Shown one piece after another: positions 1 to 64,000 of a stretch of DNA of 64,000 bases. The position numbers and the translations under genes are program-made. The DNA comes from Candidatus Lokiarchaeum ossiferum. GTDB lineage: Archaea > Asgardarchaeota > Lokiarchaeia > Sigyniarchaeales > Promethearchaeaceae. The notes beneath the pieces were generated by a model. That model was not told the origin of the DNA. It worked only from the letters and a program-made list of their open reading frames with translations, and did no database searches. The DNA is taken from contig CP104013.1 in the NCBI GenBank assembly GCA_025839675.1, forward strand, positions 3,041,121 to 3,105,120. The letters run 5' to 3'. Positions within the stretch are counted from its first letter, which is position 1. Each line of letters opens with the position of its first letter.

Positions 1-216
1 ATCATCTCCTATCAGATCCTTCAAAATCACTAAAATCGTATACCCACCTATGGAGAAATTTTGGATTTCATCATCAAACGCCGTAGTTACTAGATTAACT
101 ACCGCACTAAGTAATCCATTCCGGGTTTCATGACTCAAAAATTCATCAGATGAGTAAAATTGAACTTCACTCAAAGGTTTATCTTTATAAAGAATTGCAG
201 TTTCTAAGATTGCCAT
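1..216 (-). CDS. hypothetical protein, N-terminal 72 codons only (gene runs off window start)
   Basis: ATG at 216-214 (minus) opens an uninterrupted frame to position 1 (MAILETAILYKDKPLSEVQFYSSDEFLSHETRNG...). It is absent from the ORF track because no stop lies inside the window. It loosely resembles small longin/roadblock-type domains but has no diagnostic motif. Confidence 0.3.
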   Translation of the reverse strand, partial: MAILETAILYKDKPLSEVQFYSSDEFLSHETRNGLLSAVVNLVTTAFDDEIQNFSIGGYTILVILKDLIGDD

Positions 217-358
217 ATTAAAAACTTACTCCGAAGTTACAAGTTATTGATTACATTTGGGAATAGATATCATTGGAATATTAACATTCAATAAATATAG
301 TATGGTAACTATGTATATTAAAAAATAATATAAAGCTTTTTAGAAAAACTCACGAATC

Positions 359-1669
359 CTACAAAATTGTTTTAAACCTATCGACTAAAATTTTTCCAAC
401 AATTTTCTCTTCAGTCATTATTTCTATCTGGGGATTCCAATACATGTTTTGAACTTCACAATCATGGCGAAAAATGTCGAAATCGGTGTGATAGTAATGA
501 AGAAATTCAAAATATTCTTGCATAGCAATATTTTGCCATTTTGCAAATAGGGCAACCCGTATTCTTTGACCTTTAAATTTTATATCATAAACACAGGTGG
601 GAACGAATTTATGTTCTATCAACTTTTGAATGATGCAATTGTTTGCTATCATGGAGTCTTGTGTCGAAAAATCGGAAATCTGGAGTGTTATATTAACAGA
701 TTTCATAGAATCAACATTAATATCCGTAAGAAAGTCAAGAGATGATACAGACTCAATTGCTACGGCCATATTGTTAAGATCAGGAGCGGCATAAAGAGAA
801 AAGGTAAATTTGGAATTTTTACTAGAATTGATTCGCTTTTTCGTTTTTAAATTTCCATATATTTTAGTAAATTGCTTTAAATGATTCCAATCGTAAGTTT
901 TTTCTTTAATAACGATATTTTTCTCCGAAAAAATCGAAACATTTTGATATTTAGGATTTAAATCCTTATGAAATTCAGAATTAAAGATATGGAAGCCTAA
1001 ATCTTGGACAATAGAGGGAAGATATACTGTCTTTTCAACGATTTGCCCCAAAGTTGGCCAAGCATCATAAAATAAGCCAAATTCTAATAAATAATTCCCT
1101 TTTTTATTCTTATTTGCAATATAAAATGGAACAAATCCTTTTGGATAAGCCACATTCACAATTTTTCCAGTTGTATCTGGAAGTTGACCTCTATGAACTT
1201 GTAATTGAGTCGCAGCTGATGCCATTCGCGCAGATATGTAAAATGGATTACCTTGTTTGAGAAAGAAAAAAGCATATTCTCGAATTCGACGAGCTTCAAC
1301 GGATTGGAATCCTTTTTTTCTATATTTCTTTGATATAAGTGACAATCCCACTTCAATATATTCAACGTTTCTTTTACTAAACTGATAAAGTGCTATAGTT
1401 CCTACTATATCCTTCTTCTTTTTATGATAAAAAGCGCAAAAAATTGTACCTTGATCAAATTTAATATGACCACCAAAAGAATCATAAGTTTCCTTAATTA
1501 AGTTTTCAATATCTTTTTGGATTTTCTCATTCGCCTCTTGCTCAGTTTCAAAGATCGAGTCGAAATCAAATATCTTTCCGTTAATAATGTCAATAATGTG
1601 TATGTTTTTATGCTTCTCTTCGTGAGATTGTCGAATTCGATGGAGCTCATCAATTGACCAATGGATCAT
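359..1669 (-). CDS. hypothetical protein with GNAT-acetyltransferase-like segment
   Basis: 436-aa ORF. The segment VGTIALYQF...IEVGLSLISKKYRKKGFQSVEARRIREYA resembles the GNAT acetyl-CoA binding motif (R/Q-x-x-G-x-G/A); the rest is unassigned. Confidence 0.4.
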   Translation of the reverse strand: MIHWSIDELHRIRQSHEEKHKNIHIIDIINGKIFDFDSIFETEQEANEKIQKDIENLIKETYDSFGGHIKFDQGTIFCAFYHKKKKDIVGTIALYQFSKRNVEYIEVGLSLISKKYRKKGFQSVEARRIREYAFFFLKQGNPFYISARMASAATQLQVHRGQLPDTTGKIVNVAYPKGFVPFYIANKNKKGNYLLEFGLFYDAWPTLGQIVEKTVYLPSIVQDLGFHIFNSEFHKDLNPKYQNVSIFSEKNIVIKEKTYDWNHLKQFTKIYGNLKTKKRINSSKNSKFTFSLYAAPDLNNMAVAIESVSSLDFLTDINVDSMKSVNITLQISDFSTQDSMIANNCIIQKLIEHKFVPTCVYDIKFKGQRIRVALFAKWQNIAMQEYFEFLHYYHTDFDIFRHDCEVQNMYWNPQIEIMTEEKIVGKILVDRFKTIL

Positions 1670-1809
1670 CAGTTAATATTATATCAACTCGGGATAAAAT
1701 AATTTCCTATTTTTCTTAGGATTTAAATGAAAATACAGAATTGTATCAGTGACCATGCTATGTAATAAAATAATAAAGAAAAAGAAAAATGGAGTATTAT
1801 GGAAAAAAA

Positions 1810-2532
1810 TTAGTTTTCAGGTTCCTTCTTCAATCCAAAATACAATAGAAATGCCCCAGGAAGAATAAAGATCAATTGAAATATTAATCCAATCAATCGC
1901 ATCGGAGAATCAGTACTATCTCCACCAAATGTATGCGCGAGGTATGCGCCGATCAATTGTAAATCGAAACATAAGATACCGACTATACTTCGCATGAACT
2001 TTGTACTATACTTATTAGCGCCCATTTTAGTTTTTATTTTCATTGCATAATAAATTATAAAGACGAAGATTATTTGGGAACAAATCAATCCATAAAAACC
2101 AAAAGAAAACTCGTAAATGGGCACACCAGCAATAGGACCCCAACTAACCTGATCAAAAATGATCCCAATTATTGGTAACCCTAAAAGAGCAACAGCATAA
2201 ATTATTGTATATATCAATTGTCGTTTCAAAGTGTGAATTTGAGATGAAAAATACAAATTTAACACAAAATTAAGCAGTTGTACTCCTGCTAAAGTGGTGA
2301 AATATATGGTAAAAATATTAAGAACAATATTTACTGTCTCTTCATCAATTGCCCGATAAATAATATTCAGAATCAACCCCACTGAAATTGTTAAGAAATA
2401 TAAAGTGAGGGACATGGAAAGGCGATTTCTATTACGTTTAAGGAGAAAATAACTAAAAATAACGAATAAAATAATTATGATTCCGTTAAAAACAAAAGTT
2501 TGGATTTGTGGATTAGTTAATTGTTGAATCAT
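1810..2532 (-). CDS. integral membrane protein (multi-TM), unknown function
   Basis: 240 aa, about 7 hydrophobic helices, no recognisable catalytic motif. Confidence 0.5.
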   Translation of the reverse strand: MIQQLTNPQIQTFVFNGIIIILFVIFSYFLLKRNRNRLSMSLTLYFLTISVGLILNIIYRAIDEETVNIVLNIFTIYFTTLAGVQLLNFVLNLYFSSQIHTLKRQLIYTIIYAVALLGLPIIGIIFDQVSWGPIAGVPIYEFSFGFYGLICSQIIFVFIIYYAMKIKTKMGANKYSTKFMRSIVGILCFDLQLIGAYLAHTFGGDSTDSPMRLIGLIFQLIFILPGAFLLYFGLKKEPEN

Positions 2533-2653
2533 ATGTTTATTTCTGCATGAATTATATATAAATTGTAACTTTTACAAGAATTTTTCTAAATATTACAATT
2601 TTCAAGAATAATTTTTTCTTTTAATTAAATGAAAAGTTTTGGTTTGAAATATA

Positions 2654-3493
2654 TCATTTTTCATCCTTGAGTAAATCTCCGTACAATCGTTCAGCACATT
2701 CTGGGCAAATACTATGGGAAAATTCCGCTTCGGAATGATTTCTAATATACTGTTCAATTTGGGTCCATGATCCTCGGTCATCTCTAATTTTTTTACATTC
2801 AGAACATATTGGCAGATATCCTGTTAGTTCCTTCACTTGGGCTTTTGTGTGTTGTAATTCTTGATGTAATGCGGCGATTGTTGATCGAGGGCTTATCATT
2901 TTTTGAAGAGCAGGCCCATCAAGAATTTCATAGTCGGATTGCCCAGGATCAATTTGGTTTATTAAATCGTAGATCTTTAATTGCAGGTTTAAATTTTTTT
3001 GGTCCAGTTCGGTGCATGCTGTTGCTAAGTTTTGATTTTGAGAAGATAGTTCTTCCGCTTGTACTGTAATCTCCTTAAAAGCATGATACTCCATCCTTTC
3101 TGTCATAGAAGCGTAAATACATATTGGATTATATTGATCATCATAAACAATATTAGAAACGCAGTGTAAAATGTTAATCACGCCCATCTCACCGCACACT
3201 TCCATTTCTCCAATCCAATAACCATCTTCCTTCAAGTACTTAAACAGATGGTCAAAACCTTTTTCAGATTTAAGAATATTCTGAATTTTAGTCACTGAAA
3301 AATCATAAATATCTGGAAATCCAGTCATCATACGAAAATTCCGATTTGTATAGAGAATAGTTCCGTCAAAATGGAATAAAGCAACCCCCCCAAATGCATG
3401 TTCTAAAGCCATCTTCTGAATATGATCAATTGAATGTTCTGATGTTTTATAGGAATCGAAAAAAGAGGATTTTTCGAATGGGGTTTGTTTCAC
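2654..3493 (-). CDS. PAS-domain sensor protein with coiled coil and C-terminal Cys4 (CxxC...CxxC) module
   Basis: N-terminal PAS-like fold (FHFDGTILYTNRNFRMMTGF...), central coiled coil, C-terminal LPICSECKKIRDDRGSWTQIEQYIRNHSEAEFSHSICPECAERLY with two CxxC pairs. Confidence 0.55.
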   Translation of the reverse strand: MKQTPFEKSSFFDSYKTSEHSIDHIQKMALEHAFGGVALFHFDGTILYTNRNFRMMTGFPDIYDFSVTKIQNILKSEKGFDHLFKYLKEDGYWIGEMEVCGEMGVINILHCVSNIVYDDQYNPICIYASMTERMEYHAFKEITVQAEELSSQNQNLATACTELDQKNLNLQLKIYDLINQIDPGQSDYEILDGPALQKMISPRSTIAALHQELQHTKAQVKELTGYLPICSECKKIRDDRGSWTQIEQYIRNHSEAEFSHSICPECAERLYGDLLKDEK

Positions 3494-3639
3494 ATAGAAC
3501 TAAGGGGAACTTAAGTATTTGTGATAAATCTCTCCAAAGGTTTATAGAAAAGATTTCAAAATTTTTTTCACAATCTAATTTTATCTACTAACACGCATTT
3601 TTGAAGAATAATGTATCTTAAAATATTTGGAGGATTTTC

Positions 3640-4443
3640 ATGGCTGACACACCAATTGTAATCATCATTCTCGCGCTGATCTACATATCAAGTCTTTTAT
3701 TAATAGGGATATTTCTATTTTACAGAAGTATTAGAACTAAACTCCTTAACTTACGTGTTTTAGGGTTTGCTTTCATTGGTTTTGTAGTAGATTTTATTCT
3801 TATTTTTCTCAAAGCACCTTCTTTCTTAATAAATATTGTCGTGAATACTTGTTTTATTCTAATGACAATATTTACCTATACAACATTTTATAAAGGTCGC
3901 AAGAGATTGGGTACTATTTTTATAGGTGCAGTTATACTATTACGTTTAATAGACTGTATTGCACGGTGGAATTATAATTTCACCACACCACTTGCTTCTC
4001 CACTGACAGATGAGAGTAGAATCTATTATTATATCTTTCAATTCGCGGTTCGGGGAGAATTTACAATAGGTACCGGATGGCTTGCCTATTCATCACTCTC
4101 AACTTATTCCAATCAGAGAAAAATGGAAGACATTGAACCCTGGATCCAGAAACGTTATTTCATTTTAGGGATAGGAGCCCTAGTTTTTCTCTTGCAAGAT
4201 CTATTTGTTTTTCTGTTACCGATGGATGGGACAGGATACACAAGTCCACAAGGTATAATTGTAGGCATTTTACTGTTAATTGTCAGTATATTTTTTGGAG
4301 CCACTCAGCTAATTGGTTGGATCATGCCTCCCAAGTTGAAAGCCTATTTCAATCGCGATTTTCAACCCAAAAATAGTAACCAAAATGTTGATGAAGATCT
4401 TACTGAAGAAGAACTAATGAAGCAACTCATGGAGGATGTTTAA
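3640..4443 (+). CDS. integral membrane protein, unknown function
   Basis: 267 aa, 6-7 TM helices, acidic C-terminal tail. Confidence 0.5.
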   Translation: MADTPIVIIILALIYISSLLLIGIFLFYRSIRTKLLNLRVLGFAFIGFVVDFILIFLKAPSFLINIVVNTCFILMTIFTYTTFYKGRKRLGTIFIGAVILLRLIDCIARWNYNFTTPLASPLTDESRIYYYIFQFAVRGEFTIGTGWLAYSSLSTYSNQRKMEDIEPWIQKRYFILGIGALVFLLQDLFVFLLPMDGTGYTSPQGIIVGILLLIVSIFFGATQLIGWIMPPKLKAYFNRDFQPKNSNQNVDEDLTEEELMKQLMEDV

Positions 4444-4726
4444 CCCATTGAATTTGATTGTTCATTTTGGTAATTTTTTAGCTCAGCAATTAGGTAAACC
4501 AGAAAAAAGTGGCGCTATCTGCGGTTTCTTACGTTTAGCCTTAAAAAAAGAATATGGGACCGAGGGGGTTGATAATCTCACACCAGATAAACTTAAACAA
4601 GTTTTACAAGGAGAATTACAACAAAAACTAATGATTTTAAAGGTGACCACATTATCTGACGCCATCACTGCTACAATGAAGGAGGTTACCCGCAACCAAT
4701 CTTTATTTACCATGAATCAAGCTTAA
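4436..4726 (+). CDS. small hypothetical protein
   Basis: 96-aa ORF whose ATG overlaps the stop of the upstream membrane gene by 8 nt (possible translational coupling). Followed by an 11-T run. Confidence 0.3.
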   Translation: MFNPLNLIVHFGNFLAQQLGKPEKSGAICGFLRLALKKEYGTEGVDNLTPDKLKQVLQGELQQKLMILKVTTLSDAITATMKEVTRNQSLFTMNQA

Positions 4727-4744
4727 AGGGAGTTAGGTGGAAAG

Positions 4745-4755
4745 TTTTTTTTTTT
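4745..4755 (+). terminator. oligo-T archaeal-type terminator candidate
   Basis: Run of 11 T directly downstream of the 4436..4726 ORF and upstream of tRNA-Val. Confidence 0.3.
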
Positions 4756-4839
4756 CAAAATCTCATTTTGGATTAAATACAAAGTATTGAATCGAAAAAA
4801 ATAAAATGGATATTTCATTGATATCAATTGTATTTTAAA

Positions 4840-4915
4840 GGGCTGTTGGTTTAGTGGTTATAACGCCACGCTTACACCGTGGAAGTCCCCGGTTCAATCC
4901 CGGGACGGCCCACCA
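4840..4915 (+). tRNA. tRNA-Val (anticodon UAC), CCA encoded
   Basis: Folded by hand. Acceptor GGGCUGU/ACGGCCC (one GU), anticodon stem CCACG/CGUGG, loop CUUACAC gives anticodon UAC. T-arm CCCGG-UUCAAUC-CCGGG, 5-nt variable loop, discriminator A, then CCA. No intron. Confidence 0.9.
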
Positions 4916-4992
4916 TTTTTCTTTAAAATTTTTAGAATTAGGACTTTTTCAAAAAAAAATCGACTTTTAAAAAGTTCAGGAAGAACTATCAT

Positions 4993-5736
4993 TTGATAGT
5001 GATGGAACTAACAGATTTGCAATGTGATTTATCCGAATGTCATTGTATCCAAACACTCCAAAATGATCCTGAAGCAGTAAATTTCTTACAAAAGTTGCAC
5101 GTTCCCAAGGATATAATTGCAAATCTCTACTTATTTACTATTCCGTCTAAGAAAGATAATCTCTATCGTTTGCACTATGGTTATTTACAAGAACAAAACC
5201 CCTATCGCGAATTGGATTTTTCTTATGATGATTGGTTGCTGGCATATTTAGCTGCAGAAAATCGCGGTTGGGGGGTAATTTCACGGGACTATCACTTAAC
5301 CTATGGGATTCACCAATATCTCGATTATGCTGCATTTTTACCTGAAGATGTACATGACCTACCAGCAGATAGCATGCTGTTATTAGACACGAACATAGTA
5401 TTGCATTTTATGGAACAACGACAACATGATCAAAAAGAAATTATGCAAATGTTTTCTTTAAATCCATCAATTACATTTTTACTATCAGAAAACATACTCC
5501 GAGAACTCGGGAGAGTATATCAGAAAAAGTTCAGAACCCCGGATAAGTGGAATAAAAGAAAACCGAATCAAAACCTGAAAATGGATTTTCAAGAAATCCA
5601 AGAAGAAGAGATATACCAATTTGTGGATAATTTTACTCGTTTCGAATCAGGAAAACAGCGTCGATTGCGAAAACAGCAAAAAAAACAAAAGAATTACGCA
5701 AAATATAGATCGAAATGGACTCGGTGTTTGAATTAA
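4993..5736 (+). CDS. hypothetical protein
   Basis: 247-aa ORF with Cys-rich N-terminus (CDLSECHC) and basic C-terminal tail. An internal LLLDTNIVL segment is superficially PIN-like but misplaced for a PIN fold. Confidence 0.4.
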   Translation: MIVMELTDLQCDLSECHCIQTLQNDPEAVNFLQKLHVPKDIIANLYLFTIPSKKDNLYRLHYGYLQEQNPYRELDFSYDDWLLAYLAAENRGWGVISRDYHLTYGIHQYLDYAAFLPEDVHDLPADSMLLLDTNIVLHFMEQRQHDQKEIMQMFSLNPSITFLLSENILRELGRVYQKKFRTPDKWNKRKPNQNLKMDFQEIQEEEIYQFVDNFTRFESGKQRRLRKQQKKQKNYAKYRSKWTRCLN

Positions 5737-5784
5737 GTAAATTTTGATAAAGAATTAGAGTAAAAAAAGGTGAAAGAAAAAAAA

Positions 5785-6915
5785 TTAGATATTGGCTTTC
5801 TTCAATTTGGTTAATAAATATATCACTAACATAGAGATACCTGCAATTTCATAAACACCGGGGATTATTTGCCTGATATAGCTAACTTGGGCAGGATTTC
5901 TTCCTTCACCTCGAGCTGTATTTACAATGGAAAGCCCCCCTTTACCTAAGATTAATACATCATCCCCAAATGGAAGAATTGAGCGCATACCTCGTCGATC
6001 AACGAAGTCACACTGTTCAATAACACTCGGAAGATTGCTAATATCCAGAGTTTTCAACCCAGCGAAATAGTCGGCGATATAAAGAGTGGAATCTTCCATT
6101 AAAACAGATCGAGGAATACTATTTGAAAATACACTAATTCTGTATATATTGGTTAAATCGCTAATATTAAAAATAACCATCCCATGAATTCCATCCGAAA
6201 CAAACATCAAATCATTTGAAACAGATACGGTACGAGCTTCATCAATTATACTTATATAACCATAATCATCCACTTGCGAGACTAATTGAGGAGAAGTTGG
6301 ATCTTCGACATCATAAATAACTACACCTTGCCCATAGCTGGCTAAAAATACAATTCCATCTTGATATGCAATTCCACGTTCATTTTGATCAATTAATAGG
6401 ATTGGTGTTTCTGATAGCTTTTGAATATGTGAAGGGTCGCTCACATTCAAAATGAGAAATGACTCCCGAGTATTTAAATATGCAATTCCCTCGTTAACAT
6501 ATATCCCACAGATCATGCTTTCCCGGTCATAATGACCAATTTCTACAATATTAATGGGATCAGTAACATCATAGATCGAAAGATTTTTGTAATTAAGAAG
6601 ATAATATGTATGATTCACCAGAAAATGATCAGTTACATACGTATTGGGGACATTTACCTGATTAATCAGTTCGGGATTATTTGAATCACTAAAATTATAG
6701 ACCTTAAATCCATACAATTCATATGAAATGAAGGCAATATCATTATGAAGCGAAACTTTGACCCCATCATCACGACCAACATCTAAATACATTTCTTCGG
6801 TTGTGTCGTACCATATCCGAGTAGTAGAAATCTGAAAATAAATCCCTAATCCTCCAGAGAGGAGGACTAAGACGATTGAAAAAGTGATTAATAATTTTTT
6901 TTTATAAGCTTCCAT
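5785..6915 (-). CDS. LVIVD-repeat beta-propeller surface protein with N-terminal signal/TM and C-terminal TM anchor
   Basis: Repeated (I/V)YDVxDPxxP motifs (IYDVTDPINIV, ILNVSDPSHIQ, IYDVEDPTSPQ, IFNISDLTNIY) typical of LVIVD repeats. Hydrophobic N-terminus (LLITFSIVLVLLSGGLGIY) and C-terminus (IAGISMLVIYLLTKL). Confidence 0.55.
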   Translation of the reverse strand: MEAYKKKLLITFSIVLVLLSGGLGIYFQISTTRIWYDTTEEMYLDVGRDDGVKVSLHNDIAFISYELYGFKVYNFSDSNNPELINQVNVPNTYVTDHFLVNHTYYLLNYKNLSIYDVTDPINIVEIGHYDRESMICGIYVNEGIAYLNTRESFLILNVSDPSHIQKLSETPILLIDQNERGIAYQDGIVFLASYGQGVVIYDVEDPTSPQLVSQVDDYGYISIIDEARTVSVSNDLMFVSDGIHGMVIFNISDLTNIYRISVFSNSIPRSVLMEDSTLYIADYFAGLKTLDISNLPSVIEQCDFVDRRGMRSILPFGDDVLILGKGGLSIVNTARGEGRNPAQVSYIRQIIPGVYEIAGISMLVIYLLTKLKKANI

Positions 6916-7387
6916 GCTAGCACTTCCTTATTCTTACAATAGTCATGGATTTTTCATTTATAAATATTTTTCATTTCTTCTGAATTTTAGTCCATAATTT
7001 TTGATATATTTATTCTCGCTTCTAGAAATTTTTTACTGAGTTTAAGGGAGTAAAATGATCAAAGAGCAAAATTTTAGCAAAATTCATTGATTCCATTTTT
7101 CTGAAGAATCACTTAACGATTTGTTTATATTAAAAGGAAGATTAAATTTGAAAAGCAAAAGCAAGACCAAACTCATTTTTCAATTTATGGAAAATAATCA
7201 AGAAAGCACTAGACCGTTTATTTTCTTTTTGCAAAAAATAGAAAAAGAAAATATTTATATAGTCGGAGTTTTTAAATAAAAATAAGACCCTTGCAAAAAA
7301 TGGAAAAAGCAAGAAAATGTTTCAATGGTCTCAATTCTAATAATGATTCAAATTTATCAAAATCAGTGATATAAAGGAAGAAAACTA

Positions 7388-7618
7388 ATGGCAAACCCAA
7401 AAATATCGAGAAAAGTTTATCGAAATTTGCTTATTTTCATGTTTTGCACAGCAATCTTCGATTTAATTGTAGGTTTAATATCGGGACCGAATTATTTTTT
7501 AATTTTAATGGCAGGATCGTTGATTGTATCCTCATCGGGCATTTCAGCATTAATAATCAAACAATCAACCGAAATCCTTGATGTAACTAACCTTGGAGAA
7601 GAGCAAAATGGAATCTAA
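7388..7618 (+). CDS. small two-TM membrane protein (uncertain)
   Basis: 76-aa ORF with two hydrophobic helices; its 3' end overlaps the start of the CPBP protease gene. Confidence 0.25.
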   Translation: MANPKISRKVYRNLLIFMFCTAIFDLIVGLISGPNYFLILMAGSLIVSSSGISALIIKQSTEILDVTNLGEEQNGI

Positions 7619-8372
7619 AAATGATACTAGTGTAGTGACACTCGAGACTATTTGGGATAAGGATGGTCGGGAAGATATTCGTATCTCCAAAAAAAGTAAT
7701 CCCATTTGGTTGACACTTCTTATAACTGTGATTGTGGCAGGCATTTTTTTAGTTATTCAAAATTTAACCTATGACCCAGTAGTGAATTGGCTTGGAATGA
7801 CGGGATTTACGCTGCTTACGGGTTTTACTGCATTGGTAGTCTGGGGTGGAGGTTTGATAGCTTTTGGAATCATGACAAAACGACTGACTTGGGAAGATGT
7901 TAAAGCAAAACCTGTCCAATTTGGCGGGATAAAGTGGATCGCTAGAACGTTTGGAATTGCAATTTTGTCATATATTGCCTCCATTATTATCTCTGTAGTG
8001 ATGGTAAGTATTTTACCCGTTCAACCCAATGAAGTTCGAGCAGAAATTGTGATGGGGGGAGGAAATCTTGCGATTGGAGTTCTTACAGCATCAATTCTAG
8101 TACCCATCGCTGAAGAACTATTTTTCCGGGGATATCTATTTACATCCCTACGAAAACGTAGTAGTTTCTGGATTGCAGCCATAATTAGTTCGGCCTGCTT
8201 TGGATTAATACATGGAGATCCTATAGCTATAGTTTATGCATTCATGTTAGGACTAATTATCGCAGGAGTATATGAAAAAAGCAAATCAATTTACATTTCA
8301 ATTTTACTTCACATGTTAATTAATTTTATTTCCACCATGGTAGGGATGTTAATTCAAACCTACTTGATGTGA
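7593..8372 (+). CDS. CPBP-family (CAAX/Abi) intramembrane metalloprotease
   Basis: Motifs EELFFRGYLF (EExxxR), FGLIHG and HMLINF (HxxxN) in a multi-TM protein. Confidence 0.7.
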   Translation: MEKSKMESKNDTSVVTLETIWDKDGREDIRISKKSNPIWLTLLITVIVAGIFLVIQNLTYDPVVNWLGMTGFTLLTGFTALVVWGGGLIAFGIMTKRLTWEDVKAKPVQFGGIKWIARTFGIAILSYIASIIISVVMVSILPVQPNEVRAEIVMGGGNLAIGVLTASILVPIAEELFFRGYLFTSLRKRSSFWIAAIISSACFGLIHGDPIAIVYAFMLGLIIAGVYEKSKSIYISILLHMLINFISTMVGMLIQTYLM

Positions 8373-8416
8373 TTTTTTTTATTGAGAAAAAATAAAAGCA
8401 ACGTAGGAAAAATAAA

Positions 8417-9214
8417 ATGGCCACAAACGAAGAGGTACTCTTAAAAGTTGATCATTTATCAAAATCTTTTGAAAATGTTCACGCTGTTGATGGATTGTCA
8501 CTTGAAATTAAACGAGGAAAAATTTTTGGATTATTAGGTCCAAATGGAGCGGGAAAGACAACAACGGTTAAAATGCTGTTAGGACTCTTGGAACCTGATG
8601 AGGGAGAAATCTCAATTTTAGGATTACACCCCGAACGAGATGAGATTGAACTGAAAAATCGTATTGGTTATGTATCTGAAGAACCATTAATTTATAAATC
8701 TCTAACACCTAAAGAATTATTCAACTTCATCGCTTCTATCCGAAAATTAGATGGAGAAAAAGTTACCCAAAAATTGGCGGAATATTTGGAAGGATTGAGT
8801 GCAATCGAGTATTATGAGCGACTAATTTCTACCTTATCCCGAGGAAATAAACAAAAAATTCAAATAATTGCCGCTTTAATGCATGATCCTGCTCTATTGA
8901 TCATGGATGAGCCGTTATCAGGTTTAGATGCGAAATCAGTAAAAGTTGTGAAGGAAATTTTAGAATTACATACACAACGGGGAGGATCAGTTTTATTTTC
9001 AACCCACATCATGGAAATTGCAGAAGACTTATGTGATGAAATAGCGATAATAAACAAGGGTCAAGTTGTAGCTCAAGGAACTGTTGCAGAGTTACGACAA
9101 CGTGCAAACATGTTAGACGAAAAGATGGATTTGGAAGATATTTTCTTGAAATTAACTGATCAAGATGAATCCATAAATCATATCGTTGAAAAATTACGCG
9201 CAACTATATATTAA
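8417..9214 (+). CDS. ABC transporter ATP-binding protein
   Basis: Walker A GLLGPNGAGKTTT, ABC signature LSRGNKQKIQ, Walker B LLIMDEP, H-loop. Confidence 0.85.
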   Translation: MATNEEVLLKVDHLSKSFENVHAVDGLSLEIKRGKIFGLLGPNGAGKTTTVKMLLGLLEPDEGEISILGLHPERDEIELKNRIGYVSEEPLIYKSLTPKELFNFIASIRKLDGEKVTQKLAEYLEGLSAIEYYERLISTLSRGNKQKIQIIAALMHDPALLIMDEPLSGLDAKSVKVVKEILELHTQRGGSVLFSTHIMEIAEDLCDEIAIINKGQVVAQGTVAELRQRANMLDEKMDLEDIFLKLTDQDESINHIVEKLRATIY

Positions 9215-9233
9215 TAGAAGAGTGAAAATCAGA

Positions 9234-10952
9234 ATGAATAACAAACAGCTCTATCAAATCTCGAAATATTCTTACAATGAAGCCTATTTACAAAGCCAAT
9301 TGAATATGGCAGGGGCAAATTTGAATACTATAATGGAGAAGATGGAAAAAAATAAAAATTATTTGAAAACCATGAATATTATAACCAAAATAATCATGGT
9401 TGTATATGTATCCCTTCTTATTTTTCTCCCAATCACAGTTTTTATGAATATTAACACAGCCATCGATTTGGGTTATGATTCATGGGCCTATTTCTTGGGA
9501 AGTACAGTTATGGGAGCTTATTTCTTGGTTCAAGTATTATATATGTTGATGTTTGGTCTCTTTTATATAACTGGATTATTCTCCGGAGATGTTTTCAAAT
9601 GGCTTTCAACCTTACCAGTTAAGAAGGATGAGATGGGAAAAATCTGTATATGGACATTCTTCCGTGGAGTTGATGCTCCACTAATAGCCTTAATGTTAGT
9701 ATTTCCAATCGCAACAATTATTGTGACTCAAAACATATTAGTATTTATTGCGAGTATTTTTATTTCTGGATTAAACACCTTGTTTGCTTTTTCGATGTTG
9801 ATCATCTTAGGTAAAAAATTTACTAATCTGGTAAAAAGTGCAGATGCCAATTCTAAAAAGAATCGAACTATTCAAATAGCCTACTATATAATATACATGG
9901 TGGTTACTTTCATTGCGGTCTTAGGATTTCAGAATATCATGCCAGCAATAGAACCACTGTTTGAAAAAGAAATTGTAAATATGGAAATTGTTCTTTCATT
10001 GAATCAAATCATTTCATGGATACCATTTCCACTAAGTGGCGGTTCATTATTAACTGGAGCATTAATAGGATTTAGCAAAATACCGACAATCTCAATTATT
10101 TCATCATTTCTAGGATTAGGAGTATTTTTACTATTAGACATCTATTTAGTCAAAAAAGCCTCAAAAGTTCTCACAGATATAGTTTATGCCAAAGAAACCC
10201 GAAAAGGAGAAGAATTAAAGGAAAGTACTGTAAAAGATGTTCAACTAACAATAATTTCTCCGTTGCAATCTTATCGATCGAAAGATATCCAAATGGTAGG
10301 GCGGGATTTTCAATCTTTGATGATGCTATTAATGCCAGCAATTTTACCGACTCTTGGGTACATAGTAGGATTAACAATGAATGATGAATCAGGAGATTCA
10401 TTTTCAGCATTTAGTACAATATTCATCCTTTATGGAATGATGGGTGCATTTATGCAAACTGTTGGTTTATTTAACCTCGAAAATTCGGGAGCAACTATTA
10501 CAGCAACCTTACCAATAATTCCACGAGATCAAGCGAAGGGAAAATTGCAAATAATGTTTACTGTCTGTATATTTTCAGTTATAATTCCTGGAATCTTCCT
10601 CATTTTCACAAACCCAGTGGAAAATTGGTACTTTATTTACTTTGCAATTCTACCTATTCCATTATTGAGTATTGTTTTGGTTTTCCTTTTGAGAGTTCGC
10701 TTTTTTGGAAAATTGAAATATAAATATGTATTAGAAGAAGTACATTTGGAGAATAAAGCAAGTAAAATGATTGGAATAGGGGCGATTTGTTTAGTTTTTG
10801 GAGTGTTTATTTCTATTCTAGTTGGAGTATTTATCTCTGAAGTGGATCTCTGGATCTTTGTTTCGACTCTATTATCTTCTGAAATAGTAATTGGAGCAAT
10901 TTTCTATTATATCTTTAATAGGATGTTCCCTCGCGCAAAAATCTTTCAATAG
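9234..10952 (+). CDS. ABC transporter permease (multi-TM), partner of upstream ATPase
   Basis: Long hydrophobic ORF immediately after the ATPase. The start was moved from the track's 9186 to the ATG at 9234, 20 nt after the ATPase stop; the start is uncertain. Confidence 0.55.
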   Translation: MNNKQLYQISKYSYNEAYLQSQLNMAGANLNTIMEKMEKNKNYLKTMNIITKIIMVVYVSLLIFLPITVFMNINTAIDLGYDSWAYFLGSTVMGAYFLVQVLYMLMFGLFYITGLFSGDVFKWLSTLPVKKDEMGKICIWTFFRGVDAPLIALMLVFPIATIIVTQNILVFIASIFISGLNTLFAFSMLIILGKKFTNLVKSADANSKKNRTIQIAYYIIYMVVTFIAVLGFQNIMPAIEPLFEKEIVNMEIVLSLNQIISWIPFPLSGGSLLTGALIGFSKIPTISIISSFLGLGVFLLLDIYLVKKASKVLTDIVYAKETRKGEELKESTVKDVQLTIISPLQSYRSKDIQMVGRDFQSLMMLLMPAILPTLGYIVGLTMNDESGDSFSAFSTIFILYGMMGAFMQTVGLFNLENSGATITATLPIIPRDQAKGKLQIMFTVCIFSVIIPGIFLIFTNPVENWYFIYFAILPIPLLSIVLVFLLRVRFFGKLKYKYVLEEVHLENKASKMIGIGAICLVFGVFISILVGVFISEVDLWIFVSTLLSSEIVIGAIFYYIFNRMFPRAKIFQ

Positions 10953-11011
10953 ACAAACAAGTTTATTTGAAAATATACCTTTTTTAAATTTATTCAAACT
11001 TTGGTGTGTAA

Positions 11012-11377
11012 ATGACGACGGAAAAAAATGCTTCGGGAAAAGAAAATAAATTAGCAAATTTAGACCCGTCCACACCCTTTATTCCCGCATCTGAATTAGT
11101 TATCGATAATTTAGAAGCGATTTCATTAATCAAACATGATAAAAAGAAGTTACTTTTGGAATTACTATTACATGAAGAAAAAACAATAATGGACATGAGC
11201 AAAGAAACAGGATGGAATCCTGGCACGGTGAAACGTCATTTGAGTGATCTTGTGGAAGGGGGATTGGTAACTCCATCCAAAATTGTGGTTAATGAATTTC
11301 GAATCAAGTTGAAATATTATCGTGCTACTGCCCGTCAATTTCGATTTCAATTCATTTGGCCCCCTCAGGAAAAATAG
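11012..11377 (+). CDS. ArsR-family winged-helix transcriptional regulator
   Basis: HTH segment IMDMSKETGWNPGTVKRHLSDLVEGGLV in a 121-aa protein. Confidence 0.6.
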   Translation: MTTEKNASGKENKLANLDPSTPFIPASELVIDNLEAISLIKHDKKKLLLELLLHEEKTIMDMSKETGWNPGTVKRHLSDLVEGGLVTPSKIVVNEFRIKLKYYRATARQFRFQFIWPPQEK

Positions 11378-11428
11378 AAATTTATCTTAAAAGAATATTT
11401 ATAATAAAATATACAAGGTTAAAATTTA

Positions 11429-12297
11429 TGAGTACAACTCCATTACCCAATTCGATAATTCCAAACCAAACGGAAAACCCTTCAGTGACCGATATTAAGG
11501 TTAGCTGGCGATCATTGAAACAAAATATTAAAGCGTTCTTAGGAATTGCATCTTTTTCCCTTGGAGCGACCTTCTTATGTATGATTTTTGTTACAGTAAT
11601 TGTTTTGATTGTCCTTTTAAATATGTATGATAGTTCCATAGTATATGATGAGCTATATACTACCCTAATCACCTATTTTATGTTACCTATCGAATTAATC
11701 ATTCTTTGGGGATTTTTCGGGTCAGGTTATGGATTGGCTTACGATATTATGTCTTCGGGGGATGGATTTGCGGAAGCAAAAAGTGGATTTCTCTATTTCC
11801 AAAAATTTTGGTGGCAATACATTGTTTTAGCTTTAATTTCGAATATAAGTGTATTTTTGACCATTTTTCCGGCTATTCCAATTTCAAATATGAGCTTGCT
11901 TCAACAGTTTCTGTATTTTTTCAGTGTCCATCTTTTGACTTTCGCTACCAATACTATTTTCTTTCTGACATTTCCTTCACTAACCGCCCAAGGTTCTTTT
12001 ATTAAATGCTTTAAAGAGAACTTTGCAATATTGCGCAATCACTTTAAACGGGTCGTTTCTTCAATGGGACTTATCTATCTGATCTTAAATTTACCGATTG
12101 GAATCTTAAGTTCGGTGTATTTTTCAAATCTTAATTATTTCGATGGCTCTCCAACCATAATTACTACAGTATTTATGATATTAGCAACTTTATTTGGATA
12201 CTCAATAGTAAATCCTATGTGGAACTTAGTGGCTACACGGGTTTACAACAGTTTTACCGAAATGGATGACGGAATTACAATTAAAACTCTCTTTTAA
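11429..12297 (+). CDS. integral membrane protein, unknown function
   Basis: Multi-TM ORF. The track starts at 11356 inside the ArsR gene; the ATG at 11429 (MSTTPLPN) avoids the overlap and is more plausible. Confidence 0.45.
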
Positions 12298-12372
12298 ACA
12301 CTTTTTTTTGATTTTAAATCTAAAAACTTTTTATCGGTTGGATATTCGCCTAACTAGAGATATTTTTAGAAA

Positions 12373-14850
12373 GTGATTATTATGCAAAACTTGCATTACA
12401 AACTACATTTAGAACCAAATTTAGAAACTTTCATCTTTCAAGGAACTACAACCATCAGTTTTACTTCGGAGAAAGAATTGAATGAAATTTCGCTCAATGC
12501 GAAAGAGCTGGGTATTTTTTCATGCAAACTATTAAAGAAGGAAAAAAAAGAAAAATGCTCCTTTATGCTAAATCCAGAAAAAGACCAGTTAATGATCAAT
12601 TTCAAGGAACCTAAACAAGGAGAAATCCAAATTGAAATCAATTACCATGGTATTATTAACGCCAATATGCTGGGATTTTATCGGAGTCGATATGAAACAA
12701 AAGATGGTGTCAAATATAATGCAGTGACTCAATTTGAAGAACGAGAAGCTCGACAAGCTTTCCCTGGATTTGATCACCCATCAAAAAAAGCAACTTTTGA
12801 TATAGAATTTGTGATCGATGAAAATCTAAAAGGTATTGCAAATACACCCATTAAAGAAGAAAAATCACTAGAAAATGGGAAGAAATTAATTATTTTCGAG
12901 CAAACACCAAGAATGAGCACCTACCTTTTATTTTTTGGAGTGGGAGATTATAGTTTTATCGAAGATAATTCAAAATTACCACATATTCGCGCAGTAGCAG
13001 TTCCAGATAAAATAGAATATGGGCAATTTGGGTTGGAATTTGGAAGAAAATCAATGGATTGGTTAGAGGATTACACGGGAATCCCTTTTCCTATTAAAAA
13101 ATGTGATTACATTGCTGTTTCCGACTTTGCTTTTGGAGCGATGGAAAACTATGGAGCCATAACCTTCCGAGAAAATGCTCTTTTAGTATATCCAGGAAAA
13201 ACATCTATACCGCAACTTAGCAGAATAGCAGACGTGATTGCCCATGAAACAGCCCATATGTGGTTTGGAGATTTAGTAAGCCCAAAAGATTGGAAATACA
13301 TATGGTTAAATGAATCCTTTGCATCTTATTTCACAGTTGCAGTTCCGAATGCTTATTATCCTGAATGGAAATTATGGGATCAATTTACCCTCAGCTCCAC
13401 CCTCGATGGACTCGAACGAGATTCATTAGTTGACACCATTCCTGTAGAATTACCAGGAGATGAAGAAGCAAATATTGATTTTTCCACAGCACCGATCATT
13501 TACAACAAAGGAGCTGCCATTATTCGTATGCTCGTGGGATATTTAGGTGCAGAGAAATTTAAAACCGGTGTGAATTACTTCTTGAAGAAATATGAATTTG
13601 AATGTGCAAATTCTGAGGAATATTGGGAGGCTTTTGAAAAAGCGACACAAGAACCAATTAAAGAATTTGCAGATTCATGGGTTCATCAACGTGGGTTCCC
13701 AATGATTACCGTGGAACGCAATGAAAAAGAATGTACTTTAACTCAAGAACGCTTTACATATTTACCAAATGAGGAAAATTCAAAATGGTTAATTCCACTG
13801 AATATCCAATATTATAATGAATTGGGAGAAATTCAGCGGGAGAAAGTCATTTTGGATGAGAAAACAAAAAAAATTACACTTCCTGAAGGAATTCATGCAC
13901 TGAAATTGAATGCAGATCAAGATAGTTTCTATCGAGTCAAATATTCAGATAGTATTTTAGAATTGCAAGGAAAACAAATTTCTTCTAAAAAAATGCCTCA
14001 TATGGATCGCTTCGGGATTGAAAATGATTTATTTGCCTTCGTTAAGAAGGGTGACTATACAATTGCACAGTATTTAGATATTTTAGAGAAATATTTCGGA
14101 ACAGAAGAAGATGATTTGGTCTTAATTGACATCGCGCGAAATCTTGGTACACTCTATAACATCAAGGAAGAGTTTGTTGAAAGAATTAAGAAATTTGGAA
14201 TCTCACTATTTGAACGAAAACTTGAATTATTAGGATATGAGCCGAAAATAGATGATTCACTCCAAGGAGCTAGTTTAAGAAATAGCTTACTTTGGTTGCT
14301 CTTTAAATTTGGTTCTGAGAAAGTGATCAAGTTTGGAGTCAAGAAATTCAAAGCGTTACTTGCTGGAGAAACCGTACATCCAGATATATTGGGAAGTGTT
14401 CTTCAAATAGGATCGGTAGCAGTTCCTGAAGGAAAAGCTTATTTACTTAAAATGTTGGTTTCACAGGAAACACCAGAAATGCAGAAACTATCTGCTCTTT
14501 CATCTTTAGGAAGCTCTGACAAACGTGAAAATTTGGAAGAATTCTTAAAACTTGGGTTTGATCAAGTACCTCCTAAAAATCGGGTGCAAGTTTTAGCGAC
14601 TATAGCAGGAAATAAATCTGCAATTCCATGGTTGTGGCAATGGTTTAAGGATAATTTCAAAACAATACAAGGTGGAATGCCCATTTTCCATGTGGGGATG
14701 GCGATTCCAATGATCACAAGGTACGCTGGAATCGGTCATGAAGAAGATGTTAAAAAATTCATCTCTGAGAAAGTGAAAGAATTTCCAATGTTTGATGCAA
14801 CAGCCAAAATGGGTTTAGAAATGCTGGAGATTTATTCCAGAATCCATTGA
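12373..14850 (+). CDS. pepN: M1-family aminopeptidase (aminopeptidase N-like)
   Basis: GAMEN exopeptidase motif (FGAMENYG) and zinc-binding HETAHMWFGDLV...WLNESFA (HExxH-18-E). 825 aa. The true start may be the ATG at 12382. Confidence 0.85.
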   Translation: MIIMQNLHYKLHLEPNLETFIFQGTTTISFTSEKELNEISLNAKELGIFSCKLLKKEKKEKCSFMLNPEKDQLMINFKEPKQGEIQIEINYHGIINANMLGFYRSRYETKDGVKYNAVTQFEEREARQAFPGFDHPSKKATFDIEFVIDENLKGIANTPIKEEKSLENGKKLIIFEQTPRMSTYLLFFGVGDYSFIEDNSKLPHIRAVAVPDKIEYGQFGLEFGRKSMDWLEDYTGIPFPIKKCDYIAVSDFAFGAMENYGAITFRENALLVYPGKTSIPQLSRIADVIAHETAHMWFGDLVSPKDWKYIWLNESFASYFTVAVPNAYYPEWKLWDQFTLSSTLDGLERDSLVDTIPVELPGDEEANIDFSTAPIIYNKGAAIIRMLVGYLGAEKFKTGVNYFLKKYEFECANSEEYWEAFEKATQEPIKEFADSWVHQRGFPMITVERNEKECTLTQERFTYLPNEENSKWLIPLNIQYYNELGEIQREKVILDEKTKKITLPEGIHALKLNADQDSFYRVKYSDSILELQGKQISSKKMPHMDRFGIENDLFAFVKKGDYTIAQYLDILEKYFGTEEDDLVLIDIARNLGTLYNIKEEFVERIKKFGISLFERKLELLGYEPKIDDSLQGASLRNSLLWLLFKFGSEKVIKFGVKKFKALLAGETVHPDILGSVLQIGSVAVPEGKAYLLKMLVSQETPEMQKLSALSSLGSSDKRENLEEFLKLGFDQVPPKNRVQVLATIAGNKSAIPWLWQWFKDNFKTIQGGMPIFHVGMAIPMITRYAGIGHEEDVKKFISEKVKEFPMFDATAKMGLEMLEIYSRIH

Positions 14851-14872
14851 AACGAATGAAATAGAAAAATCC

Positions 14873-14880
14873 TTTTTTTT
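14873..14880 (+). terminator. oligo-T terminator candidate after aminopeptidase
   Basis: 8-T run 23 nt after the stop at 14850. Confidence 0.3.
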
Positions 14881-15089
14881 ATCTTTACTTCTTTTTATAT
14901 TATTGTTTTAATAAAAAATATTGATTGCTTAACTACCAGCGGTTATGTGATATTGTCGGAAATTGTCGTAATGTTGCAAAGGTTTAAATTATTGATTGAT
15001 CAAATGAAATTTAGTTGTTATTTACGTCATAACAAATTTCTTTAATACCAAGCAAACACAACATCAAACTACGAAATAAAAAAGAGTGA

Positions 15090-15329
15090 GTGATACCTAT
15101 AATGATGCCATACGGAAATACCCATACCCGATTAGTGGGGATAATTCGGGATGTTCAGAAAAAGCGTGCGTTTATCGAATTTCCAAAATATCAAAAAAAA
15201 TTAGCAGTTCCTCGATTGTATATTCACTCCCAAATGAAGGATACTATTGATCAGGAACAAGAATTGGAAATAGAAACATGGTTTTTAAAAAAAAATAGAG
15301 TAATACCTTTAATGGACCGTAAATTTTAA
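15090..15329 (+). CDS. small hypothetical protein (uncertain)
   Basis: 79-aa ORF with a GTG start (ATG at 15102) in the convergent gap between the aminopeptidase and the P-type ATPase. Confidence 0.2.
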   Translation: MIPIMMPYGNTHTRLVGIIRDVQKKRAFIEFPKYQKKLAVPRLYIHSQMKDTIDQEQELEIETWFLKKNRVIPLMDRKF

Positions 15330-15335
15330 CGAGAA

Positions 15336-18281
15336 CTAAAATTTAATTCCTTTTTTCCTACTTATCAATTTTACCAATTCAAAAGTTCCTATGCAAATGA
15401 AAGAGAAGAAGATACAAATGGACCAATCTACAATGTTGAGCACCATAAATTGAAAATTAAGGCCATTTTTCGCCAGGAATACTTGCAATCCAGGAATATA
15501 GAGGATTGCTAAATATACTACCAGTAGTATCCCCACGACAATAAACATGAATGGATTTCCATCATCTTTAATACTTTTTGCTAATGATTTGTTAGGTCTT
15601 CGAATTTGAAGAGCGAGGGTACATTCACAAAGGAATAAGGTTGTCATTAGCATAGTCAATGTTTTTGCAATTGTTGGATCCACGCCTTCAGATAGATAAC
15701 GGGTAGATTCAGTAAAAAGGTAGAACGAATTGAAATTACCAAAACTATTGTTGGAATCCCGCACAGGAGAAAGAATAGTCCCATAAAAATAAGTCAATAA
15801 CATGCTAACTGCGAGTAAACATCCATAAATTCCCATCAATATTAAAAATTTGTTTGAAATAATTTCTTCAGAATCTCGTGGAGCCTCTTCCATAACATCT
15901 TTGGAGACGCTATCAAAAGTTAAAATCAACCCGGGAAACATGTGCATAGTTAGAGATAGATACACCCACTGGTAGGTAAATGCAGAAGTTAAGAAATAGG
16001 GTTTACCCAAAATAACGTATAATATAAATTGAACAATTCCTTCGAAAAGATTGATACAGATGAAGAAAAAGACAACAGATCTAATATTGGCAAAAATGCC
16101 TCGTCCACGATGAATCCCTTCAACAATAGAACTAAAAGAATCATCAGAAATAACCATATCAGCGGCTTCTTTTGCAACATCCGTTCCTTGAATCCCCATA
16201 GCGACCCCTGCATCTGCCATATTTAAGGCAAGGGCATCATTCACCCCATCTCCTGTCATAGCGACGACTCTTCCTTCATTTTGATACCTTTCCACGATTG
16301 TTTGTTTATGTGTAGGCGACACTCGAGCAAAAACACGGACATCGTTAATGTTTTCGAAATTTTTCTCATCATCGATTTGATTTCCTTCCATCGCAGAATG
16401 ACGTTTATCAGTAATTATCGAAATTTGGGAGCCAATTGCTATAGCTGTATTTAAAGAATCACCTGTAATCATAACTACATCCACCCCAGCACTATGACAT
16501 CTTTCAACGGCGTCTTTCACATCATCACGGGGAGGATCCATGATAGCCACAAATCCAATATAAACTAAATCTGACTCTGCAAGTTCACGTCCTTCTTCAG
16601 TATCGGAGGGAATCTCATCAATTGGTCGATAAGCTAAGCTTAATACGCGGTATCCTTGTCGAGCATATTCATTTATTGTATTCATTACGATTAACTTCAT
16701 TTCAATAATAAAATCAACAGCTTCATTATTTTCGGCAAGCATTTTGTCACAAATATACATTAAGACCTCACTTGCTCCCTTAGTGAAGATAAAATGGTCA
16801 CCTGTCTCATCTTTATAGATTTTACTCATTCTTTTGGCTTGTGATGAAAAAGGGAATTCCATGACTTCTTCAAACTTATCAAGTTTTTGAGGATCATTAA
16901 TTTTAGAATACAAAGCTTTCAGTGCTCCTTCAGTAGGATTACCAATCACTTTCCAATCGGACTGAGATCTCTTCTTTTTATTTTTATCTAATTCAAATTC
17001 ATGCTTGATTAAAGAGGCATTGTTGTTTAATGCCCCCGCTGTTAAAAGCATTTCAAGATGAGGAAATTTTTGGATATCGGTTACTTTTTCAGGAATGGTG
17101 GGATTATCTACTAAAAAGATTTCTCCTTCAGGATTATACCCACTTCCAGTAACTTTGAACCGAGATCCCCGTGTCCAGACATGTTGAACACACATTTGAC
17201 TTTTTGTTAATGTTCCAGTCTTATCGGAACATATTACCGATACTCGACCTAGAGAATCAACAGATGTTAAATTACGGATGATTACACCATGCTCAGCCAT
17301 TTTTAATACCCCCGTTAACATGACGATGGTAGTTAAAAGGGGAATATTAATTGGCATAATATCCATGGCGGAGTTTAGACTCTCTATGATTTTTAATTCT
17401 CCTGTGGAGAGCCATAAAACGATAAGAACGATTAACCAAGCGAGGATAACCCCAATACCGAACCATTTTCCAATATTATTTAATTTAGTACGGATGGGAA
17501 TTTCATTAGAATTCGCTGATTCTAATCCTTGAGAAATTTTTCCTATTTCAGTATCAATGCCAGTTTTGATTACAATAGCAAAACCGGTGCCCGTAGTTAT
17601 AAAAGTTCCATAAAATAAGATATTTTCTTGATTTTGAAGGTGAAGAGGGGTATTTTTCAAAGGTTTTCCATTATTTTTTTTTACTGGTTCACTTTCTCCT
17701 GTAAGAGACGCTTCATTCACACGTAAATTGGCAGATTGAATAATTCGAGCATCTGCAGGAATGCGATCTCCCGGACTTAGAACAAGTAGATCTCCCACAC
17801 AAATTTTTTTTGAGAATATTTCTTGTTTTTGACCACTGCGAATCACTCTCGTTGAGGGGGCAGATAATTCGCGTAATGCATTCAACTTTTTTGTGGCTCT
17901 GGCCTGCTGAAAAATTGCAACTAAACAATTTAGCCCTACAATTGCTAAAGTGATATAAATCATTTTCATATCAGACTCCCCTGAAATCTTTCCAGCAACA
18001 AACATTATTACTGCAGCAATCAAATAAATTATGATTAACCAATTAAACAAAGGAGCGAGATAAACTCTTAAAAAAGATTGTTTGGCTTTAGGAAGCTCAT
18101 TCAATCCATTGCTTAGTAATAATTGTTGAGCTTTTTCATCGGTCAAACCTTTTTTTGGATCTGTTTGAAATTCTTGAAAAATTTCATCTAATTCATAAGC
18201 CCAAAGAAATTTATTTTCCACATTAAGAATGTAATTTGTTATATCGTAAAAAAATTTATATTCAGAATTTCTCAAAAACAA
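15336..18281 (-). CDS. cation-transporting P-type ATPase (P2-like)
   Basis: TGES (LTGESEP), phosphorylation site ICSDKTGTLT, TKGASE, MITGD, hinge TGDGVNDALAL, about 10 TM helices. 981 aa. Confidence 0.85.
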   Translation of the reverse strand: MFLRNSEYKFFYDITNYILNVENKFLWAYELDEIFQEFQTDPKKGLTDEKAQQLLLSNGLNELPKAKQSFLRVYLAPLFNWLIIIYLIAAVIMFVAGKISGESDMKMIYITLAIVGLNCLVAIFQQARATKKLNALRELSAPSTRVIRSGQKQEIFSKKICVGDLLVLSPGDRIPADARIIQSANLRVNEASLTGESEPVKKNNGKPLKNTPLHLQNQENILFYGTFITTGTGFAIVIKTGIDTEIGKISQGLESANSNEIPIRTKLNNIGKWFGIGVILAWLIVLIVLWLSTGELKIIESLNSAMDIMPINIPLLTTIVMLTGVLKMAEHGVIIRNLTSVDSLGRVSVICSDKTGTLTKSQMCVQHVWTRGSRFKVTGSGYNPEGEIFLVDNPTIPEKVTDIQKFPHLEMLLTAGALNNNASLIKHEFELDKNKKKRSQSDWKVIGNPTEGALKALYSKINDPQKLDKFEEVMEFPFSSQAKRMSKIYKDETGDHFIFTKGASEVLMYICDKMLAENNEAVDFIIEMKLIVMNTINEYARQGYRVLSLAYRPIDEIPSDTEEGRELAESDLVYIGFVAIMDPPRDDVKDAVERCHSAGVDVVMITGDSLNTAIAIGSQISIITDKRHSAMEGNQIDDEKNFENINDVRVFARVSPTHKQTIVERYQNEGRVVAMTGDGVNDALALNMADAGVAMGIQGTDVAKEAADMVISDDSFSSIVEGIHRGRGIFANIRSVVFFFICINLFEGIVQFILYVILGKPYFLTSAFTYQWVYLSLTMHMFPGLILTFDSVSKDVMEEAPRDSEEIISNKFLILMGIYGCLLAVSMLLTYFYGTILSPVRDSNNSFGNFNSFYLFTESTRYLSEGVDPTIAKTLTMLMTTLFLCECTLALQIRRPNKSLAKSIKDDGNPFMFIVVGILLVVYLAILYIPGLQVFLAKNGLNFQFMVLNIVDWSICIFFSFICIGTFELVKLISRKKGIKF

Positions 18282-19045
18282 TCAAATTTAGAACAAAAAT
18301 TCTTTGTAATTTGAGTCAAGAAAGAATCTAATTTTTGATAAAGATAGTCTGTAATTTTCTTATCTAATGTTCCATAGTACGCATGAGCAATGCCACCAGT
18401 AATACAAGCAAGTGTGTCACTATCCCCACCAAGTGAAACAGCAAGACGAATTGAATGGAGAAAATTATCAGACTCTAAAAATGCTCGAATCGCGGGTGGA
18501 ACTGTACCTTGACAAGACACATCAAACTTATAAGAAGGCCGAATTGAGTCAAGTGAAATTGACAAATCATATCCGAAATGAGATTCTATAAAATCTTTAA
18601 TATATTTTTTTGATTTCCCAATTCTTGCAAAATAAATTGAAATGGCCGTTGCTTGAGCCCCTTTGATACCTTCTTCATGATTGTGAGTTACTTCTGCAGA
18701 TTTTTTTGCTTCCATAAGTACTGATTCAATTGTGTTATAAACAAATCCAATGGGCGAGACTCGCATAGCAGATCCATTTCCCCATGAATTATAGGGTTCG
18801 CTATGTTCTAAAGCTGCCCAGTGTCGAAAACTCGTTCCATAACTTTCGTCTGGATATAATTTATAGAATTTCCTTAAATTCTTAACGTAATCAGTTCCCG
18901 AGAGAATAGATTCTGCAAGAGCAATTGTTAGCACAGAATCATCTGTAAAAAAAGCTTCCGGATTAAATATTTCAAAATTGGTTGTTTTAATATTATTCCA
19001 TTCATATAGAGAGCCAACAATATCTCCAAAAATCGCTCCAATCAA
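18272..19045 (-). CDS. ADP-ribosylglycohydrolase family protein (DraG/ARH-like)
   Basis: N-terminal GAIFGDIVGS...FTDDS and C-terminal GGDSDTLACITGGIAHAYYG (binuclear metal-site motifs of the ARH family). The stop overlaps the ATPase start by 10 nt. Confidence 0.7.
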   Translation of the reverse strand: MIGAIFGDIVGSLYEWNNIKTTNFEIFNPEAFFTDDSVLTIALAESILSGTDYVKNLRKFYKLYPDESYGTSFRHWAALEHSEPYNSWGNGSAMRVSPIGFVYNTIESVLMEAKKSAEVTHNHEEGIKGAQATAISIYFARIGKSKKYIKDFIESHFGYDLSISLDSIRPSYKFDVSCQGTVPPAIRAFLESDNFLHSIRLAVSLGGDSDTLACITGGIAHAYYGTLDKKITDYLYQKLDSFLTQITKNFCSKFDCF

Positions 19046-19072
19046 AATAAATCCCTCATATCATTAATTAGG

Positions 19073-19090
19073 AAAAAAAGCTTAAAAAAA
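19073..19090 (-). terminator. oligo-T terminator candidate after kamE (minus strand)
   Basis: Two A7 runs on the plus strand (T7 on the minus strand) 18-35 nt downstream of the kamE stop. Confidence 0.3.
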
Positions 19091-19107
19091 GTTTGAATGT
19101 TAGCATT

Positions 19108-19896
19108 CTAAATTAAATTGCGTTTCACAATTTCTTCTACCATAAAAGAGGCAACTGCATCCGCGTACTTCCCAGGACCAAATCCTGCATCAAATCCTAA
19201 CTCCTTAGCAAGATCATTAGTTAAACGGGGACCTCCAGCAATTAAAACAACTTTATCTCGAATTCCTTCTGCTTCAATCAATTCCACAAGTTCAGTAAGG
19301 TTTTGAATATGAACCCCTTTTTGTGTGACTGTCTGGGATACTAACATAACATCTGCTTTCAACTCAATAGCCTTTCTAATAAATTCTTCATTAGGAACTT
19401 GAGCCCCAAGATTATAAGCATCAACCATAGAATAGCGTTCTAAGCCATAATGCCCCATATAACCTTTCATGTTCATGATTGCATCAATTCCAACTGTGTG
19501 AGCATCAGTTCCAGTAGTAGCCCCTACAACAACTACATTTCGTTTGATATTATTTTTAATATATTCATCTGTTTCTTTCATGCTCATGGTTTCTACTTCA
19601 ATAGCTTGAACTTTAATGGCATTATAATCAATAGAAGGAATAGCACTTCCATAGACAACGAAAAAGGTGAATTCCTTATCCAATGCTTCGTGATAAACTA
19701 CATCCGGTTCAAGGAACCCTAATTTCTCAGTATATTGTCGAGCAACTTCAACCGCTTTATCGCCATCTGGTATCGGTAATGTGAAACTTAACTGCACTTT
19801 ACCATCGTTCATTGTATCCCCGTAGGGTTTTAACTTACTTAAATCGAGATGTGTATCAAAATTATGTTTTTTTGAAGAATATAATCCGCCACCCAT
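19108..19896 (-). CDS. kamE: lysine 5,6-aminomutase beta subunit (cobalamin-binding)
   Basis: Rossmann B12-binding domain with a DxHxxG-type motif (TGTDAHTVGID). Abuts kamD with no gap. Confidence 0.8.
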   Translation of the reverse strand: MGGGLYSSKKHNFDTHLDLSKLKPYGDTMNDGKVQLSFTLPIPDGDKAVEVARQYTEKLGFLEPDVVYHEALDKEFTFFVVYGSAIPSIDYNAIKVQAIEVETMSMKETDEYIKNNIKRNVVVVGATTGTDAHTVGIDAIMNMKGYMGHYGLERYSMVDAYNLGAQVPNEEFIRKAIELKADVMLVSQTVTQKGVHIQNLTELVELIEAEGIRDKVVLIAGGPRLTNDLAKELGFDAGFGPGKYADAVASFMVEEIVKRNLI

Positions 19897-21489
19897 TTAA
19901 TTTTCGCCTCCAATATTCAATTCTCTAGCCATTTGTTCCATGAAAGGATTGAAATATTCCTTTTCGCGCAAAGCAACTCCATCAAGACCTTTTCCACCAT
20001 CAATGGGTCGTTTCACACCAGCAAATTTTCCTTGGGATAACGCTTCAAATAAACCTTGCAACTCAATCTCCTTAATTAAGGCGTTTGCTTCTGATAAAAC
20101 TTTCTTGACGCGTTGTTCCATAATTCCCCCTTCTTTGAAAGAAATTTCTGAGCCCAAATCAGCCATATTATTAAAAATATACTTTGCATTCTCAATTGCT
20201 AAGGCGCGATCCTGCATAAATGGTGTGTGAATCGCTTCCGTTAACATACCTAAAAGACAAATTTTTTGATTGGTCATAATTGTGATGGCATTAAACAAAG
20301 TATCTTGGATATGACCTTTGAAAATATTCCCTGTCATAAATTTTGTGGGAGGCATATACTTTAATGGTGCATTTGGAAAGATTTCTCGAGCCATTTGGGC
20401 TTGAGCCAATTCGTAAAGAAAACCATTTTTTATGTTGGGGTTCATTTCAAAAGCATGACCTAACCCCATTTGATTTTCTTGAAGTCCAGCAAGTTTAGCA
20501 AATTGCTCATTGATAAATTGAGAGGTTAAGACAGTATGGGCTTCTTCGAAGGCATCGGAAGTAGTTAAGTAATTATCTTCTCCAGTATTAATTATTACAC
20601 CTGCATAGGCATTAATCATACGTGAGAAATATTGATCGATCATAGTGCGTTTCATATTGATATCCCGAAAAAGAATACCATATAAGGCATCATTTAACAT
20701 CATATCTAGACGTTCAAAAGCACCCATTGCTGCAATTTCTGGCATACATAGTCCCGAACAATAATTAGTTAAGCGAATATAGCGCCCTAATTCTTCCCCA
20801 GTTTCATCCAAAGCTTTTCGCATGATTCTAAAATTTTCTTGTGTAGCATATGTTCCACCAAATCCTTCAGTAGTTGCCCCATATGGAACATAATCTAAGA
20901 GAGATTGTCCTGTAGTTCGGATAACTGCAATTACATCAGCACCTTGTTTAGCAGCGGCTTGAGCTTGAGTAATATCCTCATAGATGTTTCCTGTCGCTAC
21001 AATAACATAAATAAATGGTCCAGATTTATCTCCATATTTCTCAAGCATTTGATTCCTTTTAGAACGATTTTCTTTGATTAATTCCAAGTTATGCTTAACT
21101 ACATCTTGGATGGCTAACCTTATCTCGAAAGTATCATGGGGAGGCAATTTGGTTAAGTCTATTTCCTTTTGGCTTACTTTTTCAGCTATTTCTTGAGGAG
21201 ATAATTTCGTTTCAAGCATTGCGTTTCCAATGAAATAAGCAGCACCAGTTCCTAATCCATTTCCTTGTTTGATATTTTCCACCACAACATTTGGTAAAGG
21301 AACTTCAAAATCATTTATGCCATCAATGCCCATTAATCGACATACAGTCCGCTCAACGGACACAGTAGTATGTTGATCAATGAAATTTTGCATTTCACTT
21401 GCGATTTTCCGGGCAGAATTTCGGGCTTCTTTCACAATTGCAAATTTTAGATGCAATTTACTGTCATTCTGAGTTGTCATATTGATCAT
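19897..21489 (-). CDS. kamD: lysine 5,6-aminomutase alpha subunit (PLP/TIM-barrel)
   Basis: 530 aa. The N-terminus (SKLHLKFAIVKEARNSARKIA...HTTVSVERTVCRLMGIDG) aligns with bacterial KamD as recalled. The start may be the ATG at 21480; either way it overlaps the upstream gene. Confidence 0.85.
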   Translation of the reverse strand: MINMTTQNDSKLHLKFAIVKEARNSARKIASEMQNFIDQHTTVSVERTVCRLMGIDGINDFEVPLPNVVVENIKQGNGLGTGAAYFIGNAMLETKLSPQEIAEKVSQKEIDLTKLPPHDTFEIRLAIQDVVKHNLELIKENRSKRNQMLEKYGDKSGPFIYVIVATGNIYEDITQAQAAAKQGADVIAVIRTTGQSLLDYVPYGATTEGFGGTYATQENFRIMRKALDETGEELGRYIRLTNYCSGLCMPEIAAMGAFERLDMMLNDALYGILFRDINMKRTMIDQYFSRMINAYAGVIINTGEDNYLTTSDAFEEAHTVLTSQFINEQFAKLAGLQENQMGLGHAFEMNPNIKNGFLYELAQAQMAREIFPNAPLKYMPPTKFMTGNIFKGHIQDTLFNAITIMTNQKICLLGMLTEAIHTPFMQDRALAIENAKYIFNNMADLGSEISFKEGGIMEQRVKKVLSEANALIKEIELQGLFEALSQGKFAGVKRPIDGGKGLDGVALREKEYFNPFMEQMARELNIGGEN

Positions 21490-22984
21490 TTTTTTCCATT
21501 TGATTGTATTGATTTTTCGCGTATTTTACAATGTTATCAGTTAATCCAAGCAAAATAGCTATATTAAGAGCATCCTTAGGAACAATGCTGTCATGTTGAA
21601 CGCGTTCCAAACGATAATCCATATGTTCTTGAATAATTTGAATAGATGTATATTTTTGAGAGGATTGAAGGTCAATTTTGTGTTTTAGGGAAAGAAAATC
21701 GACATTTTTTAGTCCCATCACTTGATAATGTGCGAATTTTTTATTAGAAATACCTTCATAGTGTGTAGTTATAAGAGAAATTGCATTTTGGGAGTTTAAA
21801 TACTGGGTTAAAGCCTTGATTAAAATTGTTCCTTCTGACGGATTTGTTCCTCGGGCAAATTCATCCATTACTATGAAGGAAAATTTTTTGGGAAGAGAAG
21901 AAATTATTTGATTAACAGTAATTATCTCAGCTCCAAAAGTGGACAAACCTGCAGAAACATCTTGCATATCATCAGAAACAAAATATAGATTATCAAACAA
22001 GGGGATTTGAACAGATTTTGCAAATACAAAAAATCCATAATGAGCAAGCAGTACATTTAGGAAGAGAGTTTGCAAGGAAACTGTTTTTCCTCCCATATTT
22101 GCGCCAGTGATAATCGTCACTCCCAAATCGAGATCAATTGATATCGGTGTAAATTGCTTTTCTGATTGATTTAAAATCGATTGAACATAAGGATTTATAG
22201 ATCTTTTAATTTTAATACCCTGATTTGAAGAAATCTGAGGTTTAACCCCCCCAAATTCTAAAGCAAGTTTCGCTTTGGAGATCCAAAAATCAAAAAGTCC
22301 TAATTTGGTAATATTGTCCAAATATAGGGTAGTGTATTGCCGAAGTTGAAAGGAAAGGGATTTTTTAACATTAAGTTCTTCTTCGCGTTCTAATATCACT
22401 ACATCTAATCGTTCTTCCTTAAGTTGTTTTATTAACTCCGAATCTTGCGTTTGAAAGATTTTAGTTTCAAGTGATCTCTTCCTTTCACGAATTTTCTGAA
22501 GGGAATCAGAATAAGAATCATAAAGATAAAAAGTAGGAATATTTGTCTGATTTGGATCTAATAAAGAAATTACTTGTTTAAAGGAAGTAAAATCCATTTC
22601 GGGTAGGGATAGGTGCAAACTTTGCACTTTCGAAGAAAAATCCTCAAAATCCATGGCAAATTTCTTTAATTCAAAAATCTCAACTTCATCCAATATTTTC
22701 GTTTCTTGAAGATTTAATAAGGATCGTCGGATATCTCTTAATTTTGGAAGAATATAGTCAATTTTTTTATGGATTGAACTATTTTTTTGAATTGAACTAC
22801 AAAGACATCCAATATTTGAAAGTTCTGTTATTAGAAGCTCCTTTTCAGAAGGGGAGAACCTCCGTAAATTATTTTTCAATTCTTTCCCAAAGGGAGTTAA
22901 AGTATCCAGCTTGTTAAGAAGAAAAGTAAATCCAATAGTATCCAAATTCTCTTGAGTTAGCCCTATCATTTTAATTACCTCCAA
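21464..22984 (-). CDS. MutS-like ABC-type ATPase (MutS domain V only)
   Basis: Walker A ITGANMGGKTVSLQ, Walker B IVMDEF, TTHY motif. No mismatch-binding or connector domains; N-terminal helical region only. Confidence 0.65.
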   Translation of the reverse strand: MEVIKMIGLTQENLDTIGFTFLLNKLDTLTPFGKELKNNLRRFSPSEKELLITELSNIGCLCSSIQKNSSIHKKIDYILPKLRDIRRSLLNLQETKILDEVEIFELKKFAMDFEDFSSKVQSLHLSLPEMDFTSFKQVISLLDPNQTNIPTFYLYDSYSDSLQKIRERKRSLETKIFQTQDSELIKQLKEERLDVVILEREEELNVKKSLSFQLRQYTTLYLDNITKLGLFDFWISKAKLALEFGGVKPQISSNQGIKIKRSINPYVQSILNQSEKQFTPISIDLDLGVTIITGANMGGKTVSLQTLFLNVLLAHYGFFVFAKSVQIPLFDNLYFVSDDMQDVSAGLSTFGAEIITVNQIISSLPKKFSFIVMDEFARGTNPSEGTILIKALTQYLNSQNAISLITTHYEGISNKKFAHYQVMGLKNVDFLSLKHKIDLQSSQKYTSIQIIQEHMDYRLERVQHDSIVPKDALNIAILLGLTDNIVKYAKNQYNQMEKNDQYDNSE

Positions 22985-24029
22985 CTAGATCAAAAATTGG
23001 TAGGGATATTTTACATCTTAAAGTCGAAAGGAATTGCTTCGGATCAAATTCATATCCAAGAGGTGAAAACGGATTAGCAGTTAGGCATAAAATCTTAATG
23101 GGGGAAAGAACTAAAATTTTACCTCCTGTTTTTTCATATTGATACAATATATCCTTTGATAAAAATAATTTTGTACCATCTGCCACCAACAGTGTAAATT
23201 CTTTATATAAAAGAGAGTTTTCCATTAATCTGATGAGCAAATTATCACTTACAGCACCTTTGATAACTAAATATTGCATATCTTTGGATAAAGAATTGAT
23301 TATCTCAAGTTCAGAATCTAAAGCAGTAGTCATCTGAAGATTTTTTACGATCTCATTCTTATCAATAATCCCAACTCGAGAGATCTGTTCAGTCAATTTC
23401 ATAATATGGGGATTTTTTAACTTATCAAAGGAGAGCAATCTCACGGTATGAGCAGTCATTTCAGAAACGGCATCCATATTTCTTGAAAGACTCGCCCCAG
23501 TTGCGAGAATTGTGGCATCAGTGATTGAAGGGGCAGCAAACGTTTTCCGGCTTAAAGCACCATCCACTAAAACAAGTTCACAGCCTAATTTAAGTAATTC
23601 ATTACAGATTTGTGACAGATATTCGGTTTGCGAGGGACCAGCAATCTCAATATATCCATCACTTAAAGCTCGAACAATAATGATTTCTCCCAGTGGAGTT
23701 CCAATACAAGTATTTGCAAGAATTTCTTTGGTGATATCACTTTGCTCTACACATTGTTTAGCAGTAGCGATAATTGTTCCTTTTTCAATATAAATACGGG
23801 GTTTAGCGGTAGCCGTAACAACATCTATGGTTTCTCCATCTCTTCCGATGGAAGTTAACCCTAATTTGTAACGGGTGCGTATTCGTGAAATTATAAAATT
23901 CAGAGTGGTTGTTTTCCCCACATTTTTTTCCATACCAATTATTGAAACTGTTTGATAATGAACAAGCTGTTGGATTATTCGATCAACTTCAAAGTTTTCT
24001 AAGGTATTTCTTGAACTCATAGTTTTCAA
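22971..24029 (-). CDS. P-loop NTPase of unknown function
   Basis: Walker A GMEKNVGKTTT near the N-terminus. Overlaps MutS-like by 14 nt and lies between kamA and the MutS-like gene. Confidence 0.5.
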   Translation of the reverse strand: MKTMSSRNTLENFEVDRIIQQLVHYQTVSIIGMEKNVGKTTTLNFIISRIRTRYKLGLTSIGRDGETIDVVTATAKPRIYIEKGTIIATAKQCVEQSDITKEILANTCIGTPLGEIIIVRALSDGYIEIAGPSQTEYLSQICNELLKLGCELVLVDGALSRKTFAAPSITDATILATGASLSRNMDAVSEMTAHTVRLLSFDKLKNPHIMKLTEQISRVGIIDKNEIVKNLQMTTALDSELEIINSLSKDMQYLVIKGAVSDNLLIRLMENSLLYKEFTLLVADGTKLFLSKDILYQYEKTGGKILVLSPIKILCLTANPFSPLGYEFDPKQFLSTLRCKISLPIFDLVGGN

Positions 24030-24079
24030 TCCAACATTTCTAGGGGTATGGGGTGTTAGATAAAAAAAAAAGGATGAAT

Positions 24080-25348
24080 TTATTCCTTTTTGATATTTCG
24101 TTTGTGGCGTTCAAGATTTGCGGGTTCAATGGTAATGCCTTCCCCATGTTTTCCCTTACTATGAATAAGTCCTGCAACACCTACGAGATGATTGTATTCT
24201 TCCTCATATTCATCATTCACAATTCCGGGTTTATAATTCTCTGGCTCATCATAGCGACAAATAACACCTTCATAATTACGTAGGATCACTTTTTGATTAC
24301 TTTGCGAAATTACGTAATTGGGCATAACTGGAATTTTTCCCCCACCACCAGGTGCATCAACAATGTAAGTGGGAACGCAGAACCCAGAAGTATGCCCGCG
24401 TAAACCTTCCATAATTTCAATTCCCTTAGAGACAGTTGTCCTAAAATTGAGTAAACCTATTGATAAATCACATTGATACACATAATATGGTCTAACACGT
24501 ATTTTCACTAATTCATGCATCAATTTCTTCATGGTATAAACAGAATCATTTACTCCACGAAGCAATACAGATTGATTTCCAAGAGGAATTCCTGAATTTG
24601 CCAACATTGCACATGCTTGTTGAGATTCGGGAGTAATTTCATGAGGATGGTTAAAATGAGTGTTAAGCCATACCGGATGATATTTTTTGATGATATTACA
24701 TAATTCTGGGGTTATTCGTTGCGGCATCACTACGGGAACCCGTGATCCGATCCGAATGATTTCCACATGAGGAATTTCTCTCAGATTTTTAATAATATAT
24801 TCCAAACGAGTATCAGAAACCAAGAGCGCATCCCCTCCCGAGAGCAGAACATCTCTAACTTTAGGATTATTTCGGATATAATCTATCCCTTGATCAATTT
24901 GATCTTGTTTTAACTGTTTGTCATGGTGACCTGCAAATCTTCGGCGGGTACAATGACGGCAATACATAGAACATTGATCAGTAATTAAGAATAGCACACG
25001 GTCAGGATAACGGTGGGTTAACCCTGGTACGGGGGAATCGGTGTCCTCATGTAAAGGATCTTCAATATCAGCATCACATGAGTAAGTTTCGGCAATTGTT
25101 GGTACACTTTGAAGTTTAATTGGATCCATCGGATCATTAGGATCAATCAAAGATAAATAATAAGGAGTAATTGCCATTCTAAATTTTTCAACACAACCCC
25201 GAGCGCTTTCTTCTTCTTCCTTTGTCAATGGCAAAAATGTTTTTAGAGCCTCAACCGACTCAATACGATTCTTCACTTGCCATTTCCAATCGTTCCAGAG
25301 CTCATCTGAAACATCCCCAAACAATTCCGCTCTTCTATTGACTTTCAT
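24080..25348 (-). CDS. kamA: L-lysine 2,3-aminomutase (radical SAM)
   Basis: Radical-SAM CxxxCxxC (CSMYCRHCTRR), LSGGDAL, C-terminal PGGGGK PLP region. 422 aa. Confidence 0.9.
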   Translation of the reverse strand: MKVNRRAELFGDVSDELWNDWKWQVKNRIESVEALKTFLPLTKEEEESARGCVEKFRMAITPYYLSLIDPNDPMDPIKLQSVPTIAETYSCDADIEDPLHEDTDSPVPGLTHRYPDRVLFLITDQCSMYCRHCTRRRFAGHHDKQLKQDQIDQGIDYIRNNPKVRDVLLSGGDALLVSDTRLEYIIKNLREIPHVEIIRIGSRVPVVMPQRITPELCNIIKKYHPVWLNTHFNHPHEITPESQQACAMLANSGIPLGNQSVLLRGVNDSVYTMKKLMHELVKIRVRPYYVYQCDLSIGLLNFRTTVSKGIEIMEGLRGHTSGFCVPTYIVDAPGGGGKIPVMPNYVISQSNQKVILRNYEGVICRYDEPENYKPGIVNDEYEEEYNHLVGVAGLIHSKGKHGEGITIEPANLERHKRNIKKE

Positions 25349-25422
25349 TTTTTTTCAGCTGAAATATTTAATGAATAAAAAGTAAGTAATTTTGGTAAAA
25401 AAAAAGGATTAGGATTTCGTTC

Positions 25423-26556
25423 TTATACATATTTTTCTTCAAACATTTTTCGAAGAATTGGGCTTTCACGGAGTATTTCGAGCGTGATTTCTGCGTGATC
25501 CTTGCAATATCCATTTCCAATGATCATATTAACATCCTTTCCAACACCTTCAGCACCTAAAGCCGCTTTAGTAAAGCTGGTTGCCATTGAGAAGAAATAC
25601 ACAATTCCATCATCTTTACATGGGAGGATACAAGACATTTCACAATCTGGAACATTTAAACAGTTGATTACAATATCAACTTCTTCGCCGCCAGTTGCTT
25701 CCAATGTTTTTTCATAGATGTCGATAGGACTCTTGGCGTTAGCGATAACAGCTTTATGACAGAATCCATATTCCATCATATATTTAGCACGATCTTCATT
25801 GCGAGCATTTCCCAAAATCAATCCCGTTGGACCTGCACGTTTTCGAGCTTCATAAGCACACATCATCCCAGATTTGCCCGTTGCACCTAGAATTAAAACT
25901 TTTTGACCAGGTTTAACTAATTTTGCAGTTTGAGCAGGAGCCCCAGCAACATCTAAAGCGGCTAAAGCAACAGCTTCACTGAAATCTTCTGGAATTTTAG
26001 AATATATTCCACTTTCAAATAAAATAGCTTTACCAGTAATGTCAGCTCGATCAATATTCATATTCAATTTGTGAATTTTATCAATTCGGAGTGGAGTAAG
26101 GCTTAAACTAACCAATGTAGCGATTTTATCACCAACTTTTAAATCGATTTTCCCTTCTAAGTCTTTTCCAATTTTTTCAACTTTTCCTAATAACATTCCA
26201 CCACTGCCAGTGTCAGGATTTCGATGTTTGCCTTGCATTTCCACAATTTCAAACATTCTTGCTTTCATCTTTTCCTCATCAGCTCCACAGCTTTCTTTAA
26301 TTTGGTGGAAACTTGCGGAATCAATATTTAACGATTGGACGTCAATGAGAATTTCGTTATCGTAAAGAACATCCATGTTGTTGTCGAGTTTATCACAATT
26401 TTGCGGAAGAGCACCTTTGGGTGCAATGACACGGTGTACACCGAATTTTGAACCTTGAACCATTTTTTCTAACTCCAAATAATTCTTCACTCTTTGAGGT
26501 AAGGAATCTAAAAAGTGAATCTTATGAGAATTAAGGTGATGATATATTAAAATCAC
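25423..26556 (-). CDS. kdd: L-erythro-3,5-diaminohexanoate dehydrogenase
   Basis: 377 aa, MDR/Rossmann-like (ILGATGKSG dinucleotide motif); position and size match the Kdd of lysine fermentation clusters. Confidence 0.7.
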   Translation of the reverse strand: MILIYHHLNSHKIHFLDSLPQRVKNYLELEKMVQGSKFGVHRVIAPKGALPQNCDKLDNNMDVLYDNEILIDVQSLNIDSASFHQIKESCGADEEKMKARMFEIVEMQGKHRNPDTGSGGMLLGKVEKIGKDLEGKIDLKVGDKIATLVSLSLTPLRIDKIHKLNMNIDRADITGKAILFESGIYSKIPEDFSEAVALAALDVAGAPAQTAKLVKPGQKVLILGATGKSGMMCAYEARKRAGPTGLILGNARNEDRAKYMMEYGFCHKAVIANAKSPIDIYEKTLEATGGEEVDIVINCLNVPDCEMSCILPCKDDGIVYFFSMATSFTKAALGAEGVGKDVNMIIGNGYCKDHAEITLEILRESPILRKMFEEKYV

Positions 26557-26705
26557 TCAGAAGATAAGTTGGAAATTTTGTTGATTAATAATACATTATT
26601 CGTGATTTTTTGAAATAAGAATTTGCTTATTAATTTTGTCTACATTTAGAGTATTTTTCACAACTAAATTTGCGCATCTTTTCAAAAGGATAAAAAGGAA
26701 AAAAA

Positions 26706-28226
26706 ATGTTACAACTTATGGAAAAAGAACGTTCACGACCTCAATTTATCTGGACTATTTTGAAGGAAATCTATGCTCATCCTGATAATTACAAAAAAAA
26801 CCAAGGTAAAATTCATCAACGGATTAAAAAATGGTTGATAAAACGTTCTAATACCTACAATATTCCCCTCAAAATACAGGAAGATTCGATCGGGAATATT
26901 TTTGTAAGAAAACCTGCTCTTTCGGGGTGTGAAAACTACCCTCCCATTTTATTGCAAGCTCACTACGATATTTACGATAAAAAAGAAAGTTCCATTTATG
27001 ATTTCCAGGGTTCATCGATTAGTTTCCAAGAAAAATGGATTGAAATGATAGGAACCCCCATTTTTGATGACTCAATTGTTGGTGTGGCCTTGATTCTTGC
27101 CGTGTTAATTAATAAAAATGAAATTTTTGAACATGGACCGATAGAAGCACTATTTACTGTAAAACGAGATGATAGATTTGTTGGAGCCCTTAATTTGGAT
27201 GTAGATTATTTCAATATTCAAAGCAAATTCTTGTTAAATTTTGATTCAGTAGATTTAGGGGCAATAACAAATGGTACCGCGGGATGTGCAGAGTTTCTTT
27301 ACTCCAAAAAAGCAACACCTATTGATCCAGGCGAGGGCAAGTATCTTACGTTTTACAAGCTTTCGATTTCTGGCTTGAAGGGAGGAGAATTAGGATCAGA
27401 AATACACTTCTTTCGTGCCAATGCAATTAAACTGATCGCCCGAGCACTTTCTTCTTTAAGTGAACACATGCAAATTAACTTAGCAGACTGGTCCGGAGGG
27501 GATCTCTATCGATTTATTCCCCGAAAATCTACGGTTATTTTTGCGGTTCATACTGATGAAGAATTCAAGGTGGAGCAAATTTTAAAAGAAGAAAAGGGAA
27601 CTATCATCAAAAAATATCGCACGTTCACCGAATATGGGTCCAATCTAGAACCTAATTTATGTATTCAGTGGGAAAAAACGAAAGCAAAACCCTATTTTTC
27701 GAAGAAGATCTCAGAATCAGCCATAGCTCTTGCAAATCTCATTCCGCATGGACTAAGTCGGTCATCTTCAGTTGAAAATGAATTTGGACGTATATCTAAT
27801 AATTTTGCCAAGGTAGAGACGACCCGATCAGCAATACGTTTCCATTCAAAATCTCGCGGGGATAATGCGCCTGAATTTAAAGCTTTTAATAGAACTTTAA
27901 TCCAATTGGGTGACCTTGGTGGTTGGAAAGTGAAAAATGATTATACTTTTCCAGTATGGGTGCCGCAAAAAGAGAAGGAATTTCTGAATTTTGTGAAACA
28001 TAAATATGAAGATATTCTCCAAAAACCGATTCGTATTGATAAATTGTATTGGGTATTAGAACCAGGAATAATTGCCAAACAGATTCCGCAGATGCAAGCC
28101 CTCTCAATTGGACCAACCGAAATTGGAGTGTTTCCTGAAAATTATAAAGTCAGTGTCTATGATATTCAAATCCTCTTTCGTCTTCTACGGACAATTCTTA
28201 AGAATCTAAATCAAATCTCAATGTAA
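26706..28226 (+). CDS. M20C-family peptidase, PepD (Xaa-His dipeptidase)-like
   Basis: N-terminus and ILLQAHYDIY align with PepD PVVLQAHLDMV. SGLKGGELGSEIHF resembles the PepD lid-domain GLKGGHSGGEIH. Some metal ligands appear substituted. Confidence 0.6.
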   Translation: MLQLMEKERSRPQFIWTILKEIYAHPDNYKKNQGKIHQRIKKWLIKRSNTYNIPLKIQEDSIGNIFVRKPALSGCENYPPILLQAHYDIYDKKESSIYDFQGSSISFQEKWIEMIGTPIFDDSIVGVALILAVLINKNEIFEHGPIEALFTVKRDDRFVGALNLDVDYFNIQSKFLLNFDSVDLGAITNGTAGCAEFLYSKKATPIDPGEGKYLTFYKLSISGLKGGELGSEIHFFRANAIKLIARALSSLSEHMQINLADWSGGDLYRFIPRKSTVIFAVHTDEEFKVEQILKEEKGTIIKKYRTFTEYGSNLEPNLCIQWEKTKAKPYFSKKISESAIALANLIPHGLSRSSSVENEFGRISNNFAKVETTRSAIRFHSKSRGDNAPEFKAFNRTLIQLGDLGGWKVKNDYTFPVWVPQKEKEFLNFVKHKYEDILQKPIRIDKLYWVLEPGIIAKQIPQMQALSIGPTEIGVFPENYKVSVYDIQILFRLLRTILKNLNQISM

Positions 28227-28247
28227 AATGAAGAGTTCTCCCAAGAT

Positions 28248-28748
28248 CTAAGGATCCAGATGAAGGGTTTCGTCATCGAGGCACAATTTTTTTTGATCTT
28301 CCTTAATCACATGGGATATCACGAGAGTTTCCAATTTTTCCACTAAATTGGATTTCATGATTTTCGAATAGACACGCTCCATAAAAGATTTGTTATCTTG
28401 GGTTTTGACCAAGATCAGAAAGTTTTGAGCCCCTAAAATGAAATAAACCGCCCATACTTCTTCCATTCCAACTAAGAGGGATTTCATCTTTTCAACCGAA
28501 TCTTCGTGAAATTTTGCGGAAAGCAAAACAGCCGAAAGAAATTCATCTGAATGAGAAGTAAGATTCACATCAGCATGATAACCTTGAATTATTTGTTCTT
28601 CTTCCAATCGTTTAATTCGGTAATGAATGGTGGAAAGGGATACATGTAATTTTTCAGCGAGTTTTCCATATGGAATCCGGCAGTCTCTTTGTAACTCATT
28701 TAGAATTTGTTTATCAATATTATCCAAAAAACTTCGACGATTTGACAT
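28248..28748 (-). CDS. Lrp/AsnC-family transcriptional regulator
   Basis: N-terminal HTH (ILNELQRDCRIPYGKLAEKLHVSLSTIHYRIKRLEE) plus C-terminal RAM domain. Confidence 0.8.
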   Translation of the reverse strand: MSNRRSFLDNIDKQILNELQRDCRIPYGKLAEKLHVSLSTIHYRIKRLEEEQIIQGYHADVNLTSHSDEFLSAVLLSAKFHEDSVEKMKSLLVGMEEVWAVYFILGAQNFLILVKTQDNKSFMERVYSKIMKSNLVEKLETLVISHVIKEDQKKLCLDDETLHLDP

Positions 28749-28865
28749 GCTACTCCCTTAATAACTAATATGGTTATTAAGTCAGAGTAACTCAAAAAAT
28801 TTTTTGATTAGAGATAATATAAAAATAAAATTTGTAAAAAAGAGAATTCGAAAAACAAAACTAAT

Positions 28866-30119
28866 TTATAAAATTGACATCATATCCTTTAAAGTGCGTG
28901 ATACCAGGAAAAGTTGAATATTTCGGCTCCCTCCAATCACTTCTTGCACTTTACTTACCTCAAGTGCTTTATCCACCCGTAAATTATCGGTAAATGCAAT
29001 TCCTCCGCAAATATGTTGGGTTTCATAAGCAATACGATGAGCAAGGTTTGAGGTTAAGAATTTTGTCCCGGAGCTGAACGCGGCATTATATTTGACGAAT
29101 TTTTGATCTGGATATTTCAATAACTTTCGATATTCAATACCCGTTGTAAGTCCGAGAACTGTGGCAGACATCAATTCTGTGAATAGTTTTGTAATTGGAA
29201 AAGACACACCTTGATTATTAAATATGGGTTTTCCAAATTGTTGGCGATTATTGGTATAAATAAGCGAAGTAATAGCTGTAAGCCAACCTATTCCTAAACT
29301 AGAGCCAATAATAGTATCCCGTTCGGCAACTAAACCGGTGAATAAGTTTTTGTAACCTTGTCCTCGCCCACCAATAATGTTTTCTTTGGGCACTTTCACA
29401 TTACTAAAAATTGTTTGACCAATTTCCACTCGAGGAACAGAATTGATTCCAAGTCGATGAGTTTCTAATCCTTTAAAATCCCTTTCTATTATGCCTTGAT
29501 ACATGGTTCCCCGAGGATTCGTTACATCGGATACCCCATAGGCAATAAAATAATCCGCTACAGGTCCATTGGTAGTATATACTTTCTCCCCATTAAACAC
29601 CAAGTGATCATTATTATCTTGAACCGTAGTTTTCATGTTGACCGCATCGGATCCTTGAGTGCGTTCGGTAATACAAATACAGCCGACTTTTCGACCAGAG
29701 ATTGTTTCGGCAAGGATTTCTTGTGCTCGATCCGTACTGCCATGTTGAAAGATTGGATTGGTAAAAATTAACCCAGAGACAACTCGAGCGAGATCTAATT
29801 CAGGATCCATGATTGTAGTGGCCATTGCGAGAAGCAATTCATAACGCATCCCATAATGTTCCATATCCCCAAATTTATTCAATCGTTGCATATAGTTCTT
29901 TTTACCCAATATTGGAAAAAGATCATAGACTTCTTTGGAATAATCCAGTTTGGGCTCTATTTCTTTCAACAAAAAATCTTCTAATTCATAGAGAAATGCC
30001 CGCTCTTCCTCCGTTATTAGAGGTGTTATAAAATTATTGAAAATCTTGTAAATATTTTTAGTAGAGAGTTTCTTCTTTATCTCCCCATCCAATATATCAA
30101 CGCCAGTCATGATGTCCAT
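28866..30119 (-). CDS. acyl-CoA dehydrogenase family protein
   Basis: ACAD C-terminal helical domain (GGIAFTDNLRVDKALEVSKVQEVIGGSRNIQ), catalytic-base region, 417 aa. Confidence 0.8.
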   Translation of the reverse strand: MDIMTGVDILDGEIKKKLSTKNIYKIFNNFITPLITEEERAFLYELEDFLLKEIEPKLDYSKEVYDLFPILGKKNYMQRLNKFGDMEHYGMRYELLLAMATTIMDPELDLARVVSGLIFTNPIFQHGSTDRAQEILAETISGRKVGCICITERTQGSDAVNMKTTVQDNNDHLVFNGEKVYTTNGPVADYFIAYGVSDVTNPRGTMYQGIIERDFKGLETHRLGINSVPRVEIGQTIFSNVKVPKENIIGGRGQGYKNLFTGLVAERDTIIGSSLGIGWLTAITSLIYTNNRQQFGKPIFNNQGVSFPITKLFTELMSATVLGLTTGIEYRKLLKYPDQKFVKYNAAFSSGTKFLTSNLAHRIAYETQHICGGIAFTDNLRVDKALEVSKVQEVIGGSRNIQLFLVSRTLKDMMSIL

Positions 30120-30141
30120 TTAGGTTCTCTCCAAATGATCT

Positions 30142-30990
30142 TTAAAGACCATCCATCTTTCCCCCATTAATCGGAATAATGGCTCCATTCATGAAATATC
30201 CTCCTTCACTGCAAAGAAAACATACAGGATCACTCACATAAGATGTTTTTCCAATTCCAAACGGAATTCTACCCTCATAATAACTTCGGAATTTACCATC
30301 ATCCTTCTTTAAGAGGTTTCCAATAATTGGAGTTTCAATCAAAGTTGGTTTTAGTGCATGGGTTCGAATATTATATCTCGCGAGTTCTTTTGCCATGGTA
30401 AGCGTCATCCCTATAACCCCTGCTTTGGAAGCAGAATATGCTAATTGCCCTGCATTTCCTTCAGCAGCTAAGGAAGCCACGTGAATGACTACACGTGGTT
30501 TATTATCTAGAGTTGGAAGGTATTTTTCTCCTTTTTCTTTCGCCTTGGCACGGGAAAGATTCACCCATTTTGTAACCACTGCTTGAGAGCAAATCGCAGC
30601 CCCTTTCAAATTCACTTCCATGGTTAGATCCCATTTTGCTTCATCAAAACGACTGACTAGGAAATCACGTAAAATTCCAGCACAATTAACCAAAAAATCG
30701 ATATCTCCTATTTTATTGAAAATTGCATCAACCGAGGCATCAACAAAGACTTTATCAGATACAGAACCGTGGAAGAATAAGATTTCTTTGTTAGTAATTG
30801 CTTTTAATTTTTCAACCGCTTCATTTCCCATTTCTTGGTTTAAATCAATAATGGCGACATTAGCACCATTTTCAGCCATATCGGTGGCGATTTTCAGTCC
30901 TATTCCTGAGGCTCCACCAGTAATTAATATAGTTTTTCCTTCAAAATTCCATTTCATCGAATTTACCTTACCTGTCAAGGATTTAATCAA
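30142..30990 (-). CDS. SDR-family oxidoreductase (3-oxoacyl/3-hydroxyacyl reductase-like)
   Basis: TGGASGIGL cofactor motif, NCAG, catalytic YSASK. Confidence 0.8.
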   Translation of the reverse strand: MIKSLTGKVNSMKWNFEGKTILITGGASGIGLKIATDMAENGANVAIIDLNQEMGNEAVEKLKAITNKEILFFHGSVSDKVFVDASVDAIFNKIGDIDFLVNCAGILRDFLVSRFDEAKWDLTMEVNLKGAAICSQAVVTKWVNLSRAKAKEKGEKYLPTLDNKPRVVIHVASLAAEGNAGQLAYSASKAGVIGMTLTMAKELARYNIRTHALKPTLIETPIIGNLLKKDDGKFRSYYEGRIPFGIGKTSYVSDPVCFLCSEGGYFMNGAIIPINGGKMDGL

Positions 30991-31177
30991 AAATTTCTTT
31001 TGTGGTAGCTATGCGAAAGGTATCGCACCACTTTTTTTCATTTTTGATAAAAAGTACTTATAATTTAGCGATTTTTGATTAAAAAGTTTCATTTCTTTTG
31101 GAAATTATTAAAATTATTAAGCGATTTTTGGATTATATCACTATTTTCTTAAATACGTACTCTGCATATTTTCTAGT

Positions 31178-32833
31178 TTATATCATCGATGTTTGTTTCT
31201 TTTGACCATAGGGATTAATATCACCCATGGGAACAAAAATTTTTGAATCAGTCGGCAAAATCACCGTTTTTTCGACATTTTGAAAAGATTTAACTTGTTG
31301 TAATCGCAGATATTCTTCTGTTGTAGAACTTTCAAGTAATAAGAGAGTATTTTTCAAATGTAGTTCCTCTCCTTGATTAACTATAGATTCTCGCATTTGA
31401 ATGGATTCCATTTCCCCTCGTGTTCGCTCTATTGAGGCTTCAGCTTCAATTTTAGCATTTCCGATCTCTTTAAATTTAAAATTTGCCAGTTCCTTCTCAT
31501 ATAATGCTTGTTTTGTATCTTCTATTTCGATTCGTCCTTCCACCAATTGCCGTTCCGCTTCTAATTGAGCAGTTTGTTGAATTTTATTCACATATACATC
31601 CATATTGGATTTAATGGCGGCATTGAGTTGATTCGCAATTTCAGCATCTTGAGGTAGGATTTTCTTAATATCAAGCCCGAAGATCTCGAAATAATTTTCA
31701 TCAAAACGAAAATAGGTAAGATCATGCTTGAAAAGAACAGGTTCGATTAATTCAGCAGCTTTAGAATGAAATTCTTCAAAATTGTGTTGGGCAGCTTCTT
31801 GTCGGATGATGCTAGCCATGGTTTCGGTCGCATATCCGATAAAATCTTCCACCGCAAAAATTTTTTTCAAGTTTTTGGGATCTATATTGAACCGGGTTTT
31901 ATATCTAAGATGAATCAATAACTCCGCATTATCTTTGGTTCTCACACATAGCTGATCAGAAACGAACATTGGACCCAAAAAAATCTTCCATTTAGTCAAG
32001 ATATTTGGCATCTTGGGGGTTTTACCACTAATAATCAATGTTTTAAGCCGATCAAAGGGTTCTAACAAGAGCATTTTTGGTCCTATTTCTACTCGTTGTG
32101 TTTCACCAGAATTGATCATGGCAATTTCTTCCGTTTCTAATTTCAAAGGTATAGCCCGGGATGCATCAATTTGAACTCCAAGGATCTTTAAGGCTCTTTG
32201 TTCCGCGATTGAATAGTGCTTATAATAGAGTTCTTCAAAGGGAGTCAACATCAGAGTTTGAGGTCCCTTCTCTAAACGAACTTGCCCTGTATTAAAATTC
32301 TTTATATATAGGCCATCTTGTGCACCTAAACTAATTGCCTCTATTTCCTTCTCAATTTTGGTGTATATATGCGGATAATATATCATGGGTCCTTTTCTCA
32401 TCCAGATATCCCCCGCTTTGTGCATTATTTCATCTTCCCGATAATCTTGTATACATCTGATAATAAGTCCTCTATCATGGGCCAGAACATAATTATTGTA
32501 AATTTTTCCGTCTTCCAGTATTTCTCCAGGATATAATGAAAATATACATGGCCCTTGCCGAATCTCGCGCACACCATGTTTAATAATTCGCTTCTTTGAG
32601 TCATGAGGATTGATTATAGTAGCATATTGCCCTTCTTTTATTATTATTTTTTCTCGAATAGTTCCATATAGTTTTTTCCACCACAGATATTTTATTCTTC
32701 GGTACGGTCCTTCAATAAGGTTGACTTGACCGGTAAATTTGTTGATAACATGGCAATATTCCAATTCTGTGAGAATTAATGTCGATATTTTGTGCGTTTT
32801 TGCTGGGGAGGAAAGTTTTTTCATTGTACACAC
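31178..32833 (-). CDS. major vault protein (MVP) homolog, truncated form
   Basis: About 55-aa repeats. [54 protein letters not shown] matches the human MVP repeat [91 protein letters not shown] matches the MVP shoulder [38 protein letters not shown] (human sequence recalled from memory). C-terminal coiled coil. Confidence 0.6.
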   Translation of the reverse strand: [551 protein letters not shown]

Positions 32834-32949
32834 TTAAAAATAACTCAAGTATTTAATTTACCAATGTCACATAAATAATGTGACTATTGTGAATAATGAA
32901 AACTTTTTTTTCAAAGTAAAAATTGCATTTAGTATAGAGAATTAAGACA

Positions 32950-33681
32950 ATGATATATCAAGAACGAGTCCATGTTATTCCTGTTGGTGATGATGATGTT
33001 GATAGAATCGTAATTCCTGCCATTCAAGGGAAGGCTGATAAGGTGTACTTGGTCACTATGGACGATAAAGATTTGTTCCAAACTATCGTTCAAGAAGCGG
33101 AATCTCGTCTCAGAGATTTAAGGATTGAGGTAATCGTCAAACGTTGCAATTTGGAAAGCTTTAGTGATTTTATTTTAGAAATTGCCCGCATCATTAAGTC
33201 TGAGATAGACAAGAAAAACATACTAAACTATAGTATATCTACCGGAGGGAATCTTGCCGCAGCTGCTGGAATGTTAGCTTGTCTTCTATTTCAAATTCGG
33301 CCGTATTTTATTAAAAAAGATTTTTCTATTGGGAAAATATCTAAAGAGCAGTTGAATATTCCATTATACCATATGGATGTGCCTGGAAAACCCCTTATAT
33401 TATTTCTAAATGATATGAAAACTGAAATGGATAACCATGGTACCACCTCAATTTCCAAGAAGGATTGCTTGGAGCTCATGAAAAGACGTCACCCAGATGA
33501 AATTTTCTCATCTACTTCTGGTGAATATAATAAACTCAAGTTCCGCTATTTGGACAAACTTCTTGGTAATCATTTCATTGATATTGAAAGTAAAGTTCGC
33601 GGAAGAATCTCAATTACCTCTGAAGGACTGTTTGCTTGGGATTTCTTCACTATTTATTACAACGTTTCATCAAGAAATTAG
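32950..33681 (+). CDS. putative transcriptional regulator (HFX_2341/CARF-like Rossmann domain + C-terminal wHTH-like region)
   Basis: The N-terminus VHVIPVGDDDVDRIVIPAI resembles the VHIVPVGFEYDRV opening of archaeal HFX_2341-type/CARF-like regulators (memory-based). Divergent from the MVP gene. Confidence 0.35.
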   Translation: MIYQERVHVIPVGDDDVDRIVIPAIQGKADKVYLVTMDDKDLFQTIVQEAESRLRDLRIEVIVKRCNLESFSDFILEIARIIKSEIDKKNILNYSISTGGNLAAAAGMLACLLFQIRPYFIKKDFSIGKISKEQLNIPLYHMDVPGKPLILFLNDMKTEMDNHGTTSISKKDCLELMKRRHPDEIFSSTSGEYNKLKFRYLDKLLGNHFIDIESKVRGRISITSEGLFAWDFFTIYYNVSSRN

Positions 33682-33855
33682 GATCCCCATCATCTATTCA
33701 ATGGAGCTGAAATTCAAAAAAAAAGATGTTTTTCCAAATAAGACTGTCTGAATTACGAATTTCTTTTAACAATCTTAAATTAATAGCATGTTCTTCGACC
33801 TATTTACAAAGATTATATTTGGAGGGAGTGGTTTAACACAATTGGAGATATTTTT

Positions 33856-34293
33856 ATGAAATCAATAATCCGAATGCGAATGTCCATGCATGATGCCCAT
33901 TATGGTGGGAATTTAGTTGATGGCGCGAAAATGCTTAATCTTTTTGGTGATGTTGCCACAGAGTTGCTAATTCGAAATGATGGTGATGAAGGTCTTTTCC
34001 GAGCTTATGACAATGTTGAGTTCTTAGCCCCCGTTTATGCAGGCGATTACATTGAAGCCACGGGTGAAATTATTGGAATCGGCAATAGTTCCCGGAAGAT
34101 GCAGTTCGAAGCTCGCAAAGTAATTATTCCTCGACCGGATTTAAATGATAGTGCTTGTGATGTGCTCACAGAACCTATTGTTGTTTGTCGTGCCAGTGGA
34201 ACTTGTGTTGTACCGAAAAACAAGCAGCGAAATTTGATTCCAATATCCCAATCTACAGTACCAACTTCCCCTAGTGGTTTAGCATTTAAATAG
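33856..34293 (+). CDS. kal: 3-aminobutyryl-CoA ammonia-lyase (hot-dog fold)
   Basis: [62 protein letters not shown] closely matches bacterial Kal as recalled. 145 aa. Confidence 0.75.
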
Positions 34294-37200
34294 CTTCGAT
34301 ACTCGATGATGGAGGGTTTCTTCATTCAATTGTTTTTTTTCTTGTAATTCACCACAAATCTTCTTAAAATCTAACCAAATAACTGTAGTTAGTTTGCTCC
34401 TAATTTTTGGATATAAATTCTCAATCACCTCATACATACATATTTGTTCCGCCATGGAATAAGTCTGGTATCTTTTTTTTGGTAGAAATAGAGGTATTTC
34501 TAGATAATCTTGATTATTTTTCGCTAGAAAGAATGGTTGTTTTCGAGAAATATTTAGAAGTTTACTAATGTCCTTTTCATAATAAATATCATATGGGATA
34601 ATGGGAGTGATATAAAAGTCGAGATGATAAGATTCTAAGATTGAATAGAGTTTATCATATAAAATTTGTACATTTTCACGCAAATGCAAAAAAATAACCA
34701 ATTTTTGAGCGTCATTCTGGGAATTTTTAGTATAAAGTATTTGTCCAGTGGGTAGTTGTTCTACCAAGGCTCGAATTTCTTTTTCTCTTGTTTGAGAATC
34801 CTCAATGATTAGGCACATAGTGAATGGATAGCCGATTATTTGCCAGAATTCCCATTTAAAAAACCGAGGTTGATACAAGATATTATTGTTGAAAAGGAGT
34901 TGAACTTCAGTTTCAGAAAGATCTTGATTAGTTTGATATTTTTTGAGCATCGCTTTGAGATCCTCAGATAAAGTGTGAAAACTATAGTCATAGTGAATCT
35001 CATGTGGATTGACAAAAAACTCAGCATCTTTTTTCTTCACTTTTTTTAATAGTAAATAATTCTGATACCGCCAATCCAGAGGATAGAGAGCATGTTCATT
35101 AAAAAAACGTCTTTCTTCAGTTAATTCATGAGAGTGTAAGCTAATTTGAAATTTTAATTTAATATTTTTAATCAATCGTTGAAAATTTGAGTTTTGATCA
35201 TAATATATTTGTTCTGGAAGGTAATATTCTAAAATTAAAAACCCATTCTCATTCCCACCAAAATAATAGCAATTTTCAAGACCAAGCATTAATAAACCCT
35301 TCAGTAATTCATCTTTCTGAAAAATAAGTGGATTGATTCCTCTATTAGGTGGTTTGATGAAGATAAATATTCTCTTCATTTTTGAGATTGGTGGATAAAT
35401 TTTAAGATCTGAAAAGTAATATTGTGTAATCTCATTTAGATCATTTGAAAATTTTCCAACAATGGAGGAGTATATGTTATTATTTAAAACACAGCGATTT
35501 AGGAATATTTTTTTAAAAATCGATTGGATCTTTGTACGATTTAAACCTAAGGTCTTGGAAAAACTATTCAATTGATTAAAATAGTTTAAATTTTTGAATA
35601 AATAATTATAGTTAAATTTACTTTTAATAGAGCACTTTTGATTAAAATTTGTATTCAAATGCAGATTTTTGCTTGGTATTATTCGAGTGACTCGTTTTTT
35701 TGCTTCGTTAATTAAAAAATCAAGATTAAAACTTTCTAAATTCCATTCTTGTTTATTGTAATTAAAAAAGGTAATCATGGAAGGATCGAATGCTTTTGAG
35801 AAGTTTCTGTAAAGAATTGACAAAGAATCAATGTTTTCTAACAAAAGTAACTTAGATATGATTAAAAAGGAAGATATGTTTGCAAATATACCTTTATGAT
35901 GCATTATTTTTCTATATGGTAGAACTTGTTGAAATTTTATTGACACAAATAGGAGAAATACCTCATCGATCCAATCCAATTTATATTTGCTTAAAATAAA
36001 AAATTTTATCACCTCCTTGTGTGAATTAAAAAATGAATTAATGGCCATTATCTTCGAATTTCTTAATAAATCATTGTATATTAGAGAGATAAACTTGTTT
36101 TCAATGATTTGGAAAGAATGATTTTTGACTTGAGAAAAATTTCTTTTAATATCAGCTAAAGTTGGGAATAAGTCAATCTCTAAATCTAATTTTTCAATTG
36201 ATTCTGTACTCGTAAATCCGAAAAATTCTATCAATTTGAGAAGCTTAATTTCATTCTTATTTTCATAGCTTTGATTTTTATAATATTTGAAAATTTCATT
36301 CAATGAGGAAAACCGTTGAAAAACCTTATCTTGATTAAGATGGATGAAAGTTTTTTTCAATTGACTAAAATTTGGATAATTTTTAATTAAAACAGGAAAC
36401 TCACTCGTTTTAATGGTTAGTTTGATGAATTTCAAAAATTCTCTCATTGTTTTAAATTCTTGAAGTTTTGAAAGGAGCATACGTGAATTGAAGAATAGAA
36501 ATAAATCTAAAGAATCAATTTCGATCTTGTCGGATAATTTACTGCCATTTGCATAAAAAAGTTCTGAATTATGTGAAATTTTCTGGTTAAATGAATTTTT
36601 TCTTTTTTCATTGATTTTGGAAAAATATTTTTTAGAATTAAAGGGAAAGATCGAAAGAATGTTTGTTTCACTTGAAATTTTTGAATTATAATTAATATTA
36701 TAGTTCGCTTTTTTAATTTCTAATAAGTTATAACTAATTATGTATCCACTTTCCTTTAATGAATTAAGAAATTTCGCTAAAAAATTAAGAGAATTTCGAG
36801 GAAGGATGGAATAAAGGAATAAATCATATCCTTCCTTCCTAATAATATTAACGTATGGTATTTTATGGATAATTTTTTTTATAAATTTATTCTGATCGAT
36901 TCCATTAGCAAGAATTATGTTGACGTAGTAAATACCAAGATTGAGATTATTATATTGATTAACAACAAAATAATTTAAAATCATACTTCCAGTGTAAATT
37001 TCAGAATTGGAGCCTTTCCTATTTAGAAGAAGATCCCTATTCGATTTATGGAGATTTTTCTTAATAAAGCCTAAATTGATATTTTTTCCGATATAATTTC
37101 CATAGGTATAAAATAACCCTTGAATAAAATCATGGGTACTGATATTCTCTGATAAAAATGGAATAAAAGTCTTAAAAACAATTTCTAGAGATATATTTTG

Positions 37201-37599
37201 AAGAAAATTCTCGATAAATGAGAGATAAACCATCGAATTATTTATGATCCCTGAAAAATGATCCAAAATCTCTTGATAAATTGGCTTTAATTCAAATAAT
37301 TCATTGTTTTTAAAATGGAGAAGAAATATAAAAGAAATGATATTTCTGTTGTCTAAATATCTTTCATCCATGAAACTGATAATAGAAGCAAATTCTACCA
37401 ATTGAATATAATTGTCCTTGTAATTCGAATGAAGATGGATAGATTCACTCAATAATAACCCAAAGTTTTTTTGAAAATTAGAAATTTCATTAGGATCACT
37501 ATGAAATAAAATATTTTTAAAAATGAAATTAGGAATTCTTTCGAATAGAAGCTCATATTTTGAGATATATTGAAGATATTTTTCGTATAAAATTCCCAT
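34279..37599 (-). CDS. large (1106 aa) low-complexity N/K/I/F-rich hypothetical protein
   Basis: A 3.3-kb stop-free frame in AT-rich DNA is unlikely by chance. No recognisable domain. Its 3' end overlaps kal convergently by 15 nt. Confidence 0.5.
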
Positions 37600-37757
37600 T
37601 GACTGTTAATTACTGATTCATCTGGAAAGAAAAATCTTTCTATGAAAAATATATGATTTTAAAAATATTGACTTAATTAATTAATGAGAAAAATGTATGA
37701 AAAAACCCTTATTACGATTAATTTTTTGCAGTTTTCCATTCGTGAGGTGAATGATAA

Positions 37758-37793
37758 ATGAATGTTCCAAACGATGTACAACTCCCACAATAA
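37758..37793 (+). CDS. micro-ORF MNVPNDVQLPQ (11 codons) behind strong SD GAGGTGA
   Basis: SD at 37744-37750, 7-nt spacer, then ATG. A paralogous copy lies 380 bp downstream. Too short for the ORF track. Confidence 0.15.
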   Translation: MNVPNDVQLPQ

Positions 37794-37797
37794 AAAA

Positions 37798-37864
37798 AAT
37801 GTCCTTTAAAAACCAATTAGATCAAAAAATCTAAGAATGTCCTTTAAAAACCAAGTAGATCAAA
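37798..37864 (+). repeat. 38-bp tandem direct repeat (2 copies, 28/29 identical)
   Basis: AATGTCCTTTAAAAACCAATTAGATCAAA at 37798-37826 and AATGTCCTTTAAAAACCAAGTAGATCAAA at 37836-37864. Confidence 0.5.
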
Positions 37865-38137
37865 TCTACTTTTTTTAAAGTTCATTTGGTTAAACTTGTT
37901 GAATAATGAAGGGGTATTGAAATCAATTTTAATATACGTATTCATATTTATAGAGATTTTGAAGATATTTTTCGTATAAAATTCACGTTGACTGTTAATT
38001 ACTGAATCGTTAAATTAAAAAAGTGTTTCGAAATATTTTGAGTTTATATACTCAAATCTAAAAAATATCTGAGAAAAATGCATAATCCTAATTGTCCGGA
38101 AAATAATCCTGTTTTCTAACTTTGAGGTGACATGTTA

Positions 38138-38170
38138 AATGAAAATACCGAATGATGTATTTACTCCTTA
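38138..38170 (+). CDS. micro-ORF MKIPNDVFTP (10 codons) behind strong SD GAGGTGA
   Basis: SD at 38124-38130, then ATG at 38138. Paralog of the 37758 micro-ORF with synonymous changes at Pro and Asn codons. Confidence 0.15.
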
Positions 38171-38463
38171 AAAAATTAACTAATTGATTTCCCATGCAAT
38201 TTTGATGGAATAGATTTGATTAAATTGCTTGAAACTCAAATAGAATGAATTCTTTTCTTTTCAATATATCTTTATTTCAAATTCAATATTCATTTATCGT
38301 CTTAAAATCAATTTTTTTCAATTATATGAAATGAATCATTTCTGTTCCCCCTTTTTTTTTACTAAATTACCTATCTTTTCTCTTTAGCTAAAAATTAGAT
38401 CACATTTTTAATCGAATACAATATAAACAAAATTATTGCATTTTTACTCATGAGGTGATACCA

Positions 38464-39708
38464 ATGGTAGAAAAATTAAAACTTGAAAAATCCGAACAAT
38501 ATTACAAAGAAGCTCTTGAAGTAATTCCAGGTGCCATTTTGGGAATACGTAGACCCTATAATTTTGTTGTAGGTGAATATCCTATCTTTTTTGAAAGCGC
38601 TGATGGTGGAAAAGTGAAAGATGTTGATGGAAATGAATATATCGATATGCTTTGTGCATATGGACCTATTATCATAGGGCATAAGGAAAAAGAGATTGAT
38701 GATGCAGTTATTGCTCAGATACAGAATAAAGGATTCTGTTTCTCCCTTACCCAAGAAATCCAAAATAAACTGGCAAAAAAACTTACCGAATTGATCCCAT
38801 CATGTGAAAAAAGTGTGTTTGTGAAAACAGGATCAGACGCAACCACAACGGCAGTTAGAGTCGCACGAGGATATACAGATCGAACAAAAATTTTGCGCTG
38901 TGGCTATCATGGATGGCATGATTGGTGTGTAGAAGTAAAGGGTGGAGTTCTCCCAAAGACTTATGAGGATGTAATCGAATTTGAATATAACAATTTAGAG
39001 CAGGTAAAAGAATTATTTGAAAAGTATGGACCTGAAATAGCTGGAGTTATCATTACTCCAGTAGGACACCCTCTTGCACATGAAGTAGAGATGCCAAAAC
39101 AGGGATTTTTGGAAGGTATTCGAGAGATTACAGAAAAAAATGGAACTGTACTCATTTTTGATGAGATTCGGAGCGGATTTCGAGTGAATTTGGGCGGAGC
39201 CCAAAAAGAATTTGGAGTTACACCCGATATGTCCGTCTTTGGGAAAGCGATTGCCAATGGCTATCCTATTGGTGTGGTGGTAGGTAAAAGCGAATTTATG
39301 GATGTATTAGCAGACAAAGTGTTTTTAAGTTCCACATTCTTCCCAAACAGTTTGGCTCAAGTCGCTGCGCTGAAAACCATTGAAATTATGGAACGAGATA
39401 AGATTTTGGATGTGATCAGAGAAAAAGGGACAAAATTCGGAGCTATGATTGAAAAAATCATCAAAGAAAGCGGAATTGCGTGTACTTTTTCCGGTGCTCC
39501 TTGGATGCCCTTTATCACCTTTGATCATGATCCTAACAAGTTATATAAGAAATTGCGGAATGAATTCTATACCCGTTTAATCCGTCGAGGTGTTTTCCTC
39601 CAACCATATCATCATGGTTACATTGCTTACCGTCATTCCGAGGAGGATTTAGAATATGTGGCAAAAGTTATCAAAGAATCTCTAGAAGAATTAAAACAAT
39701 TTCTATAA
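38464..39708 (+). CDS. class-III aminotransferase of the glutamate-1-semialdehyde 2,1-aminomutase (HemL) family; candidate acyl-CoA beta-transaminase (Kat-like) or hemL
   Basis: VIPGAILG...DVDGNEYID...TGSDATTTAVRVARGYT...GYHGWHD...IFDEIRSGFRV...FGKAIANGYPIG (PLP-Lys in FGK) is colinear with HemL. The ATG at 38464 lies 6 nt after SD GAGGTGA; the track's 38455 is a GTG. Confidence 0.75.
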   Translation: MVEKLKLEKSEQYYKEALEVIPGAILGIRRPYNFVVGEYPIFFESADGGKVKDVDGNEYIDMLCAYGPIIIGHKEKEIDDAVIAQIQNKGFCFSLTQEIQNKLAKKLTELIPSCEKSVFVKTGSDATTTAVRVARGYTDRTKILRCGYHGWHDWCVEVKGGVLPKTYEDVIEFEYNNLEQVKELFEKYGPEIAGVIITPVGHPLAHEVEMPKQGFLEGIREITEKNGTVLIFDEIRSGFRVNLGGAQKEFGVTPDMSVFGKAIANGYPIGVVVGKSEFMDVLADKVFLSSTFFPNSLAQVAALKTIEIMERDKILDVIREKGTKFGAMIEKIIKESGIACTFSGAPWMPFITFDHDPNKLYKKLRNEFYTRLIRRGVFLQPYHHGYIAYRHSEEDLEYVAKVIKESLEELKQFL

Positions 39709-39819
39709 TTTGTGTTGAGTTTCCAGTTTTTTACAATTTTTTTTAATAACAAAAACCAGTTCAAATCCTTTTCTAAGAAAGAAATATGTGTTTAATAAAA
39801 AGTCCATATTAGTAATCAT

Positions 39820-40641
39820 ATGGAAAAATTGATCATAACCGCAGCGATAAGCGGTGCAGAAGTGATGAAGGAACATAACCCAGCGGTTCCATACACAATT
39901 GAAGAAATTGGAAGAGAAGCAGAATCAGCCTATAAAGCGGGAGCAAGTATCATTCATTTACATGTGCGAAATGATGATGGAACTCCTACCCAAGATAAAG
40001 CACGATTTCAAGCTTGTATGGAGGAAATTCGAAAACGTTGCTCAGATGTTATAATCCAACCTTCGACCGGTGGGGCAGTAGGAATGACCGATGATGAACG
40101 TTTACAACCGACAGAGTTATCTCCAGAAATGGCCACCCTCGATTGTGGAACCTGTAATTTTGGAGGGGATGATATTTTTGTCAATTCAGAAAACACCATT
40201 AAAAATTTCGCCATAAAGATAAAAGAACGCGGAATCAAACCCGAATGCGAATGTTTTGAAAAGGGACATATTGACATGGCCATTAAAATGCACAAGAAAG
40301 GATTGATTGATGCCCCAATGCACTTTAATATGGTGTTAGGAGTTTCAGGAGCAATGAGTGCCACCCCTCGAGATTTGACGTTTATGGTAGATAGTATTCC
40401 TTTGGGCTCAACCTTCACTGTATGCGCGATGGGGCGATATCAAATGCAAATGGCCGCAATTTCAATAGTACTCGGCGGACATGTTCGAGTGGGTTTTGAG
40501 GACAATGTCTATATTTCTCGAGGAGTGCTCGCCAAATCAAATGGAGAATTGGTGGAAAAAGCAGTTAGAATTGCAAAAGAGTTAGGGCGAGAAATTGCAA
40601 CTCCTGCCGAAACTCGAAAAATACTGGGATTAGTAAAGTAA
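39820..40641 (+). CDS. kce: 3-keto-5-aminohexanoate cleavage enzyme (BKACE/DUF849 TIM barrel)
   Basis: IITAAISGAE...IIHLHVRNDDG...PSTGGAVG...RVGFEDN with zinc ligands H-H-E conserved. Near-colinear with bacterial Kce as recalled. Confidence 0.8.
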   Translation: MEKLIITAAISGAEVMKEHNPAVPYTIEEIGREAESAYKAGASIIHLHVRNDDGTPTQDKARFQACMEEIRKRCSDVIIQPSTGGAVGMTDDERLQPTELSPEMATLDCGTCNFGGDDIFVNSENTIKNFAIKIKERGIKPECECFEKGHIDMAIKMHKKGLIDAPMHFNMVLGVSGAMSATPRDLTFMVDSIPLGSTFTVCAMGRYQMQMAAISIVLGGHVRVGFEDNVYISRGVLAKSNGELVEKAVRIAKELGREIATPAETRKILGLVK

Positions 40642-40647
40642 AAAAAA

Positions 40648-42297
40648 TTATAAGATTTCAATTTTTTGGCGATTTTTTGATGAATAAGACTTTTTCTTCT
40701 TATTCCCATTTCGATTCTTACGTCTTTTGGATTTAGCTAAATTAGTTGAACCACTCCGTTTTGGGGCTTCACTCACTTTTAAGGTAGAAGCTCGTTTAGG
40801 AGAAGAACTTCGTTTAGGAGCAACACTTACTTTTGGAGCATTTGAATTACTTGGAGGCGCCATTCCTTTTGGAGCATCATTCTTTTTGTAAGCATCAGAG
40901 CGTTTCGACCCATTATTTCGTTTTGGAGCTTCGCTTCGCTTAGGATTACCACTTCGTTGTGAAAAACTCTTTCTCTTTGGGAAATTAGAAGGAGAGGATT
41001 TATTACGTCTCTGTTTAGACCCATTTCGGTTTTTGCGGCGATCAGATTTTGCTTTGTTGGGGGATTTTTTCGTATCAGGAGTGGTAAACCATTCTGGGAC
41101 TTCAGGTTTTTCAATTTTAGGAAGCACTACTTTATTAGTTGGATCATCAACCGAACGACGTTCTATATCATACTTCAATAATTTTTCAATTTTGAACATT
41201 AACTCCCGTTGATTCATGGCAACAATAGACACGGCTTTTCCATTGTCAACATTTTTCTCAATACCTGCAGTTCGGGCAGTTCTTCCAATTCGATGAACAT
41301 AATCTTCTGGATCGCGAGGTAAATCATAGTTGAACACATGAGATACTTTTGGAAAATCCAAACCTCGGGCAAGGACATTAGTAGCAACTAAACAATTTAA
41401 TTTATGTTCCCGGAATTTAGCGACTGTTTCTTCACGCTTTGCCTGTGTTAAATCACCGTGAATAAAACCCGCTTTAAGATTAAAGTTAAGACCAAGCTCC
41501 GCATTCAATCTACGGCAAAGTTCTTGGGTTTTACGTTTAGTTTTAGTAAAGATTATGGAAAACTCAGGAAGTTCATTATTTAAGATTTTCACAAAATTCC
41601 AGAACTTATTTTTATCAACGTAATAAGCATATTGATCACAATTTTCGACAGTTAAGGAATCTTTACTCACATCAATTTCATGAACAGTATCATTTTTCGT
41701 AAATTTATAAATCAATTTTTTAATTTCTTCCAACAATGTGGCCGAAAATAGGAATAATCGAGGTGAGACATTACGCATGGCATCCAACAATAGAAAGCGG
41801 ATATCCGGGAAGAATCCCATATCAAGCATTCGATCTGCTTCATCCAACGCAACGAAGTTAACACATTTAAAATTCACTTCTCCTTGGCGGACTAAATCAA
41901 TTAACCGTCCAGGAGTGGCAACTAATACTTGGCCCCCATTTTTAATTTGCTCGATTTGGAGACGAATCGAAGCTCCGCCATACACTTCTACGATTTTGAC
42001 TTTTTTATACGTGGTGATGGAACGGAACACTGAGGCATTTTGTTTGCATAATTCCCGAGTAGGAACTAAGATGACTGCTTGGATATGACGATTTTTCAAA
42101 TCAATTTTTTCAATGATGGGGATCGCAAAGGCTAAAGTTTTCCCAGATCCTGTTTTTGCTTGACCTATAACATGGGATTTTCGTATAGAAAGCCCGTGGG
42201 GAATGCTTTTTTCTTGGATTTCGGTTGGAGAAGCAATGTGATTGTCTTCTAGCGCCCGAATAATTTTTGGACTAATGTCCATTTCTTTAAATAACAT
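40648..42297 (-). CDS. DEAD-box ATP-dependent RNA helicase with C-terminal basic low-complexity tail
   Basis: Q-motif, AKTGSGKT, PTRELC, DEAD (LDEADRML), SAT, HRIGRTAR. The C-terminal 170 aa is rich in K/R/S/N/P with APKR(S/N) repeats. Confidence 0.85.
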   Translation of the reverse strand: MLFKEMDISPKIIRALEDNHIASPTEIQEKSIPHGLSIRKSHVIGQAKTGSGKTLAFAIPIIEKIDLKNRHIQAVILVPTRELCKQNASVFRSITTYKKVKIVEVYGGASIRLQIEQIKNGGQVLVATPGRLIDLVRQGEVNFKCVNFVALDEADRMLDMGFFPDIRFLLLDAMRNVSPRLFLFSATLLEEIKKLIYKFTKNDTVHEIDVSKDSLTVENCDQYAYYVDKNKFWNFVKILNNELPEFSIIFTKTKRKTQELCRRLNAELGLNFNLKAGFIHGDLTQAKREETVAKFREHKLNCLVATNVLARGLDFPKVSHVFNYDLPRDPEDYVHRIGRTARTAGIEKNVDNGKAVSIVAMNQRELMFKIEKLLKYDIERRSVDDPTNKVVLPKIEKPEVPEWFTTPDTKKSPNKAKSDRRKNRNGSKQRRNKSSPSNFPKRKSFSQRSGNPKRSEAPKRNNGSKRSDAYKKNDAPKGMAPPSNSNAPKVSVAPKRSSSPKRASTLKVSEAPKRSGSTNLAKSKRRKNRNGNKKKKSYSSKNRQKIEIL

Positions 42298-42325
42298 TAA
42301 ATATACCTACTAAATTTACAAAAGG

Positions 42326-42375
42326 AATAAAAAAGCATTTTTTACACACACTGGAAATAAAAAAGCATTTTTTGG
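42326..42375. promoter_or_regulatory. pair of 18-20 bp direct repeats AATAAAAAAGCATTTTTT upstream of the DEAD-box helicase start
   Basis: Copies at 42326-42345 and 42356-42375 (30-bp period), each an A6-GC-T6 hairpin-capable element. Located between the CoA-transferase B stop and the helicase ATG. Confidence 0.3.
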
Positions 42376-42442
42376 TGCTTATGTAATTAATACAATTAAT
42401 TAAGCATTGAATAATTAGTTTGTTAAAAAAAAGGAAAGAGTT

Positions 42443-43126
42443 TTAAGCGGTGATGGGGGAACCATCATCCATTCGTTTAAGTTGGGGTGACACTTGATAA
42501 TCAGCTTCCGTATATTTACGAATTTCGTCCAGCGAAGAATCTTTCTGAATTTCTTTTAAAATCAAACCTTGGGGTGTTACTTCAAATAAACCAAATTCGG
42601 TAATGATTTTATCAACAACTTTAGCTCCAGTGAGCGGTAAAGAACATTTTTTCAAAATTTTTGGGGATCCTTTGGCTGTATGGAACATAGCAACAATAAC
42701 TTGCTTAGCCCCTGTCACGAGATCCATTGCCCCACCCATCCCCGGAATAAATTTTCCCGGAACGGCCCAATTTGCCAAATTTCCCTCTTGATCTACTTCA
42801 AAAGCGCCCAAAATGGTGGAATCCAAATGACCTCCACGAACTATTCCAAAGGAGGTTGGACTGTCAAAATAAGAACCATAATCTTCAATGGTGACATAAA
42901 CACCACCAGCATTAGTCAAGTCTTTATCAATAGCTTCTGAAGGAGCATCTGCACCCATCCCAACCAACCCATTTTCGGAATGGAAAATGACATTAACATC
43001 CTTAGATATAAATTGAGGGACCATCATGGGAACTCCAAAACCTAAATTGACGACTTGGCCATCCTTTAATTCTTTAGCTACACGCTTGGCAATAACAATG
43101 TTGGCTTCTTTTCTGTCGTTGATCAC
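42443..43126 (-). CDS. atoA: 3-oxoacid/acetate CoA-transferase subunit B
   Basis: SENGLVGMG catalytic-Glu motif; 227 aa; start overlaps subunit A stop. Confidence 0.8.
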   Translation of the reverse strand: MINDRKEANIVIAKRVAKELKDGQVVNLGFGVPMMVPQFISKDVNVIFHSENGLVGMGADAPSEAIDKDLTNAGGVYVTIEDYGSYFDSPTSFGIVRGGHLDSTILGAFEVDQEGNLANWAVPGKFIPGMGGAMDLVTGAKQVIVAMFHTAKGSPKILKKCSLPLTGAKVVDKIITEFGLFEVTPQGLILKEIQKDSSLDEIRKYTEADYQVSPQLKRMDDGSPITA

Positions 43127-43782
43127 TATGCAACAACTCCTTCTATGATATAATTAACAAAAATGCCTGGGGTATGAACAATATCTTTGTCAATTTCGCC
43201 GACTTTTACTAATTCTTGAGCTTCGCATATTGTGATATCAGCAGCCATTGCTACAGTAGGATTATAATTTCGGGTAGATTTGCTGTAAAAGACATTTCCG
43301 AACTCATCAACCTTGGTACCTTTGATAATTGCCAAATCGGCTCTCAATGGCGGTTCTAAAATGAATTCTTGTCCATCGACTGATATTTTTTGTTTACCTT
43401 CTTCAACAGGAGTACCAATTCCAGTTGGGGTTAAAATACCCCCTAAACCAAATCCTTGGGCTCGAATCTTTTCAATCAAAGTTCCCTGTGGATAAAATTC
43501 AACTTCCATAAGTCCTGCATTGAGGCATCGTTTAGATTCAGGATTGGTTCCAACGTGGGAACATATAACTTTTTTAATGATACCTTTGCCAACCAAGCGG
43601 CCAACACCGCGATCTGGAAAGGCAGTATCATTGACAATAATAGTAAGATCTTTTAATTTTAATTCCATAATAAGATCGATTAGTCGTTCAGGCGCTCCAC
43701 AGCCTAAAAATCCACCAACCATGATAGTCATACCATCTTTAAAGAGAGGCTTTATCGTTTCTAAATCAACAACTTTTTTCAT
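43126..43782 (-). CDS. atoD: 3-oxoacid/acetate CoA-transferase subunit A
   Basis: GMTIMVGGFLGCGAPE N-terminal motif of family I CoA-transferase alpha; 218 aa. Confidence 0.8.
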   Translation of the reverse strand: MKKVVDLETIKPLFKDGMTIMVGGFLGCGAPERLIDLIMELKLKDLTIIVNDTAFPDRGVGRLVGKGIIKKVICSHVGTNPESKRCLNAGLMEVEFYPQGTLIEKIRAQGFGLGGILTPTGIGTPVEEGKQKISVDGQEFILEPPLRADLAIIKGTKVDEFGNVFYSKSTRNYNPTVAMAADITICEAQELVKVGEIDKDIVHTPGIFVNYIIEGVVA

Positions 43783-44028
43783 AAGACACCACTTTAATTT
43801 TCTAAAATATAACGCTCCAATTTAAATGTGATTTCACTGTAGAATTGCGTAAACCGAAAATACATGCGGGAAATTGTTCCCAATTGATATAATAGAACAA
43901 AAAATTTGATATAAATGCAATATTTTACACAAAAATTAGAAGATGGTGATCAAAAATTGATAAATTCCTTTAGATAATTTCAAAAAATGATAATAAAAAA
44001 AAGAAGTAACTTAAAAAGATGAGATCTT

Positions 44029-44466
44029 TTACTTTTGAGGTTCAAATCCAACGTCCCATCGATATAAGGGATTGCCTTCTTTGTCAACACCGATTTCAGC
44101 TCTCAAAAATGTGACTTGAACAGCCATGTCAATTGTAATTTTATCTGGTTGAGTTTCATCAACCCCAATCAATTGTCCCGCCACACTGGGTCCTTCTTCC
44201 ATCTGACAGACAGCAAAGACGTAAGGTTTCTTCCGATTATAACCTTTATCCATCATAGCCTTGGACCCTACATATATCGAAGAGAAGGTTTTAAGTGCAC
44301 CTTTTCCCGATAATTCGATCCATTCAGCTTCCGATAAACATTCAGAGCAAAGTCTTCGGGGAGGTAAATCAATCTGATTGCAATGAGGACATTTTGAAGC
44401 CATCAACTTTTTTTCGGCAAGATATTTAAAATAATTGTTAACAGTGATCATATTTTCGTTTGACAT
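44029..44466 (-). CDS. DUF35 zinc-ribbon/OB-fold protein (thiolase-HMGCS scaffold)
   Basis: CPHCNQIDLPPRRLCSECL rubredoxin-like Zn ribbon followed by an OB fold. Immediately downstream of the thiolase. Confidence 0.7.
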   Translation of the reverse strand: MSNENMITVNNYFKYLAEKKLMASKCPHCNQIDLPPRRLCSECLSEAEWIELSGKGALKTFSSIYVGSKAMMDKGYNRKKPYVFAVCQMEEGPSVAGQLIGVDETQPDKITIDMAVQVTFLRAEIGVDKEGNPLYRWDVGFEPQK

Positions 44467-44478
44467 AATAAAACACTC

Positions 44479-45753
44479 CTATAGTTTCTCCTTAGTCATG
44501 ATGGTGACCGTGGCTGTAGCCCCTGATCCACCCAAATTTTGAGCAAGCCCTACTTTTAAATCACCTTGAACTTGCCGATTTCGTTCGGCTTTTCCTGCAA
44601 GTTGTTTATAGATTTCCACAATTTGAGAAGCCCCTGTTGCACCCACAGGATGACCTTTAGTTTTTAGGCCTCCACTAGTATTAATGGGCCGTTTTCCATC
44701 CCGCTTGGTTTCCCCATTTGCAATAGCTTTAACAGCTTCACCAGGTTTATAAAAACCAAGATCTTCAAGAGCAACTAATTCAGCAATGGTGAAACAATCA
44801 TGAACTTCAGCAATTTGGATATCTTCTGGTGTTAACCCAGCCATATCATACGCTTGTCGAGCTGCTTCTTTGGTAGCATCAAAAGTGGTCAATTTTCCAT
44901 CTTTGCGATCATGCAAACTGAGAGAAGCGCTTCCTTGTCCAATACCACTTACCCAAATCGGATGATCGGTGAATTTATAAGCTAGTTCTTCCGAAGCTAA
45001 AAATATAATGGCTGCTCCATCTGTCACTAAGCTACAATCAAAGAGACGTAAAGGAGAAGCAATCATGGGATTTTTGGATGATTCTAGAAACTCGTATTCA
45101 TCCTTCCAATTTGGAACAGGTTGGCCGCGTTTTTTCGCTTTTTCAATCGCTTTAGCCATAACTTCAGGAATGGTGCTTTGAACATGCGCAAACGGATTTT
45201 CCTTTCCATTTTCATAATTTTTTATTGCTATATTCATAAGATCTTTAGAAGTGGTTCCATATTTATGAAAATGTGCCGTGGCGACTGCAGCATAAAGTCC
45301 TGGAAAAGTGGCCCCTGCATAATATTCATAGGTTGTATCAGCAGCAGCAGCTAAGGCACTGGTCACCCCTGCCGTATTAAGCTCATTCATTTGTTCCACC
45401 CCTCCAACACAAACCACATCATTCATCCCTGAAGCAATACTCATTACAGCATGACGGAAAGCAATTCCACTACTGGCACAAGCCGCTTCAAACCGAGAAG
45501 ATGGTTTTGGAGAGAGTCCAATTAAATTTGCCATTAAAGGAGCTAGATGCCCTTGATGATTAAACAAATCAGCAGTAAAATTACCCAAAAAGAGCTCATC
45601 AATATCTTCAGGTTTAATTCCCTTATCAGTTAATTTAACCGCTTCTAACCATGCTTCCTGCCACATGTCTATCATACGCATTTTTGGATAATTAAACCCG
45701 AATTTTGACATTCCGGCTCCAACAATTGCAACTTTTCGTGCTAGTTTTCCCAT
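44479..45753 (-). CDS. acetyl-CoA C-acetyltransferase (archaeal SCP-x-type thiolase)
   Basis: Thiolase-fold Cys (FEAACASSGIAF) and C-terminal catalytic His/Cys region (EVHDCFT...GHPVGATG). Confidence 0.8.
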   Translation of the reverse strand: MGKLARKVAIVGAGMSKFGFNYPKMRMIDMWQEAWLEAVKLTDKGIKPEDIDELFLGNFTADLFNHQGHLAPLMANLIGLSPKPSSRFEAACASSGIAFRHAVMSIASGMNDVVCVGGVEQMNELNTAGVTSALAAAADTTYEYYAGATFPGLYAAVATAHFHKYGTTSKDLMNIAIKNYENGKENPFAHVQSTIPEVMAKAIEKAKKRGQPVPNWKDEYEFLESSKNPMIASPLRLFDCSLVTDGAAIIFLASEELAYKFTDHPIWVSGIGQGSASLSLHDRKDGKLTTFDATKEAARQAYDMAGLTPEDIQIAEVHDCFTIAELVALEDLGFYKPGEAVKAIANGETKRDGKRPINTSGGLKTKGHPVGATGASQIVEIYKQLAGKAERNRQVQGDLKVGLAQNLGGSGATATVTIMTKEKL

Positions 45754-45928
45754 ACAAATTTCACTTTTATAACCAAAATTGAATATTCTAAAGTAATTTT
45801 TTAGGTAAATTGAAAAAATTTGGTTCGAAAGCTAACTGATAATGACATAACCCACAGAAATCCGTTTAGAAGAAAAAGATGAGAGTCAATGAAATTGTGA
45901 TGAAGAACAAGAATAGAGAAAAAAGAAA

Positions 45929-46014
45929 TGGCGCGGCGGAAGGGATTTGAACCCTCGCGCCTCGAAAGGCACTGGATTAGCAGTCCAGCTTCGTAACCAC
46001 TTGAATACCGCCGC
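45929..46014 (-). tRNA. tRNA-Ser (anticodon GCU), long variable arm, CCA encoded
   Basis: Folded by hand from the reverse complement: acceptor GCGGCGG/CCGCCGC, anticodon stem CUGGA/UCCAG with loop CUGCUAA, long variable arm GCCUUUCGAGGC, T-arm GAGGG-UUCAAAU-CCCUU, discriminator G then CCA. Confidence 0.85.
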
Positions 46015-46142
46015 CTAGTTTCAGATAAAAATTTCTATTTTTTAAAATGCGGCAAATTAAAAAAAATTTTCGTTTTTTGAGTTTACCTAAGCAACTGTAC
46101 TATTTTTTTGAAGGGTAACTATAATTTTGGGCTACAAAAAAC

Positions 46143-46150
46143 TATATAAA
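46143..46150 (+). promoter_or_regulatory. TATA-box candidate for HMG-CoA synthase gene (leaderless-type spacing)
   Basis: TATATAAA about 26 nt upstream of the ATG at 46176; no SD. Confidence 0.25.
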
Positions 46151-46175
46151 ATAACCACTTCATAATATTATTAAT

Positions 46176-47798
46176 ATGATGTCTGATGGATTTTTCAAGA
46201 ATGTCGGTATTGATTCCATTGGCTTCTATACACCTCAATTTTATTTGGATCTTGATGATTTGGCAATAAATCGTAAGATAGATCCCAAAAAATTTCGCGA
46301 TGGGTTGCTTCTTCATGAAATGCGGATTCCAGACCCCAATGAAGATTGTGTTACTATGTCAGTTAAGGCGGCGCAAAATGCCTTAATTCGGGGACAAGTC
46401 GATCCAAAAACAATAGATGCTATATTCGTAGGAACGGAAACAATCACATATGCTGTGAAATCTGTTTCGAACATTTTAGCAGATATTTTGGGCGTATCGC
46501 CGAATTCAATAACCCAAGATATTTATAACGCTTGTGCTGGTGCAACTTTAGCAATTTTAAATGCTATTGCTATGATTGAAAATGGTATTATAAATAAAGC
46601 CCTTGTGATTGGAGTTGATATAAGTTCTTATGATATGCATTCTCCTGGAGAACCTACCCAAGGGGCTGGAGCAGTGGCATTAATTCTGACTAAAAATCCT
46701 CGTATCGCCGCCTTCAGTCATAAATTTGGAAAAGTTTCTGGAAATGTGAATGACTTTTATCGAGCAGCGGGACAAAAAAATGCTAAAGTATTTGGTAAAT
46801 ATTCCGTAGATTCTTATTTAAATTTTCAAATGGCAGCTTTTGATGATCTAAACAAACACATAGGGGAGATTCAAGCAGATTACTATGCATTCCATGCCCC
46901 CTTTTCAAAACTACCAGTCAAATTTGTTCAAAAATTAATTGTGGAACGGTCTCAACATTTTGTAAATTATATTCTCAATTCTAACCCAAAACCTCCCCGA
47001 TCTCGATTAACGAGCAAACTTCCTTCTATTCGTTACAGTCTGAAGCATTTTCCATCTCTTATTTCCAAAATTTTACTTCAGAATGGATATTCCCGCAGTG
47101 TTATCGATACTGTCCTTCAAAAAGCCTCACATTATCGAGAGCATTTCTTTCCACACTTGAATGTTCCCATGCATTTTGGCAATATGTATTCGGCCAGTGT
47201 CTGGGCACAAATTAATTATATTTTAGAAAATCATTCGCATTCAAATGATGTAATTTATTTCGGATCCTATGGATCAGGTGCAACTTGTATATCTGGTTTA
47301 CTCAAGGTTATGCCAAAATTCGATTCAGTCTTAAAAAACTATCCTAAAGTTGAGGATTACATCCAAAACAAAGTTAGACGAACTTATGAAGAGTATGAAT
47401 TAATTAAAATGGGAAGATTTCATACAACGCTTTCTTATGGCCAGATTATTCCTCATGAAATAAACAATAATCGTGGAATTGAACTTCATTATTGCGATGA
47501 AGGTTGTCTTATTGCATCCCATGAAGGATTAAATCGATGTCCACAAGGCCATTCTGGTAATCATAAGATATTTTATCCCCTTTACGCATTATTAACCACC
47601 GATCCTATAGAAAATTATGATTTTACTGACACTACACCCTTATTTCAAGGAAATGTTAGGATATTGGGAAAACCAAAAAAAGGAATGCTTTTGGAATATG
47701 ATATGCGTCGGGTTCAGATTAAAATCAAGGATCATGTCAATGCTGAAGGATTGTTAAACTGGGTTCCAACCTACGTGCCAAATTCGCATACTTATTAA
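46176..47798 (+). CDS. hydroxymethylglutaryl-CoA synthase, long (bacterial/eukaryotic-like) form
   Basis: Active-site Cys in YNACAGAT, GAGAVAL, GNMYSASV and SYGSGAT motifs colinear with eukaryotic/bacterial HMGCS. 540 aa with a Cys/His-rich C-terminal extension of about 150-190 aa. Confidence 0.8.
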   Translation: MMSDGFFKNVGIDSIGFYTPQFYLDLDDLAINRKIDPKKFRDGLLLHEMRIPDPNEDCVTMSVKAAQNALIRGQVDPKTIDAIFVGTETITYAVKSVSNILADILGVSPNSITQDIYNACAGATLAILNAIAMIENGIINKALVIGVDISSYDMHSPGEPTQGAGAVALILTKNPRIAAFSHKFGKVSGNVNDFYRAAGQKNAKVFGKYSVDSYLNFQMAAFDDLNKHIGEIQADYYAFHAPFSKLPVKFVQKLIVERSQHFVNYILNSNPKPPRSRLTSKLPSIRYSLKHFPSLISKILLQNGYSRSVIDTVLQKASHYREHFFPHLNVPMHFGNMYSASVWAQINYILENHSHSNDVIYFGSYGSGATCISGLLKVMPKFDSVLKNYPKVEDYIQNKVRRTYEEYELIKMGRFHTTLSYGQIIPHEINNNRGIELHYCDEGCLIASHEGLNRCPQGHSGNHKIFYPLYALLTTDPIENYDFTDTTPLFQGNVRILGKPKKGMLLEYDMRRVQIKIKDHVNAEGLLNWVPTYVPNSHTY

Positions 47799-47818
47799 AT
47801 AGAAACTCTAAATTCCCG

Positions 47819-47826
47819 TTTTTTTT
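47819..47826 (+). terminator. oligo-T terminator candidate after HMGCS
   Basis: 8-T run 20 nt past the stop. Confidence 0.3.
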
Positions 47827-47860
47827 ATAAAATATTTTCTTTAAAGTGGTAGAAAAAAGA

Positions 47861-49243
47861 TTACTTTAATTTTCGATGCAATTGAAGTTTTCTCTCAATT
47901 AATAACTGGGCTAAATCTTCAAAACCTTGTTTTTCCATAGCCGAAATTGCAAGAGAATCAATATTCGGAAAATGGGTATGAATCTTGGTCACCCGTTCCT
48001 TTATAGATTCGCCAGAAAGAAGGTCAGTTTTATTAAAAACAAAGATTTTGGGAATATCTGCGGCTCCAATTTGTTCAATAACTGCAAATGAAGATTCAAT
48101 TTTTAATAGAATGCGATCCCACTTTTCATCGGAGATATCAATGACAATCATAACTAAATCAGAAAATTGTAGTTCTTCCAAGGTAGAGAGAAAGGCATCA
48201 ATTAATAATCGAGACATATCACTAATGAACCCAACGGAATCTGTCAAAATCATTTCTTGTCCTTGCCATCGACCGTATTCATCAAACTTTGGAAAAGTAA
48301 CCTTTCTTGATGTAGTTGTGACTGTTGTGAATTCCTGATCAGCTGTTTCTAAGGACACTTTAGCTAGCTTGTTCACAAGGGTTGATTTACCCGCATTCGT
48401 ATAACCCACAACCCCCACATTGAAGAATTTATTTCGAGATTTTCGTCGAAGAGCCCTTCCTTGAGATATTTTGTTCAGCTCAAGCGAAATTTTATGCTTT
48501 TTTCCTCGGAAAGCTCGCATCCGAGGTTCCCAAGCTTTCATCCCTTTACCTTGTTGCCCTCTACCTTGTTTTTCCTGAAGATGGATACCCATTTCCTTCT
48601 TAATAATATTAGTTTGTAATGTCAGTCGGGCTAATTCAATTTGTAATTTCGATTCATGAGTCTGAGCATGATTTTCGAAGATTTCTAAGACGAGTTCATC
48701 ACGATCTATGGTTTTAACATCCCAAGCACCATGTAAATTAGTCAATTGGGCAAATCCAAGTCGATTATTAAAAATAATTGTCAGATCATGGCGATTTTTA
48801 AGGGTTTCTGGAAGGGTGAGATCGATTATTTCTTCTGGATTTTCAATAAATTCTTCTGATGTTGATGATGAATCAATACCTGTTTCCCAAATTTCATTAT
48901 CATTAATAATAGCTCCATCCGCATAATCAACGTTTGAGAAATCGGGATCTTCAATTGAAATTTCAGAATGCTTAGTTTTTTTTTGAGGATTGAAATGATC
49001 ATGAAGCACTTCTTTAATCAGTTTCACTTTTCCGCTACCCATAAAAAACCGAGGATTTTTCTTCCGCAAATTCTGAGTAATATAGGAATGAATCGAATAT
49101 CCTGCTGTTTTAACAAGTCCAAGCATCTCTTCTTTGTCGTATGGTTTAAAAGAAGGATGAAAAATTTGGATAACCACCGCCGATTTCAGATCTATCAGCG
49201 ATGGGTCCATTTTTAAATTTTGAGTGTGAGAATTTTTTATCAT
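47861..49243 (-). CDS. hflX: GTPase HflX
   Basis: HflX N-domain (FMGSGKVKLIKEV), coiled region, G-domain G1 GYTNAGKST, G3 DSVGF, G4 NKTD; about 60-aa acidic insertion. Confidence 0.8.
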   Translation of the reverse strand: MIKNSHTQNLKMDPSLIDLKSAVVIQIFHPSFKPYDKEEMLGLVKTAGYSIHSYITQNLRKKNPRFFMGSGKVKLIKEVLHDHFNPQKKTKHSEISIEDPDFSNVDYADGAIINDNEIWETGIDSSSTSEEFIENPEEIIDLTLPETLKNRHDLTIIFNNRLGFAQLTNLHGAWDVKTIDRDELVLEIFENHAQTHESKLQIELARLTLQTNIIKKEMGIHLQEKQGRGQQGKGMKAWEPRMRAFRGKKHKISLELNKISQGRALRRKSRNKFFNVGVVGYTNAGKSTLVNKLAKVSLETADQEFTTVTTTSRKVTFPKFDEYGRWQGQEMILTDSVGFISDMSRLLIDAFLSTLEELQFSDLVMIVIDISDEKWDRILLKIESSFAVIEQIGAADIPKIFVFNKTDLLSGESIKERVTKIHTHFPNIDSLAISAMEKQGFEDLAQLLIERKLQLHRKLK

Positions 49244-49249
49244 TAAATA

Positions 49250-49849
49250 TCAATCATATTCCGGTTTTTGGCCCCGTTTCTTAAAATATACCATGGATTC
49301 GGGAGCAGATTTATTTTGTTTAAGAAATTCGGAATAATCATCTTTTTCATCTGCATCCTCAATTTCTACCAATTTTAACTTGTATTTTTTCTCAAACTTC
49401 CGGGCTAAATCTAAAGATAGAGCAGTTGTTCCTTTTTCAATCCGTTTATAATAGTTTTCTTTAATAAAAACGGAATTTGCAAAGTCTTTGCTACTTAATT
49501 GATTAGTAGTGCGATATTTTAATAAAATATTGGTGGCATTATCAACAATTTTATATTGAGTAAATCGGTCTTTGCGAACAACTCTCTTTTTCACTTTATA
49601 TGGACTATCCGGCATTCTACTTTGTGCAATAGGAGAACTTGAAGCAGATACCATCGATCGAAATTTTTCACTTCTCTGAGATCTTGCATGTGCCTGAGCT
49701 TGTCTTTTTCGATCTATTTTGGGTACATCTCCCAAATCTTGACAATTAGGACATACTTCCATAATTACTCCTTCAACCTCTCTACGTAACAACGTATAAG
49801 TTTCATTTCCACAAAGTTCACATTCGCCTTTATTTCCCATTTTTCTCAC
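49250..49849 (-). CDS. MBF1-like zinc-ribbon + HTH protein (multiprotein bridging factor 1 homolog)
   Basis: N-terminal CELCG...CPNC zinc ribbon, basic linker, C-terminal XRE-type HTH (LSSKDFANSVFIKENYYKRIEKGTTALSLDLARKFE). Confidence 0.55.
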   Translation of the reverse strand: MRKMGNKGECELCGNETYTLLRREVEGVIMEVCPNCQDLGDVPKIDRKRQAQAHARSQRSEKFRSMVSASSSPIAQSRMPDSPYKVKKRVVRKDRFTQYKIVDNATNILLKYRTTNQLSSKDFANSVFIKENYYKRIEKGTTALSLDLARKFEKKYKLKLVEIEDADEKDDYSEFLKQNKSAPESMVYFKKRGQKPEYD

Positions 49850-50005
49850 AAAGTTACTTATTAGTTAGAATAAAGGAAACATCCCAAAAAAATATGTTTC
49901 ATTAATCAAATCTCAAAGCGATAACCCGAAAAATTATTTATCTAAAAAATCATAGCGGATTATGGGAAAAATCGGTTTAGAAGAAAAAGAGAAGAAAAAA
50001 AGAAC

Positions 50006-50251
50006 CTATTTGCCACCGCTGATTTTTGGAAGCACAAGAATTTCATCATTCCTTTCAATTTGCATGTTGGAGTCTGCTTTTTGACCATTAACTAAAATTG
50101 CAAAATATTTGGTTTCAATATTTAATTTTTGTATTACATCATGGACTTTTGATGCATCTTTTACACGATAAGTAGTCATTGAAGAAATTTCATTCAATTT
50201 TTCCAATCCAACCATTCGATTCAATATTTTCCCTCCGATTAAATACGACAA
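50006..50251 (-). CDS. ubiquitin-like beta-grasp protein (MoaD/ThiS/SAMP-like) ending GG-K
   Basis: 81 aa. C-terminal ILVNGQKADSNMQIERNDEILVLPKISGGK gives a beta-grasp pattern with a Gly-Gly followed by one extra Lys. Confidence 0.45.
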   Translation of the reverse strand: MSYLIGGKILNRMVGLEKLNEISSMTTYRVKDASKVHDVIQKLNIETKYFAILVNGQKADSNMQIERNDEILVLPKISGGK

Positions 50252-50376
50252 AAAGATCTTACCTATTTAAACTAAAAACATATCTATAAATGTAACTAAA
50301 AGTGTTGTCCAATTCTCAATAGAGAAAAAATATCCGATATTATTGTTTTTAAAACAAACCCTGACTTAATCAACAT

Positions 50377-51030
50377 TTAATCCCACGGATTGAATTTTTC
50401 TCGACTTTTCATGTTAAATTTTTTCTGAATATCATTAATCAATTGATTTTTGCAGTAATCATCAATGAACTGTTCAATCAATTCTTGTTCTGAGAAATCA
50501 TAGCTTTCTGCAAGATTTGAGTTTTGAGAAAAAATGTAGTTAATTATTGAAAAAGCTGTATTTGGAATATTAGAGACAGAATGCATCCTAAAATTAGGAT
50601 TCGAATTTGTTTTTAAAATTAAATTGTTCAAATGGTTTGAAAAATGAGATAAATTAGGATATTGAGCAATTTTCATTGATTTCATGTATTCAGGATTTTC
50701 AACAATGTTCTCATCGAGAAATAAAAGGAATGATTCTGATATCTCATCTATCAAAGCATGAGAGAATGAAGGAGGTAAACCAGTTGTTATGACTAAAACA
50801 TCAACTTCTTGCTCAAATTGCTCAAAATAAGAACTTTCAAAGTCAAATAGATATTTTCCAAGTTTGATTGATCTTAGTTTATTATTCGCTTCTTGGCTCA
50901 TGGACCTCGCAAAGGTTTTTAATGCAGAGAAAAAACTGAGGAGCAAATTAGGATCGATAAATTGTTTGGAAAAAAAATGAGTAAATAGTGGAATTCCATT
51001 CCCGTCAGAAATTAGAACTGCTTCAATCAT
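50377..51030 (-). CDS. longin/roadblock-like domain protein
   Basis: The N-terminal about 110 aa (MIEAVLISDGNGIPLFTHFFSKQF...LSFFSALKTFARSM...) follows the alpha-beta pattern of longin/SNARE-like/roadblock domains. The rest is unassigned. Confidence 0.3.
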   Translation of the reverse strand: MIEAVLISDGNGIPLFTHFFSKQFIDPNLLLSFFSALKTFARSMSQEANNKLRSIKLGKYLFDFESSYFEQFEQEVDVLVITTGLPPSFSHALIDEISESFLLFLDENIVENPEYMKSMKIAQYPNLSHFSNHLNNLILKTNSNPNFRMHSVSNIPNTAFSIINYIFSQNSNLAESYDFSEQELIEQFIDDYCKNQLINDIQKKFNMKSREKFNPWD

Positions 51031-51083
51031 AAATAACCAATATATTCCTTTAACAAATCTTGCTATTTAAATTCAATTGAAGA

Positions 51084-52337
51084 CTAAAATATAGCTTTTA
51101 AATCAGAAATGAAAGATTTTAAATGATCCCGTTTTACATGGGGCATCATCACCACTCGCATAACATCCCATTGAGAAAATTTACCAAGAGCCCATCCTTT
51201 CGCTCGAAGCCGAGAATCAAATTGATCAAAATTGATCGAAGCCTTTGAGGTCAATTTTAAACCTAAAACATTCATTTGTGGAGTGGTAGCAATTTTCACT
51301 TCTGGGATTTGAGTAATTTGATTAGCTAAATAGAGAGTATTTTCCCAACAGCTCTTTGTTATTTTAATGAAACCATCCTTTCCAAGGAATTGTAAAAGTG
51401 CCCAAAAAGCAATGGCTGGAGCACCTGGGCGGGTCCCTAGAATATTGAAAGATTTAAAGGATCCTCCAGCGAGATAAGGAATTTCAAATTTTGAATGAAT
51501 TGTATTAGAATTCCTCACTAATATTGCACCAGAAGGATTTACTCCCATTCCCATTTTATGAGGATCAACAGTCATCGAACAAACCTCTGGATTCCGAAAA
51601 TCAAAGGTAGGATAATAGTATCCGAACTTTTCCATAAAGGGGAGAACTAATCCGCCAAACGCAGCATCTACATGAAGATATATTTGATAATCGCGAGCAA
51701 ATTGGGAAATTTTATCAATAGGATCCACAAGTCCAAGCGAACTGGTTCCAGCAATGCCCACAAGTCCAACAGTATTCTCATCAATCAATGATTCATAGTG
51801 ATTCAGATCCAGTTCATAATCCTGTTGAAGACGAGCACGCCGTAACTGTAACCCCATGAGAGCTGCTGCTTTATCAAATGAATAATGAGCAGATTCAGGA
51901 ATGACAATCGAAGGATTTTTAACATAAGGTTTTGATCGTTTTGCGAGATACATTGCTATCAAATTGGCTTCAGTACCCCCACTTGTCATATTACCTTGAA
52001 TATTATTATCTCCAAGTAAATTGCCAAGTAAAGAAATAGTTTTGTGCTCAATTTCAGCGGTACCAGGATTAATTCCACGATCTCCTAAATTTCGATTCAT
52101 ATATTTTGCATATACCAACTTTGCAAATTCATGAGGCTCGGTTGTCATAGCACCTAAAATTTTTCCACTAGAATAACTAAGATCGGATTTAAGAAGATTA
52201 TCAAGCTGATCAATAATTTCGCCTTGGTTTTTTCCATTATTCGCGAATCCATCAGGTTGGTATAATTTTTTGGGGAAAAATGAGTCGATATTATTTAGAA
52301 TTTCAAATATGGATCTACCCTTTTCACTCATTTCCAT
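51084..52337 (-). CDS. mfnA: L-tyrosine/L-aspartate decarboxylase (group II PLP decarboxylase, MfnA-type)
   Basis: SGGTEANL, HVDAAFGG, PLP-Lys DPHKMG, C-terminal VMPHVKRDH; colinear with archaeal MfnA as recalled. Confidence 0.75.
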   Translation of the reverse strand: MEMSEKGRSIFEILNNIDSFFPKKLYQPDGFANNGKNQGEIIDQLDNLLKSDLSYSSGKILGAMTTEPHEFAKLVYAKYMNRNLGDRGINPGTAEIEHKTISLLGNLLGDNNIQGNMTSGGTEANLIAMYLAKRSKPYVKNPSIVIPESAHYSFDKAAALMGLQLRRARLQQDYELDLNHYESLIDENTVGLVGIAGTSSLGLVDPIDKISQFARDYQIYLHVDAAFGGLVLPFMEKFGYYYPTFDFRNPEVCSMTVDPHKMGMGVNPSGAILVRNSNTIHSKFEIPYLAGGSFKSFNILGTRPGAPAIAFWALLQFLGKDGFIKITKSCWENTLYLANQITQIPEVKIATTPQMNVLGLKLTSKASINFDQFDSRLRAKGWALGKFSQWDVMRVVMMPHVKRDHLKSFISDLKAIF

Positions 52338-52640
52338 TTGATGTAACCCCAGAATTAAATAACTTAATTAATTCCTAAAATGATCCTTTTAAAATTCAAA
52401 ATAAGGTTTTAATCTTAACTAGTATATACTACAAATCCAAGAATAATTCTCTTCAAAAAAGAATTTGATCAACTATTTTATTGATTAAACAAAATTTTAT
52501 CTAATTTATCTAACATCTGACTAATTTTTCACCGTTTTTTTGCAATTTTTCCCCAGAAGTTTAAATATCTGAATTATCCTTACAAATTTGTTTAATAAAA
52601 AAAAGAGAATTTTTTATCACAACTCATGAGGAAAATAAAC

Positions 52641-52793
52641 CATGTCAGATCAAATACATTTCAGCGACGTGATTGCTATCATCATTCAGAAGATTCAACA
52701 AATATGGAACGAGTATGAATTCACCGAAAGTGATTTTTTGGAGGAAATACCCCCAGTTAAATTTCTTTCCAGTATAGATTATGACTTAATGTA
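52641..52793 (+). CDS. small acidic hypothetical protein (50 aa), uncertain
   Basis: ATG preceded by TGAGGA 10 nt upstream. MSDQIHFSDVIAIIIQKIQQIWNEYEFTESDFLEEIPPVKFLSSIDYDLM, followed by a T-run. Too short for the ORF track. Confidence 0.2.
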
Positions 52794-52899
52794 GAAATTT
52801 TTTTTATCTCCTTCTGTTAAAAAAAACAAATTTGTTTCGAGTTTTATTTTTAAAAATTATCAACACTATGATTTTTTTAATTAGTGCTTACAGTGTTAT

Positions 52900-54942
52900 T
52901 TGTCAATGGGTAAAAAAAAAATAGTTCTTAGAAAAAAAGAGAACAAGATTCCTGAACGTTATAAAAAAGAATTGAATGAGGAACAATATAAAGTAGTAAC
53001 TCATGAAAATGGCCCTGCATTGGTAATAGCTGGAGCAGGATCAGGGAAAACCCGAGCATTAACCTATAGAGTTGCACTTTTAATTGAAAAAAACGAGGAT
53101 CCTGCCTCCATTGTATTAGTAACCTTCACTAAAAAAGCTGCCAAGGAAATGACAAGTCGGGTTGAATCACTTGTTGGATCCAAAGCGCGTGGTATAAATG
53201 CAGGCACTTTTCATCATTTAGCAAATCGAACATTACGTAAATATGCACAAACTATTGGTTTTTCTAATAATTTTACGATTTTGGATAAAACTGATCAAAT
53301 TACCTTAATGAAACTAATATTAGCGCAATTCCCCAAATCAGAATCTGAAAAGCGAACTCGATTTCCAAAAGCTCAACAGCTCCTAGAAATCCAGTCAAAA
53401 AGAATTGATCTTACCATAACACTGAAACATGTGATAAAGGAATATTTCCCACAATATGCAGATCTAACTGATCCCATTAGGAAAATTTTAGATCGCTTTG
53501 TTTCCAGAAAAAAAGAAACTAATCTCATGGATTTTGATGATCTCATGGTCTATTTCTTAGTTTTTTTGGAAAAAGATGAAGCTTCGAAAAGCTTTAAAAA
53601 AAGAATTAGTCATGTATTGGTTGATGAGTATCAAGATGTAAATTCAATCCAAGCAAGAATTGTGGATAAACTCGCTGAATATGCTCATAGTTTAATTGTA
53701 GTCGGGGATGACGCACAAGCGATCTATAAGTTTCGAGGTGGAGATTTTACTCACATGTTAAACTTTCCAAATAATCATCCCACAGCATTACAGTATAAAT
53801 TAGAGACAAATTATCGCTCAAATCCTGAGATTCTTAGTTTAGCAAATATTTCCATTGGACATAATCAGAATCAATTTAAAAAAAATCTAAAAACATCACG
53901 TCCTTCAGATGAAAAACCGATGATGGTCCCGTGTGCAGATCTGGAACAAGAAGCGGAATTAATTTGCCAACAAATTCTCGAATATCGAGATCAAGGGATT
54001 CCCTTGAATGAACAGGCAATTCTTTTTAGATCAACATATAACTCTCTAAATATTGAACAGAAACTGGTTCAGGAAAACATCCCCTATGAAATGCGAGCCG
54101 GAATGCGATTTTTTGAACGGGCACACATTAAAGATTTACTGGCATTTCTCAGTGTGATTGTAAATCCTGCGGATCAAGTGCAATGGATGCGAATCCTTAG
54201 TTTACATGAAAAAATTAGCAGTGTGAGTGCCCAAAAAATATTAAACATCTTTTCCCCGAATTCCAATCAACTAGAACAATTTTGCTTTTATGATTTGGTC
54301 TCGAAGCTAAAAGGTAAGCGCATTCAAAAAATAGGGATTCATAGCTTGATTAAATTACAAAATTTTTATAAAAAACTTATTATGGACATTCCTAAAAGGT
54401 GTCTCCTCCCCACGGAGCAATTTGCATCTATCCCACAAATAATCGCGAAAATCATAAAATATCTCACCCCTATAATTAAAGAAAATTATAAGAAAAATTT
54501 TGAAGATCGATTGCGGGATCTGGAAGAGTTGATGGGTTTTGCATCAAAATATTCCGATATAACATCACTACTTGGAGATATTCTGACCCAATTTGACATT
54601 CAAGGCGAGACTATAAAAGAAGGAGATATCGTTGAAGAAGAAAAACCCTTAATTCTATCTACTATTCATTCATCCAAAGGGTTGGAATGGAAAATTGTGT
54701 ATATGATCAATTTGGCCGAAGGACGGATGCCTAGTTCAAGGGCCATTGGGAATTCGCAATCGATGGAAGAAGAACGTCGATTATTTTACGTTGGTTGTAC
54801 CCGTGCGAAAGATGTATTAATGCTAACTTATCCTAGGTTTTTACCATATCGATCATTTGATTCAATTAGTGGTCCTTCGCGATTTCTGACGGAAATTCAA
54901 TCAGCAGAAGTTTTTGATGAAATCGAATTAGAAGAAGAATGA
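52900..54942 (+). CDS. UvrD/PcrA-family ATP-dependent DNA helicase
   Basis: Walker A AGAGSGKTRAL, motif II VDEYQDVN, motif VI ILSTIHSSKGLEW, C-terminal VGCTRAKD. Confidence 0.85.
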   Translation: MSMGKKKIVLRKKENKIPERYKKELNEEQYKVVTHENGPALVIAGAGSGKTRALTYRVALLIEKNEDPASIVLVTFTKKAAKEMTSRVESLVGSKARGINAGTFHHLANRTLRKYAQTIGFSNNFTILDKTDQITLMKLILAQFPKSESEKRTRFPKAQQLLEIQSKRIDLTITLKHVIKEYFPQYADLTDPIRKILDRFVSRKKETNLMDFDDLMVYFLVFLEKDEASKSFKKRISHVLVDEYQDVNSIQARIVDKLAEYAHSLIVVGDDAQAIYKFRGGDFTHMLNFPNNHPTALQYKLETNYRSNPEILSLANISIGHNQNQFKKNLKTSRPSDEKPMMVPCADLEQEAELICQQILEYRDQGIPLNEQAILFRSTYNSLNIEQKLVQENIPYEMRAGMRFFERAHIKDLLAFLSVIVNPADQVQWMRILSLHEKISSVSAQKILNIFSPNSNQLEQFCFYDLVSKLKGKRIQKIGIHSLIKLQNFYKKLIMDIPKRCLLPTEQFASIPQIIAKIIKYLTPIIKENYKKNFEDRLRDLEELMGFASKYSDITSLLGDILTQFDIQGETIKEGDIVEEEKPLILSTIHSSKGLEWKIVYMINLAEGRMPSSRAIGNSQSMEEERRLFYVGCTRAKDVLMLTYPRFLPYRSFDSISGPSRFLTEIQSAEVFDEIELEEE

Positions 54943-54971
54943 AAAAAGAAGTTCCAAAAAAATATCTCAAT

Positions 54972-56564
54972 TCAAGTGTTCATTGTTTTGTACAATTTTT
55001 TATTATTGGAATAGAGTTTCTTGAAGACTTTGAAATTCTTATCATAGTGAGCCTTATACTTCTCTTGTGGTTTGAAGACTTTTTCAATTGGGATAAATTT
55101 TTTAGCAGCTTTGAAGGATTCTATTACACCCAATCCAATTCCACAAATGATTGCTGCTCCAGTTGCACCAGCATTTTGAGGATCTTCAGGCACTTCAACA
55201 ATCCTTCCTGTAACATCCGCAATTATTTGAGACCAAACATCAGATTTTGCACCGCCTCCAACGTACCTTAGTGTTTTTTGATAAGGAATTTTCAATTCTT
55301 CAGCTTCTAAACACCATCGAAAATTGAAAGCAACACCTTCCAATACTGAACGAATCATTTCACGCTTGCCAGTGTTGAGCCCCAAATTAAAGAACATCCC
55401 TCTCACATACGGATCTTGAGCGGGAGCGCGATTTCCATGAAGCCAAGGTGTGAAAATAATGTTAGTTGGTTCGATTTCGGACACTATGGCATTCATATAA
55501 TCAAAAAGACTATTAAATTCATCATTTTTATCAACAATATTTTGCTTATCTAGATATACTCCAATTTCATCCAAAGCAAGATGGTCTCTAACCCATTGCA
55601 AACAAATTCCTGTGGTTTCCATTTCAGCAATGTAATTATAATGATTTGGAATTCCTCCTAGTAAAGACACACAGAAATGGCCTAAATCTGCCATTCTTTT
55701 ATCAACATTTGAGACGACCCAACCACTAGTTCCTGCATATAAGTGAGTATCATATAAATCCGTTGCCCCTGATCCAATGGGAATATTGCTTGCATCACCA
55801 CCACCTGCATAGATTGGGATAGGACCTTCCAAACCCATTTCTAAAGCTGCTTGTTTAGTCAAATTTCCTACAATATCAGTAGCATTAACAACTTTTGGTA
55901 AGTGTTCCATATTTACTTTGACCATTTTACACAATCCTTTATGCCACCTGAGCTTTCTTGGACGAGTGTCATAAAGCCATGTTAGCTGAGCACTATCCCC
56001 GGTCATACAATAATTTCCCGTACACTTAAAAATAAGGTAATCTTTAACATCTAACCATTTATAAGTCTGCTCAAACACTTCGGGTTCGTTATTTTTTACC
56101 CATAGATATTTAAACAGTGGATCTTTAGCAGTTCCGGGTCCACCTCCTGTAATAATCAACCATATAATTATTTTAAACCAATGATAGCCCTCAATTCGGA
56201 TCAATCCATGAGCTAACACTTTTTCAAATTCCTTTACTGCTCTTCCATCCAACCAGATCATTGGTCTTCTTAAAACTTTCCCGTTTTTGTCTACCATTAT
56301 GGAACCTTGTAATTGTGTTGTAAAAGAGATACCATGGATATTTGAAGGGGAATGACCAGAATGCTTAATTATTTTTTTTGTACCAATACATATCGCATTC
56401 CACCAGTCCTTTTCATCTTGTTCCGCTCCACCATCTGGTGTTGTATAAAGAGTATATTCCGTCATAACACAATCAAGAAGTTTTACAGATCCTTTGATCT
56501 CATAAAGACAAGATTTCATCCCAGTTGTTCCAACATCATGAGCTATTACATATTTTACTTCCAT
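54972..56564 (-). CDS. FGGY-family carbohydrate kinase
   Basis: N-terminal IAHDVGTTGMKSCLY (FGGY N-domain) and C-terminal GGGAKSDVWSQIIADV. 530 aa. Confidence 0.8.
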   Translation of the reverse strand: MEVKYVIAHDVGTTGMKSCLYEIKGSVKLLDCVMTEYTLYTTPDGGAEQDEKDWWNAICIGTKKIIKHSGHSPSNIHGISFTTQLQGSIMVDKNGKVLRRPMIWLDGRAVKEFEKVLAHGLIRIEGYHWFKIIIWLIITGGGPGTAKDPLFKYLWVKNNEPEVFEQTYKWLDVKDYLIFKCTGNYCMTGDSAQLTWLYDTRPRKLRWHKGLCKMVKVNMEHLPKVVNATDIVGNLTKQAALEMGLEGPIPIYAGGGDASNIPIGSGATDLYDTHLYAGTSGWVVSNVDKRMADLGHFCVSLLGGIPNHYNYIAEMETTGICLQWVRDHLALDEIGVYLDKQNIVDKNDEFNSLFDYMNAIVSEIEPTNIIFTPWLHGNRAPAQDPYVRGMFFNLGLNTGKREMIRSVLEGVAFNFRWCLEAEELKIPYQKTLRYVGGGAKSDVWSQIIADVTGRIVEVPEDPQNAGATGAAIICGIGLGVIESFKAAKKFIPIEKVFKPQEKYKAHYDKNFKVFKKLYSNNKKLYKTMNT

Positions 56565-56823
56565 TCAAAATTCTTCCTATAATCAAAATTTTCCTTAAAA
56601 AACTATAAAGCTTTCTAATTTTACGTGAAAAACCAAGAATTTAACCTCTAAAAGAGTATCTAGTTTTGTATTTTTTTACTAATCAAAAACATAAATAATA
56701 CCAAAAAAAGTTAATTGGAGGGGAGTGCTTTAGATTTTGAGTGCAAAAATAGTCATATTAATATTGGGAAATGGCAATAAGTAACCAATTTCTTTGTATT
56801 ACCGTACTGAAGAGTGAGAAAAC

Positions 56824-58164
56824 ATGGCAAAACAGAACACTACGAGTCAAAAAATAGTATTGCTAAGTCTTTGTAATGTGATGTGGGGATTAATACCATT
56901 ACCCGCATCAAAGTTATTTGCAAATTATTCTACCTTTCTGATTATTTTCGCTCGTTTTTTAATGATGACAATCTTCACTCTGGGGTTTATATTAATATTT
57001 ATATTGTATCAGCAAATGCATTTAAAAAAAAAAAAAAAGCAATCTATTAAAATTAAGGAAATTGTGTCGTATCTAGCAAGTAAAAATGTGGAATTTTTTA
57101 ATTTTCCTCAATGGCTATATTTGCTGTTCCTCGCGGTTTTTGGAATGAATTTGATGACAATTCTCTTTTTTTGGGGTTTAAAATCGGTGGGTGTAATAAT
57201 AACATCAATCGGAGTCATTTTTTCTTTAGTTGTAGTCACAGCTGTTAATTGGGGGCGGGGAAAAGAAGAAATGTCTCCTTTCAAAGCTTTATACTTAATC
57301 ACATTAATAGGAGCAACAGTTATACTCGGGATTATTAGCCAGAATCAACAATCTGGAGAAAATCAACAGTTTTCGTGGAATACAATCGGAATTATTATTG
57401 CTTATGGCTTAACTCTTTCATTTTTTGTCATCAGCAGTTCAAAAGACAAGATGAGTCCAAAAGAATTTACCCTTCTACGAATAAATAAAAACTATAGACT
57501 AATCAGAACATTTCTAAAATTAGGAATCCTTTCTTTTTTTGCCTCATTAACCTTCATTCCATTACAATTAATCTTCGGAATTCTACCTTTAGGAAATGAA
57601 ATATCTGGAGAAATCAGCCGATTTTTCTCAGAAGTTCACCTTTGGTGGACTATTTCATGGACTGGGAATGGAATTATCCTGATTTTAATCTGTACAATTG
57701 CGCCATATTTTTTATATTATTTTCTTGCAGCAAACTGGCCAAAACATACTTCTTTTGATTTATGGGTAGGAGTTTTACAATTAATAGAACCCATAATTAA
57801 CCTCATATTGGGGGTAACAATTTTAGAGGAAAATTTCCCTATTTCATGGTTAGTAGTGATCATATTCTTGATGGGTATCGCAATAGTCACCAGATATCTC
57901 AGTGAAACTGAAGCCCAGATTTTTGCCTTATTTCTTCTAAAAACAAAACCGAATCAAAATAAAGAAGCAATGACCATTGCGTACTCGTTTAAGGCGGTTC
58001 GGCAAGTTTTTTCTCTGATTGGAAATTATGACCTTATGCTGGATGTTCAGCTCCACTCATCACAAGCGTTAAATAAATTTATCCAACAGACTATCCTCAG
58101 TCTTCCAGGTCTAATTGAATATGATATGCTGATTATTACAAATACTGAAATGGATCGAAACTGA
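56824..58164 (+). CDS. EamA/DMT-like transporter fused to C-terminal RAM (Lrp/AsnC ligand-binding-like) domain
   Basis: About 10 TM helices with EamA-like duplicated 5-TM architecture. The C-terminal about 90 aa (AYSFKAVRQV...YDLMLDVQLHSSQALNKFIQQTILSLPGLIEYDMLIIT) resembles the stand-alone RAM proteins encoded just downstream. Confidence 0.5.
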   Translation: MAKQNTTSQKIVLLSLCNVMWGLIPLPASKLFANYSTFLIIFARFLMMTIFTLGFILIFILYQQMHLKKKKKQSIKIKEIVSYLASKNVEFFNFPQWLYLLFLAVFGMNLMTILFFWGLKSVGVIITSIGVIFSLVVVTAVNWGRGKEEMSPFKALYLITLIGATVILGIISQNQQSGENQQFSWNTIGIIIAYGLTLSFFVISSSKDKMSPKEFTLLRINKNYRLIRTFLKLGILSFFASLTFIPLQLIFGILPLGNEISGEISRFFSEVHLWWTISWTGNGIILILICTIAPYFLYYFLAANWPKHTSFDLWVGVLQLIEPIINLILGVTILEENFPISWLVVIIFLMGIAIVTRYLSETEAQIFALFLLKTKPNQNKEAMTIAYSFKAVRQVFSLIGNYDLMLDVQLHSSQALNKFIQQTILSLPGLIEYDMLIITNTEMDRN

Positions 58165-58199
58165 ATAAAAAATGAAAAAAAAGAATGTGATTCAACACC

Positions 58200-58442
58200 A
58201 TGGGAATTAAAATAACGAGTTTTATTAAAATTGAATTTGGTAATTCTGAGAAGTTTAATGAAGAATTAAAACAGATTCCCGAAGTAGTTAAAATTTTATC
58301 TATTTCGGGTGATTTTGACCTGTTAATCCATATATTGGTAGAAAAAAGTGAAGATTTAGTTGAAATAATTGAAAAAATCGAGAAAATCCCAGGAATTAAA
58401 GAAATTAACAGCCATTATGTTTTAGCGGAATGGGAAAAATAA
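58200..58442 (+). CDS. stand-alone RAM-domain (Lrp/AsnC C-terminal-like) protein
   Basis: 80 aa. SGDFDLLIHILVEKSEDLVEIIEKIEKIPGIKEINSHYVL fits the beta-alpha-beta-beta-alpha-beta RAM pattern. Confidence 0.6.
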   Translation: MGIKITSFIKIEFGNSEKFNEELKQIPEVVKILSISGDFDLLIHILVEKSEDLVEIIEKIEKIPGIKEINSHYVLAEWEK

Positions 58443-58461
58443 ATTCAAGGAGAAAAGTCTA

Positions 58462-58719
58462 ATGAAAGTCAAGATATTATCTTTTGTTAAAGTAGAATTG
58501 GGTCGAACCATGGAAATTGTGGAGAAATTACAATTGATAAAAAATGTTAAGGAAATTTATTATATCACTGGTGAATATGATCTTGTGATGAAAATTGAAG
58601 GCGAATCGAGTGAAGAACTTCAAAAAATCATGATGACTCAAATTGACATAATAAAAGGAATTAAAAAACTAAACAGTCATTTAATGGTAAAAAGATGGAT
58701 GACAGATTCTGAAGGTTAA
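58462..58719 (+). CDS. stand-alone RAM-domain protein (paralog)
   Basis: 85 aa. TGEYDLVMKIEGESSEELQKIMMTQIDIIKGIKKLNSHLMV. AAGGAG SD 9 nt upstream. Confidence 0.6.
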   Translation: MKVKILSFVKVELGRTMEIVEKLQLIKNVKEIYYITGEYDLVMKIEGESSEELQKIMMTQIDIIKGIKKLNSHLMVKRWMTDSEG

Positions 58720-59030
58720 TTAAAGCGATTTTTATCTCTTTTTCGATACTTTTCTAAAACATTTTTTAATTCAAGGGTTAAATCTACTTTATAATGGTTT
58801 GCTAAACAAATTAGGCTGAAAACAGTATCAGCTAATTCCTCACCAATGGAATTTGTTGGTTCAGAGGCCTTTTTATGTTTAATATTCACCTTTGCATTGA
58901 TTTCACGGGATAATTCCCCAACTTCTTCAACAACGGATGCAAGCATAGATAAAGGAGGCCAGTATCCACCAAAATCCGTAATAAGAGAATCTACATCTTT
59001 TTGAATTTGCTTTAAAGTTTTTTCAATCAT
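58716..59030 (-). CDS. MazG-like nucleotide pyrophosphohydrolase
   Basis: EEVGELSREI and EELADTVFSLICLAN (EExxE/EExxD all-alpha NTP-PPase motifs). 104 aa. Confidence 0.6.
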   Translation of the reverse strand: MIEKTLKQIQKDVDSLITDFGGYWPPLSMLASVVEEVGELSREINAKVNIKHKKASEPTNSIGEELADTVFSLICLANHYKVDLTLELKNVLEKYRKRDKNRFN

Positions 59031-59155
59031 GAAGTAATCACGAAGTATTGAAATATTCTTAAGTTATTTTTTAAAAGGGTTTTAAAAATATACAATTTTC
59101 CCTTTGGAAAAATAAAGAAGTACAAATAATTATAAATCGAGATTGTGAAAAAAAA

Positions 59156-59980
59156 ATGGCTGATGATTTTAGTTTTAACTGTCCCCGATGTGGGAAAGAA
59201 CCTAAACGTGGGAAATTTTTAGGATCAGAAATATGGCATGATGAATGTCTTGTCGAAGATATGGTGGAAAAGTTTAATTCTGGAACTCCACGTGAAGAAA
59301 TCGAAAAAACTTTAAAACGAGTAAAAGATAAAGGTGTTGAACAAAATGTGGGTTTGAAATGTGGTTGGCCTGAATATCAACCACCTAAATCTCAAGAGGA
59401 AATTGAAGCAGAGTATCAAGCAGAACTAGAAGCTGCAGAAGCAAAAGCAGATGCTGAAGCCGCGATTAAAGCCGCTGAAGAAGCTGAGAGTGAAGAAGCT
59501 AAAGCTGCTGCAGAAGCTGCAGTAGCTGAAGCACAATCGAAGGCTGATAATGCTTCTAAAGTTGCAGAAAATGCAAAAATAATTCAAACTCCTTCATCTC
59601 AAAATTCTGGAGCCCCGGCATCTACATCTTCAATGCCTTCAACACCTTTGACCCCAATGGGAGCACCTCAATTTGCCCCATATCCACCAATGACCGCACC
59701 ACAGATGGCTCCAATGCCTATGATGGCCCCATCGAGATTAGAAGCTTTTAAGCCCGCACCCACCGATGAAGTTGTGAGAAATATTGCAATTTCAGCAATG
59801 GAAGTATGCTTAAAAACTATGAAAAAAGATGTGGAATATGGAAAGTTATTATTTAAATTCATGAAAGAATTCAACTGGGAAGCTGAAGAAGATGATGATG
59901 TTGAAAAAAGTGAGGATTCTGATAAAGAAGATGTTGATGAAGAAATTGAAGATGCTAAACCATTCCTAGTTGAAGATTAA
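59156..59980 (+). CDS. acidic A/E-rich hypothetical protein with N-terminal CxxC...C pair
   Basis: FNCPRCGKEPKRGKFLGSEIWHDEC at the N-terminus; long AEAKA low-complexity region; acidic tail. Confidence 0.45.
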   Translation: MADDFSFNCPRCGKEPKRGKFLGSEIWHDECLVEDMVEKFNSGTPREEIEKTLKRVKDKGVEQNVGLKCGWPEYQPPKSQEEIEAEYQAELEAAEAKADAEAAIKAAEEAESEEAKAAAEAAVAEAQSKADNASKVAENAKIIQTPSSQNSGAPASTSSMPSTPLTPMGAPQFAPYPPMTAPQMAPMPMMAPSRLEAFKPAPTDEVVRNIAISAMEVCLKTMKKDVEYGKLLFKFMKEFNWEAEEDDDVEKSEDSDKEDVDEEIEDAKPFLVED

Positions 59981-59986
59981 TTTTTT

Positions 59987-61753
59987 TTATTTTGTTCTAC
60001 TCCCACATTTGTTGCAAAACTTGAAATTTTTATTTAACTTTGCACCACAATTAGGACATTCAATCATATTTTTATTCGAAACATCTCCAATAACAGAATG
60101 AGAAGTTCCAAAAATATTTGATTTTGCAGAAGTTACATTTGAAGGACCAGTGTTCGTTCCAGATGTAGTTTTTTTTAAAAAGGAAGGAATATAATCAGTT
60201 TGATTGGCAGATTTCTCAATGAATGGAGATCGACTTTCTTTATTTGTAGATTTGGGAATAATTGGTTTTTTATTGACATCTACATTTGACATAAAACCCC
60301 ATGAAGTTTTTGGTTCTTTTTTTTTGATATTAGATTGAATTGAATCAGGTTTTGAAGGAGCATCAAAAAAAGAATAGGTTTTTTTCTTAGGAATGATGGA
60401 TTTTGATTCGGTTGTTCCCTGTTTTGCTGGTAATGAATCTAAAAATGAATAGGATTTATTATTATCATTTGAAGATTTTTGAAATTCATTAGGTTTTTTT
60501 GGGCTGTCAAAAAATGAATAATTTTGAGTAGGTTTGATAATTTTTGGTTCTTTTTTCTCAGACCGAGTATTTCTAAAGTCAGGAGATGTAAATGGAGCAG
60601 GCTTCTTTGTATTTGATTTTGAAGATTGAGCGAGAAATGGGTTCCCTTTGATTTCTGATGAATTTCCAGATATGGATGAAGGAATGCCTTCTGAAGAAAA
60701 TGATGGAGGAGAAGGTTTAGGGGGTATTTTTACAGTTGGTGGTTCTTGCTTCGAATTTGATGGAAATTGTGAATTAATTTGAACTGGAGGTAATTTGACC
60801 TCTGATTTTTTAGGAATATTTTGCTTTTGAATTGGGGTATTTTGAACGGGAGTTTTTGGTGAAAACCAATCAGGTTCTTCTACTATTGAAGATGTAAGAA
60901 TATCATTACTTTTTTTCAATGCTTCTTTCTGAGGTTCCGAAGTAATATTTTCTTTAGAATTACCCAAAGACAATATTGAAGTCTCATCTATTTTCGGAAT
61001 ATTGAAAGGGTTGCTTGGTAATTTATTAGAAACAGGATTTTTTGATAATGAAGAATATATTGGAGCGGGTTTAGGTTTATGAGAAACACTCGGCATAGGT
61101 TTATTTGATACTGGATCCTTAGGAGCAAACACAGGTATAGGTTGAGGTATTTTTTTTGAAATAGATTCGACGTCTATTGTTTTTTCATTATTAGGTTGCT
61201 CAGATAAGGAAGGAGAACCCCCTAACATTGCTGGAGGGATATCTTCTCCAATCATTAGCAAAGCAAGAATTCCAAAAACATCTCCAACTCCATCTCCACT
61301 TTTCGCACTAGACTCAACATAAAACATGTTAAGATCTTTTGCAACCTCTTCAGCTTCATTTCTTGAAATAACCCTTTGATCAACAAGATCTTTCTTATTT
61401 CCAACTAAAAGCATTGGAATAGAACCGGATTCCTTTTTAACCTCATCCATCCACTTAGGAATATGATCAAAACTCTCACGATTTGTAAGATCAAAAAGAA
61501 TGATACAACCCATTGAACCTTTGTAATAAAGAGGACGAACATACTGGAATCTCTCCTGTCCACCTGTATCCCATATTTGAAGTTTTACATTATGATTATT
61601 AATATGGATGGTTTTGACTGCAAATTCCACACCGATAGTTAATTTATAGTTTTCTTGAAAAAAGCCTTGACTAAAGCGAACCACAAGAGCAGTTTTCCCA
61701 CAGCCACCATCACCTACAGCAACACATTTAAATAGATAATCATAATTGTCCAA
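59987..61753 (-). CDS. Ras-superfamily small GTPase (Rab/Ras-like) fused to about 400-aa disordered linker and C-terminal zinc ribbon
   Basis: G1 GDGGCGKT, G2 Thr, G3 WDTGGQE, G4 GNKKD, G5 SAK in the first about 175 aa. Then a P/S/K/N-rich region with three YSF(F/L)D(S/A)P-type repeats. It ends with CPNCGAKLNKNFKFCNKCGSR. Confidence 0.8.
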   Translation of the reverse strand: MDNYDYLFKCVAVGDGGCGKTALVVRFSQGFFQENYKLTIGVEFAVKTIHINNHNVKLQIWDTGGQERFQYVRPLYYKGSMGCIILFDLTNRESFDHIPKWMDEVKKESGSIPMLLVGNKKDLVDQRVISRNEAEEVAKDLNMFYVESSAKSGDGVGDVFGILALLMIGEDIPPAMLGGSPSLSEQPNNEKTIDVESISKKIPQPIPVFAPKDPVSNKPMPSVSHKPKPAPIYSSLSKNPVSNKLPSNPFNIPKIDETSILSLGNSKENITSEPQKEALKKSNDILTSSIVEEPDWFSPKTPVQNTPIQKQNIPKKSEVKLPPVQINSQFPSNSKQEPPTVKIPPKPSPPSFSSEGIPSSISGNSSEIKGNPFLAQSSKSNTKKPAPFTSPDFRNTRSEKKEPKIIKPTQNYSFFDSPKKPNEFQKSSNDNNKSYSFLDSLPAKQGTTESKSIIPKKKTYSFFDAPSKPDSIQSNIKKKEPKTSWGFMSNVDVNKKPIIPKSTNKESRSPFIEKSANQTDYIPSFLKKTTSGTNTGPSNVTSAKSNIFGTSHSVIGDVSNKNMIECPNCGAKLNKNFKFCNKCGSRTK

Positions 61754-61860
61754 TTTCTTGTAACCTCTTATTTTGTTTGAATTTCTTTTTTTAACGTTTT
61801 CTTTATATTACTTTAATTAGTATCACATAATGCTAATAATTTTTGTATATAGTATGATTA

Positions 61861-62712
61861 TTAATTTTTACTACCGCATATAGGACAAATCTTCCAATTA
61901 TTATTCATATTAGCTTTGCAAATAGCACATTTCTTATTAGTTTCGAGCACTTGAACATTTTTTAAATAGCTATTCTTTTTTTTAGGTGGTGAGGTCATTC
62001 TCCCATCAATAATTTGAGAGAAAGATAATAATGCGTTTTGGGATGATTCTAAATCCCCATAATCGGCCGAAAAAGGATTATAAGGGATAATGGGTCGGAT
62101 AACTTTACTTGAATCTATTTGAGAATTGGTTCCTTCTTCTTCAATTGGTTGATTTATATGAGAAATTTTATGAGTGTTGGCATCATTTTCGATAATCTCA
62201 TTCTCACTTGATTTAATATTATGAGAAGATGCCGATCTATTAAATTCTTGCTTATCTACAGAAGATCTCTCTAAAATCATTGTTTCTTCACCAACTATTA
62301 GATCTTGAACAACATTTTCGATAATAGACTCTTCTGCAGTAAGTTTATTATTGGAAGCTGATATTTTTGCGTCCGAATTTTCGTTTTTATTAGGAATTGA
62401 TTCTTCATACAAAACTTCCTTCTGGCCTGCAATTTCAAAATAATATTGCCCATTATTATCATCAATATACTCTTTTCCATCAGATCCAACAATTTTAAAA
62501 AGATAGAGGATCTTATTTCCAAATGGCACATTTGGAAGGGTTATTGAATATGAATGGCCCAAATTATTCATTTTTACAGAATACCATGAATGAGCATTAT
62601 CAGTACTAAAAATGAGAAATAAATTGGACAAATCACCTTCAATATTGCATTTTATTTCCACTGAAATTTTAGAATCAATTTCTGATTGTTGACTCATCCC
62701 AAGATTATTCAT
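61861..62712 (-). CDS. beta-rich N-terminal domain protein (CBM20/48-like) with disordered linker and C-terminal zinc ribbon
   Basis: The N-terminus ...WYSVKMNNLGHSYSITLP...ILYLFKIVGSDGKEYIDDNNGQYYFEI resembles glycogen/starch-binding (CBM48/20) or Ig-like E-set domains. The C-terminus CAICKANMNNNWKICPICGSK is paralogous to the ribbon of the neighbouring GTPase. Confidence 0.45.
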   Translation of the reverse strand: MNNLGMSQQSEIDSKISVEIKCNIEGDLSNLFLIFSTDNAHSWYSVKMNNLGHSYSITLPNVPFGNKILYLFKIVGSDGKEYIDDNNGQYYFEIAGQKEVLYEESIPNKNENSDAKISASNNKLTAEESIIENVVQDLIVGEETMILERSSVDKQEFNRSASSHNIKSSENEIIENDANTHKISHINQPIEEEGTNSQIDSSKVIRPIIPYNPFSADYGDLESSQNALLSFSQIIDGRMTSPPKKKNSYLKNVQVLETNKKCAICKANMNNNWKICPICGSKN

Positions 62713-62867
62713 TCTAATATTAGATTATAATTGTTGCATTATTAAATTTAGTCATGTTTGAAAGGTATTTAAGAGGAAATTTCTCAATTAGCCTATGAGT
62801 GAAAAGTCAATTGAATAATATCTAGATAATATTAGGTTTATAATTCAAATATTGAGATTCTTATAAT

Positions 62868-63185
62868 ATGGCGTCTATGAATGATTTAGTAAATCTTTAT
62901 AAATTAGAACAAGCAATTCAAATTAATAAAATACAAGGAAATTACCAACAATTGCTAATCTTATATGATAAAATAATTGAAATGAAATCAAAATTATCAA
63001 ATAAATTAGGATTGGCCAAAACAATTTCTGAAAAAGGATTTTTATTAGAACAATTAGGATATCATCGGGAAGCCTTGGAACAATTCAATTTTGCAAAACA
63101 TATAGCGCGAGGAACTCCAAATAAAGATTTCATTTGTATTATTGAAAATAGAATTGAAAAAATTGAAAATTCTCAATTGTTATGA
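62868..63185 (+). CDS. small helical hypothetical protein
   Basis: 105-aa ORF, helix-repeat (TPR-like) character, no motif. Confidence 0.35.
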   Translation: MASMNDLVNLYKLEQAIQINKIQGNYQQLLILYDKIIEMKSKLSNKLGLAKTISEKGFLLEQLGYHREALEQFNFAKHIARGTPNKDFICIIENRIEKIENSQLL

Positions 63186-63227
63186 GGAATTATCTCGTTA
63201 TTTGTTTGAAAAGGTGAAAAAAAAAAC

Positions 63228-63545
63228 TTACCACATATAAGCGCCCATTATTGCGCTGGTTAGTAATCCAATAAAAATCAAACCGAAATACCAATTGTTA
63301 AACAATCCGAGATTATTTTTATGTTCACTTATATAACTTTTCATTCCTAAACACAAGCCGGCTAGCAGTAAATAATACATAATTGGAACCATAAAAGTTG
63401 AAGTAAAAGCCCATTTCATTATAAAGAATAAGAGGGTCGCAATAATATCAATAACTATGAAGGTCAATCCCATATATGTAAAAATTACTTCAGAACCTTG
63501 TTTTTGAGATTCTTTTTTCTGTGCTATTATCGACATATTTTTCAT
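63228..63545 (-). CDS. small membrane protein (3 TM)
   Basis: 105-aa hydrophobic ORF. Confidence 0.35.
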   Translation of the reverse strand: MKNMSIIAQKKESQKQGSEVIFTYMGLTFIVIDIIATLLFFIMKWAFTSTFMVPIMYYLLLAGLCLGMKSYISEHKNNLGLFNNWYFGLIFIGLLTSAIMGAYMW

Positions 63546-63585
63546 GTTTTAAAATATATGCAGAATTAAAAAAATTTTGGAACAA

Positions 63586-63990
63586 TTAACGGGTTTTTAG
63601 ATCAATTATCGCACGTGCTAAATCCCCATTCGCATCCTTCAGAGCTTTTTTTGCCACTTTATCAGATACTCCCGTTTGCATGGCGACCAATTTAATATCT
63701 TCTTCAGTAATCTCAACAGATAGGGTTTCTTCGACATTCTCACTATTCTCAATAAAATTTTCATCTAGTATTTCGGCATCTTCGACACCAGAAGCAGAGA
63801 TATCCTGCTCAGAATTTGATTCGTAAGCATAATTCCCCGCTGAACTTTCCTTAGCACTTCCTATTACTTGATATACTTCCATTCCTTCTTGAACTACTTT
63901 AATAATTTGAGGTTCTTCAATGATTAAATCGTTTCCATCAGCACTTTGGATAATCACACGTTTTGCATCTATTTGTTCCATGTTTTCCAT
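63586..63990 (-). CDS. nac: nascent polypeptide-associated complex alpha subunit (NAC domain + UBA domain)
   Basis: N-terminal NAC-like beta region ([23 protein letters not shown]) and C-terminal UBA ([36 protein letters not shown]), with an acidic insertion. Confidence 0.6.
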
Positions 63991-64000
63991 TGCTTGTCCT

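Follow-up and report, generated by a model that had tools for sequence, protein, structure and literature searches.

Does the mixture of eukaryote-like and archaeal genes on the 64,000-nt stretch of DNA analysed here (the window) identify its host, and if so, which of the genes carry that identification? A preliminary description, based on gene content and composition alone and made without tools, had read the mixture as the mark of an Asgard, Lokiarchaeia-like organism. Ten of the window proteins were looked up by exact sequence. Eight were found to be identical, residue for residue, to GenBank entries of Candidatus Lokiarchaeum ossiferum B-35 in the range UYP46302–UYP46336 (NEF87_002587...002621). 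The accession numbers climb with gene order from position 19897 to 61753, and their offsets from kamD (UYP46302) all fit the order of open reading frames exactly: +15 for the DEAD-box helicase, +19 for the thiolase, +20 for HMG-CoA synthase (HMGCS), +21 for HflX, +24 for the longin protein, +25 for MfnA and +34 for the Rab-like GTPase. The major vault protein (MVP) homologue and MBF1 returned no exact match in this look-up, likely because start codons of the longest ORFs differ from the annotated ones.

At the DNA level, positions 1-7669 (7,669 nt) and 49987-64000 (14,014 nt) were 100% identical, with 0 mismatches, to assemblies of separate sequencing runs. This comparison covers 21.7 of 64 kb; for the middle of the window, the evidence consists of proteins that match exactly and of accession numbers in the same order as the genes. 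Gene junctions of the window recur in several independent read-set assemblies. The L. ossiferum Loki-B35 genome is closed (GenBank CP104013, 6,035,313 bp; Rodrigues-Oliveira et al., Nature 2023; PMC9834061). No rRNA or ribosomal-protein genes lie within the 64-kb window; published phylogeny places B-35 within Lokiarchaeia (PMC9834061). Taxonomic binning of best hits, a check suggested in the preliminary description, could hardly have given a clearer answer than these B-35 matches; beyond them, almost every named relative of the MVP homologue and HMGCS comes from an Asgard lineage (Promethearchaeota, Lokiarchaeia, Sigyn-, Odin-, Hermod- and Helarchaeota). Low GC (33.8%) and a proteome in which L, I, K and N are abundant (I 9.5%, K 8.0%, N 5.6%) also agree with what had been described. 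The window is almost certainly one uninterrupted 64-kb segment of the closed Loki-B35 chromosome, from about NEF87_00257x to 00262x, and no difference from CP104013 was detected in protein sequence, gene order or the DNA compared. This organism falls within the Asgard archaea (Promethearchaeota), in class Lokiarchaeia. The host inference was right but concerns something already known, since the window is an ordinary piece of a published genome.

Two other origins were weighed. A second, closely related Ca. L. ossiferum strain (6,274,825-bp genome, XEO/WKT22 accessions) shares an identical thiolase with B-35, and its 6.27-Mb genome is the one given for the 548-aa MVP entry with 100% identity to the window. 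In seven other cases, however, it is the B-35 (UYP) entry that matches exactly: the Rab-like GTPase, HMGCS, longin protein, DEAD-box helicase, MfnA, HflX and KamD. The second strain's versions of these seven proteins are different members of the same 90% clusters, its DEAD-box helicase, for example, being 543 aa long against 549 aa in the window. We regard derivation from this strain as very improbable. Still less probable, to the point of being negligible, is an origin in some archaeon outside the Asgard group or in an assembly that is chimeric, with eukaryote-like genes brought in by contamination or recent transfer. Such an origin is refuted by the exact protein matches to B-35 and the DNA identity to independent assemblies; it also conflicts with the single-contig state of the cultured organism's closed genome, the same junctions being recovered by several read sets, the uniform GC along the window (29-37%) and the Asgard affinity of the MVP homologue and HMGCS. 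What could be said for it is that NAC, aMBF1, ThiS, DEAD-box helicase, encoded CCA and low GC are found in many non-Asgard archaea, and that the lysine-fermentation genes are of bacterial type.

Table 1. Positions and assignments of features in the window.
Feature	Position	Strand	Assignment
159-aa protein, first 72 codons	1..216	-	Remainder beyond window; candidate second longin/roadblock-like protein
tRNA-Val(TAC)	4840..4915	+	ARAGORN and Rfam; encoded CCA, then TTTTT
kdd, kamA, kamB, kamC, kamD, kamE	19108..26556	-	Lysine-fermentation operon
Short MVP homologue	31178..32833	-	551 aa (longest ORF), 548 aa (database entry)
kal	33856-34293	+	Lysine-fermentation partner
kce	39820-40641	+	Lysine-fermentation partner
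DEAD-box RNA helicase	40648..42297	-	Pfam DEAD 146, Helicase_C 109 bits; UYP46317, exact
DNA tandem repeats	40792-40897		In the DEAD-box helicase gene
CoA-transferase subunits A/B	42443-43782	-	Lysine-fermentation partner
DUF35/ChsH2 OB-fold zinc-ribbon protein	44029-44466	-	Pfam OB_ChsH2_C, zf-ChsH2
Thiolase	44479-45753	-	Pfam Thiolase_C_1/Thiolase_N; NF004720 443 bits (cut-off 420); UYP46321, exact
tRNA-Ser(GCT)	45929..46014	-	ARAGORN and Rfam; encoded CCA, then T-rich run
HMG-CoA synthase	46176..47798	+	540 aa; Pfam HMG_CoA_synt_N/C; exact B-35 match
aMBF1	49250..49849	-	Probable archaeal-type MBF1; N-terminal zinc ribbon, C-terminal HTH_3; Pfam HVO_2718 33.4 bits, HTH_3
ThiS/MoaD-type beta-grasp (ubiquitin-like fold) protein	50006..50251	-	ORF; probable real gene 50006-50215, 69 aa
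Longin-domain protein	50377..51030	-	217 aa; exact B-35 match
MfnA-type tyrosine/aspartate decarboxylase	51084..52337	-	TIGR03812 415 bits (cut-off 299); UYP46327, exact
Rab-like small GTPase	59987..61753	-	588 aa; UYP46336 / NEF87_002621, exact
NAC alpha-type protein with UBA	63586..64000	-	N-terminus cut by window end; 187 aa in full

Only three of the genes discriminate Asgard from other archaea and carry the host inference: those of the Rab-like GTPase, the longin protein and the MVP homologue. The further clues of the preliminary description, NAC, MBF1, ThiS, DEAD-box helicase and encoded CCA, are found throughout the archaea or in every domain and are not Asgard-diagnostic. As a finding, the result has little weight, for the Asgard archaeon that it identifies anew is already published and in culture, and was sequenced and studied for its content of eukaryotic signature proteins (ESPs). 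Its value is one of calibration: Lokiarchaeia was correctly named from gene content and composition, with the diagnostic signal residing in the Rab-like GTPase, longin fold and MVP homologue on an archaeal backbone, while TATA-like hexamers and a supposedly eukaryote-like HMGCS join the five features above on the non-diagnostic side.

The Rab-like GTPase consists of a G domain (residues 1-170), a P/S/K/N-rich low-complexity linker of ~390 aa and a C-terminal CxxC...CxxC zinc ribbon. Pfam analysis returned Ras at 186 bits (cut-off 21.6), Roc at 111 bits and Zn_Ribbon_1 at 26.9 bits, and the best PDB matches were Rab30, Rab1, Rab8, Sec4 and the Thorarchaeota Rab 7ezb (147-157 bits), which confirms the Rab/Ras-like GTPase of the preliminary description. 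The likeness to the eukaryotic Rabs and to 7ezb lies in the G domain and extends to all G1-G5 motifs (G1 GDGGCGKT, G3 DTGGQE, G4 NKKD and G5 SAK are seen in the translation). Unlike those Rabs, the window protein has no C-terminal cysteine prenylation motif (CC, CxC or CAAX); its C-terminus, ...CPNCGAKLNKNFKFCNKCGSRTK, is the zinc ribbon, so that the linker and a four-Cys ribbon stand where eukaryotic Rabs have the lipid anchor. The gene is flanked by those of two more zinc-ribbon, low-complexity proteins.

The longin-domain protein has an N-terminal beta-beta-alpha-beta-beta-beta-alpha domain (residues 1-111) that superposes on known longin domains, followed by a helical C-terminal domain. 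Its Pfam match, Fuz_longin_1 at 21 bits, is below the cut-off of 26.1, and sub-threshold matches were found for 8 of 16 relatives. Sequence identity to TRAPP (Trs23/Bet5), Mon1-Ccz1, Sec22b, SR-alpha and the Lokiarchaeota Roadblock-Longin protein (PDB 8yqg) is 12-17%. Unlike these longins, the window protein carries the extra helical domain of ~100 aa, misses the Pfam gathering score and belongs to a very narrow, lineage-restricted family. Neither a Robl_LC7 profile nor roadblock topology was detected. The 159-aa protein at the window start, whose full gene lies at L005:7454-7933 on an independently assembled contig, had no Pfam match at E<=5 and no significant similarity to the longin protein.

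In the MVP homologue, vault repeats are combined with an SPFH-like shoulder domain and a partial cap helix. Pfam scores were 91.6 bits for MVP_shoulder (cut-off 25), 35.8 for Vault (27) and 34.7 for Vault_3 (28.8), and the protein aligns with 163 bits to residues ~280-745 of rat MVP (4hl8), bearing out the earlier assignment. A database entry matches it at 100% identity across 548 aa. At 551 aa it falls short of a full MVP (~860-890 aa), in which nine repeats are joined to a shoulder, a cap helix and a cap ring. Its relatives form ~45 clusters of 480-570 aa, all named ones being Asgard, with eukaryotic MVPs next; matches were found in two GTDB species genomes, both Asgard. Ten Asgard MVP homologues have been reported in 'Prediction of eukaryotic cellular complexity in Asgard archaea using structural modelling' (Nat Microbiol 2026; PMC12962969), from the main text of which L. 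ossiferum is absent. Like those proteins, the homologue is short, has a smaller number of repeat domains than rat MVP (nine), retains shoulder and cap-helix regions, and has Asgard relatives with eukaryotic MVPs next closest; compared with those ten, the ~45 clusters found here include one from a cultured strain.

Identity to the published genome and the assignments of domains and folds are shown by the data, whereas the cellular roles of all three proteins we infer. A putative small, vault-like MVP shell in L. ossiferum is an unlikely, though not far-fetched, reading; the same applies, separately, to a Rab/GEF-like pair of the Rab-like GTPase and the longin protein, the latter being the candidate GEF-like partner because its fold matches TRAPP and Mon1-Ccz1 GEF subunits. 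Should MVP form a shell in L. ossiferum, a prokaryotic origin of vaults would become directly testable in an existing culture.

In the L. ossiferum genome ESPs number 258 out of 5,119 (5%), with enrichment in small GTPases and longin domains (PMC9834061). In the window, 3-4 strict ESPs are found among 57 ORFs; because this density equals the genome average, the window is not an ESP island. It could nevertheless be imagined that the Rab-like GTPase, longin, ubiquitin-like protein and MVP make up a co-located trafficking module and that the window is special in its genome, given that the longin gene adjoins the ThiS-like gene, that the GTPase gene lies between the two zinc-ribbon neighbours mentioned above and that a gelsolin-domain gene is situated just beyond the window start. 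Three strict ESPs, however, lie at 31 kb, 50 kb and 60 kb, ~10-19 kb apart with housekeeping and metabolic genes between them, and two other Asgard MVP loci have no neighbouring gene in common with the window. A functional island is, in our judgement, very unlikely. The gene mixture is normal for such a genome: an archaeal backbone (MfnA, aMBF1 and NAC, oligo-T transcription stops, and the thiolase/DUF35/HMGCS entry into the mevalonate pathway) over which a few ESPs, namely the Rab-like GTPase, longin-domain protein and short MVP homologue, are scattered at average density with no functional cluster.

The remaining proteins had mostly been named correctly. The protein described as ubiquitin-like does belong to the ThiS/MoaD beta-grasp family (Pfam ThiS 31 bits, cut-off 22.5; NCBIfam MoaD-type matches under their cut-offs) but is not a eukaryote-type ubiquitin. 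Ubiquitin (PF00240) gave no match, and no E1 or E2 genes lie within the window. Its C-terminus, ...ISGGK, extends one residue after GG, and a 69-aa gene call on the independently assembled contig L001 maps to 50006-50215. MBF1 is a probable assignment, with the zinc ribbon (CxxC...CxxC) and HTH_3 domain in place, though TIGR00270 scores 77.8 bits, below the cut-off of 110. The NAC-alpha protein with UBA (UBA_HYPK 36.8, NAC 28.5 bits; full gene L001:2949-3512), MfnA and the DEAD-box helicase with a basic repeat tail were all upheld. In this tail, formed by the last ~150 residues, K, R, S and N are abundant, and APKR-type repeats occur alongside a recurring RRKNRNG motif.

HMGCS had been called eukaryote-like, which it is not. 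Against NCBIfam models, all below cut-offs, the bacterial-type TIGR01835 scored 238 bits, followed by PRK04262 (archaeal, 193), the archaeal TIGR00748 (159) and a further archaeal model (139); the eukaryotic TIGR01833 ranked fifth (120 against a cut-off of 286). PDB matches were bacterial mvaS (145 bits), archaeal 6esq (123), plant (95) and human (76/68) enzymes. Relatives of 537-564 aa bear Loki-, Prometh-, Hermod- and Helarchaeota names, and the protein is of a long form (~540 aa) common in Asgard genomes. The thiolase-DUF35 pair of the preliminary description was confirmed; it represents the acetoacetyl-CoA thiolase pair with which HMGCS works in archaea. As in the Methanothermococcus thermolithotrophicus thiolase/HMGCS/DUF35 complex (PDB 6esq/6et9), all three components are present and adjacent. 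The window HMGCS differs from that complex in length (540 aa against ~350 aa), in scoring higher with bacterial mvaS than with the archaeal enzyme, and in being transcribed divergently from the thiolase-DUF35 pair with the tRNA-Ser gene in between.

Transcription signals gave a mixed picture. Both tRNA genes end in an encoded CCA followed by a T-run, as had been noted. Of 56 genes, 29 have a sense-strand run of at least five T within 40 nt past the stop codon, compared with 10.8% of 40-nt windows taken from coding sequence, in agreement with the proposed oligo-T terminators. The proposed TATA-box promoters fared otherwise: TATA-like hexamers in the window showed no strand or position signal over the 76-79% AT background, and TATA boxes are not statistically demonstrable because the DNA is so AT-rich.

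Judged from sequence, the largest coherent functional unit of the window is metabolic, a predicted complete gene set for fermentation of lysine to butyrate and acetate. Every enzyme of the Kam/Kdd/Kce/Kal pathway is present, together with CoA-transferase subunits A/B. All NCBIfam equivalog matches exceed their cut-offs (given in brackets): KamA 625 bits (525), KamB 409 (210), KamC 548 (300), KamE 394 (280), Kdd 261 (200), Kce 448 (382) and Kal 201 (160). KamD, with 903 bits in Pfam, is the exact B-35 match UYP46302. The one useful by-product of the analysis is that a cultivable Asgard strain carries both a homologue of MVP and the full set of lysine-fermentation genes, each of them open to experiment. 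The other Lokiarchaeon in culture, Ca. P. syntrophicum MK-D1, has been reported to live by fermenting amino acids, and the lysine-fermentation set of the window agrees with such a lifestyle.

An exact-sequence look-up of ten window proteins returned identical public entries for eight, all from Candidatus Lokiarchaeum ossiferum B-35 (GenBank UYP46302 to UYP46336, locus tags NEF87_002587 to NEF87_002621). Counted from kamD, the accessions are offset by +15 for the DEAD-box helicase, +19 for the thiolase, +20 for HMG-CoA synthase (HMGCS), +21 for HflX, +24 for the longin protein, +25 for MfnA and +34 for the Rab-like GTPase. Since the offsets among the eight accessions equal those among the matching ORFs, the window is collinear with the B-35 record at least from 19.9 kb to 61.8 kb. 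At the DNA level, positions 1-7669 and 49987-64000 (14,014 nt) were 100% identical, with no mismatches or gaps, to contigs independently assembled from public read sets. The remaining two proteins, the major vault protein (MVP) homologue and MBF1, had no exact-sequence entry; most likely the chosen start codon alone differs, and 548 aa of the MVP homologue are 100% identical to an L. ossiferum entry. The NEF87 locus tags do not occur in the supplements of the genome paper (PMC9834061).

The exact protein matches to B-35 and the DNA identity with the independent contigs show that the preliminary description was correct in reading a eukaryotic-signature gene set as the mark of an Asgard, Lokiarchaeia-like host. 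The underlying observation was confirmed as well, except for three items discussed below: the labels given to HMGCS and to a roadblock-like protein, and the claim of TATA-box promoters. The window sequence is already published and the feature is already known, the closed Loki-B35 genome (accession CP104013) comprising 6,035,313 bp, 5,119 proteins and 258 eukaryotic signature proteins (ESPs) (Nature 2023, PMC9834061). The window itself has a GC content of 33.8%, is 90% coding and contains two tRNA genes and 57 non-overlapping ORFs with a minimum length of 60 aa. Its proteome is K/N/I-rich, as had been stated (I 9.5%, K 8.0%, N 5.6%).

Features of the window
Feature	Position	Strand	Remarks
Second longin/roadblock candidate, 159-aa protein, first 72 codons	1-216	-	no Pfam match
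Rce1-like membrane protein	7593-8372	+	CPBP/CAAX-protease family, 86.9 bits
kdd, kamA, kamB, kamC, kamD, kamE	19108-26556	-	lysine fermentation
MVP homologue	31178-32833	-	strict ESP
HFX_2341-like/DUF6293 winged-helix protein	32950-33681	+	divergent neighbour of MVP gene
kal	33856-34293	+	lysine fermentation
1,106-aa ORF	34279-37599	-	N/K/I/F/L-rich; no Pfam match at E<=0.01
Gene-free gap	37600-38454		855 bp
kce	39820-40641	+	lysine fermentation
DEAD-box helicase	40648-42297	-	basic repetitive tail
Acetate/3-oxoacid CoA-transferase subunits A/B	42443-43782	-	lysine-fermentation set
Thiolase-DUF35 pair	44029-45753	-	mevalonate entry
HMGCS	46176-47798	+	540 aa
aMBF1	49250-49849	-	zinc ribbon + HTH_3
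ThiS/MoaD-type beta-grasp protein	50006-50251	-	directly downstream of longin gene
Longin protein	50377-51030	-	strict ESP, predicted fold
MfnA	51084-52337	-	415 bits (cut-off 299)
Zinc-ribbon/low-complexity gene	59156-59980	+	N-terminal CxxC...C motif; acidic A/E/P-rich tail
Rab-like GTPase	59987-61753	-	strict ESP
Zinc-ribbon/low-complexity gene	61861-62712	-	~100-aa N-terminal domain, linker, C-terminal zinc ribbon
NAC+UBA protein	63586-64000	-	cut by window end; full length 187 aa

The Rab/Ras-like GTPase named in the preliminary description was recovered with 186 bits against Pfam Ras, and its closest solved structures are Rab30, Rab1, Rab8, Sec4 and a Thorarchaeota Rab (147-157 bits). 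The translation shows every one of motifs G1-G5 and lacks the Rab prenylation cysteines; its C-terminal part consists of a low-complexity linker of ~390 residues followed by a terminal four-cysteine zinc ribbon. In each of the three adjacent genes at 59156-62712, of which the GTPase gene is the middle one, a zinc ribbon is paired with an extended low-complexity stretch; in the first, the acidic tail contains a 9-nt tandem repeat (59474-59531). The Rce1-like protein encoded elsewhere in the window belongs to a family common across prokaryotes; because the Rab-like GTPase has no CAAX box, no link between the two is implied.

The presence of an MVP homologue was likewise borne out: its shoulder domain exceeds the Pfam cut-off, and so do matches to two families of vault repeats. 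The protein aligned to residues ~280-745 of the 861-aa rat MVP with 163 bits. Its relatives, 480-570 aa long, group at 90% identity into about 45 clusters with exclusively Asgard source names (Promethearchaeota, Sigyn-, Loki- and Odinarchaeota), followed by eukaryotic MVPs. Scanning genome contigs with the single MVP sequence as query gave no relative; with an alignment as query, the scan of GTDB genome contigs gave two loci (two species genomes), both Asgard, which is no real census. Asgard MVPs with fewer repeats have already been published (Nat Microbiol 2026, PMC12962969). Ten Asgard homologues were counted there, compared to the ~45 clusters found here, and L. ossiferum is absent from the main text of that work. 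The present homologue comes from a cultured Asgard strain. No conserved MVP neighbours were found in two other Asgard MVP loci compared with the window.

Of the longin/roadblock-like proteins that had been proposed, a longin protein stood and the roadblock label did not. Sequence evidence alone is weak for this protein, with 21 bits against Fuz_longin_1 (cut-off 26.1); a sub-threshold match to the same model was also found in 8 of 16 members of the family. The family is very small (20 representatives among 1.84 billion proteins), and its profile did not match any PDB sequence even at E<=10. An AlphaFold2 run with a 4-sequence alignment was unusable (pLDDT 40). A 16-sequence alignment built from an exhaustive representative search yielded a model with pLDDT 82.6 and a predicted beta-beta-alpha-beta-beta-beta-alpha order, followed by a helical domain. 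The second longin/roadblock candidate is complete (L005:7454-7933) in a contig, L005, that was independently assembled and overlaps the window start; directly beyond the start, after the gene for this 159-aa protein, L005 encodes a 269-aa gelsolin-domain protein, an Asgard ESP (L005:7917-8726).

Strict ESPs account for 3 of the 57 ORFs, or 4 if the 159-aa candidate is counted. The corresponding genome-wide share is 5% (258/5,119; PMC9834061). The possibility that the window is an ESP island was considered and dropped: the ESP density is that of the genome as a whole, and the three genes are scattered (31 kb, 50 kb, 60 kb), with housekeeping and metabolic genes between them. The window is a typical sample of the genome.

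Other proteins cited as eukaryotic signatures are present and less informative. The aMBF1 protein has the archaeal architecture, and both the NAC protein with UBA and the DEAD-box helicase with its basic repetitive tail were found as described. The supposed ubiquitin-like protein is a beta-grasp protein, of the ThiS/MoaD type and not of the eukaryotic ubiquitin type. It is probably 69 aa long (50006-50215) and ends in GGK; with one residue after the di-glycine, trimming would be needed if it is used as a conjugatable modifier. Each of the four is known from across Archaea or from all domains of life. They signal an archaeon at most and are not diagnostic.

Contrary to its label, HMGCS is not eukaryote-like, since bacterial and archaeal models and structures score above eukaryotic ones. 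Among NCBIfam equivalogs, all of which remained below cut-off, the bacterial-type model gave 238 bits, archaeal models 193, 159 and 139, and the eukaryotic model 120. Among solved structures, bacterial mvaS (145 bits) ranked above an archaeal enzyme (123), a plant enzyme (95) and the human ones (76 and 68). Assemblies of Loki-, Prometh-, Hermod- and Helarchaeota contain relatives of 537-564 aa in large numbers, and the protein is best described as the Asgard long form of HMGCS. One 542-aa relative (P0161) carries the source name "Candidatus Nanopelagicaceae bacterium"; because all other named relatives are Asgard, it probably stems from a mis-binned contig. Matches to prokaryotic HMGCS profiles are split into two stretches, a pattern suggestive of an insertion past residue ~260. 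The thiolase-DUF35 pair is present as claimed; the mevalonate-entry genes (44029-47798) are split between the strands, with tRNA-Ser(GCT) in between.

The remaining archaeal hallmarks were assessed in the same way. MfnA scored well above its cut-off, and each of the two tRNA genes includes the CCA end and has a T-run downstream. Of 56 genes, 29 have a sense-strand run of T5 or longer within 40 nt past the stop codon, compared to 10.8% of coding 40-nt windows, where A-runs are commoner than T-runs; this enrichment supports the proposed oligo-T termination. For the putative TATA-box promoters, counts of the motif TTTAWA upstream of 34 genes did not differ between strands, and its positions gave no more than a vague hump at 20-60 nt, in intergenic DNA that is 76-79% AT.

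The largest functional unit of the window is a complete, bacterial-type lysine-fermentation set. KamA, KamB, KamC, KamE, Kdd, Kal and Kce exceeded NCBIfam equivalog cut-offs and KamD was assigned by Pfam; KamB/KamC constitute the reactivase. No specific description of lysine fermentation in Asgard archaea was found in the literature searched, coverage of which was incomplete. Genes for an Lrp/AsnC regulator, an acyl-CoA dehydrogenase and a short-chain dehydrogenase sit between parts of the set.

The gene-free gap lies upstream of the 1,106-aa ORF. An Rfam search of the gap with permissive settings found no family. The gap contains an 88-nt copy (37942-38029; 81% identity) of 37553-37640, that is, of the first codons and leader of the ORF, in which the start codon is lost, and a 32-nt tandem pair at 37795-37826 and 37833-37864.

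Follow-up and report, generated by a model that had tools for sequence, protein, structure and literature searches.

Does a cultured Asgard archaeon contain a working, bacterial-type pathway for lysine fermentation, and how did the genes come to lie in its chromosome? The question is raised by the window, a 64,000-nucleotide stretch of DNA, for which a first-pass annotation had proposed that every step from L-lysine to acetate, butyrate and ammonia is encoded in an archaeal genome. The host is indeed an Asgard archaeon, the cultured Candidatus Lokiarchaeum ossiferum; ten ORFs of the window are exact matches of its B-35 proteins (UYP46301-46322). Genes were identified from ORFs, Pfam, and the curated equivalog and subfamily score cut-offs of NCBIfam. 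Every gene named in that annotation was found in positions 19108-45753. Eight proteins, KamE, KamD, KamC, KamB, KamA, Kdd, Kal, and Kce, score above NCBIfam equivalog cut-offs, and they include the whole kamA, kamD/kamE, kdd, kce, and kal set that had been placed in 27 kb. A second L. ossiferum genome (6.27 Mb) carries this gene set as well, as does a contig from a related species. The presence of bacterial-type lysine fermentation genes is confirmed at the level of sequence. The B-35 chromosome probably possesses a working neighborhood for lysine fermentation through 3,5-diaminohexanoate, and for the steps and the history proposed below, taken jointly, a probability of about 0.82 is assigned.

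A lysine pathway is already on record for Lokiarchaeia. In MK-D1 (P. syntrophicum), kamA, kamD, kamE, kdd, kce, and kal are listed (Imachi et al., 2020, Suppl. Table 4), and the pathway was published with expression values (Imachi et al., 2020). The finding is sound and largely ordinary, with the modest twist that the L. ossiferum window has two alternative pathway exits, Kal and Kat. Peptide fermentation is the only fermentation mentioned in the species description of L. ossiferum.

The kam-kdd block is encoded on the minus strand. KamE (19108-19896), an exact match of UYP46301, scores 394 bits against NF052385 (cut-off 280); with the structures PDB 8T0V and 1XRS it reaches 407 and 393 bits. 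KamD (19897-21489) scores 924 bits against NF052384 (cut-off 600) and 903 bits with Pfam Lys-AminoMut_A; it matches UYP46302 exactly, with the RefSeq start three codons downstream. KamC (21464-22984; NF052383, 548 vs. 300) is the MutS-like reactivase ATPase of the aminomutase and contains a MutS_V domain. The gene beside it, described earlier as an ATPase, is real, and its product is identified as KamB (22971-24029), the reactivase partner subunit (NF052386, 409 bits with a cut-off of 210); a Pfam search with KamB gave no family matches. KamA (24080-25348; TIGR03820, 625 vs. 525) is a lysine 2,3-aminomutase of the radical SAM, PLP type. Kdd (25423-26463; NF052381, 261 vs. 200), L-erythro-3,5-diaminohexanoate dehydrogenase, is 346 aa long from an ATG at codon 32, and its homologues are about 346 aa and start at ORF residue 32-35. 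The longest Kdd ORF (377 aa, GTG start, to 26556) was rejected as too long when compared with these starts. Kce is encoded separately on the plus strand (39820-40641) and scores 448 against NF052387 (cut-off 382), 367 bits with Pfam BKACE, and 258 bits to PDB 2Y7D.

The catalytic motifs are intact. KamA has CSMYCRHC (CxxxCxxC) at aa 126-133 (nt 24950-24973) and GGGGK, with the PLP lysine, at nt 24335-24349. KamE has DAHTVG (DxHxxG) at aa 131-136 (nt 19489-19506) and NMKGY, with the PLP lysine, at nt 19459-19473. The His/His/Glu motif of Kce is kept as HLH (aa 46-48, nt 39955-39963) and GFEDN (aa 225-229, nt 40492-40506), and the motifs of all three enzymes hold against solved structures. Best matches of Kdd, Kce, and Kal are not to unrelated enzyme families. 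The claimed colinearity with bacterial clusters also holds; the order from kdd to kamE is identical in more than 20 bacterial loci and on the bacterial contig L035. Judged from these proteins, KamA would convert L-lysine to beta-lysine and KamDE would convert beta-lysine to 3,5-diaminohexanoate, with the KamBC reactivase keeping KamDE active. Kdd would then oxidize and deaminate this product to 3-keto-5-aminohexanoate. Adenosylcobalamin is required by KamDE. The upper part of the pathway is complete and of bacterial type.

In the earlier, fuller account, the acyl-CoA dehydrogenase (ACAD), the short-chain dehydrogenase/reductase (SDR), and the thiolase are all dedicated to the pathway, the genes cover the route to acetate, butyrate and ammonia without a gap, and one old transfer was later dispersed. 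The strongest of the alternatives, it is nevertheless rather unlikely. The listed genes do lie close together, in 27 kb, and the genes for the ACAD (28866-30119, minus strand) and the SDR (30142-30990, minus strand) are present as claimed. Both are neighbors of the Lrp gene and are retained in two Lokiarchaeum species, where they evolve under purifying selection; dN/dS in this comparison is 0.02-0.09 across Kal, Kat, Kce, ACAD, SDR, PepD, and Lrp, and 0.023 for the ACAD. However, both proteins fall below all curated cut-offs. The ACAD is divergent, with Pfam middle and C-terminal ACAD domains only, NCBIfam matches far under cut-off, and 110 bits to BCD (PDB 1BUC). It has IGGS at the YEGT site of BCD and so lacks the Bcd/MCAD-type catalytic Glu; instead, the Glu in VAERD occupies the position typical of isovaleryl-CoA dehydrogenase (IVD). 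Reading it as a canonical Bcd was rejected on its divergence, its sub-cut-off scores, and the missing Glu, and a role as crotonyl-CoA reductase is possible and unproven. The SDR (Pfam adh_short, 152 bits) scores 124 against the acetoacetyl-CoA reductase model, which has a cut-off of 302, and is possibly a 3-hydroxybutyryl-CoA or acetoacetyl-CoA oxidoreductase. In 33 other loci, Harpocratesius included, the cluster is accompanied by neither gene; the ACAD adjoins it in Lokiarchaeum only (L001, L036).

CtfAB and thiolase do belong to bacterial lysine clusters such as L035, as the fuller account would have it. Both CoA-transferase subunits are present on the minus strand and above subfamily cut-offs. 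Subunit B (42443-43126; butyryl-CoA or acetyl-CoA:acetoacetate; TIGR02428, 286 vs. 244) is 61% identical to the CtfB within the L035 cluster. Subunit A (43126-43782; TIGR02429, 207 vs. 128.5) is 59% identical to the L035 CtfA and scores 285 with the AtoD equivalog, under its cut-off of 315. These proteins would activate acetoacetate. The acetoacetyl-CoA thiolase is also present (44479-45753, minus strand) and is of archaeal type (NF004720, 443 vs. 420; Pfam Thiolase_C_1), with 405 against the Methanothermococcus thermolithotrophicus thiolase model (cut-off 600). Its neighbor (44029-44466, minus strand; Pfam zf-ChsH2 and OB_ChsH2_C) encodes a DUF35 protein, a zinc ribbon and OB fold partner of this thiolase, and about 400 bp from the pair, beyond a tRNA-Ser gene, there is an HMG-CoA synthase homologue. 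The three form the archaeal mevalonate-pathway trio, and because of this, the role of the thiolase in the lysine pathway is ambiguous. It is possibly shared by the mevalonate pathway and lysine breakdown, in which it could cleave acetoacetyl-CoA. The adjacent DUF35 and thiolase genes with a nearby HMG-CoA synthase homologue (123 bits to chain I) resemble the thiolase/HMG-CoA synthase/DUF35 complex of M. thermolithotrophicus (PDB 6ESQ), but the L. ossiferum synthase-like protein (540 aa) exceeds the archaeal enzyme by about 190 aa, and its gene is divergently transcribed. EtfAB, a canonical Bcd, a crotonase, glutamate dehydrogenase, and an acetate- or ATP-forming enzyme were not found within the window. 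The claim to every step is overstated, since Etf and the acetate-forming enzyme are missing there. Crotonyl-CoA could be reduced by the divergent ACAD or by a canonical Bcd/Etf encoded at another place in the genome, and an enzyme encoded beyond the window would use acetyl-CoA to form ATP.

An old acquisition followed by dispersal is the historical half of the fuller account, in which the acquisition is supported and the dispersal is better described otherwise. The core enzymes are 67-75% identical to Clostridia-like bacterial proteins, while the vertically inherited flanks, HflX, the P-type ATPase, and PepD, show only 44-54% identity between Lokiarchaeial genera. This cross-domain identity supports a bacterial origin of the core enzymes, and together with the 85-92% of Kal it requires horizontal transfer. 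A neighbor-joining tree of concatenated proteins places the Asgard sequences inside the bacterial ones, as a clade with 70% support (100% for the Loki core); the trees are distance-based and midpoint-rooted, with 23-31 taxa picked by similarity to the query and MK-D1 sequences left out. The canonical bacterial cluster type of Fusobacterium nucleatum and Clostridium sticklandii (Kreimeyer, 2007, summarized in Perret, 2011), of which L035 is an example, has the same kdd-kamA-kamB-kamC-kamD-kamE order and likewise contains kal, kce, and ctfAB, with identities to L. ossiferum of 67-74% for core enzymes and 92% for Kal. It is one compact, co-directional operon with a bacterial thiolase at the end. 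In L. ossiferum, by contrast, about 15 kb of unrelated archaeal genes split the set, kce and kal are apart, a Kat-type gene is additional, and the thiolase is archaeal. The interrupting genes had been noted correctly: an MVP-like gene (31178-32833), an orphan of 1106 aa (34279-37599), and a DEAD-box helicase (40648-42297), all on the minus strand.

This layout is that of a backbone with insertions rather than a dispersed cluster. The backbone is common to Lokiarchaeum, Harpocratesius, L018, and MK-D1. With MK-D1 (DSAG12_00552-00557, 00568, 00569), L. ossiferum shares KamA, KamD, KamE, Kdd, Kce, and Kal; the MutS2-like and hypothetical genes there correspond to KamC and KamB. In both, the backbone runs from the M1 peptidase and the P-type ATPase through the genes from kamE to kdd and on to kce, tRNA-Ser, and HflX, followed by a transcription factor and a decarboxylase. 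The interval from kdd to kce differs; in MK-D1 it holds saccharopine dehydrogenase, serine dehydratase, and other genes, whereas L. ossiferum has the ACAD, the SDR, MVP, a CARF regulator, kal, and the orphan. In MK-D1, kce and kal are adjacent with no HemL-like gene listed beside them, and CoA-transferase, Bcd, enoyl-CoA hydratase, and thiolase are in a separate cluster (DSAG12_00079-00085). The history of kal also differs from that of the core. Its identity to L035 is 13-20 percentage points over the expectation from other cluster proteins (regression z = +2.8 to +6.2, from non-independent pairs), and it looks like kal was acquired later and separately. In the preferred history, kamEDCBA-kdd and kat-kce would have come from Clostridia-like bacteria before the split of Lokiarchaeum, Harpocratesius, and Prometheoarchaeum, to be housed between the M1 peptidase and P-type ATPase on one side and tRNA-Ser and HflX on the other. 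Unrelated blocks would have been inserted in Lokiarchaeum, and kal would have entered this genus by a later transfer.

Two exits from 3-aminobutyryl-CoA are predicted from the gene content. Kal (33856-34293, plus strand; NF052388, 201 bits with a cut-off of 160) would give crotonyl-CoA and NH3. The second would be an aminotransferase yielding acetoacetyl-CoA and glutamate, encoded by a class-III, HemL-like gene adjoining kce (38464-39708, plus strand) that had been missed earlier. Its reading as HemL was rejected; it is sub-threshold with the HemL models (295 vs. 398 and 289 vs. 527) and scores only 241 bits to genuine HemL structures. By sequence it is a candidate member of the Kat (3-aminobutyryl-CoA aminotransferase) group, a family defined in Perret (2011), and it shares 71-75% identity with proteins from Cloacimonadota, Bacteroidales, and Elusimicrobia. 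JGI labels some of these proteins 3-aminobutanoyl-CoA transaminase. Homologues are syntenic with kce or kam genes in 10 loci, and kal is in none of these. In Cloacimonas acidaminovorans and a Bacteroidetes digester genome, kat replaces kal (Perret et al., 2011). The L. ossiferum window resembles this variant in its Kat-type gene by the lysine genes and its AtoAD-type CoA-transferase, but it has both kat and kal.

It could be that Kat is the sole exit, in a syntrophic, H2-releasing conversion of lysine to acetate, with Kal serving another substrate such as beta-alanyl-CoA or being a recent passenger. In the close Lokiarchaeial relatives Harpocratesius, L018, and AMARA_1, kat is present and the 10 kb or so around the cluster contain no kal; over the roughly 21 kb covered, they match the pure variant. 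In addition, kal lies inside an inserted block beside the low-GC orphan, and the only solved relative of Kal is a beta-alanyl-CoA ammonia-lyase (PDB 4MTU, 95 bits). However, Kal exceeds the cut-off of the 3-aminobutyryl-CoA lyase equivalog, shares 85-92% identity with Kal of Clostridium spp. and with Kal proteins encoded in bacterial lysine clusters, and is under purifying selection (dN/dS 0.089), and its gene immediately adjoins kce in MK-D1. A sole Kat exit is improbable, and the reading with two encoded exits is preferred.

KamA could instead serve mainly to make beta-lysine as a compatible solute, like AblA in methanogens, with no catabolic role. Its best model is named lys_2_3_AblA and covers osmolyte enzymes too, and L. 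ossiferum is from brackish sediment. However, an AblB-type acetyltransferase was not found within the window, kamA is flanked by kdd and kamB, as in the bacterial catabolic clusters, and KamA scores 695 bits to the clostridial enzyme (C. subterminale LAM, PDB 2A5H), which makes this use highly improbable. Contamination or a chimeric assembly, suggested by the very high identity to Clostridia, of Kal above all, is practically negligible, given the interleaving with Asgard-typical MVP, Ras GTPase, and the archaeal thiolase/DUF35/HMG-CoA synthase set, the recurrence of this arrangement in two closed genomes of L. ossiferum and on a metagenome contig obtained independently, GC and GC3 typical of the window, and kal DNA only 74% identical to the nearest bacterial contig.

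The Lrp/AsnC-family regulator reported among the lysine genes is present (28248-28748, minus strand; Pfam HTH_AsnC-type and AsnC_trans_reg) and is kept beside PepD and Kce in Harpocratesius (L002) and L018, with 50-54% identity. It is a candidate amino-acid-responsive regulator of the cluster and may control the gene set. The PepD-like M20 dipeptidase (26706-28226, plus strand; TIGR01893, 264 bits, under the cut-off of 344; dN/dS 0.035) is a conserved neighbor of the cluster in Lokiarchaeia, syntenic in the same two loci at 49% identity.

There are 22 substantial ORFs in the interval 19108-45753 of the window, and their order was assigned from Pfam and NCBIfam scans. Eight of the encoded proteins, KamA, KamB, KamC, KamD, KamE, Kdd, Kce, and Kal, exceed NCBI curated equivalog cut-offs. 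Thus, their resemblance to the lysine fermentation enzymes goes beyond the family level. The minus strand carries kamE (19108-19896), kamD (19897-21489), kamC, encoding a MutS-like reactivase ATPase (21464-22984), kamB, encoding the reactivase partner (22971-24029), kamA (24080-25348), and kdd (25423-26463). A PepD-like dipeptidase (26706-28226, plus strand) and an Lrp/AsnC regulator (28248-28748, minus strand) follow, and kal (33856-34293) and kce (39820-40641) are both on the plus strand. In the original deposit KamD, Kal, and Kce were left as hypothetical proteins, KamE was called "glutamate mutase sigma subunit", and the aminotransferase beside Kce was named HemL. The correct names for these proteins are already in RefSeq and UniRef.

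The upper pathway is well represented. Scores against the curated models were 625 for KamA (TIGR03820, cut-off 525), 409 for KamB (NF052386, cut-off 210), 548 for KamC (NF052383, cut-off 300), 924 for KamD (NF052384, cut-off 600), 394 for KamE (NF052385, cut-off 280), 261 for Kdd (NF052381, cut-off 200), and 448 for Kce (NF052387, cut-off 382). KamA aligned over its full length to the Clostridium subterminale enzyme (PDB 2A5H, 695 bits) and has kept both CSMYCRHC (CxxxCxxC) and GGGGK, which contains the PLP lysine. KamE was aligned to 8T0V and 1XRS and has kept DAHTVG (DxHxxG) and NMKGY, again with the PLP lysine. In Kce, HLH and GFEDN match the same motifs of the Cloacimonas Kce structure 2Y7D, where these residues are the zinc ligands. 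Kdd is 65-72% identical to bacterial Kdd, and kamB and kamC lie between kamA and kamD, in the same order as in bacterial loci. The first-pass annotation had recognized the lysine genes and had named loss of the KamA CxxxCxxC, the KamE DxHxxG, or the Kce zinc ligands as grounds for giving up its reading. Structure alignment found all of these motifs intact, with no refuting outcome, and with the eight equivalog matches the observation of lysine genes is correct. The AblA/AblB osmolyte system would have a β-lysine acetyltransferase (AblB) encoded beside the aminomutase, and no acetyltransferase of any kind was found in the window. A role in the breakdown of ornithine or D-ornithine was ruled out, since the OraE model gave only 145-152 against a cut-off of 800.

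The reactivase subunits diverge much faster than their enzymes. KamB is 44% and KamC 36-39% identical to the proteins of Candidatus Harpocratesius repetitus and an uncultured archaeon (L018), against 78-79% for KamD, and both KamB (51%) and KamC (46%) are nearer to a bacterial contig (L035) than to other Lokiarchaeia. Two kdd copies, in tandem or nearby, occur in the bacterial lysine clusters L011, L013, L015-L017, and L019 (Elusimicrobia) and L010 (Burkholderiales), each 57-61% identical to the Kdd of the window.

The lower pathway is less certain. In Pfam, the acyl-CoA dehydrogenase (ACAD; 28866-30119, minus strand) matched the middle ACAD domain and the C-terminal one only, and its highest score against curated models was 127 bits, where the cut-offs are at least 400 bits. 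Compared with the butyryl-CoA dehydrogenase 1BUC, it has IGGS in place of the catalytic-glutamate motif YEGT and a glutamate elsewhere, in VAERD, at the position of the catalytic base in enzymes of the isovaleryl-CoA dehydrogenase (IVD) type. It does not qualify as a canonical butyryl-CoA dehydrogenase (Bcd), but it is probably active. Within the window, a search for Bcd with EtfAB found no Etf and only this one ACAD, below all cut-offs and without the Bcd-type glutamate. The CoA-transferase subunits B (42443-43126) and A (43126-43782), both on the minus strand and together a candidate butyrate:acetoacetate CoA-transferase, pass the subfamily cut-offs for CtfAB/AtoAD, and subunit A narrowly misses the AtoD equivalog (285 against 315). 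They are 59-61% identical to the CtfAB within the lysine cluster of L035. The thiolase (44479-45753, minus strand) passes only a generic archaeal "thiolase domain" model and sits with a DUF35 protein (44029-44466, minus strand), near a homologue of HMG-CoA synthase (HMGCS) that matches the Methanothermococcus complex 6ESQ. The primary role of this archaeal thiolase may be isoprenoid lipid synthesis. Neither Pta/Ack nor an ADP-forming acetyl-CoA synthetase was found in the window as an acetate- and ATP-forming enzyme. The first-pass annotation had every step from lysine to acetate and butyrate covered, which is not borne out, as the window has no Etf, canonical Bcd, or acetate/ATP-forming enzyme and its thiolase is archaeal in type. 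It is doubtful that ACAD, the short-chain dehydrogenase/reductase (SDR; 30142-30990, minus strand), and the thiolase can be counted as proven pathway members. The HMGCS-like protein (46176-47798, plus strand), just beyond the interval, has 540 aa, exceeding archaeal HMGCS by about 190 aa, and its matches to solved HMGCS structures are mainly in residues 8-260. Its gene is transcribed divergently from a tRNA-Ser(GCT) gene (45929-46014, minus strand) and from the DUF35-thiolase pair (44029-45753, minus strand).

The arrangement was compared across 33 loci from a Kdd scan of species-representative genomes, onto which the window proteins were mapped by tblastn. The nearest genomes are those of Candidatus Harpocratesius repetitus (Kdd 86% identical), the uncultured archaeon L018 (Kdd 88%), and Promethearchaeota HM1_B6_4. 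These possess a compact version in the order HflX, aminotransferase, kce, Lrp, PepD, kdd, kamA, kamB, kamC, kamD, and kamE, followed in L018 by a P-type ATPase. The window has the same backbone with local inversions and two inserted blocks. The first block contains ACAD, SDR, a protein like the major vault protein (MVP; 31178-32833, minus strand), a CARF/wHTH protein (32950-33681, plus strand), kal, and an orphan (34279-37599, minus strand). The second contains a DEAD-box helicase (40648-42297, minus strand), ctfB, ctfA, DUF35, thiolase, the tRNA-Ser, and HMGCS. ACAD and SDR were found only on Lokiarchaeum contigs (L001 and a 73-kb metagenome contig, L036) and are missing from every other locus. 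Since the backbone recurs in these genomes and ACAD and SDR are confined to Lokiarchaeum, the cluster is a conserved one that has received insertions, in place of the dispersal that had been proposed for it at first. Between the P-type ATPase and kamE the window also has an ADP-ribosylglycohydrolase gene (18272-19045, minus strand), which L018 lacks at this position.

The inserted genes could also be read as a defence island. PADLOC matched the CARF-type regulator and, for the DEAD-box protein, generic helicase models only; the orphan and the MVP-like protein gave no match, and this reading was rejected. The CARF-type protein (PADLOC CARF3, 105.6 bits) carries a winged helix, and its counterpart is at 9095-9826 in L036. 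Between the two Lokiarchaeum species this gene has a dS of only 0.05 and a dN/dS of 0.57, against a dS of 0.5-1.8 and a dN/dS of 0.02-0.09 for its neighbours. The low dS suggests that this gene alone was recently exchanged or converted, or that its nucleotide sequence is constrained. The orphan (1106 aa, 26% GC) has a high content of Asn, Lys, Ile, and Phe, and nothing in Pfam, NCBIfam, or PADLOC matched it. The counterpart in L036 (11258-14635, 1125 aa) shares only 29% identity with it and has the reverse orientation with respect to kal; the flanking genes are 88-97% identical. The MVP-like gene, inside the lysine neighbourhood, matches the MVP shoulder (91.6 bits) and Vault repeats and is 90% identical in the related species. 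MVP homologues have already been reported in Asgard archaea (PMC12962969).

The core genes appear to be of bacterial origin. The bacterial contig L035 carries a canonical kal-kce-ctfAB-kdd-kamABCDE-thiolase operon, and identity to it is 74% for KamD, 72% for KamE, 71% for Kce, 68% for KamA, and 67% for Kdd. Overall, identity between the core enzymes and their bacterial counterparts is 67-75%, whereas the flanking genes, which were inherited vertically, reach only 44-54% between Lokiarchaeum and Harpocratesius. The identity of the core across domains is well above this, and horizontal transfer is therefore required. Bootstrapped neighbour-joining trees with midpoint rooting, a simple method applied to a small and biased sampling in which MK-D1 (Candidatus Prometheoarchaeum syntrophicum) sequences were left out, placed Lokiarchaeum, Harpocratesius, and L018 in one clade with 83-100% support for KamA, KamC, KamD, KamE, Kdd, and Kce, only 26% for KamB and Kat, and 100% in a KamA, KamD, KamE, and Kdd concatenation. 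All Asgard sequences, including the locus AMARA_1, group together with 70% support. The Asgard clade lies beside Clostridia (Proteiniclasticum, Peptostreptococcaceae, and Filifactoraceae), with Elusimicrobia, Holophagaceae, and Burkholderiales further out. These trees fit one old transfer of the core from a bacterium to Lokiarchaeia. Contamination or a chimera can be ruled out: ten ORFs are exact matches to L. ossiferum B-35 proteins in the range UYP46301-UYP46322, the aminotransferase beside kce has 100% identity to an L. ossiferum protein, the arrangement recurs in L036, from a related species, and in another L. ossiferum genome, of 6.27 Mb, and Asgard-typical genes, for a longin-like protein and a GTPase of the Ras family, are present elsewhere in the window.

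The gene for Kal, which scored 201 against a cut-off of 160 (NF052388), appears to have a different history. Kal is 85-92% identical to that of Clostridium aciditolerans, C. frigidicarnis, and other Clostridia, and among the best 120 matches there was no Asgard Kal outside Lokiarchaeum. Over pairs of bacterial loci, the identity of Kal was regressed on that of KamD, KamE, Kdd, Kce, or KamA. For the pair of the window and L035 an identity of about 72-79% was predicted and 92% was observed, which is 13-20 points above, with z-values of +2.8 to +6.2 that are only rough because the locus pairs are not independent. At the DNA level kal is only 74% identical to L035, so the transfer was not very recent. 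From the excess in identity, kal was probably acquired by the Lokiarchaeum lineage in a separate event, after the core. The old horizontal acquisition put forward in the first-pass annotation is supported for the core, by cross-domain identity and trees, and probably does not extend to kal.

A second exit from 3-aminobutyryl-CoA is probably encoded by the class-III aminotransferase gene at 38464-39708 (plus strand). Its best models are HemL, yet it falls below their cut-offs (295 against 398 and 289 against 527) and reached only 241 bits against solved HemL structures. The PLP lysine has been kept. In lysine clusters without kal, a "HemL-like" gene encodes Kat, which turns 3-aminobutyryl-CoA and 2-oxoglutarate into acetoacetyl-CoA and glutamate; Kat is active in Cloacimonas and a Bacteroidetes genome, and the two enzymes share about 65% identity (Perret et al., 2011). 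The candidate is 71-75% identical to homologues in Cloacimonadota, Bacteroidales, and Elusimicrobia (71-73% for those of Cloacimonadota and Bacteroidales, which are MAG-derived) and 72-75% identical to proteins labelled 3-aminobutanoyl-CoA transaminase by JGI. It adjoins kce in the window and in four other Asgard loci and is also found within bacterial clusters. This "HemL" gene, which was missed at first, is a probable Kat. In the Kat variant of the pathway, kat stands in place of kal (Perret et al., 2011), whereas the window contains kal as well. Among the 32 other loci, kat was found in 10, kal in 15, and both in none. The two genes occur together in Lokiarchaeum (the window and L036), where both are under strong purifying selection (dN/dS of 0.022 for the Kat candidate and 0.089 for kal). 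Kal and Kat have also been described in Thaumarchaeota without the upper pathway (Kerou 2021).

The steps of KamA, KamDE with KamBC, Kdd, Kce, Kal or Kat, and CtfAB can be assigned by sequence. The thiolase step, crotonyl-CoA reduction, and ATP formation are putative, as are regulation by Lrp and a supply of peptides by PepD and M1 peptidases. By the Kal route, crotonyl-CoA would be reduced to butyrate and the NAD(P)H from Kdd re-oxidized, and by stoichiometry this route would be self-balanced in redox (lysine to acetate, butyrate, and 2 NH3). By the Kat route, 2-oxoglutarate would be regenerated by glutamate dehydrogenase and all of the carbon would go to acetate, with an expected stoichiometry of lysine + 4 H2O to 3 acetate + 2 NH3 + 2 H2. 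Two pairs of reducing equivalents would be released and would have to exit to a partner as H2 or formate, and acetyl-CoA for ATP synthesis would be about doubled on stoichiometric grounds. Tentatively, with a probability of about 0.3, both exits may be kept in Lokiarchaeum as a redox valve, set by H2 pressure, between partner-independent and syntrophic growth, and may derive from an older and a younger transfer. In such a switch, the core cluster and kat would have come first, and then kal from Clostridiaceae-like bacteria. The description of L. ossiferum states that the culture has H2-consuming partners, and an H2-releasing Kat route would suit growth with them. It also states that the organism grows on casein hydrolysate and "single amino acids", with no detail given, and that it probably ferments peptides; the lysine pathway is absent from its discussion. 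A k-mer search of 12 upstream and intergenic regions of the cluster found no shared regulatory motif above shuffled controls, and an Rfam gathering scan of the window for riboswitches and other RNAs found two tRNAs only.

The core of the earlier interpretation holds, and the pathway has already been documented in MK-D1, a cultured Lokiarchaeon of a sister genus. Supplementary Table 4 of Imachi et al. (2020) lists kamA, kamD, kamE, kdd, kce, kal, CoA-transferase, enoyl-CoA hydratase, Bcd, and EtfAB under "Lysine degradation", each with an expression value. Full-text literature searches found these genes in Asgard archaea only in that table, with no main-text discussion. The backbone that the MK-D1 gene list has in common with the window runs M1 peptidase, P-type ATPase, kamE-kamD-MutS2-like-hypothetical-kamA-kdd, a variable stretch, kce-kal, tRNA-Ser, HflX, a transcription factor, and a decarboxylase. 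In the window the counterparts follow in the same order, with the M1 peptidase at 12373-14850, the P-type ATPase at 15336-18281, the tRNA-Ser, hflX at 47861-49243 (just beyond the interval), the transcription factor at 49250-49849, and the decarboxylase at 51084-52337. As the pathway is listed for the sister genus and most of the genes are already named in RefSeq, the main claim adds little. The additions are incremental: Kat, the two exits together, the layered transfer, and the doubtful status of ACAD, SDR, and thiolase. Models of eukaryogenesis depend on the diet of Asgard archaea and on the electrons passed to partners, and the window supplies a concrete, testable catabolic route, bacterial in origin, in one of the few cultured strains.

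The window also contains other genes. No Pfam family was matched by nine ORFs of 240-590 aa (359-1669, 1810-2532, 2654-3493, 3640-4443, 4993-5736, 9186-10952, 11356-12297, 59156-59980, and 61861-62712). A weak longin-domain match is present at 50377-51030 (minus strand), and at 59987-61753 (minus strand) a Ras-family small GTPase (Ras, 186 bits) is fused to C-terminal zinc ribbons.

Follow-up and report, generated by a model that had tools for sequence, protein, structure and literature searches.

Several cobalamin-dependent enzymes are served by dedicated reactivating factors. DdrAB, GdrAB and EutA, which act on diol dehydratase, glycerol dehydratase and ethanolamine ammonia-lyase, respectively, and GlmL (MutL) of glutamate mutase carry out the ATP-dependent release of damaged cobalamin. 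An experimental study of the reactivating factor of lysine 5,6-aminomutase (KamDE) was published by Darbyshire and Wolthers in 2024 (Biochemistry 63:913; doi 10.1021/acs.biochem.3c00653). In that study, KamB and KamC of Fusobacterium nucleatum, used as a co-purifying complex (KamBC), are said to exchange damaged cobalamin for AdoCbl in an ATP-dependent manner, and ornithine 4,5-aminomutase is said to be unaffected. In the 1970s, the Stadtman laboratory described E2, a protein that activates clostridial β-lysine/D-lysine mutase and is dependent on ATP and thiol. E2 (about 80 kDa) is auxiliary to the E1 (KamDE) core, which it activates or reactivates in an ATP-dependent manner, and recombinant KamDE undergoes suicide inactivation. 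The lysine clusters drawn by Perret et al. (2011) for Fusobacterium, a Bacteroidetes contig and Cloacimonas include genes labelled "HP" and "mutS". NCBIfam release 20 contains two curated equivalog models named for lysine 5,6-aminomutase reactivase, NF052386 ("lysine 5,6-aminomutase reactivase subunit KamB") and NF052383 ("reactivase ATPase KamC"). Because the function of KamB and KamC was published in 2024 and is built into the NCBI annotation models, it is already known and not new. The statement in an earlier note on this DNA that no reactivase has been assigned to lysine 5,6-aminomutase is therefore outdated, in view of the 2024 paper and of E2, known since the 1970s. In open-access full texts, no paper with the names KamB or KamC alongside aminomutase was found.

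The window analysed here is a stretch of 64,000 nucleotides from the Asgard archaeon Lokiarchaeum ossiferum. ORF coordinates and profile matches place two minus-strand open reading frames (ORFs), tightly packed, between kamA and kamD-kamE, where the earlier note had seen two ATPase genes. These genes are very probably kamB (22971-24020, minus strand; 349 aa, 38.6 kDa) and kamC (21464-22969, minus strand; 501 aa, 57.5 kDa), which would encode the predicted ATP-dependent reactivase of lysine 5,6-aminomutase KamDE. The analysis supports this assignment through membership of the two families, nucleotide-binding motifs that are intact, the folds and the conservation of gene order. KamB scores 409 bits against NF052386 (cut-off, 210), with residues 28-347 of the longest ORF matching model positions 1-325 of 326. 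KamC scores 548 bits against NF052383 (cut-off, 300), with residues 17-492 matching model positions 1-507 of 508. Because both proteins are far above the curated family thresholds, chance similarity is not an issue. Consistently, homologues carry the KamB and KamC names in UniRef and RefSeq, and UniRef gives that name to L. ossiferum KamC itself. The proposal of an ATP-dependent reactivase or chaperone of the B12-dependent lysine 5,6-aminomutase thus agrees with the function that NF052386 and NF052383 assign. We infer that KamBC has this activity in the archaeon as well. The recovery of the correct function from raw sequence through gene context has value as a check and carries little weight as a discovery.

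The neighbouring genes on the minus strand belong to the same lysine-fermentation cluster. kamA (24080-25348) encodes the radical SAM enzyme lysine 2,3-aminomutase (TIGR03820, 625 bits; cut-off, 525), and kdd (25423-26556) encodes L-erythro-3,5-diaminohexanoate dehydrogenase (NF052381, 261 bits; cut-off, 200). The match of kdd to NF052381 starts at residue 39 of the ORF, and translation probably begins downstream of the GTG that opens the longest ORF. On the other side are kamD (19897-21489; Pfam Lys-AminoMut_A, 903 bits; NF052384, 924 bits) and kamE (19108-19896; Pfam OAM_dimer and B12-binding; NF052385, 394 bits). The longest ORFs of kamB (22971-24029, 352 aa) and kamC (21464-22984, 506 aa) both begin with TTG. 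The start of kamB is ATG 24020, giving 349 aa. In the deposited KamC (501 aa, 100% identity), the start codon is ATG 22969, which is 1 nt past the stop codon of KamB (TAA, 22973-22971). A GGAGG ribosome-binding motif read from the sequence (22978-22982, minus strand) lies within the end of kamB and precedes the ATG of kamC by 8 nt. Because the deposited start of KamC is ATG 22969, kamB and kamC are almost contiguous and do not overlap. The 14-nt overlap of kamB and kamC in the earlier note is therefore an artefact of the TTG longest ORF, whereas the 26-nt overlap of kamC and kamD holds with the deposited 530-aa KamD and would shrink to 17 nt if KamD used ATG 21480. The ATG of kamE directly follows the stop codon of kamD. 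The spacing of kamBCDE, with 1 nt and a GGAGG motif, a 26-nt overlap and direct adjacency in turn, is packing for co-expression. A scan of bacterial-type promoters and terminators gave none above the shuffled expectation. kamA is followed by a run of 10 T.

The gene order of the reactivase operon is highly conserved. The sample comprised 80 KamB loci, taken from different species, of which 77 are testable and 3 are ended by a contig edge. kamD is directly downstream of kamB, adjoining it, in all 77 testable loci, and the order kdd-kamA-kamB-kamC-kamD-kamE is found in 59 of 59 Clostridia-type loci as far as the contigs reach. Conversely, gene contexts seeded with KamD contain KamB in 7 of 7 cases and KamC in 6 of 7. 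Such counts bear out the expected co-occurrence of the pair with kamDE. The position of kamC between kamB and kamD is also kept in three type-1 Asgard genomes. The nearest bacterial members of the two families are about 58% (KamB) and 52% (KamC) identical to the window proteins, and L. ossiferum KamB is 43-48% identical to its closest Asgard relatives. In neighbour-joining trees, KamA and KamD unite the three type-1 Asgards, whereas KamB and KamC have long branches and do not resolve. A clostridial replacement of L. ossiferum kamBC was considered and is unsupported, and faster evolution of KamB and KamC explains the identities equally well.

In KamB, a P-loop NTPase domain of SIMIBI/DTBS-like type at the N-terminus is followed by an α/β domain at the C-terminus. 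The SIMIBI class is that of the dethiobiotin synthetase/MinD/SRP group. A regular-expression match locates the Walker A motif (P-loop), GMEKNVGKT, at residues 29-37 (23910-23936, minus strand), and residues G29, K32, N33, G35, K36, T37 and T38 are invariant among 23 homologues, as is a cysteine, C90. L. ossiferum KamB carries the conserved P-loop GxxKNxGKTT and all of the invariant family motifs LGLTSIGRDGE, DGAxxRK, DGTK and NPxSPxGY. KamB has no Pfam family, its sequence profile gives no match in the PDB, and Foldseek against the PDB returns nothing at E < 1e-3. In structure, KamB comes closest to dethiobiotin synthetase and DUF1611, and the fold searches lead only to P-loop SIMIBI proteins for KamB and only to MutS-type proteins for KamC. 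KamB is without the NKxD guanine-specificity motif, which sets it apart from G3E GTPase metallochaperones (MeaB/ArgK, UreG and HypB). In the KamB proteins of Asgard operons that lack KamC, the Walker A motif shows a systematic change from GKT to SKT.

KamC is MutS2-core-like. It is composed of a helical core/lever domain (residues 1-240) and a MutS domain V ABC-type ATPase (240-500), with which the chain stops at residue 501. The Pfam MutS_V match (90.6 bits) covers residues 291-495. The structure model (pLDDT 87) has about 240 all-helical residues ahead of the ATPase, and the protein superposes over its whole length on the MutS2 cores 7qv3, 9kce and 7vuf in Foldseek (TM 0.67-0.75). The description of this protein as an ABC ATPase domain only is thus limited to the Pfam view. 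The Walker A motif GANMGGKT (residues 289-296; 22082-22105, minus strand; motif match), the signature STFGAE, the Walker B motif DEFARGTNP and the TH(Y) motif are all invariant among 24 homologues. Because KamC resembles MutS and MutS2 in sequence and fold, it could be a nucleic-acid-directed paralogue, involved in DNA repair, recombination control or ribosome rescue, that is in the operon by chance. However, KamC scores 167 bits against the endonuclease MutS2 model TIGR01069 (cut-off, 400), over model positions 230-456 of 790 only, and 102 and 115 bits against the mismatch-repair MutS models TIGR01070 and PRK05399 (cut-offs, 642 and 480). Domain profiles and the structure model reveal no DNA-binding domain in KamC, neither the mismatch-binding domain I nor the connector II, and no clamp (IV), KOW or Smr domain. 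Ahead of residue 240 the model is free of β-strands and therefore has no clamp. Furthermore, the position of KamC between kamB and kamD is conserved in Clostridia and Asgard archaea. A nucleic-acid-directed role is almost certainly wrong, since KamC is without the parts that a DNA- or ribosome-directed MutS or MutS2 needs. As a reactivase ATPase, KamC would be the second case, after ribosome-splitting MutS2, of a MutS engine on a non-DNA target.

The operons of other Asgard archaea bear on which subunit performs the repair, and so do KamB/KamC pairs away from kamDE. In 21 other Asgard loci and 1 Hodarchaeota genome, kamB is directly followed by kamD, with no KamC-like gene within 10 kb. Because these 22 loci have kamB-kamD without KamC, KamC is not universally needed in cis. 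Confinement of kamC to L. ossiferum among Asgards is ruled out, as Harpocratesius and Promethearchaeum syntrophicum also carry kamC. Clustering of all ORFs of the 21 KamC-less Asgard loci gave no conserved candidate for an ATPase that substitutes for KamC. Two KamC-less loci have ORFs of 588-594 aa between kamA and kamB, which encode TPR proteins that weakly match a RING finger.

The KamC-less operons, together with the adjacency of kamB to kamD in every testable locus, raise another possibility: the factor essential for reactivation or cofactor loading would be KamB by itself, probably acting as a homodimer that depends on nucleotide, and it would equal the classical E2, with KamC as an accessory ATPase whose part is limited to enhancing or regulating the process. 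A KamB dimer of 77 kDa is closer to the E2 mass of about 80 kDa than a KamB-KamC heterodimer of 96 kDa, SIMIBI NTPases are generally known to act mostly as dimers, and the invariant C90 is compatible with the description of E2 as a "sulfhydryl protein". However, kamC is retained in all Clostridia-type loci of the sample (59/59) and in the three type-1 Asgard genomes, and NCBIfam gives the reactivase ATPase name to KamC. KamB and KamC reportedly co-purify as a complex, and kamC could be located elsewhere in those genomes whose operon is without it. Sufficiency of KamB is considered improbable, and the two-subunit reactivase is preferred.

Divergent KamB-like genes also exist outside kam operons, with a KamC-like partner in 2 of 3 cases. 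One pair is in a tight operon with NTP-transferase and GHMP kinase genes in Clostridia/Eubacteriales metagenome-assembled genomes, one pair adjoins a SelO/YdiU gene, and one unpaired KamB-like gene is beside a mannose-6-phosphate isomerase gene. The out-of-context pairs that were tested are above the NCBIfam cut-offs, and a BLAST split of 150 KamB family representatives into kam-context and out-of-context members gave no clean separation. The KamB/KamC module may act on further clients, or its genes may be unlinked from kamDE. Such genes would suit a general chaperone module for cobalamin or another cofactor, with several client enzymes instead of KamDE alone. This is quite improbable: canonical full-length KamB is beside kamD in 77/77 loci and 7/7 contexts, ornithine 4,5-aminomutase is reportedly unaffected by KamBC, and the out-of-context genes may be merely unlinked from a kamDE located elsewhere in the same genome. 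A somewhat better, still unlikely, proposal is that KamB is the universal core and KamC is optional, with divergent KamB-like genes, in sugar-nucleotide-type or other operons, serving different clients from KamDE. In that case, part of the family would be over-annotated by the "equivalog" names of NCBIfam, and the combination of a MutS core with a SIMIBI NTPase would be a more general device for enzyme repair or cofactor loading.

A KamDE-dedicated KamBC reactivase could work as follows. Turnover of KamDE would sometimes destroy the cofactor, with cob(II)alamin being oxidised to inactive cob(III)alamin that remains bound. KamBC would then bind the damaged KamDE and spend ATP on loosening the contact between the KamD barrel and the B12-binding domain of KamE. 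As a result, the dead cobalamin would be released, allowing fresh adenosylcobalamin to bind. KamC, a MutS2-core-like ABC ATPase whose lever helices are long, probably forms a dimer and would perform ATP-driven conformational work. Because KamB always adjoins kamD, recognition of KamDE, handling of the cofactor, or both, probably fall to this subunit. We infer this division of labour between KamB and KamC.

The window proteins share with the described KamBC (NF052386/NF052383) their families, their position between kamA and kamD, their lengths and their motifs. However, the described system is bacterial, whereas the window copy belongs to an Asgard archaeon. E2 is defined only biochemically, and it would correspond to KamBC (96 kDa, 1:1) or to a KamB dimer (77 kDa). 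Compared with the methylmalonyl-CoA mutase chaperones MeaB, MMAA and ArgK, which are G3E GTPases, KamB is extended at the C-terminus by a further domain of about 150 residues, and its best fold matches are not G3E proteins. KamC has the lever/core and ABC ATPase fold and the ATPase motifs in common with the MutS2 cores of Bacillus subtilis, Thermotoga maritima and Thermus thermophilus. In contrast to MutS2, it is without KOW, Smr and β-clamp, and its client would be a B12 enzyme and not DNA or ribosomes. DdrAB, GdrAB, EutA and GlmL do the same job as KamBC but have actin/Hsp70-like (ASKHA) folds, and the fold searches gave no actin/Hsp70-like match for either KamB or KamC. KamB is a P-loop SIMIBI protein and KamC a MutS-type ABC protein. 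Because these folds differ from those of the ASKHA-type B12 reactivases, KamBC looks like an independent invention.

The two minus-strand ATPase genes between kamA and kamDE are kamB (22971-24020, 349 aa, ATG at 24020) and kamC (21464-22969, 501 aa, ATG at 22969), and the function of their products as the reactivase of lysine 5,6-aminomutase (5,6-LAM, KamDE) is already known. KamB matches NF052386 ('lysine 5,6-aminomutase reactivase subunit KamB') over its full length with 409 bits (cut-off 210), and KamC matches NF052383 ('lysine 5,6-aminomutase reactivase ATPase KamC'), also over its full length, with 548 bits (cut-off 300). Both models are curated equivalogs of NCBIfam release 20, and the reactivase function that the earlier note proposed is exactly theirs. 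Many homologues already bear the names KamB and KamC in RefSeq and UniRef, and the UniRef name is also attached to the KamC of the window itself. The view that the pair was novel, with no reactivase assigned to this enzyme, is outdated because the function has been published and curated, and because the activation by E2 with ATP, which reviews record, is much older. According to these reviews, the native enzyme has two parts, the E1 core and E2, a 'sulfhydryl' protein of ~80 kDa that acts as its activator with ATP; recombinant KamDE without E2 is active but inactivates itself during turnover. The reported 80 kDa is nearer the mass of a KamB dimer (77 kDa) than that of a KamB–KamC pair (96 kDa).

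All members of the kam gene row, as named by Pfam and NCBIfam, lie on the minus strand. kdd (25423-26556; NF052381, 261 bits) and kamA, encoding lysine 2,3-aminomutase (24080-25348; TIGR03820, 625 bits), precede the two ATPase genes, which are followed by kamD (19897-21489; Lys-AminoMut_A, 903 bits) and kamE (19108-19896; OAM_dimer and B12-binding domains). The presence of two ATPase genes in this position is confirmed with small corrections. The span 21464-24029 results from the longest open reading frames with TTG starts; the deposited KamB and KamC are shorter and, like the deposited KamD (530 aa from ATG 21489), 100% identical to the products described here. A 14-nt overlap of kamB with kamC is an artefact of start-codon choice: with the deposited starts the two genes are 1 nt apart, and GGAGG is located 8 nt upstream of kamC. 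The tight packing of the row is real, as the 26-nt overlap between the kamD start and kamC stands with the deposited starts, and kamE starts directly 3' of the kamD stop. A 7-bp stem (AAAAGGA/TCCTTTT) lies directly at the kamA stop (24062-24090, minus strand), and ten consecutive T residues come after it (24062-24071). In archaea, oligo-T tracts of this kind can end or attenuate transcription, which here would happen immediately ahead of kamB; this stem and T-run are not among the calls of a bacterial-type terminator scan of the window. An ADP-ribosylglycohydrolase-family gene (DraG-like; Pfam, 116 bits; 18272-19045, minus strand) is located between kamE and a P-type ATPase gene (15336-18281), whose start it overlaps by 10 nt. 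In Harpocratesius and Promethearchaeum syntrophicum the P-type ATPase gene comes next after kamE without a DraG-like gene, with one 151-aa opposite-strand open reading frame between the two in Harpocratesius.

The window comes from the Asgard archaeon Candidatus Lokiarchaeum ossiferum. Besides the kam operon, it holds a nearly complete set of lysine-fermentation genes, in particular at 38455-45753. These are kce (39820-40641, plus strand; NF052387, 448 bits), a hemL-like aminotransferase gene (38455-39708, plus strand) whose product is similar to Kat, an enzyme of the alternative pathway (Perret 2011), and, on the minus strand, genes for CoA-transferase subunits A and B (42443-43782), a thiolase (44479-45753), an acyl-CoA dehydrogenase (28866-30119) and an Lrp/AsnC regulator (28248-28748).

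Among 512 KamB relatives from a scan of one genome per species, the best 80 were examined with 10-kb flanks, and kamD lies directly downstream of kamB in 77 of them; the other three contigs end before kamD. All 59 Clostridia-type loci have the order kdd-kamA-kamB-kamC-kamD-kamE within the limits of their contigs. When contexts are seeded with KamD homologues, KamB is present in 7/7 and KamC in 6/7. This is the co-occurrence profiling that the earlier note proposed, and for the canonical family it does not refute the reactivase reading. A 'hypothetical protein' and 'mutS' had been drawn, with no function assigned, in the lysine clusters of Fusobacterium, a Bacteroidetes contig and Cloacimonas (Perret 2011). 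The experimental paper on the reactivase, Darbyshire & Wolthers 2024 (Biochemistry 63:913), is cited in the literature on lysine fermentation by Fusobacterium nucleatum.

Context look-ups of divergent KamB family members gave two KamB/KamC-like pairs and one lone KamB-like gene outside kam operons; a fourth divergent member has the ordinary kamA-kamB context. One pair belongs to a tight operon in Clostridia/Eubacteriales metagenome-assembled genomes (loci L091/L092, 5082-10347), comprising genes for an NTP-transferase, KamB, KamC, a 231-aa unknown protein and a galactokinase-like GHMP kinase. The second pair (locus L090, 551-3925) lies between a PhzF-like gene and SelO/YdiU, and the lone gene (locus L093, 281-2263) adjoins a mannose-6-phosphate isomerase gene. 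kamDE is absent from the contigs of these loci outside kam operons, and both pairs tested (L091 and L090) pass the NCBIfam 'equivalog' cut-offs. Such pairs would suit a general multi-client chaperone, which is very improbable given the constant kamD neighbourhood of the canonical family; the KamB–KamC complex reportedly has no action on ornithine 4,5-aminomutase.

The preferred reading remains a reactivase dedicated to KamDE. During turnover the cofactor of KamDE is lost to oxidation, and the inactive cobalamin remains on the enzyme. KamBC would spend ATP on opening KamDE, which would let the damaged cobalamin out and AdoCbl bind again. KamB and KamC reportedly co-purify as a complex that hydrolyses ATP, replaces the hydroxocobalamin of inactivated 5,6-LAM with AdoCbl and has no relationship to other B12 chaperones. 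The ATP-driven movement probably comes from KamC, acting as a dimer of the MutS type with its lever helices, and KamB, the invariant neighbour of kamD in 77/77 testable loci, probably docks on KamDE or handles the cofactor. KamB has no Pfam family, and a sequence search gave no relative of known structure. Its model (pLDDT 84) contains two α/β domains with a dethiobiotin-synthetase-like Walker A motif, GMEKNVGKT (GX5GKT); a motif search found neither the guanine-specificity motif NKxD nor the cobalamin-binding motif DxHxxG. The cysteine C90 does not vary among 23 homologues. The family is compact (2213 clusters at 50% identity in a profile search at E ≤ 1e-3): almost all of the 150 best members listed are 290-370 aa long, and none of these 150 has a fused extra domain.

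Asgard kam operons are of two types. The first, found in L. ossiferum, Harpocratesius and P. syntrophicum, carries all six genes in order, with a P-type ATPase gene after them. In the second, kamD-kamE directly follows kamB; it comprises 22 loci, 21 from the scan and one Hodarchaeota genome (L049, L056-L058, L061-L063, L065, L066, L068-L070, L072-L080 and L084; kamB at ~10001-11030 in most). No KamC-like sequence is present within 10 kb in these loci even at E ≤ 10, nor was a conserved substitute ATPase found nearby, and their KamB has normal length with a systematic Walker A change, G35S (GKT to SKT), and K159R. These operons bear on the main alternative, in which KamB alone is essential and KamC an enhancer; with kamC retained in all 59 Clostridia-type loci, this is unlikely. 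Two of the KamC-less loci have open reading frames of 588-594 aa between kamA and kamB (L065, 8084-9850; L078, 6119-7897 and 8093-9877), whose products are TPR-repeat proteins that weakly match a RING finger (C3HC4) at the C-terminus. When L. ossiferum is compared with Harpocratesius (21464-24020 of the window versus 5250-7910 of locus L081), identity is 43% for KamB and 36% for KamC, as against 86% for Kdd, 77% for KamA, 80% for KamD and 75% for KamE. Judged by sequence, KamB and KamC appear to evolve much faster than the surrounding enzymes, consistent with an accessory factor. L. ossiferum KamB is nearer to clostridial copies (58%) than to Harpocratesius KamB (43%), and neighbour-joining trees do not separate gene replacement from rate differences for either protein. 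Further work could be worthwhile only on the KamC-less Asgard operons and on the KamB/KamC-like genes found away from kam operons.

The sole part of KamC seen by Pfam is MutS domain V (residues 291-495). However, the protein has more than the ABC ATPase domain with which it had been credited: in its AlphaFold model (pLDDT 87), residues 1-240 form an all-helical lever domain whose long helices are paired, and the ATPase comes after it. Four motifs do not vary among 24 homologues: Walker A (GANMGGKT), the MutS signature (STFGAE), Walker B (DEFARGTNP) and TH(Y). A nucleic-acid role, which the MutS kinship might suggest, is close to excluded, in line with the doubt already expressed about DNA repair. 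Domains I and II are absent from KamC; because no β-strand precedes residue 240 in the model, there is no clamp domain, and because the protein ends with the ATPase, KOW and Smr domains are missing too. Its scores fall well short of the curated cut-offs of mutS2 (167 vs 400) and mutS1 (102 vs 642). By Foldseek, whole KamC superimposes on the MutS2 cores of Bacillus subtilis (7qv3), Thermotoga maritima (9kce) and Thermus thermophilus (7vuf) with TM 0.67-0.75, ranking above mismatch-repair MutS. Because of this fold, the missing domains and the low mutS scores, KamC is a stripped MutS2-type engine and not a nucleic-acid enzyme: without the KOW and Smr domains of MutS2, it shares over its whole length the MutS2 core of lever and ATPase.

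Follow-up and report, generated by a model that had tools for sequence, protein, structure and literature searches.

A compact major vault protein homolog encoded by the Asgard archaeon Candidatus Lokiarchaeum ossiferum

The gene and its product

The window, meaning the whole 64-kb stretch of DNA analyzed here, belongs to a 6.27-Mb contig of Candidatus Lokiarchaeum ossiferum, which bears out the archaeal, possibly Asgard, host guessed in a preliminary description of the sequence. An open reading frame runs without interruption along the minus strand from 32833 to 31178 and, counted from the GTG at 32833 in the ORF list, encodes the 551 residues given in that description. The NCBI gene model (P0001) is 100% identical and begins at the ATG at 32824, so that the mechanically called ORF is three codons longer than the 548-residue NCBI form. 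The 548-residue protein was placed at 32824..31181 by tblastn against the window, where no second copy of a major vault protein (MVP) gene was found. From the P0001 match and a reading of the start region, the gene was annotated as follows.

31178..32824, minus strand: coding sequence of the MVP homolog, 548 residues plus stop codon

An MVP homolog had been proposed from the sequence, to be checked with the Pfam Vault and MVP_shoulder profiles, and these gave significant matches. On the 551-residue form, MVP_shoulder (PF11978) matched residues 287-396 with an E-value of 4.7e-26 and 91.6 bits (cut-off 25), covering the full profile (1-118). Vault (8.3e-9, residues 115-154) and Vault_3 (1.9e-8, residues 244-280) also scored above their cut-offs, and Vault_2 (1.1e-4, residues 81-108) reached 23.1 bits, just under its cut-off of 23.6. 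Band_7 (PF01145) gave no match to the Loki protein even at E<=1; weak Band_7 matches were seen in some of its Asgard orthologs. A phmmer search of the PDB recovered rat MVP (6.4e-47) and human MVP (3e-45), a match that rose to 2.3e-117 with a family profile, and 2,182 relatives were found at E<=1e-3 among 1.84 billion representative proteins. Pfam, the PDB sequence searches, the family profile and the Foldseek comparison described below all agree that the ORF product is an unambiguous MVP homolog. The protein had also been called strikingly close to human MVP. Homology is beyond doubt, but the closeness was overstated because identity is only about 25-26% in the Foldseek alignments.

Domain architecture and predicted fold

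In the AlphaFold2 model of the monomer (mean pLDDT 82.9), five beta repeats are followed by an alpha/beta shoulder and by a helix 104 residues long. The resulting features, in the numbering of the 548-residue form, are listed with the evidence for each in brackets.

31979..32782, minus strand: five tandem vault beta repeats, residues 15-282, with limits R1 15-62, R2 66-114, R3 118-166, R4 171-229 and R5 233-282 (AlphaFold2, Pfam, profile alignment)
31652..31969, minus strand: shoulder with an SPFH/Band-7-like alpha/beta fold, residues 286-391 (MVP_shoulder, AlphaFold2, Foldseek)
31334..31645, minus strand: cap helix formed by a single unbroken alpha helix, residues 394-497, net charge -6 (AlphaFold2)
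31181..31321, minus strand: C-terminal region, residues 502-548, with a short helix at 502-512 and, after it, a tail that the monomer model leaves disordered (AlphaFold2)
31229..31270, minus strand: conserved C-terminal motif, residues 519-532, with an invariant P524; candidate cap-ring or apex closure element

The preliminary description had predicted four to five MVP repeats, an SPFH-like shoulder and a short cap-helix coiled coil. Five repeats are seen in the model, with pLDDT mostly above 90 and a short helix within R4 (171-229). The SPFH-like nature of the shoulder, which is the best-conserved segment of the family, was corroborated by its profile match, by its alpha/beta fold and by the SPFH cages retrieved with Foldseek. 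The cap helix is indeed short, at 104 residues, but the coiled coil did not hold: the helix lacks a 3.5-residue hydrophobic periodicity (power 1.6 versus a shuffle mean of 11.4). We therefore abandoned that wording and speak, by analogy, of a helical barrel.

The top Foldseek matches were the human, rabbit and rat vault cages (E 7e-40 to 2e-32, query-normalized TM 0.65), and a second tier was formed by the erlin, HflK/C, flotillin, prohibitin and stomatin cages (E 3e-8 to 1e-4). In the profile alignment, R1-R3 align with rat residues 10-173 (4e-21) and R2-R5 are colinear with rat R6-R9. Profile positions 12-57 align with rat 10-55, making the first archaeal repeat the counterpart of rat R1 while the remaining ones match R6-R9. 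The cap helix aligns to rat 650-769 in both the phmmer and family-profile searches.

Residues 514-548 have pLDDT values below 50 in the monomer model. Within this tail, P524 is unchanged across 38 Asgard sequences. The same type of motif reads VIVPTD... in DPANN forms and VVFVPSGS.LNLF in intermediate long forms, and its counterpart in eukaryotic and cyanobacterial MVPs is S.LITDG..PINLF. The resemblance of the Loki motif to the eukaryotic LITDG..PINLF is one seen by eye, in a disordered tail that lies outside the profile alignment. No membrane anchor, whether a transmembrane helix or a hydrophobic hairpin, was found by hydropathy: the maximum 19-residue Kyte-Doolittle value is 1.09, located within the shoulder domain, and the N-terminus is polar. 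The protein is thus predicted to be soluble and cytoplasmic.

Gene neighborhood and candidate regulatory elements

Two candidate elements were found upstream of the start codon.

32851..32860, minus strand: TATA-like element TAAATTAAAT, candidate archaeal promoter, 27-36 nt upstream of the ATG (read from the sequence)
32866..32884, no strand assigned: perfect palindrome GTCACAT-N5-ATGTGAC, candidate operator by its presumed role (repeat search)

At its distance from the ATG, the TATA-like element would imply a short leader or none, and at a genomic GC content of 35% such a match is weak evidence. The palindrome sits just upstream of it in the 125-bp divergent intergenic region and occurs once in the 64 kb versus 0.01 occurrences expected. 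On the other side of this region lies a CARF plus winged-helix regulator at 32950..33681 (CARF3 match, 7e-31), a neighbor not conserved at any other locus compared. An ORF of 1106 residues with an anomalously low GC content (0.262) is found 1.4 kb from the MVP gene, and together these genes interrupt a lysine-fermentation cluster.

An all-against-all comparison of the ORFs of ten loci revealed no conserved gene partner, as only MVP itself and antisense shadow ORFs recurred. The large unannotated proteins upstream of the gene in six Asgard loci had no mutual blastp matches. Aminotran_3 genes adjoin MVP at three loci and were considered as a conserved partner, then rejected as paralogs because they are just 25-32% identical. 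Most orthologs are surrounded by ordinary metabolic genes, and at an Odinarchaeota locus two tandem MVP paralogs adjoin a flotillin gene. No vault RNA was found in the window, where the Rfam matches were two tRNAs only, and no TROVE, PARP, VIT or vWA domains (TEP1-like or PARP4-like) were present among its 43 ORFs of at least 150 residues. A ribonucleoprotein of the eukaryotic style is therefore unsupported by this window.

Native origin and conservation

The GC content of the MVP gene is 0.357, versus a window mean of 0.353 +/- 0.030, and its codon-usage distance is 0.159, versus 0.191 +/- 0.042 for the window genes; GC, GC3 and codon usage all fall inside one standard deviation. Around 40 orthologs are found on Asgard contigs at 37-55% identity, Promethearchaeota, Sigynarchaeota, Helarchaeota and Odinarchaeota among them, whereas eukaryotic and cyanobacterial proteins are 25-36% identical to the Loki protein and belong to a different length class. 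The taxonomic spread was taken from source names in the protein searches; a pattern scan of contigs for the family gave two loci, in a Promethearchaeota MAG and in Helarchaeota Hel_GB_A. An alignment of 38 Asgard orthologs showed a mean column identity of 49%, with 37 invariant columns spread across all domains, a pattern that we read as a sign of purifying selection. Conservation is uniform along the whole repeat array.

The possibility that the gene is a contaminant, or was recently acquired from a eukaryote or bacterium, has next to no chance of being correct. Nothing was found in its favor, and it is refuted by the identity of the protein to that on the L. ossiferum contig, by a composition and codon usage matching those of the neighbors and by the existence of the Asgard orthologs, all closer than the eukaryotic and cyanobacterial proteins. 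Neither a failure to match the vault profiles nor a nesting among bacterial sequences with signals of contamination was observed, and the gene can be taken as native, as first proposed.

Family distribution and repeat number

Multi-repeat MVPs are also present in DPANN archaea, namely in Woesearchaeota (P0202), Nanoarchaeota (P0209) and metagenomic sequences (P0055 and P0057), so that among archaea they are not limited to the Asgard group. Besides the Asgard and DPANN forms, the sequences recovered include eukaryotic, cyanobacterial, myxobacterial and Eremiobacterota ones. Repeat number in the archaeal proteins spans about 4 to about 10. A DPANN form of 793 residues carries some nine to ten repeats, which arose when its own R1-R4 block was duplicated in tandem (E 2.6e-22).

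A neighbor-joining tree on Kimura distances, whose deep nodes have bootstrap support of only 24-55%, placed the DPANN forms in a separate clade (100% bootstrap). Eukaryotic MVP was nearest to the cyanobacterial long forms, with which it grouped at a mean distance of 0.64 and 100% bootstrap, the Asgard short forms being at 1.57. In this rough tree eukaryotic MVP was not nearer to Asgard than to DPANN forms. Because of the low support of the deep nodes, an Asgard-specific origin is neither confirmed nor refuted. The earlier suggestion that an archaeal MVP bears on vault origins thus stands as far as a native Asgard MVP goes, but an Asgard-specific origin does not emerge from this tree.

Possible assembly and role

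We favor, with a probability of roughly 60%, a model in which the Loki protein is a vertically maintained compact MVP, many copies of which would form a soluble, cup-shaped homo-oligomeric shell. Eukaryotic MVP and all solved SPFH relatives suggest by analogy that the subunits most likely line up laterally in large numbers. In such an arrangement the wall would be built from the repeat arrays and a ring from the shoulders, and the cap helices would converge into a helical barrel that the C-terminal motif would seal at its apex. This cup would be much smaller than the 39-mer eukaryotic half-vault. Rat R1 is the repeat that joins both halves of the eukaryotic vault, and since the first Loki repeat is its counterpart, two cups may pair into a closed mini-vault. 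As to role, we would guess at a cytoplasmic container or scaffold that assembles by itself, for which a dedicated operon partner would not be needed. What we infer for the Loki MVP extends in this way to oligomerization, stoichiometry, closure, cup pairing and any cargo.

In favor of a cage, the best structural matches past MVP itself are all cage-forming SPFH assemblies, and an SPFH shoulder followed by the long helix of a dome wall supports oligomerization of the Loki protein into a dome. A published multimer model of a Lokiarchaeial MVP closes into a cup at 10 subunits with a low-confidence ipTM of 0.525 (bioRxiv 10.1101/2024.07.03.601958). Several observations point the other way. The cap helix is one third shorter than that of rat and carries no classical heptad signal; the monomer model leaves the C-terminal tail disordered; and D39 and R42 of rat, through which the two half-vaults pair, lack conservation at the corresponding positions of the profile alignment. 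Our literature search found no report of experimental work on archaeal vaults or of vault data for L. ossiferum.

Some of these observations would suit an open ring, a single cup or no shell at all, the protein acting as a soluble scaffold or adaptor and the two-cup vault having evolved later and depended on the additional repeats of eukaryotes and cyanobacteria. The presence of just five repeats, the shorter cap helix, the change at the rat pairing residues and the modest score of the single decameric cup in the published modeling could all be read in this way. We nevertheless hold it to be rather unlikely, as the R1 counterpart is kept, as is the candidate closure motif at the C-terminus, and as conservation is even along the repeat array, which is expected if wall contacts matter. 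Slightly less likely still is a membrane-associated SPFH scaffold, a dome of the flotillin, stomatin or HflK/C kind that would organize a microdomain or client rather than form a free vault. The SPFH fold of the shoulder and the SPFH cages among the second-best structural matches invite this reading, as do the name "SPFH domain-containing protein" given by NCBI to some orthologs, the weak Band_7 matches of several and the flotillin gene beside the Odinarchaeota tandem paralogs. However, the Loki protein has no hydrophobic segment or hairpin, it misses Band_7 even at E<=1 whereas MVP_shoulder matches at 4.7e-26, its five vault repeats, whose nearest matches are MVP repeats, occupy the place of the membrane anchor, and no gene for an NfeD or protease partner was found in the vicinity.

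An origin in a mobile element or defense island, with a role linked to viruses or plasmids such as that of a capsid-like container or of a shell induced by infection, appears very improbable. One ortholog (P0035, locus L008) does lie among about 30 small unannotated ORFs, mostly on one strand, and the gene downstream of it matches the phage family phrog_14105 at 6e-67; Borg extrachromosomal elements have been reported with predicted vault proteins; and in the window the divergent CARF regulator and the low-GC ORF are among the genes that break the lysine-fermentation cluster. Yet the MVP gene has a native composition, it gave no PADLOC match and a sole, weak PHROG match over the SPFH region, and within the window it is flanked by neither an integrase or transposase gene nor a tRNA. 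The CARF neighbor recurs at no other locus and most orthologs lie amid ordinary metabolic genes. A search of a viral structure library with the Loki model returned SPFH proteins only.

Beyond the compact MVP shell that we favor, a more far-reaching version can be offered as a tentative and rather doubtful proposal: L. ossiferum would build a closed miniature vault, a cytoplasmic compartment bounded by protein and older than the eukaryotes, with repeat number setting shell size and having expanded independently in DPANN and in the line to eukaryotes, and the CARF regulator might control expression via the palindrome. If so, control by a CARF plus winged-helix protein would link vault production to nucleotide second-messenger signaling of stress or infection.

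Vaults are the largest ribonucleoprotein particles in eukaryotic cells, and the presence of a compact MVP in the archaea most closely related to eukaryotes suggests that the vault shell is older than eukaryotes, as has already been argued in print. An "Asgard origin" is tempered by the equally close multi-repeat DPANN relatives, by the plasticity of repeat number and by the closeness of eukaryotic and cyanobacterial forms. The function of the shell could also be studied in a compact archaeal MVP as a simpler system, and because L. ossiferum, which carries the gene in intact and native form, is among the few cultured Asgard archaea, the vault idea is directly testable.

Comparison with known systems

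The closest published systems are the Lokiarchaeial MVPs of Köstlbacher et al., which are of the same kind, with five repeats rather than nine, a shoulder and a cap helix. That work covers ten MVP homologs from Asgard archaea, presents a phylogeny together with a cup modeled as a decamer (bioRxiv 10.1101/2024.07.03.601958; Nat Microbiol 2026, PMC12962969), and proposes a prokaryotic, possibly Asgard, origin of vaults (PMC12962969). The novelty implied in the preliminary description is thereby lost: because an archaeal vault protein of this kind was already published, the finding is correct rather than new. Going beyond the published account are the DPANN occurrence, the range of repeat numbers, the R1/R6-R9 correspondence and the lack of a conserved neighbor among the loci compared. 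The main text of the article mentions neither L. ossiferum nor a DPANN sister group (PMC12962969), and our searches gave about 40 Asgard-type clusters compared with its ten.

Eukaryotic MVP (PDB 4V60, 4HL8, 7PKZ, 9BW5, 9R86) has the domain order and folds of the Loki protein. Rat R6-R9, shoulder and cap helix are colinear with it at E 1.7e-83, the N-terminal repeats match rat R1-R3 at 4e-21, the Foldseek E-value to the Loki model is 7e-40 and the C-terminal motifs appear related. The canonical eukaryotic protein is about 860-890 residues and about 100 kDa with nine repeats, against 548 residues and five repeats here, leaving about four internal eukaryotic repeats without a Loki counterpart; the cap helix has about 155 residues in rat and 104 in Loki. 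Nine repeats and about 100 kDa define the canonical eukaryotic form and not membership of the MVP family. The rat vault consists of two symmetric cups of 39 + 39 subunits. Eukaryotic R4, the repeat that binds PARP4, is among the parts with no equivalent in the Loki protein, and vault RNA, TEP1 and PARP4 have no counterparts in the 64-kb window.

The DPANN proteins have the same architecture and a VIVPTD-type C-terminal motif, and one of them, P0055, shares about 38% of 549 aligned residues with the Loki protein; they differ by clearer Band_7 matches and by lengths of 560 to 793 residues. The family also has bacterial members, in Cyanobacteria, Myxococcales and Cytophagales (Daly et al. 2013; Sokolskyi 2019, bioRxiv 10.1101/872010), and the cyanobacterial ones are long forms of 872-892 residues, unlike the Asgard short forms. 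The SPFH cage proteins (stomatin, prohibitin, flotillin, HflK/C, erlin and QmcA) have in common with the Loki protein the shoulder fold followed by a long dome-wall helix, but they are membrane-anchored and carry no vault repeats, whereas the Loki protein has five repeats and no hydrophobic anchor. Finally, pan-archaeal "MVP repeat + SPFH" proteins of 317-396 residues, with one repeat and lineage-variable C-termini, have been described (PLoS Comput Biol 2026, PMC13607799). In these, as in the Loki protein, an MVP-repeat fold precedes an SPFH domain; with its five repeats, MVP-type shoulder and colinear cap helix, the Loki protein is much closer to true MVP.

Gene model, fold, and native origin of the Lokiarchaeum vault protein

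The preliminary description had placed a short archaeal major vault protein (MVP) homolog of 551 aa at 31178..32833. The ORF found there is uninterrupted, lies on the minus strand and opens with GTG; the public gene model, P0001 ("hypothetical protein [Candidatus Lokiarchaeum ossiferum]"), encoded on a 6,274,825-bp contig and 100% identical to the window ORF, begins three codons later at an ATG (32824, minus strand) and has 548 aa. Residues follow the 548-aa numbering unless stated; Pfam was run on the 551-aa form. The MVP_shoulder profile was matched over its full length (E 4.7e-26), alongside the repeat families Vault (8.3e-9), Vault_3 (1.9e-8) and Vault_2 (1.1e-4). No NCBIfam model matched. 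Among all PDB chains, the only significant phmmer matches were major vault proteins (rat 6.4e-47, human 3e-45), and a profile built from 38 Asgard orthologs lifted the PDB MVP match to 2.3e-117. An AlphaFold2 model computed from the same 38-ortholog alignment reached a mean pLDDT of 82.9, with 310 residues at 90 or above.

Architecture of the Lokiarchaeum MVP in the AlphaFold2 model (residues)
15-62, 66-114, 118-166, 171-229, 233-282: five beta repeats
286-391: alpha/beta shoulder
394-497: continuous helix of 104 residues
502-512: short helix
after the short helix: C-terminal tail, low confidence

The top Foldseek matches in the PDB were the human, rabbit and rat vault cages (E 6.9e-40 to 2.2e-32, query TM 0.65, ~25% identity), followed by a second tier in which every match is an SPFH cage (erlin, HflK/C, flotillin, prohibitin, stomatin and QmcA). 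Pfam, PDB sequence search and modeled fold agree that the protein is an MVP homolog. The proposed short cap-helix coiled coil held as to the helix; no 3.5-residue periodicity was found in it, so that a strictly defined "coiled coil" is not supported. PADLOC returned no match for the protein.

Both outcomes that the preliminary description said would refute its reading, absence of significant Vault repeat or shoulder matches and nesting in a bacterial clade with contamination signals, are contradicted. The gene is native by its GC (0.357 against 0.353 +/- 0.030 for 43 ORFs of the window), GC3 (0.301 against 0.272 +/- 0.035) and codon-usage distance (0.159 against 0.191 +/- 0.042). Its orthologs form ~40 clusters of 480-570 aa (37-55% identity), found in assemblies of Promethearchaeota/Lokiarchaeia, Sigynarchaeota, Helarchaeota and Odinarchaeota as well as in metagenomes, which likewise speaks against contamination.

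Genomic context

The MVP gene sits inside a near-complete lysine-fermentation/acyl-CoA cluster (about 19100..47800), a region that also holds a thioesterase gene.

Genes of the lysine-fermentation/acyl-CoA cluster (window positions)
19108..19896: KamE-like B12 subunit (lysine 5,6-aminomutase B12-binding)
19897..21489: KamD, lysine 5,6-aminomutase alpha subunit (5.9e-272)
21464..24029: MutS_V-like protein and unannotated 352-aa protein, candidate reactivase pair
24080..25348: KamA, lysine 2,3-aminomutase
25423..26556: Zn-dehydrogenase-like
28866..30119: acyl-CoA dehydrogenase
30142..30990: short-chain dehydrogenase
38455..39708: class-III aminotransferase
39820..40641: beta-keto acid cleavage enzyme (1e-109)
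42443..43782: CoA-transferase A/B subunits
44479..45753: thiolase
46176..47798: HMG-CoA-synthase-like

The lysine-cluster genes show no conservation beside MVP at other loci. Six further Asgard loci have unrelated neighbors, and the large unannotated proteins upstream of MVP at Asgard loci shared no similarity. In a systematic comparison of ten loci, MVP was the sole common gene; it is a stand-alone unit. Neither a vault RNA nor TEP1-like or PARP4-like domains were found within the 64-kb window.

A Csa3-like regulator gene is divergent from MVP. Its product (PADLOC 7.2e-31; Pfam HFX_2341_N 3.7e-19 and DUF6293_C) could act on the shared intergenic region through a palindrome that has a single copy in the window (0.01 copies expected) and that we regard as its candidate operator. 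This pairing was absent from every other locus examined.

Features of the MVP-CARF region
32825..32949: intergenic region, 125 bp
32866-32884: perfect palindrome GTCACAT-N5-ATGTGAC
32950..33681, plus strand: CARF regulator, CARF3-family CARF domain and winged helix

Several other features of the window were recorded. The lysine-fermentation cluster is interrupted by the MVP, CARF and thioesterase genes together with an ORF of 1106 aa (34279..37599, minus strand) whose product is enriched in L, I, N, K and F. This ORF has an anomalously low GC of 0.262 (~3 SD below the window mean of 0.353) and matches nothing in Pfam, PADLOC or PHROG; it may have been inserted from a foreign source or be an orphan gene that evolves fast. 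Downstream of MVP, the AT-rich stretch that separates its stop codon from the short-chain dehydrogenase gene contains a pair of CAAAAATCGCT(T)AA copies spaced ~50 bp apart (31070..31135), which may be a regulatory site of the dehydrogenase gene or chance. On the minus strand (15336..19045), a gene for an ADP-ribosylglycohydrolase (18272..19045, 4.5e-33) shares 10 bases with the beginning of the gene for a P-type cation ATPase of 981 aa (15336..18281), suggesting co-transcription. Uncharacterized Lokiarchaeal genes, a run of 240-590-aa ORFs without a Pfam match at 1e-5, occupy 359..5736 and 9186..12297 (359..1669, 1810..2532, 2654..3493, 3640..4443, 4993..5736, 9186..10952 and 11356..12297), with a tRNA-Val (4840..4915) amid them.

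Correspondence with eukaryotic MVP

Positions 58-496 of the Asgard profile are colinear with rat 279-769 (E 1.7e-83), a segment that spans R6-R9, the shoulder and the greater part of the cap helix, and positions 12-164 also match rat 10-173 (R1-R3; E 4e-21), with 12-57 matched by rat R1 only. The archaeal protein thus retains equivalents of both ends of the repeat array, and eukaryotic MVP carries about four additional internal repeats. In length, the Lokiarchaeum cap helix falls about one third short of the rat helix. C-terminal to the helix, Asgard MVPs have the motif KT[VL]IVPTDS[RK]LF.P (P524 invariant), common to their DPANN relatives; the corresponding motif is VVF[VL]PSGS.LNLF in intermediate long forms, whereas eukaryotic and cyanobacterial MVPs have S.LITDG..PINLF. 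By motif inspection, we read this as a candidate apex or cap-ring element common to these MVPs.

Distribution and repeat number

When 1.84 billion representative proteins were searched exhaustively with the profile, 2,182 relatives passed E<=1e-3 and 389 passed E<=1e-30, certain long proteins scoring almost level with the Asgard short forms. One of these long proteins, P0055 (793 aa), is a DPANN-type archaeal MVP from metagenome ERZ27254767 (gene at 4339..6720 of locus L012, on a gene-dense, prokaryotic contig). Used as a query, it recovered a sister group with named members from Woesearchaeota and Nanoarchaeota (DPANN; 560-650 aa) plus one Eremiobacterota protein. Close multi-repeat MVPs among archaea are therefore not confined to Asgard lineages.

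Repeat number gauged from the residue where the shoulder begins
Odin MVP: residue 216, ~four repeats
Loki MVP: residue 287, five repeats
Woesearchaeota MVP: residue 307, five to six repeats
P0055: residue 528, ~nine to ten repeats

In the AlphaFold2 model of P0055 (pLDDT 72), the additional beta repeats sit N-terminal. By blastp, its residues 26-238 duplicate in tandem the block that comes next in the same protein (30% identity, E 2.6e-22), and an R1-type motif opens each duplicated block. Repeats have thus expanded within archaea too, independently of the eukaryotic expansion.

In a neighbor-joining tree (521 shared columns, 200 bootstraps), eukaryotes and cyanobacterial long forms made one clade and the DPANN group another, each with 100% bootstrap. 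Given deep-node support of 24-55% and near-equal mean distances to eukaryotes (Asgard 1.67, DPANN 1.65; eukaryote-cyanobacteria 0.64), the tree neither confirms nor contradicts the published proposal that some Asgard MVPs affiliate with eukaryotes. P0043 (EukProt gene3362-5909_t, 529 aa), a short MVP of the five-repeat type from a collection of eukaryotic proteins, clustered with Odin and DPANN forms, apart from eukaryotic MVPs; it probably entered a protist dataset as prokaryotic contamination, and would be of interest if truly eukaryotic.

Two other loci deserve mention. In an Odinarchaeota MAG (GCA_048885365.1, locus L005, 8001..12833), two MVP paralogs stand in tandem (479 and 491 aa, ~four repeats each, 54% identity between them) and adjoin a flotillin gene in convergent orientation (578 aa, Band_7 and Flot). 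This arrangement may mean that the archaeal vault is hetero-oligomeric, or that it is linked to SPFH membrane scaffolds. On a 127-kb contig (GCA_043956695.1, P0035 locus L008, 1..17587), a 528-aa MVP ortholog is surrounded by ~30 small ORFs, mostly on one strand and with 0 Pfam matches; the gene directly after it (DUF7666 and pentapeptide) has a match at 6e-67 to the phage family phrog_14105. The locus resembles a virus or mobile element with an MVP gene and recalls the Borg elements, reported with predicted vault proteins (PMC12660748).

Probable assembly and comparison with known vaults

The analysis establishes fold, architecture, conservation, and the absence of a membrane anchor and of a partner gene; assembly we infer. 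Eukaryotic MVP and every solved SPFH relative among the Foldseek matches assemble into homo- or hetero-oligomers that are closed or shaped like a dome; their converging wall is made by the long helix that follows the SPFH domain. Retaining an R1 counterpart, shoulder, helix and C-terminal motif, Asgard MVP would oligomerize like these relatives. Because the relatives form cages, the parts are retained and a decameric cup has been modeled for a Lokiarchaeial ortholog, a small soluble cup or shell is the most likely state (probability about 0.6). That published model closes at ten subunits with a modest ipTM of 0.525 (Köstlbacher et al., PMC12962969). Of the two main rivals, an open ring or a cup that does not close seems unlikely. 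An SPFH-like dome attached to the membrane, the form suggested by the second tier of structural matches, is a little less probable still, as the protein has no hydrophobic segment that could anchor it (maximum hydropathy 1.09).

Bacterial MVP homologs were described previously (Daly et al. 2013; Sokolskyi 2019, bioRxiv 10.1101/872010). Köstlbacher et al. (bioRxiv July 2024, 10.1101/2024.07.03.601958; Nat Microbiol March 2026) reported ten Asgard homologs with a phylogeny, described a Lokiarchaeial one in which five repeats, against nine, are combined with a shoulder and a cap helix, and concluded a prokaryotic, possibly Asgard, origin of eukaryotic MVP. Their main text does not name L. ossiferum; its protein is of the same kind and perhaps in their set. 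The five-repeat MVP is therefore a correct finding of a kind already known. A 2026 PLoS Comput Biol paper (PMC13607799) argues that proteins joining MVP repeat and SPFH domain are pan-archaeal; its single-repeat examples (317-396 aa) are farther from true MVP than the Lokiarchaeum protein. Our literature search turned up no experimental study of an archaeal vault; with an intact, native gene, this culturable Asgard archaeon allows the vault hypothesis to be tested directly. To the published picture we add, modestly, the DPANN sister group, a variable and independently expanded repeat number, the correspondence to R1 and R6-R9, a C-terminal motif common to these groups and the absence of any conserved partner gene; of local value is the unconserved pairing with a CARF and winged-helix regulator, with its unique palindrome in the shared promoter region.
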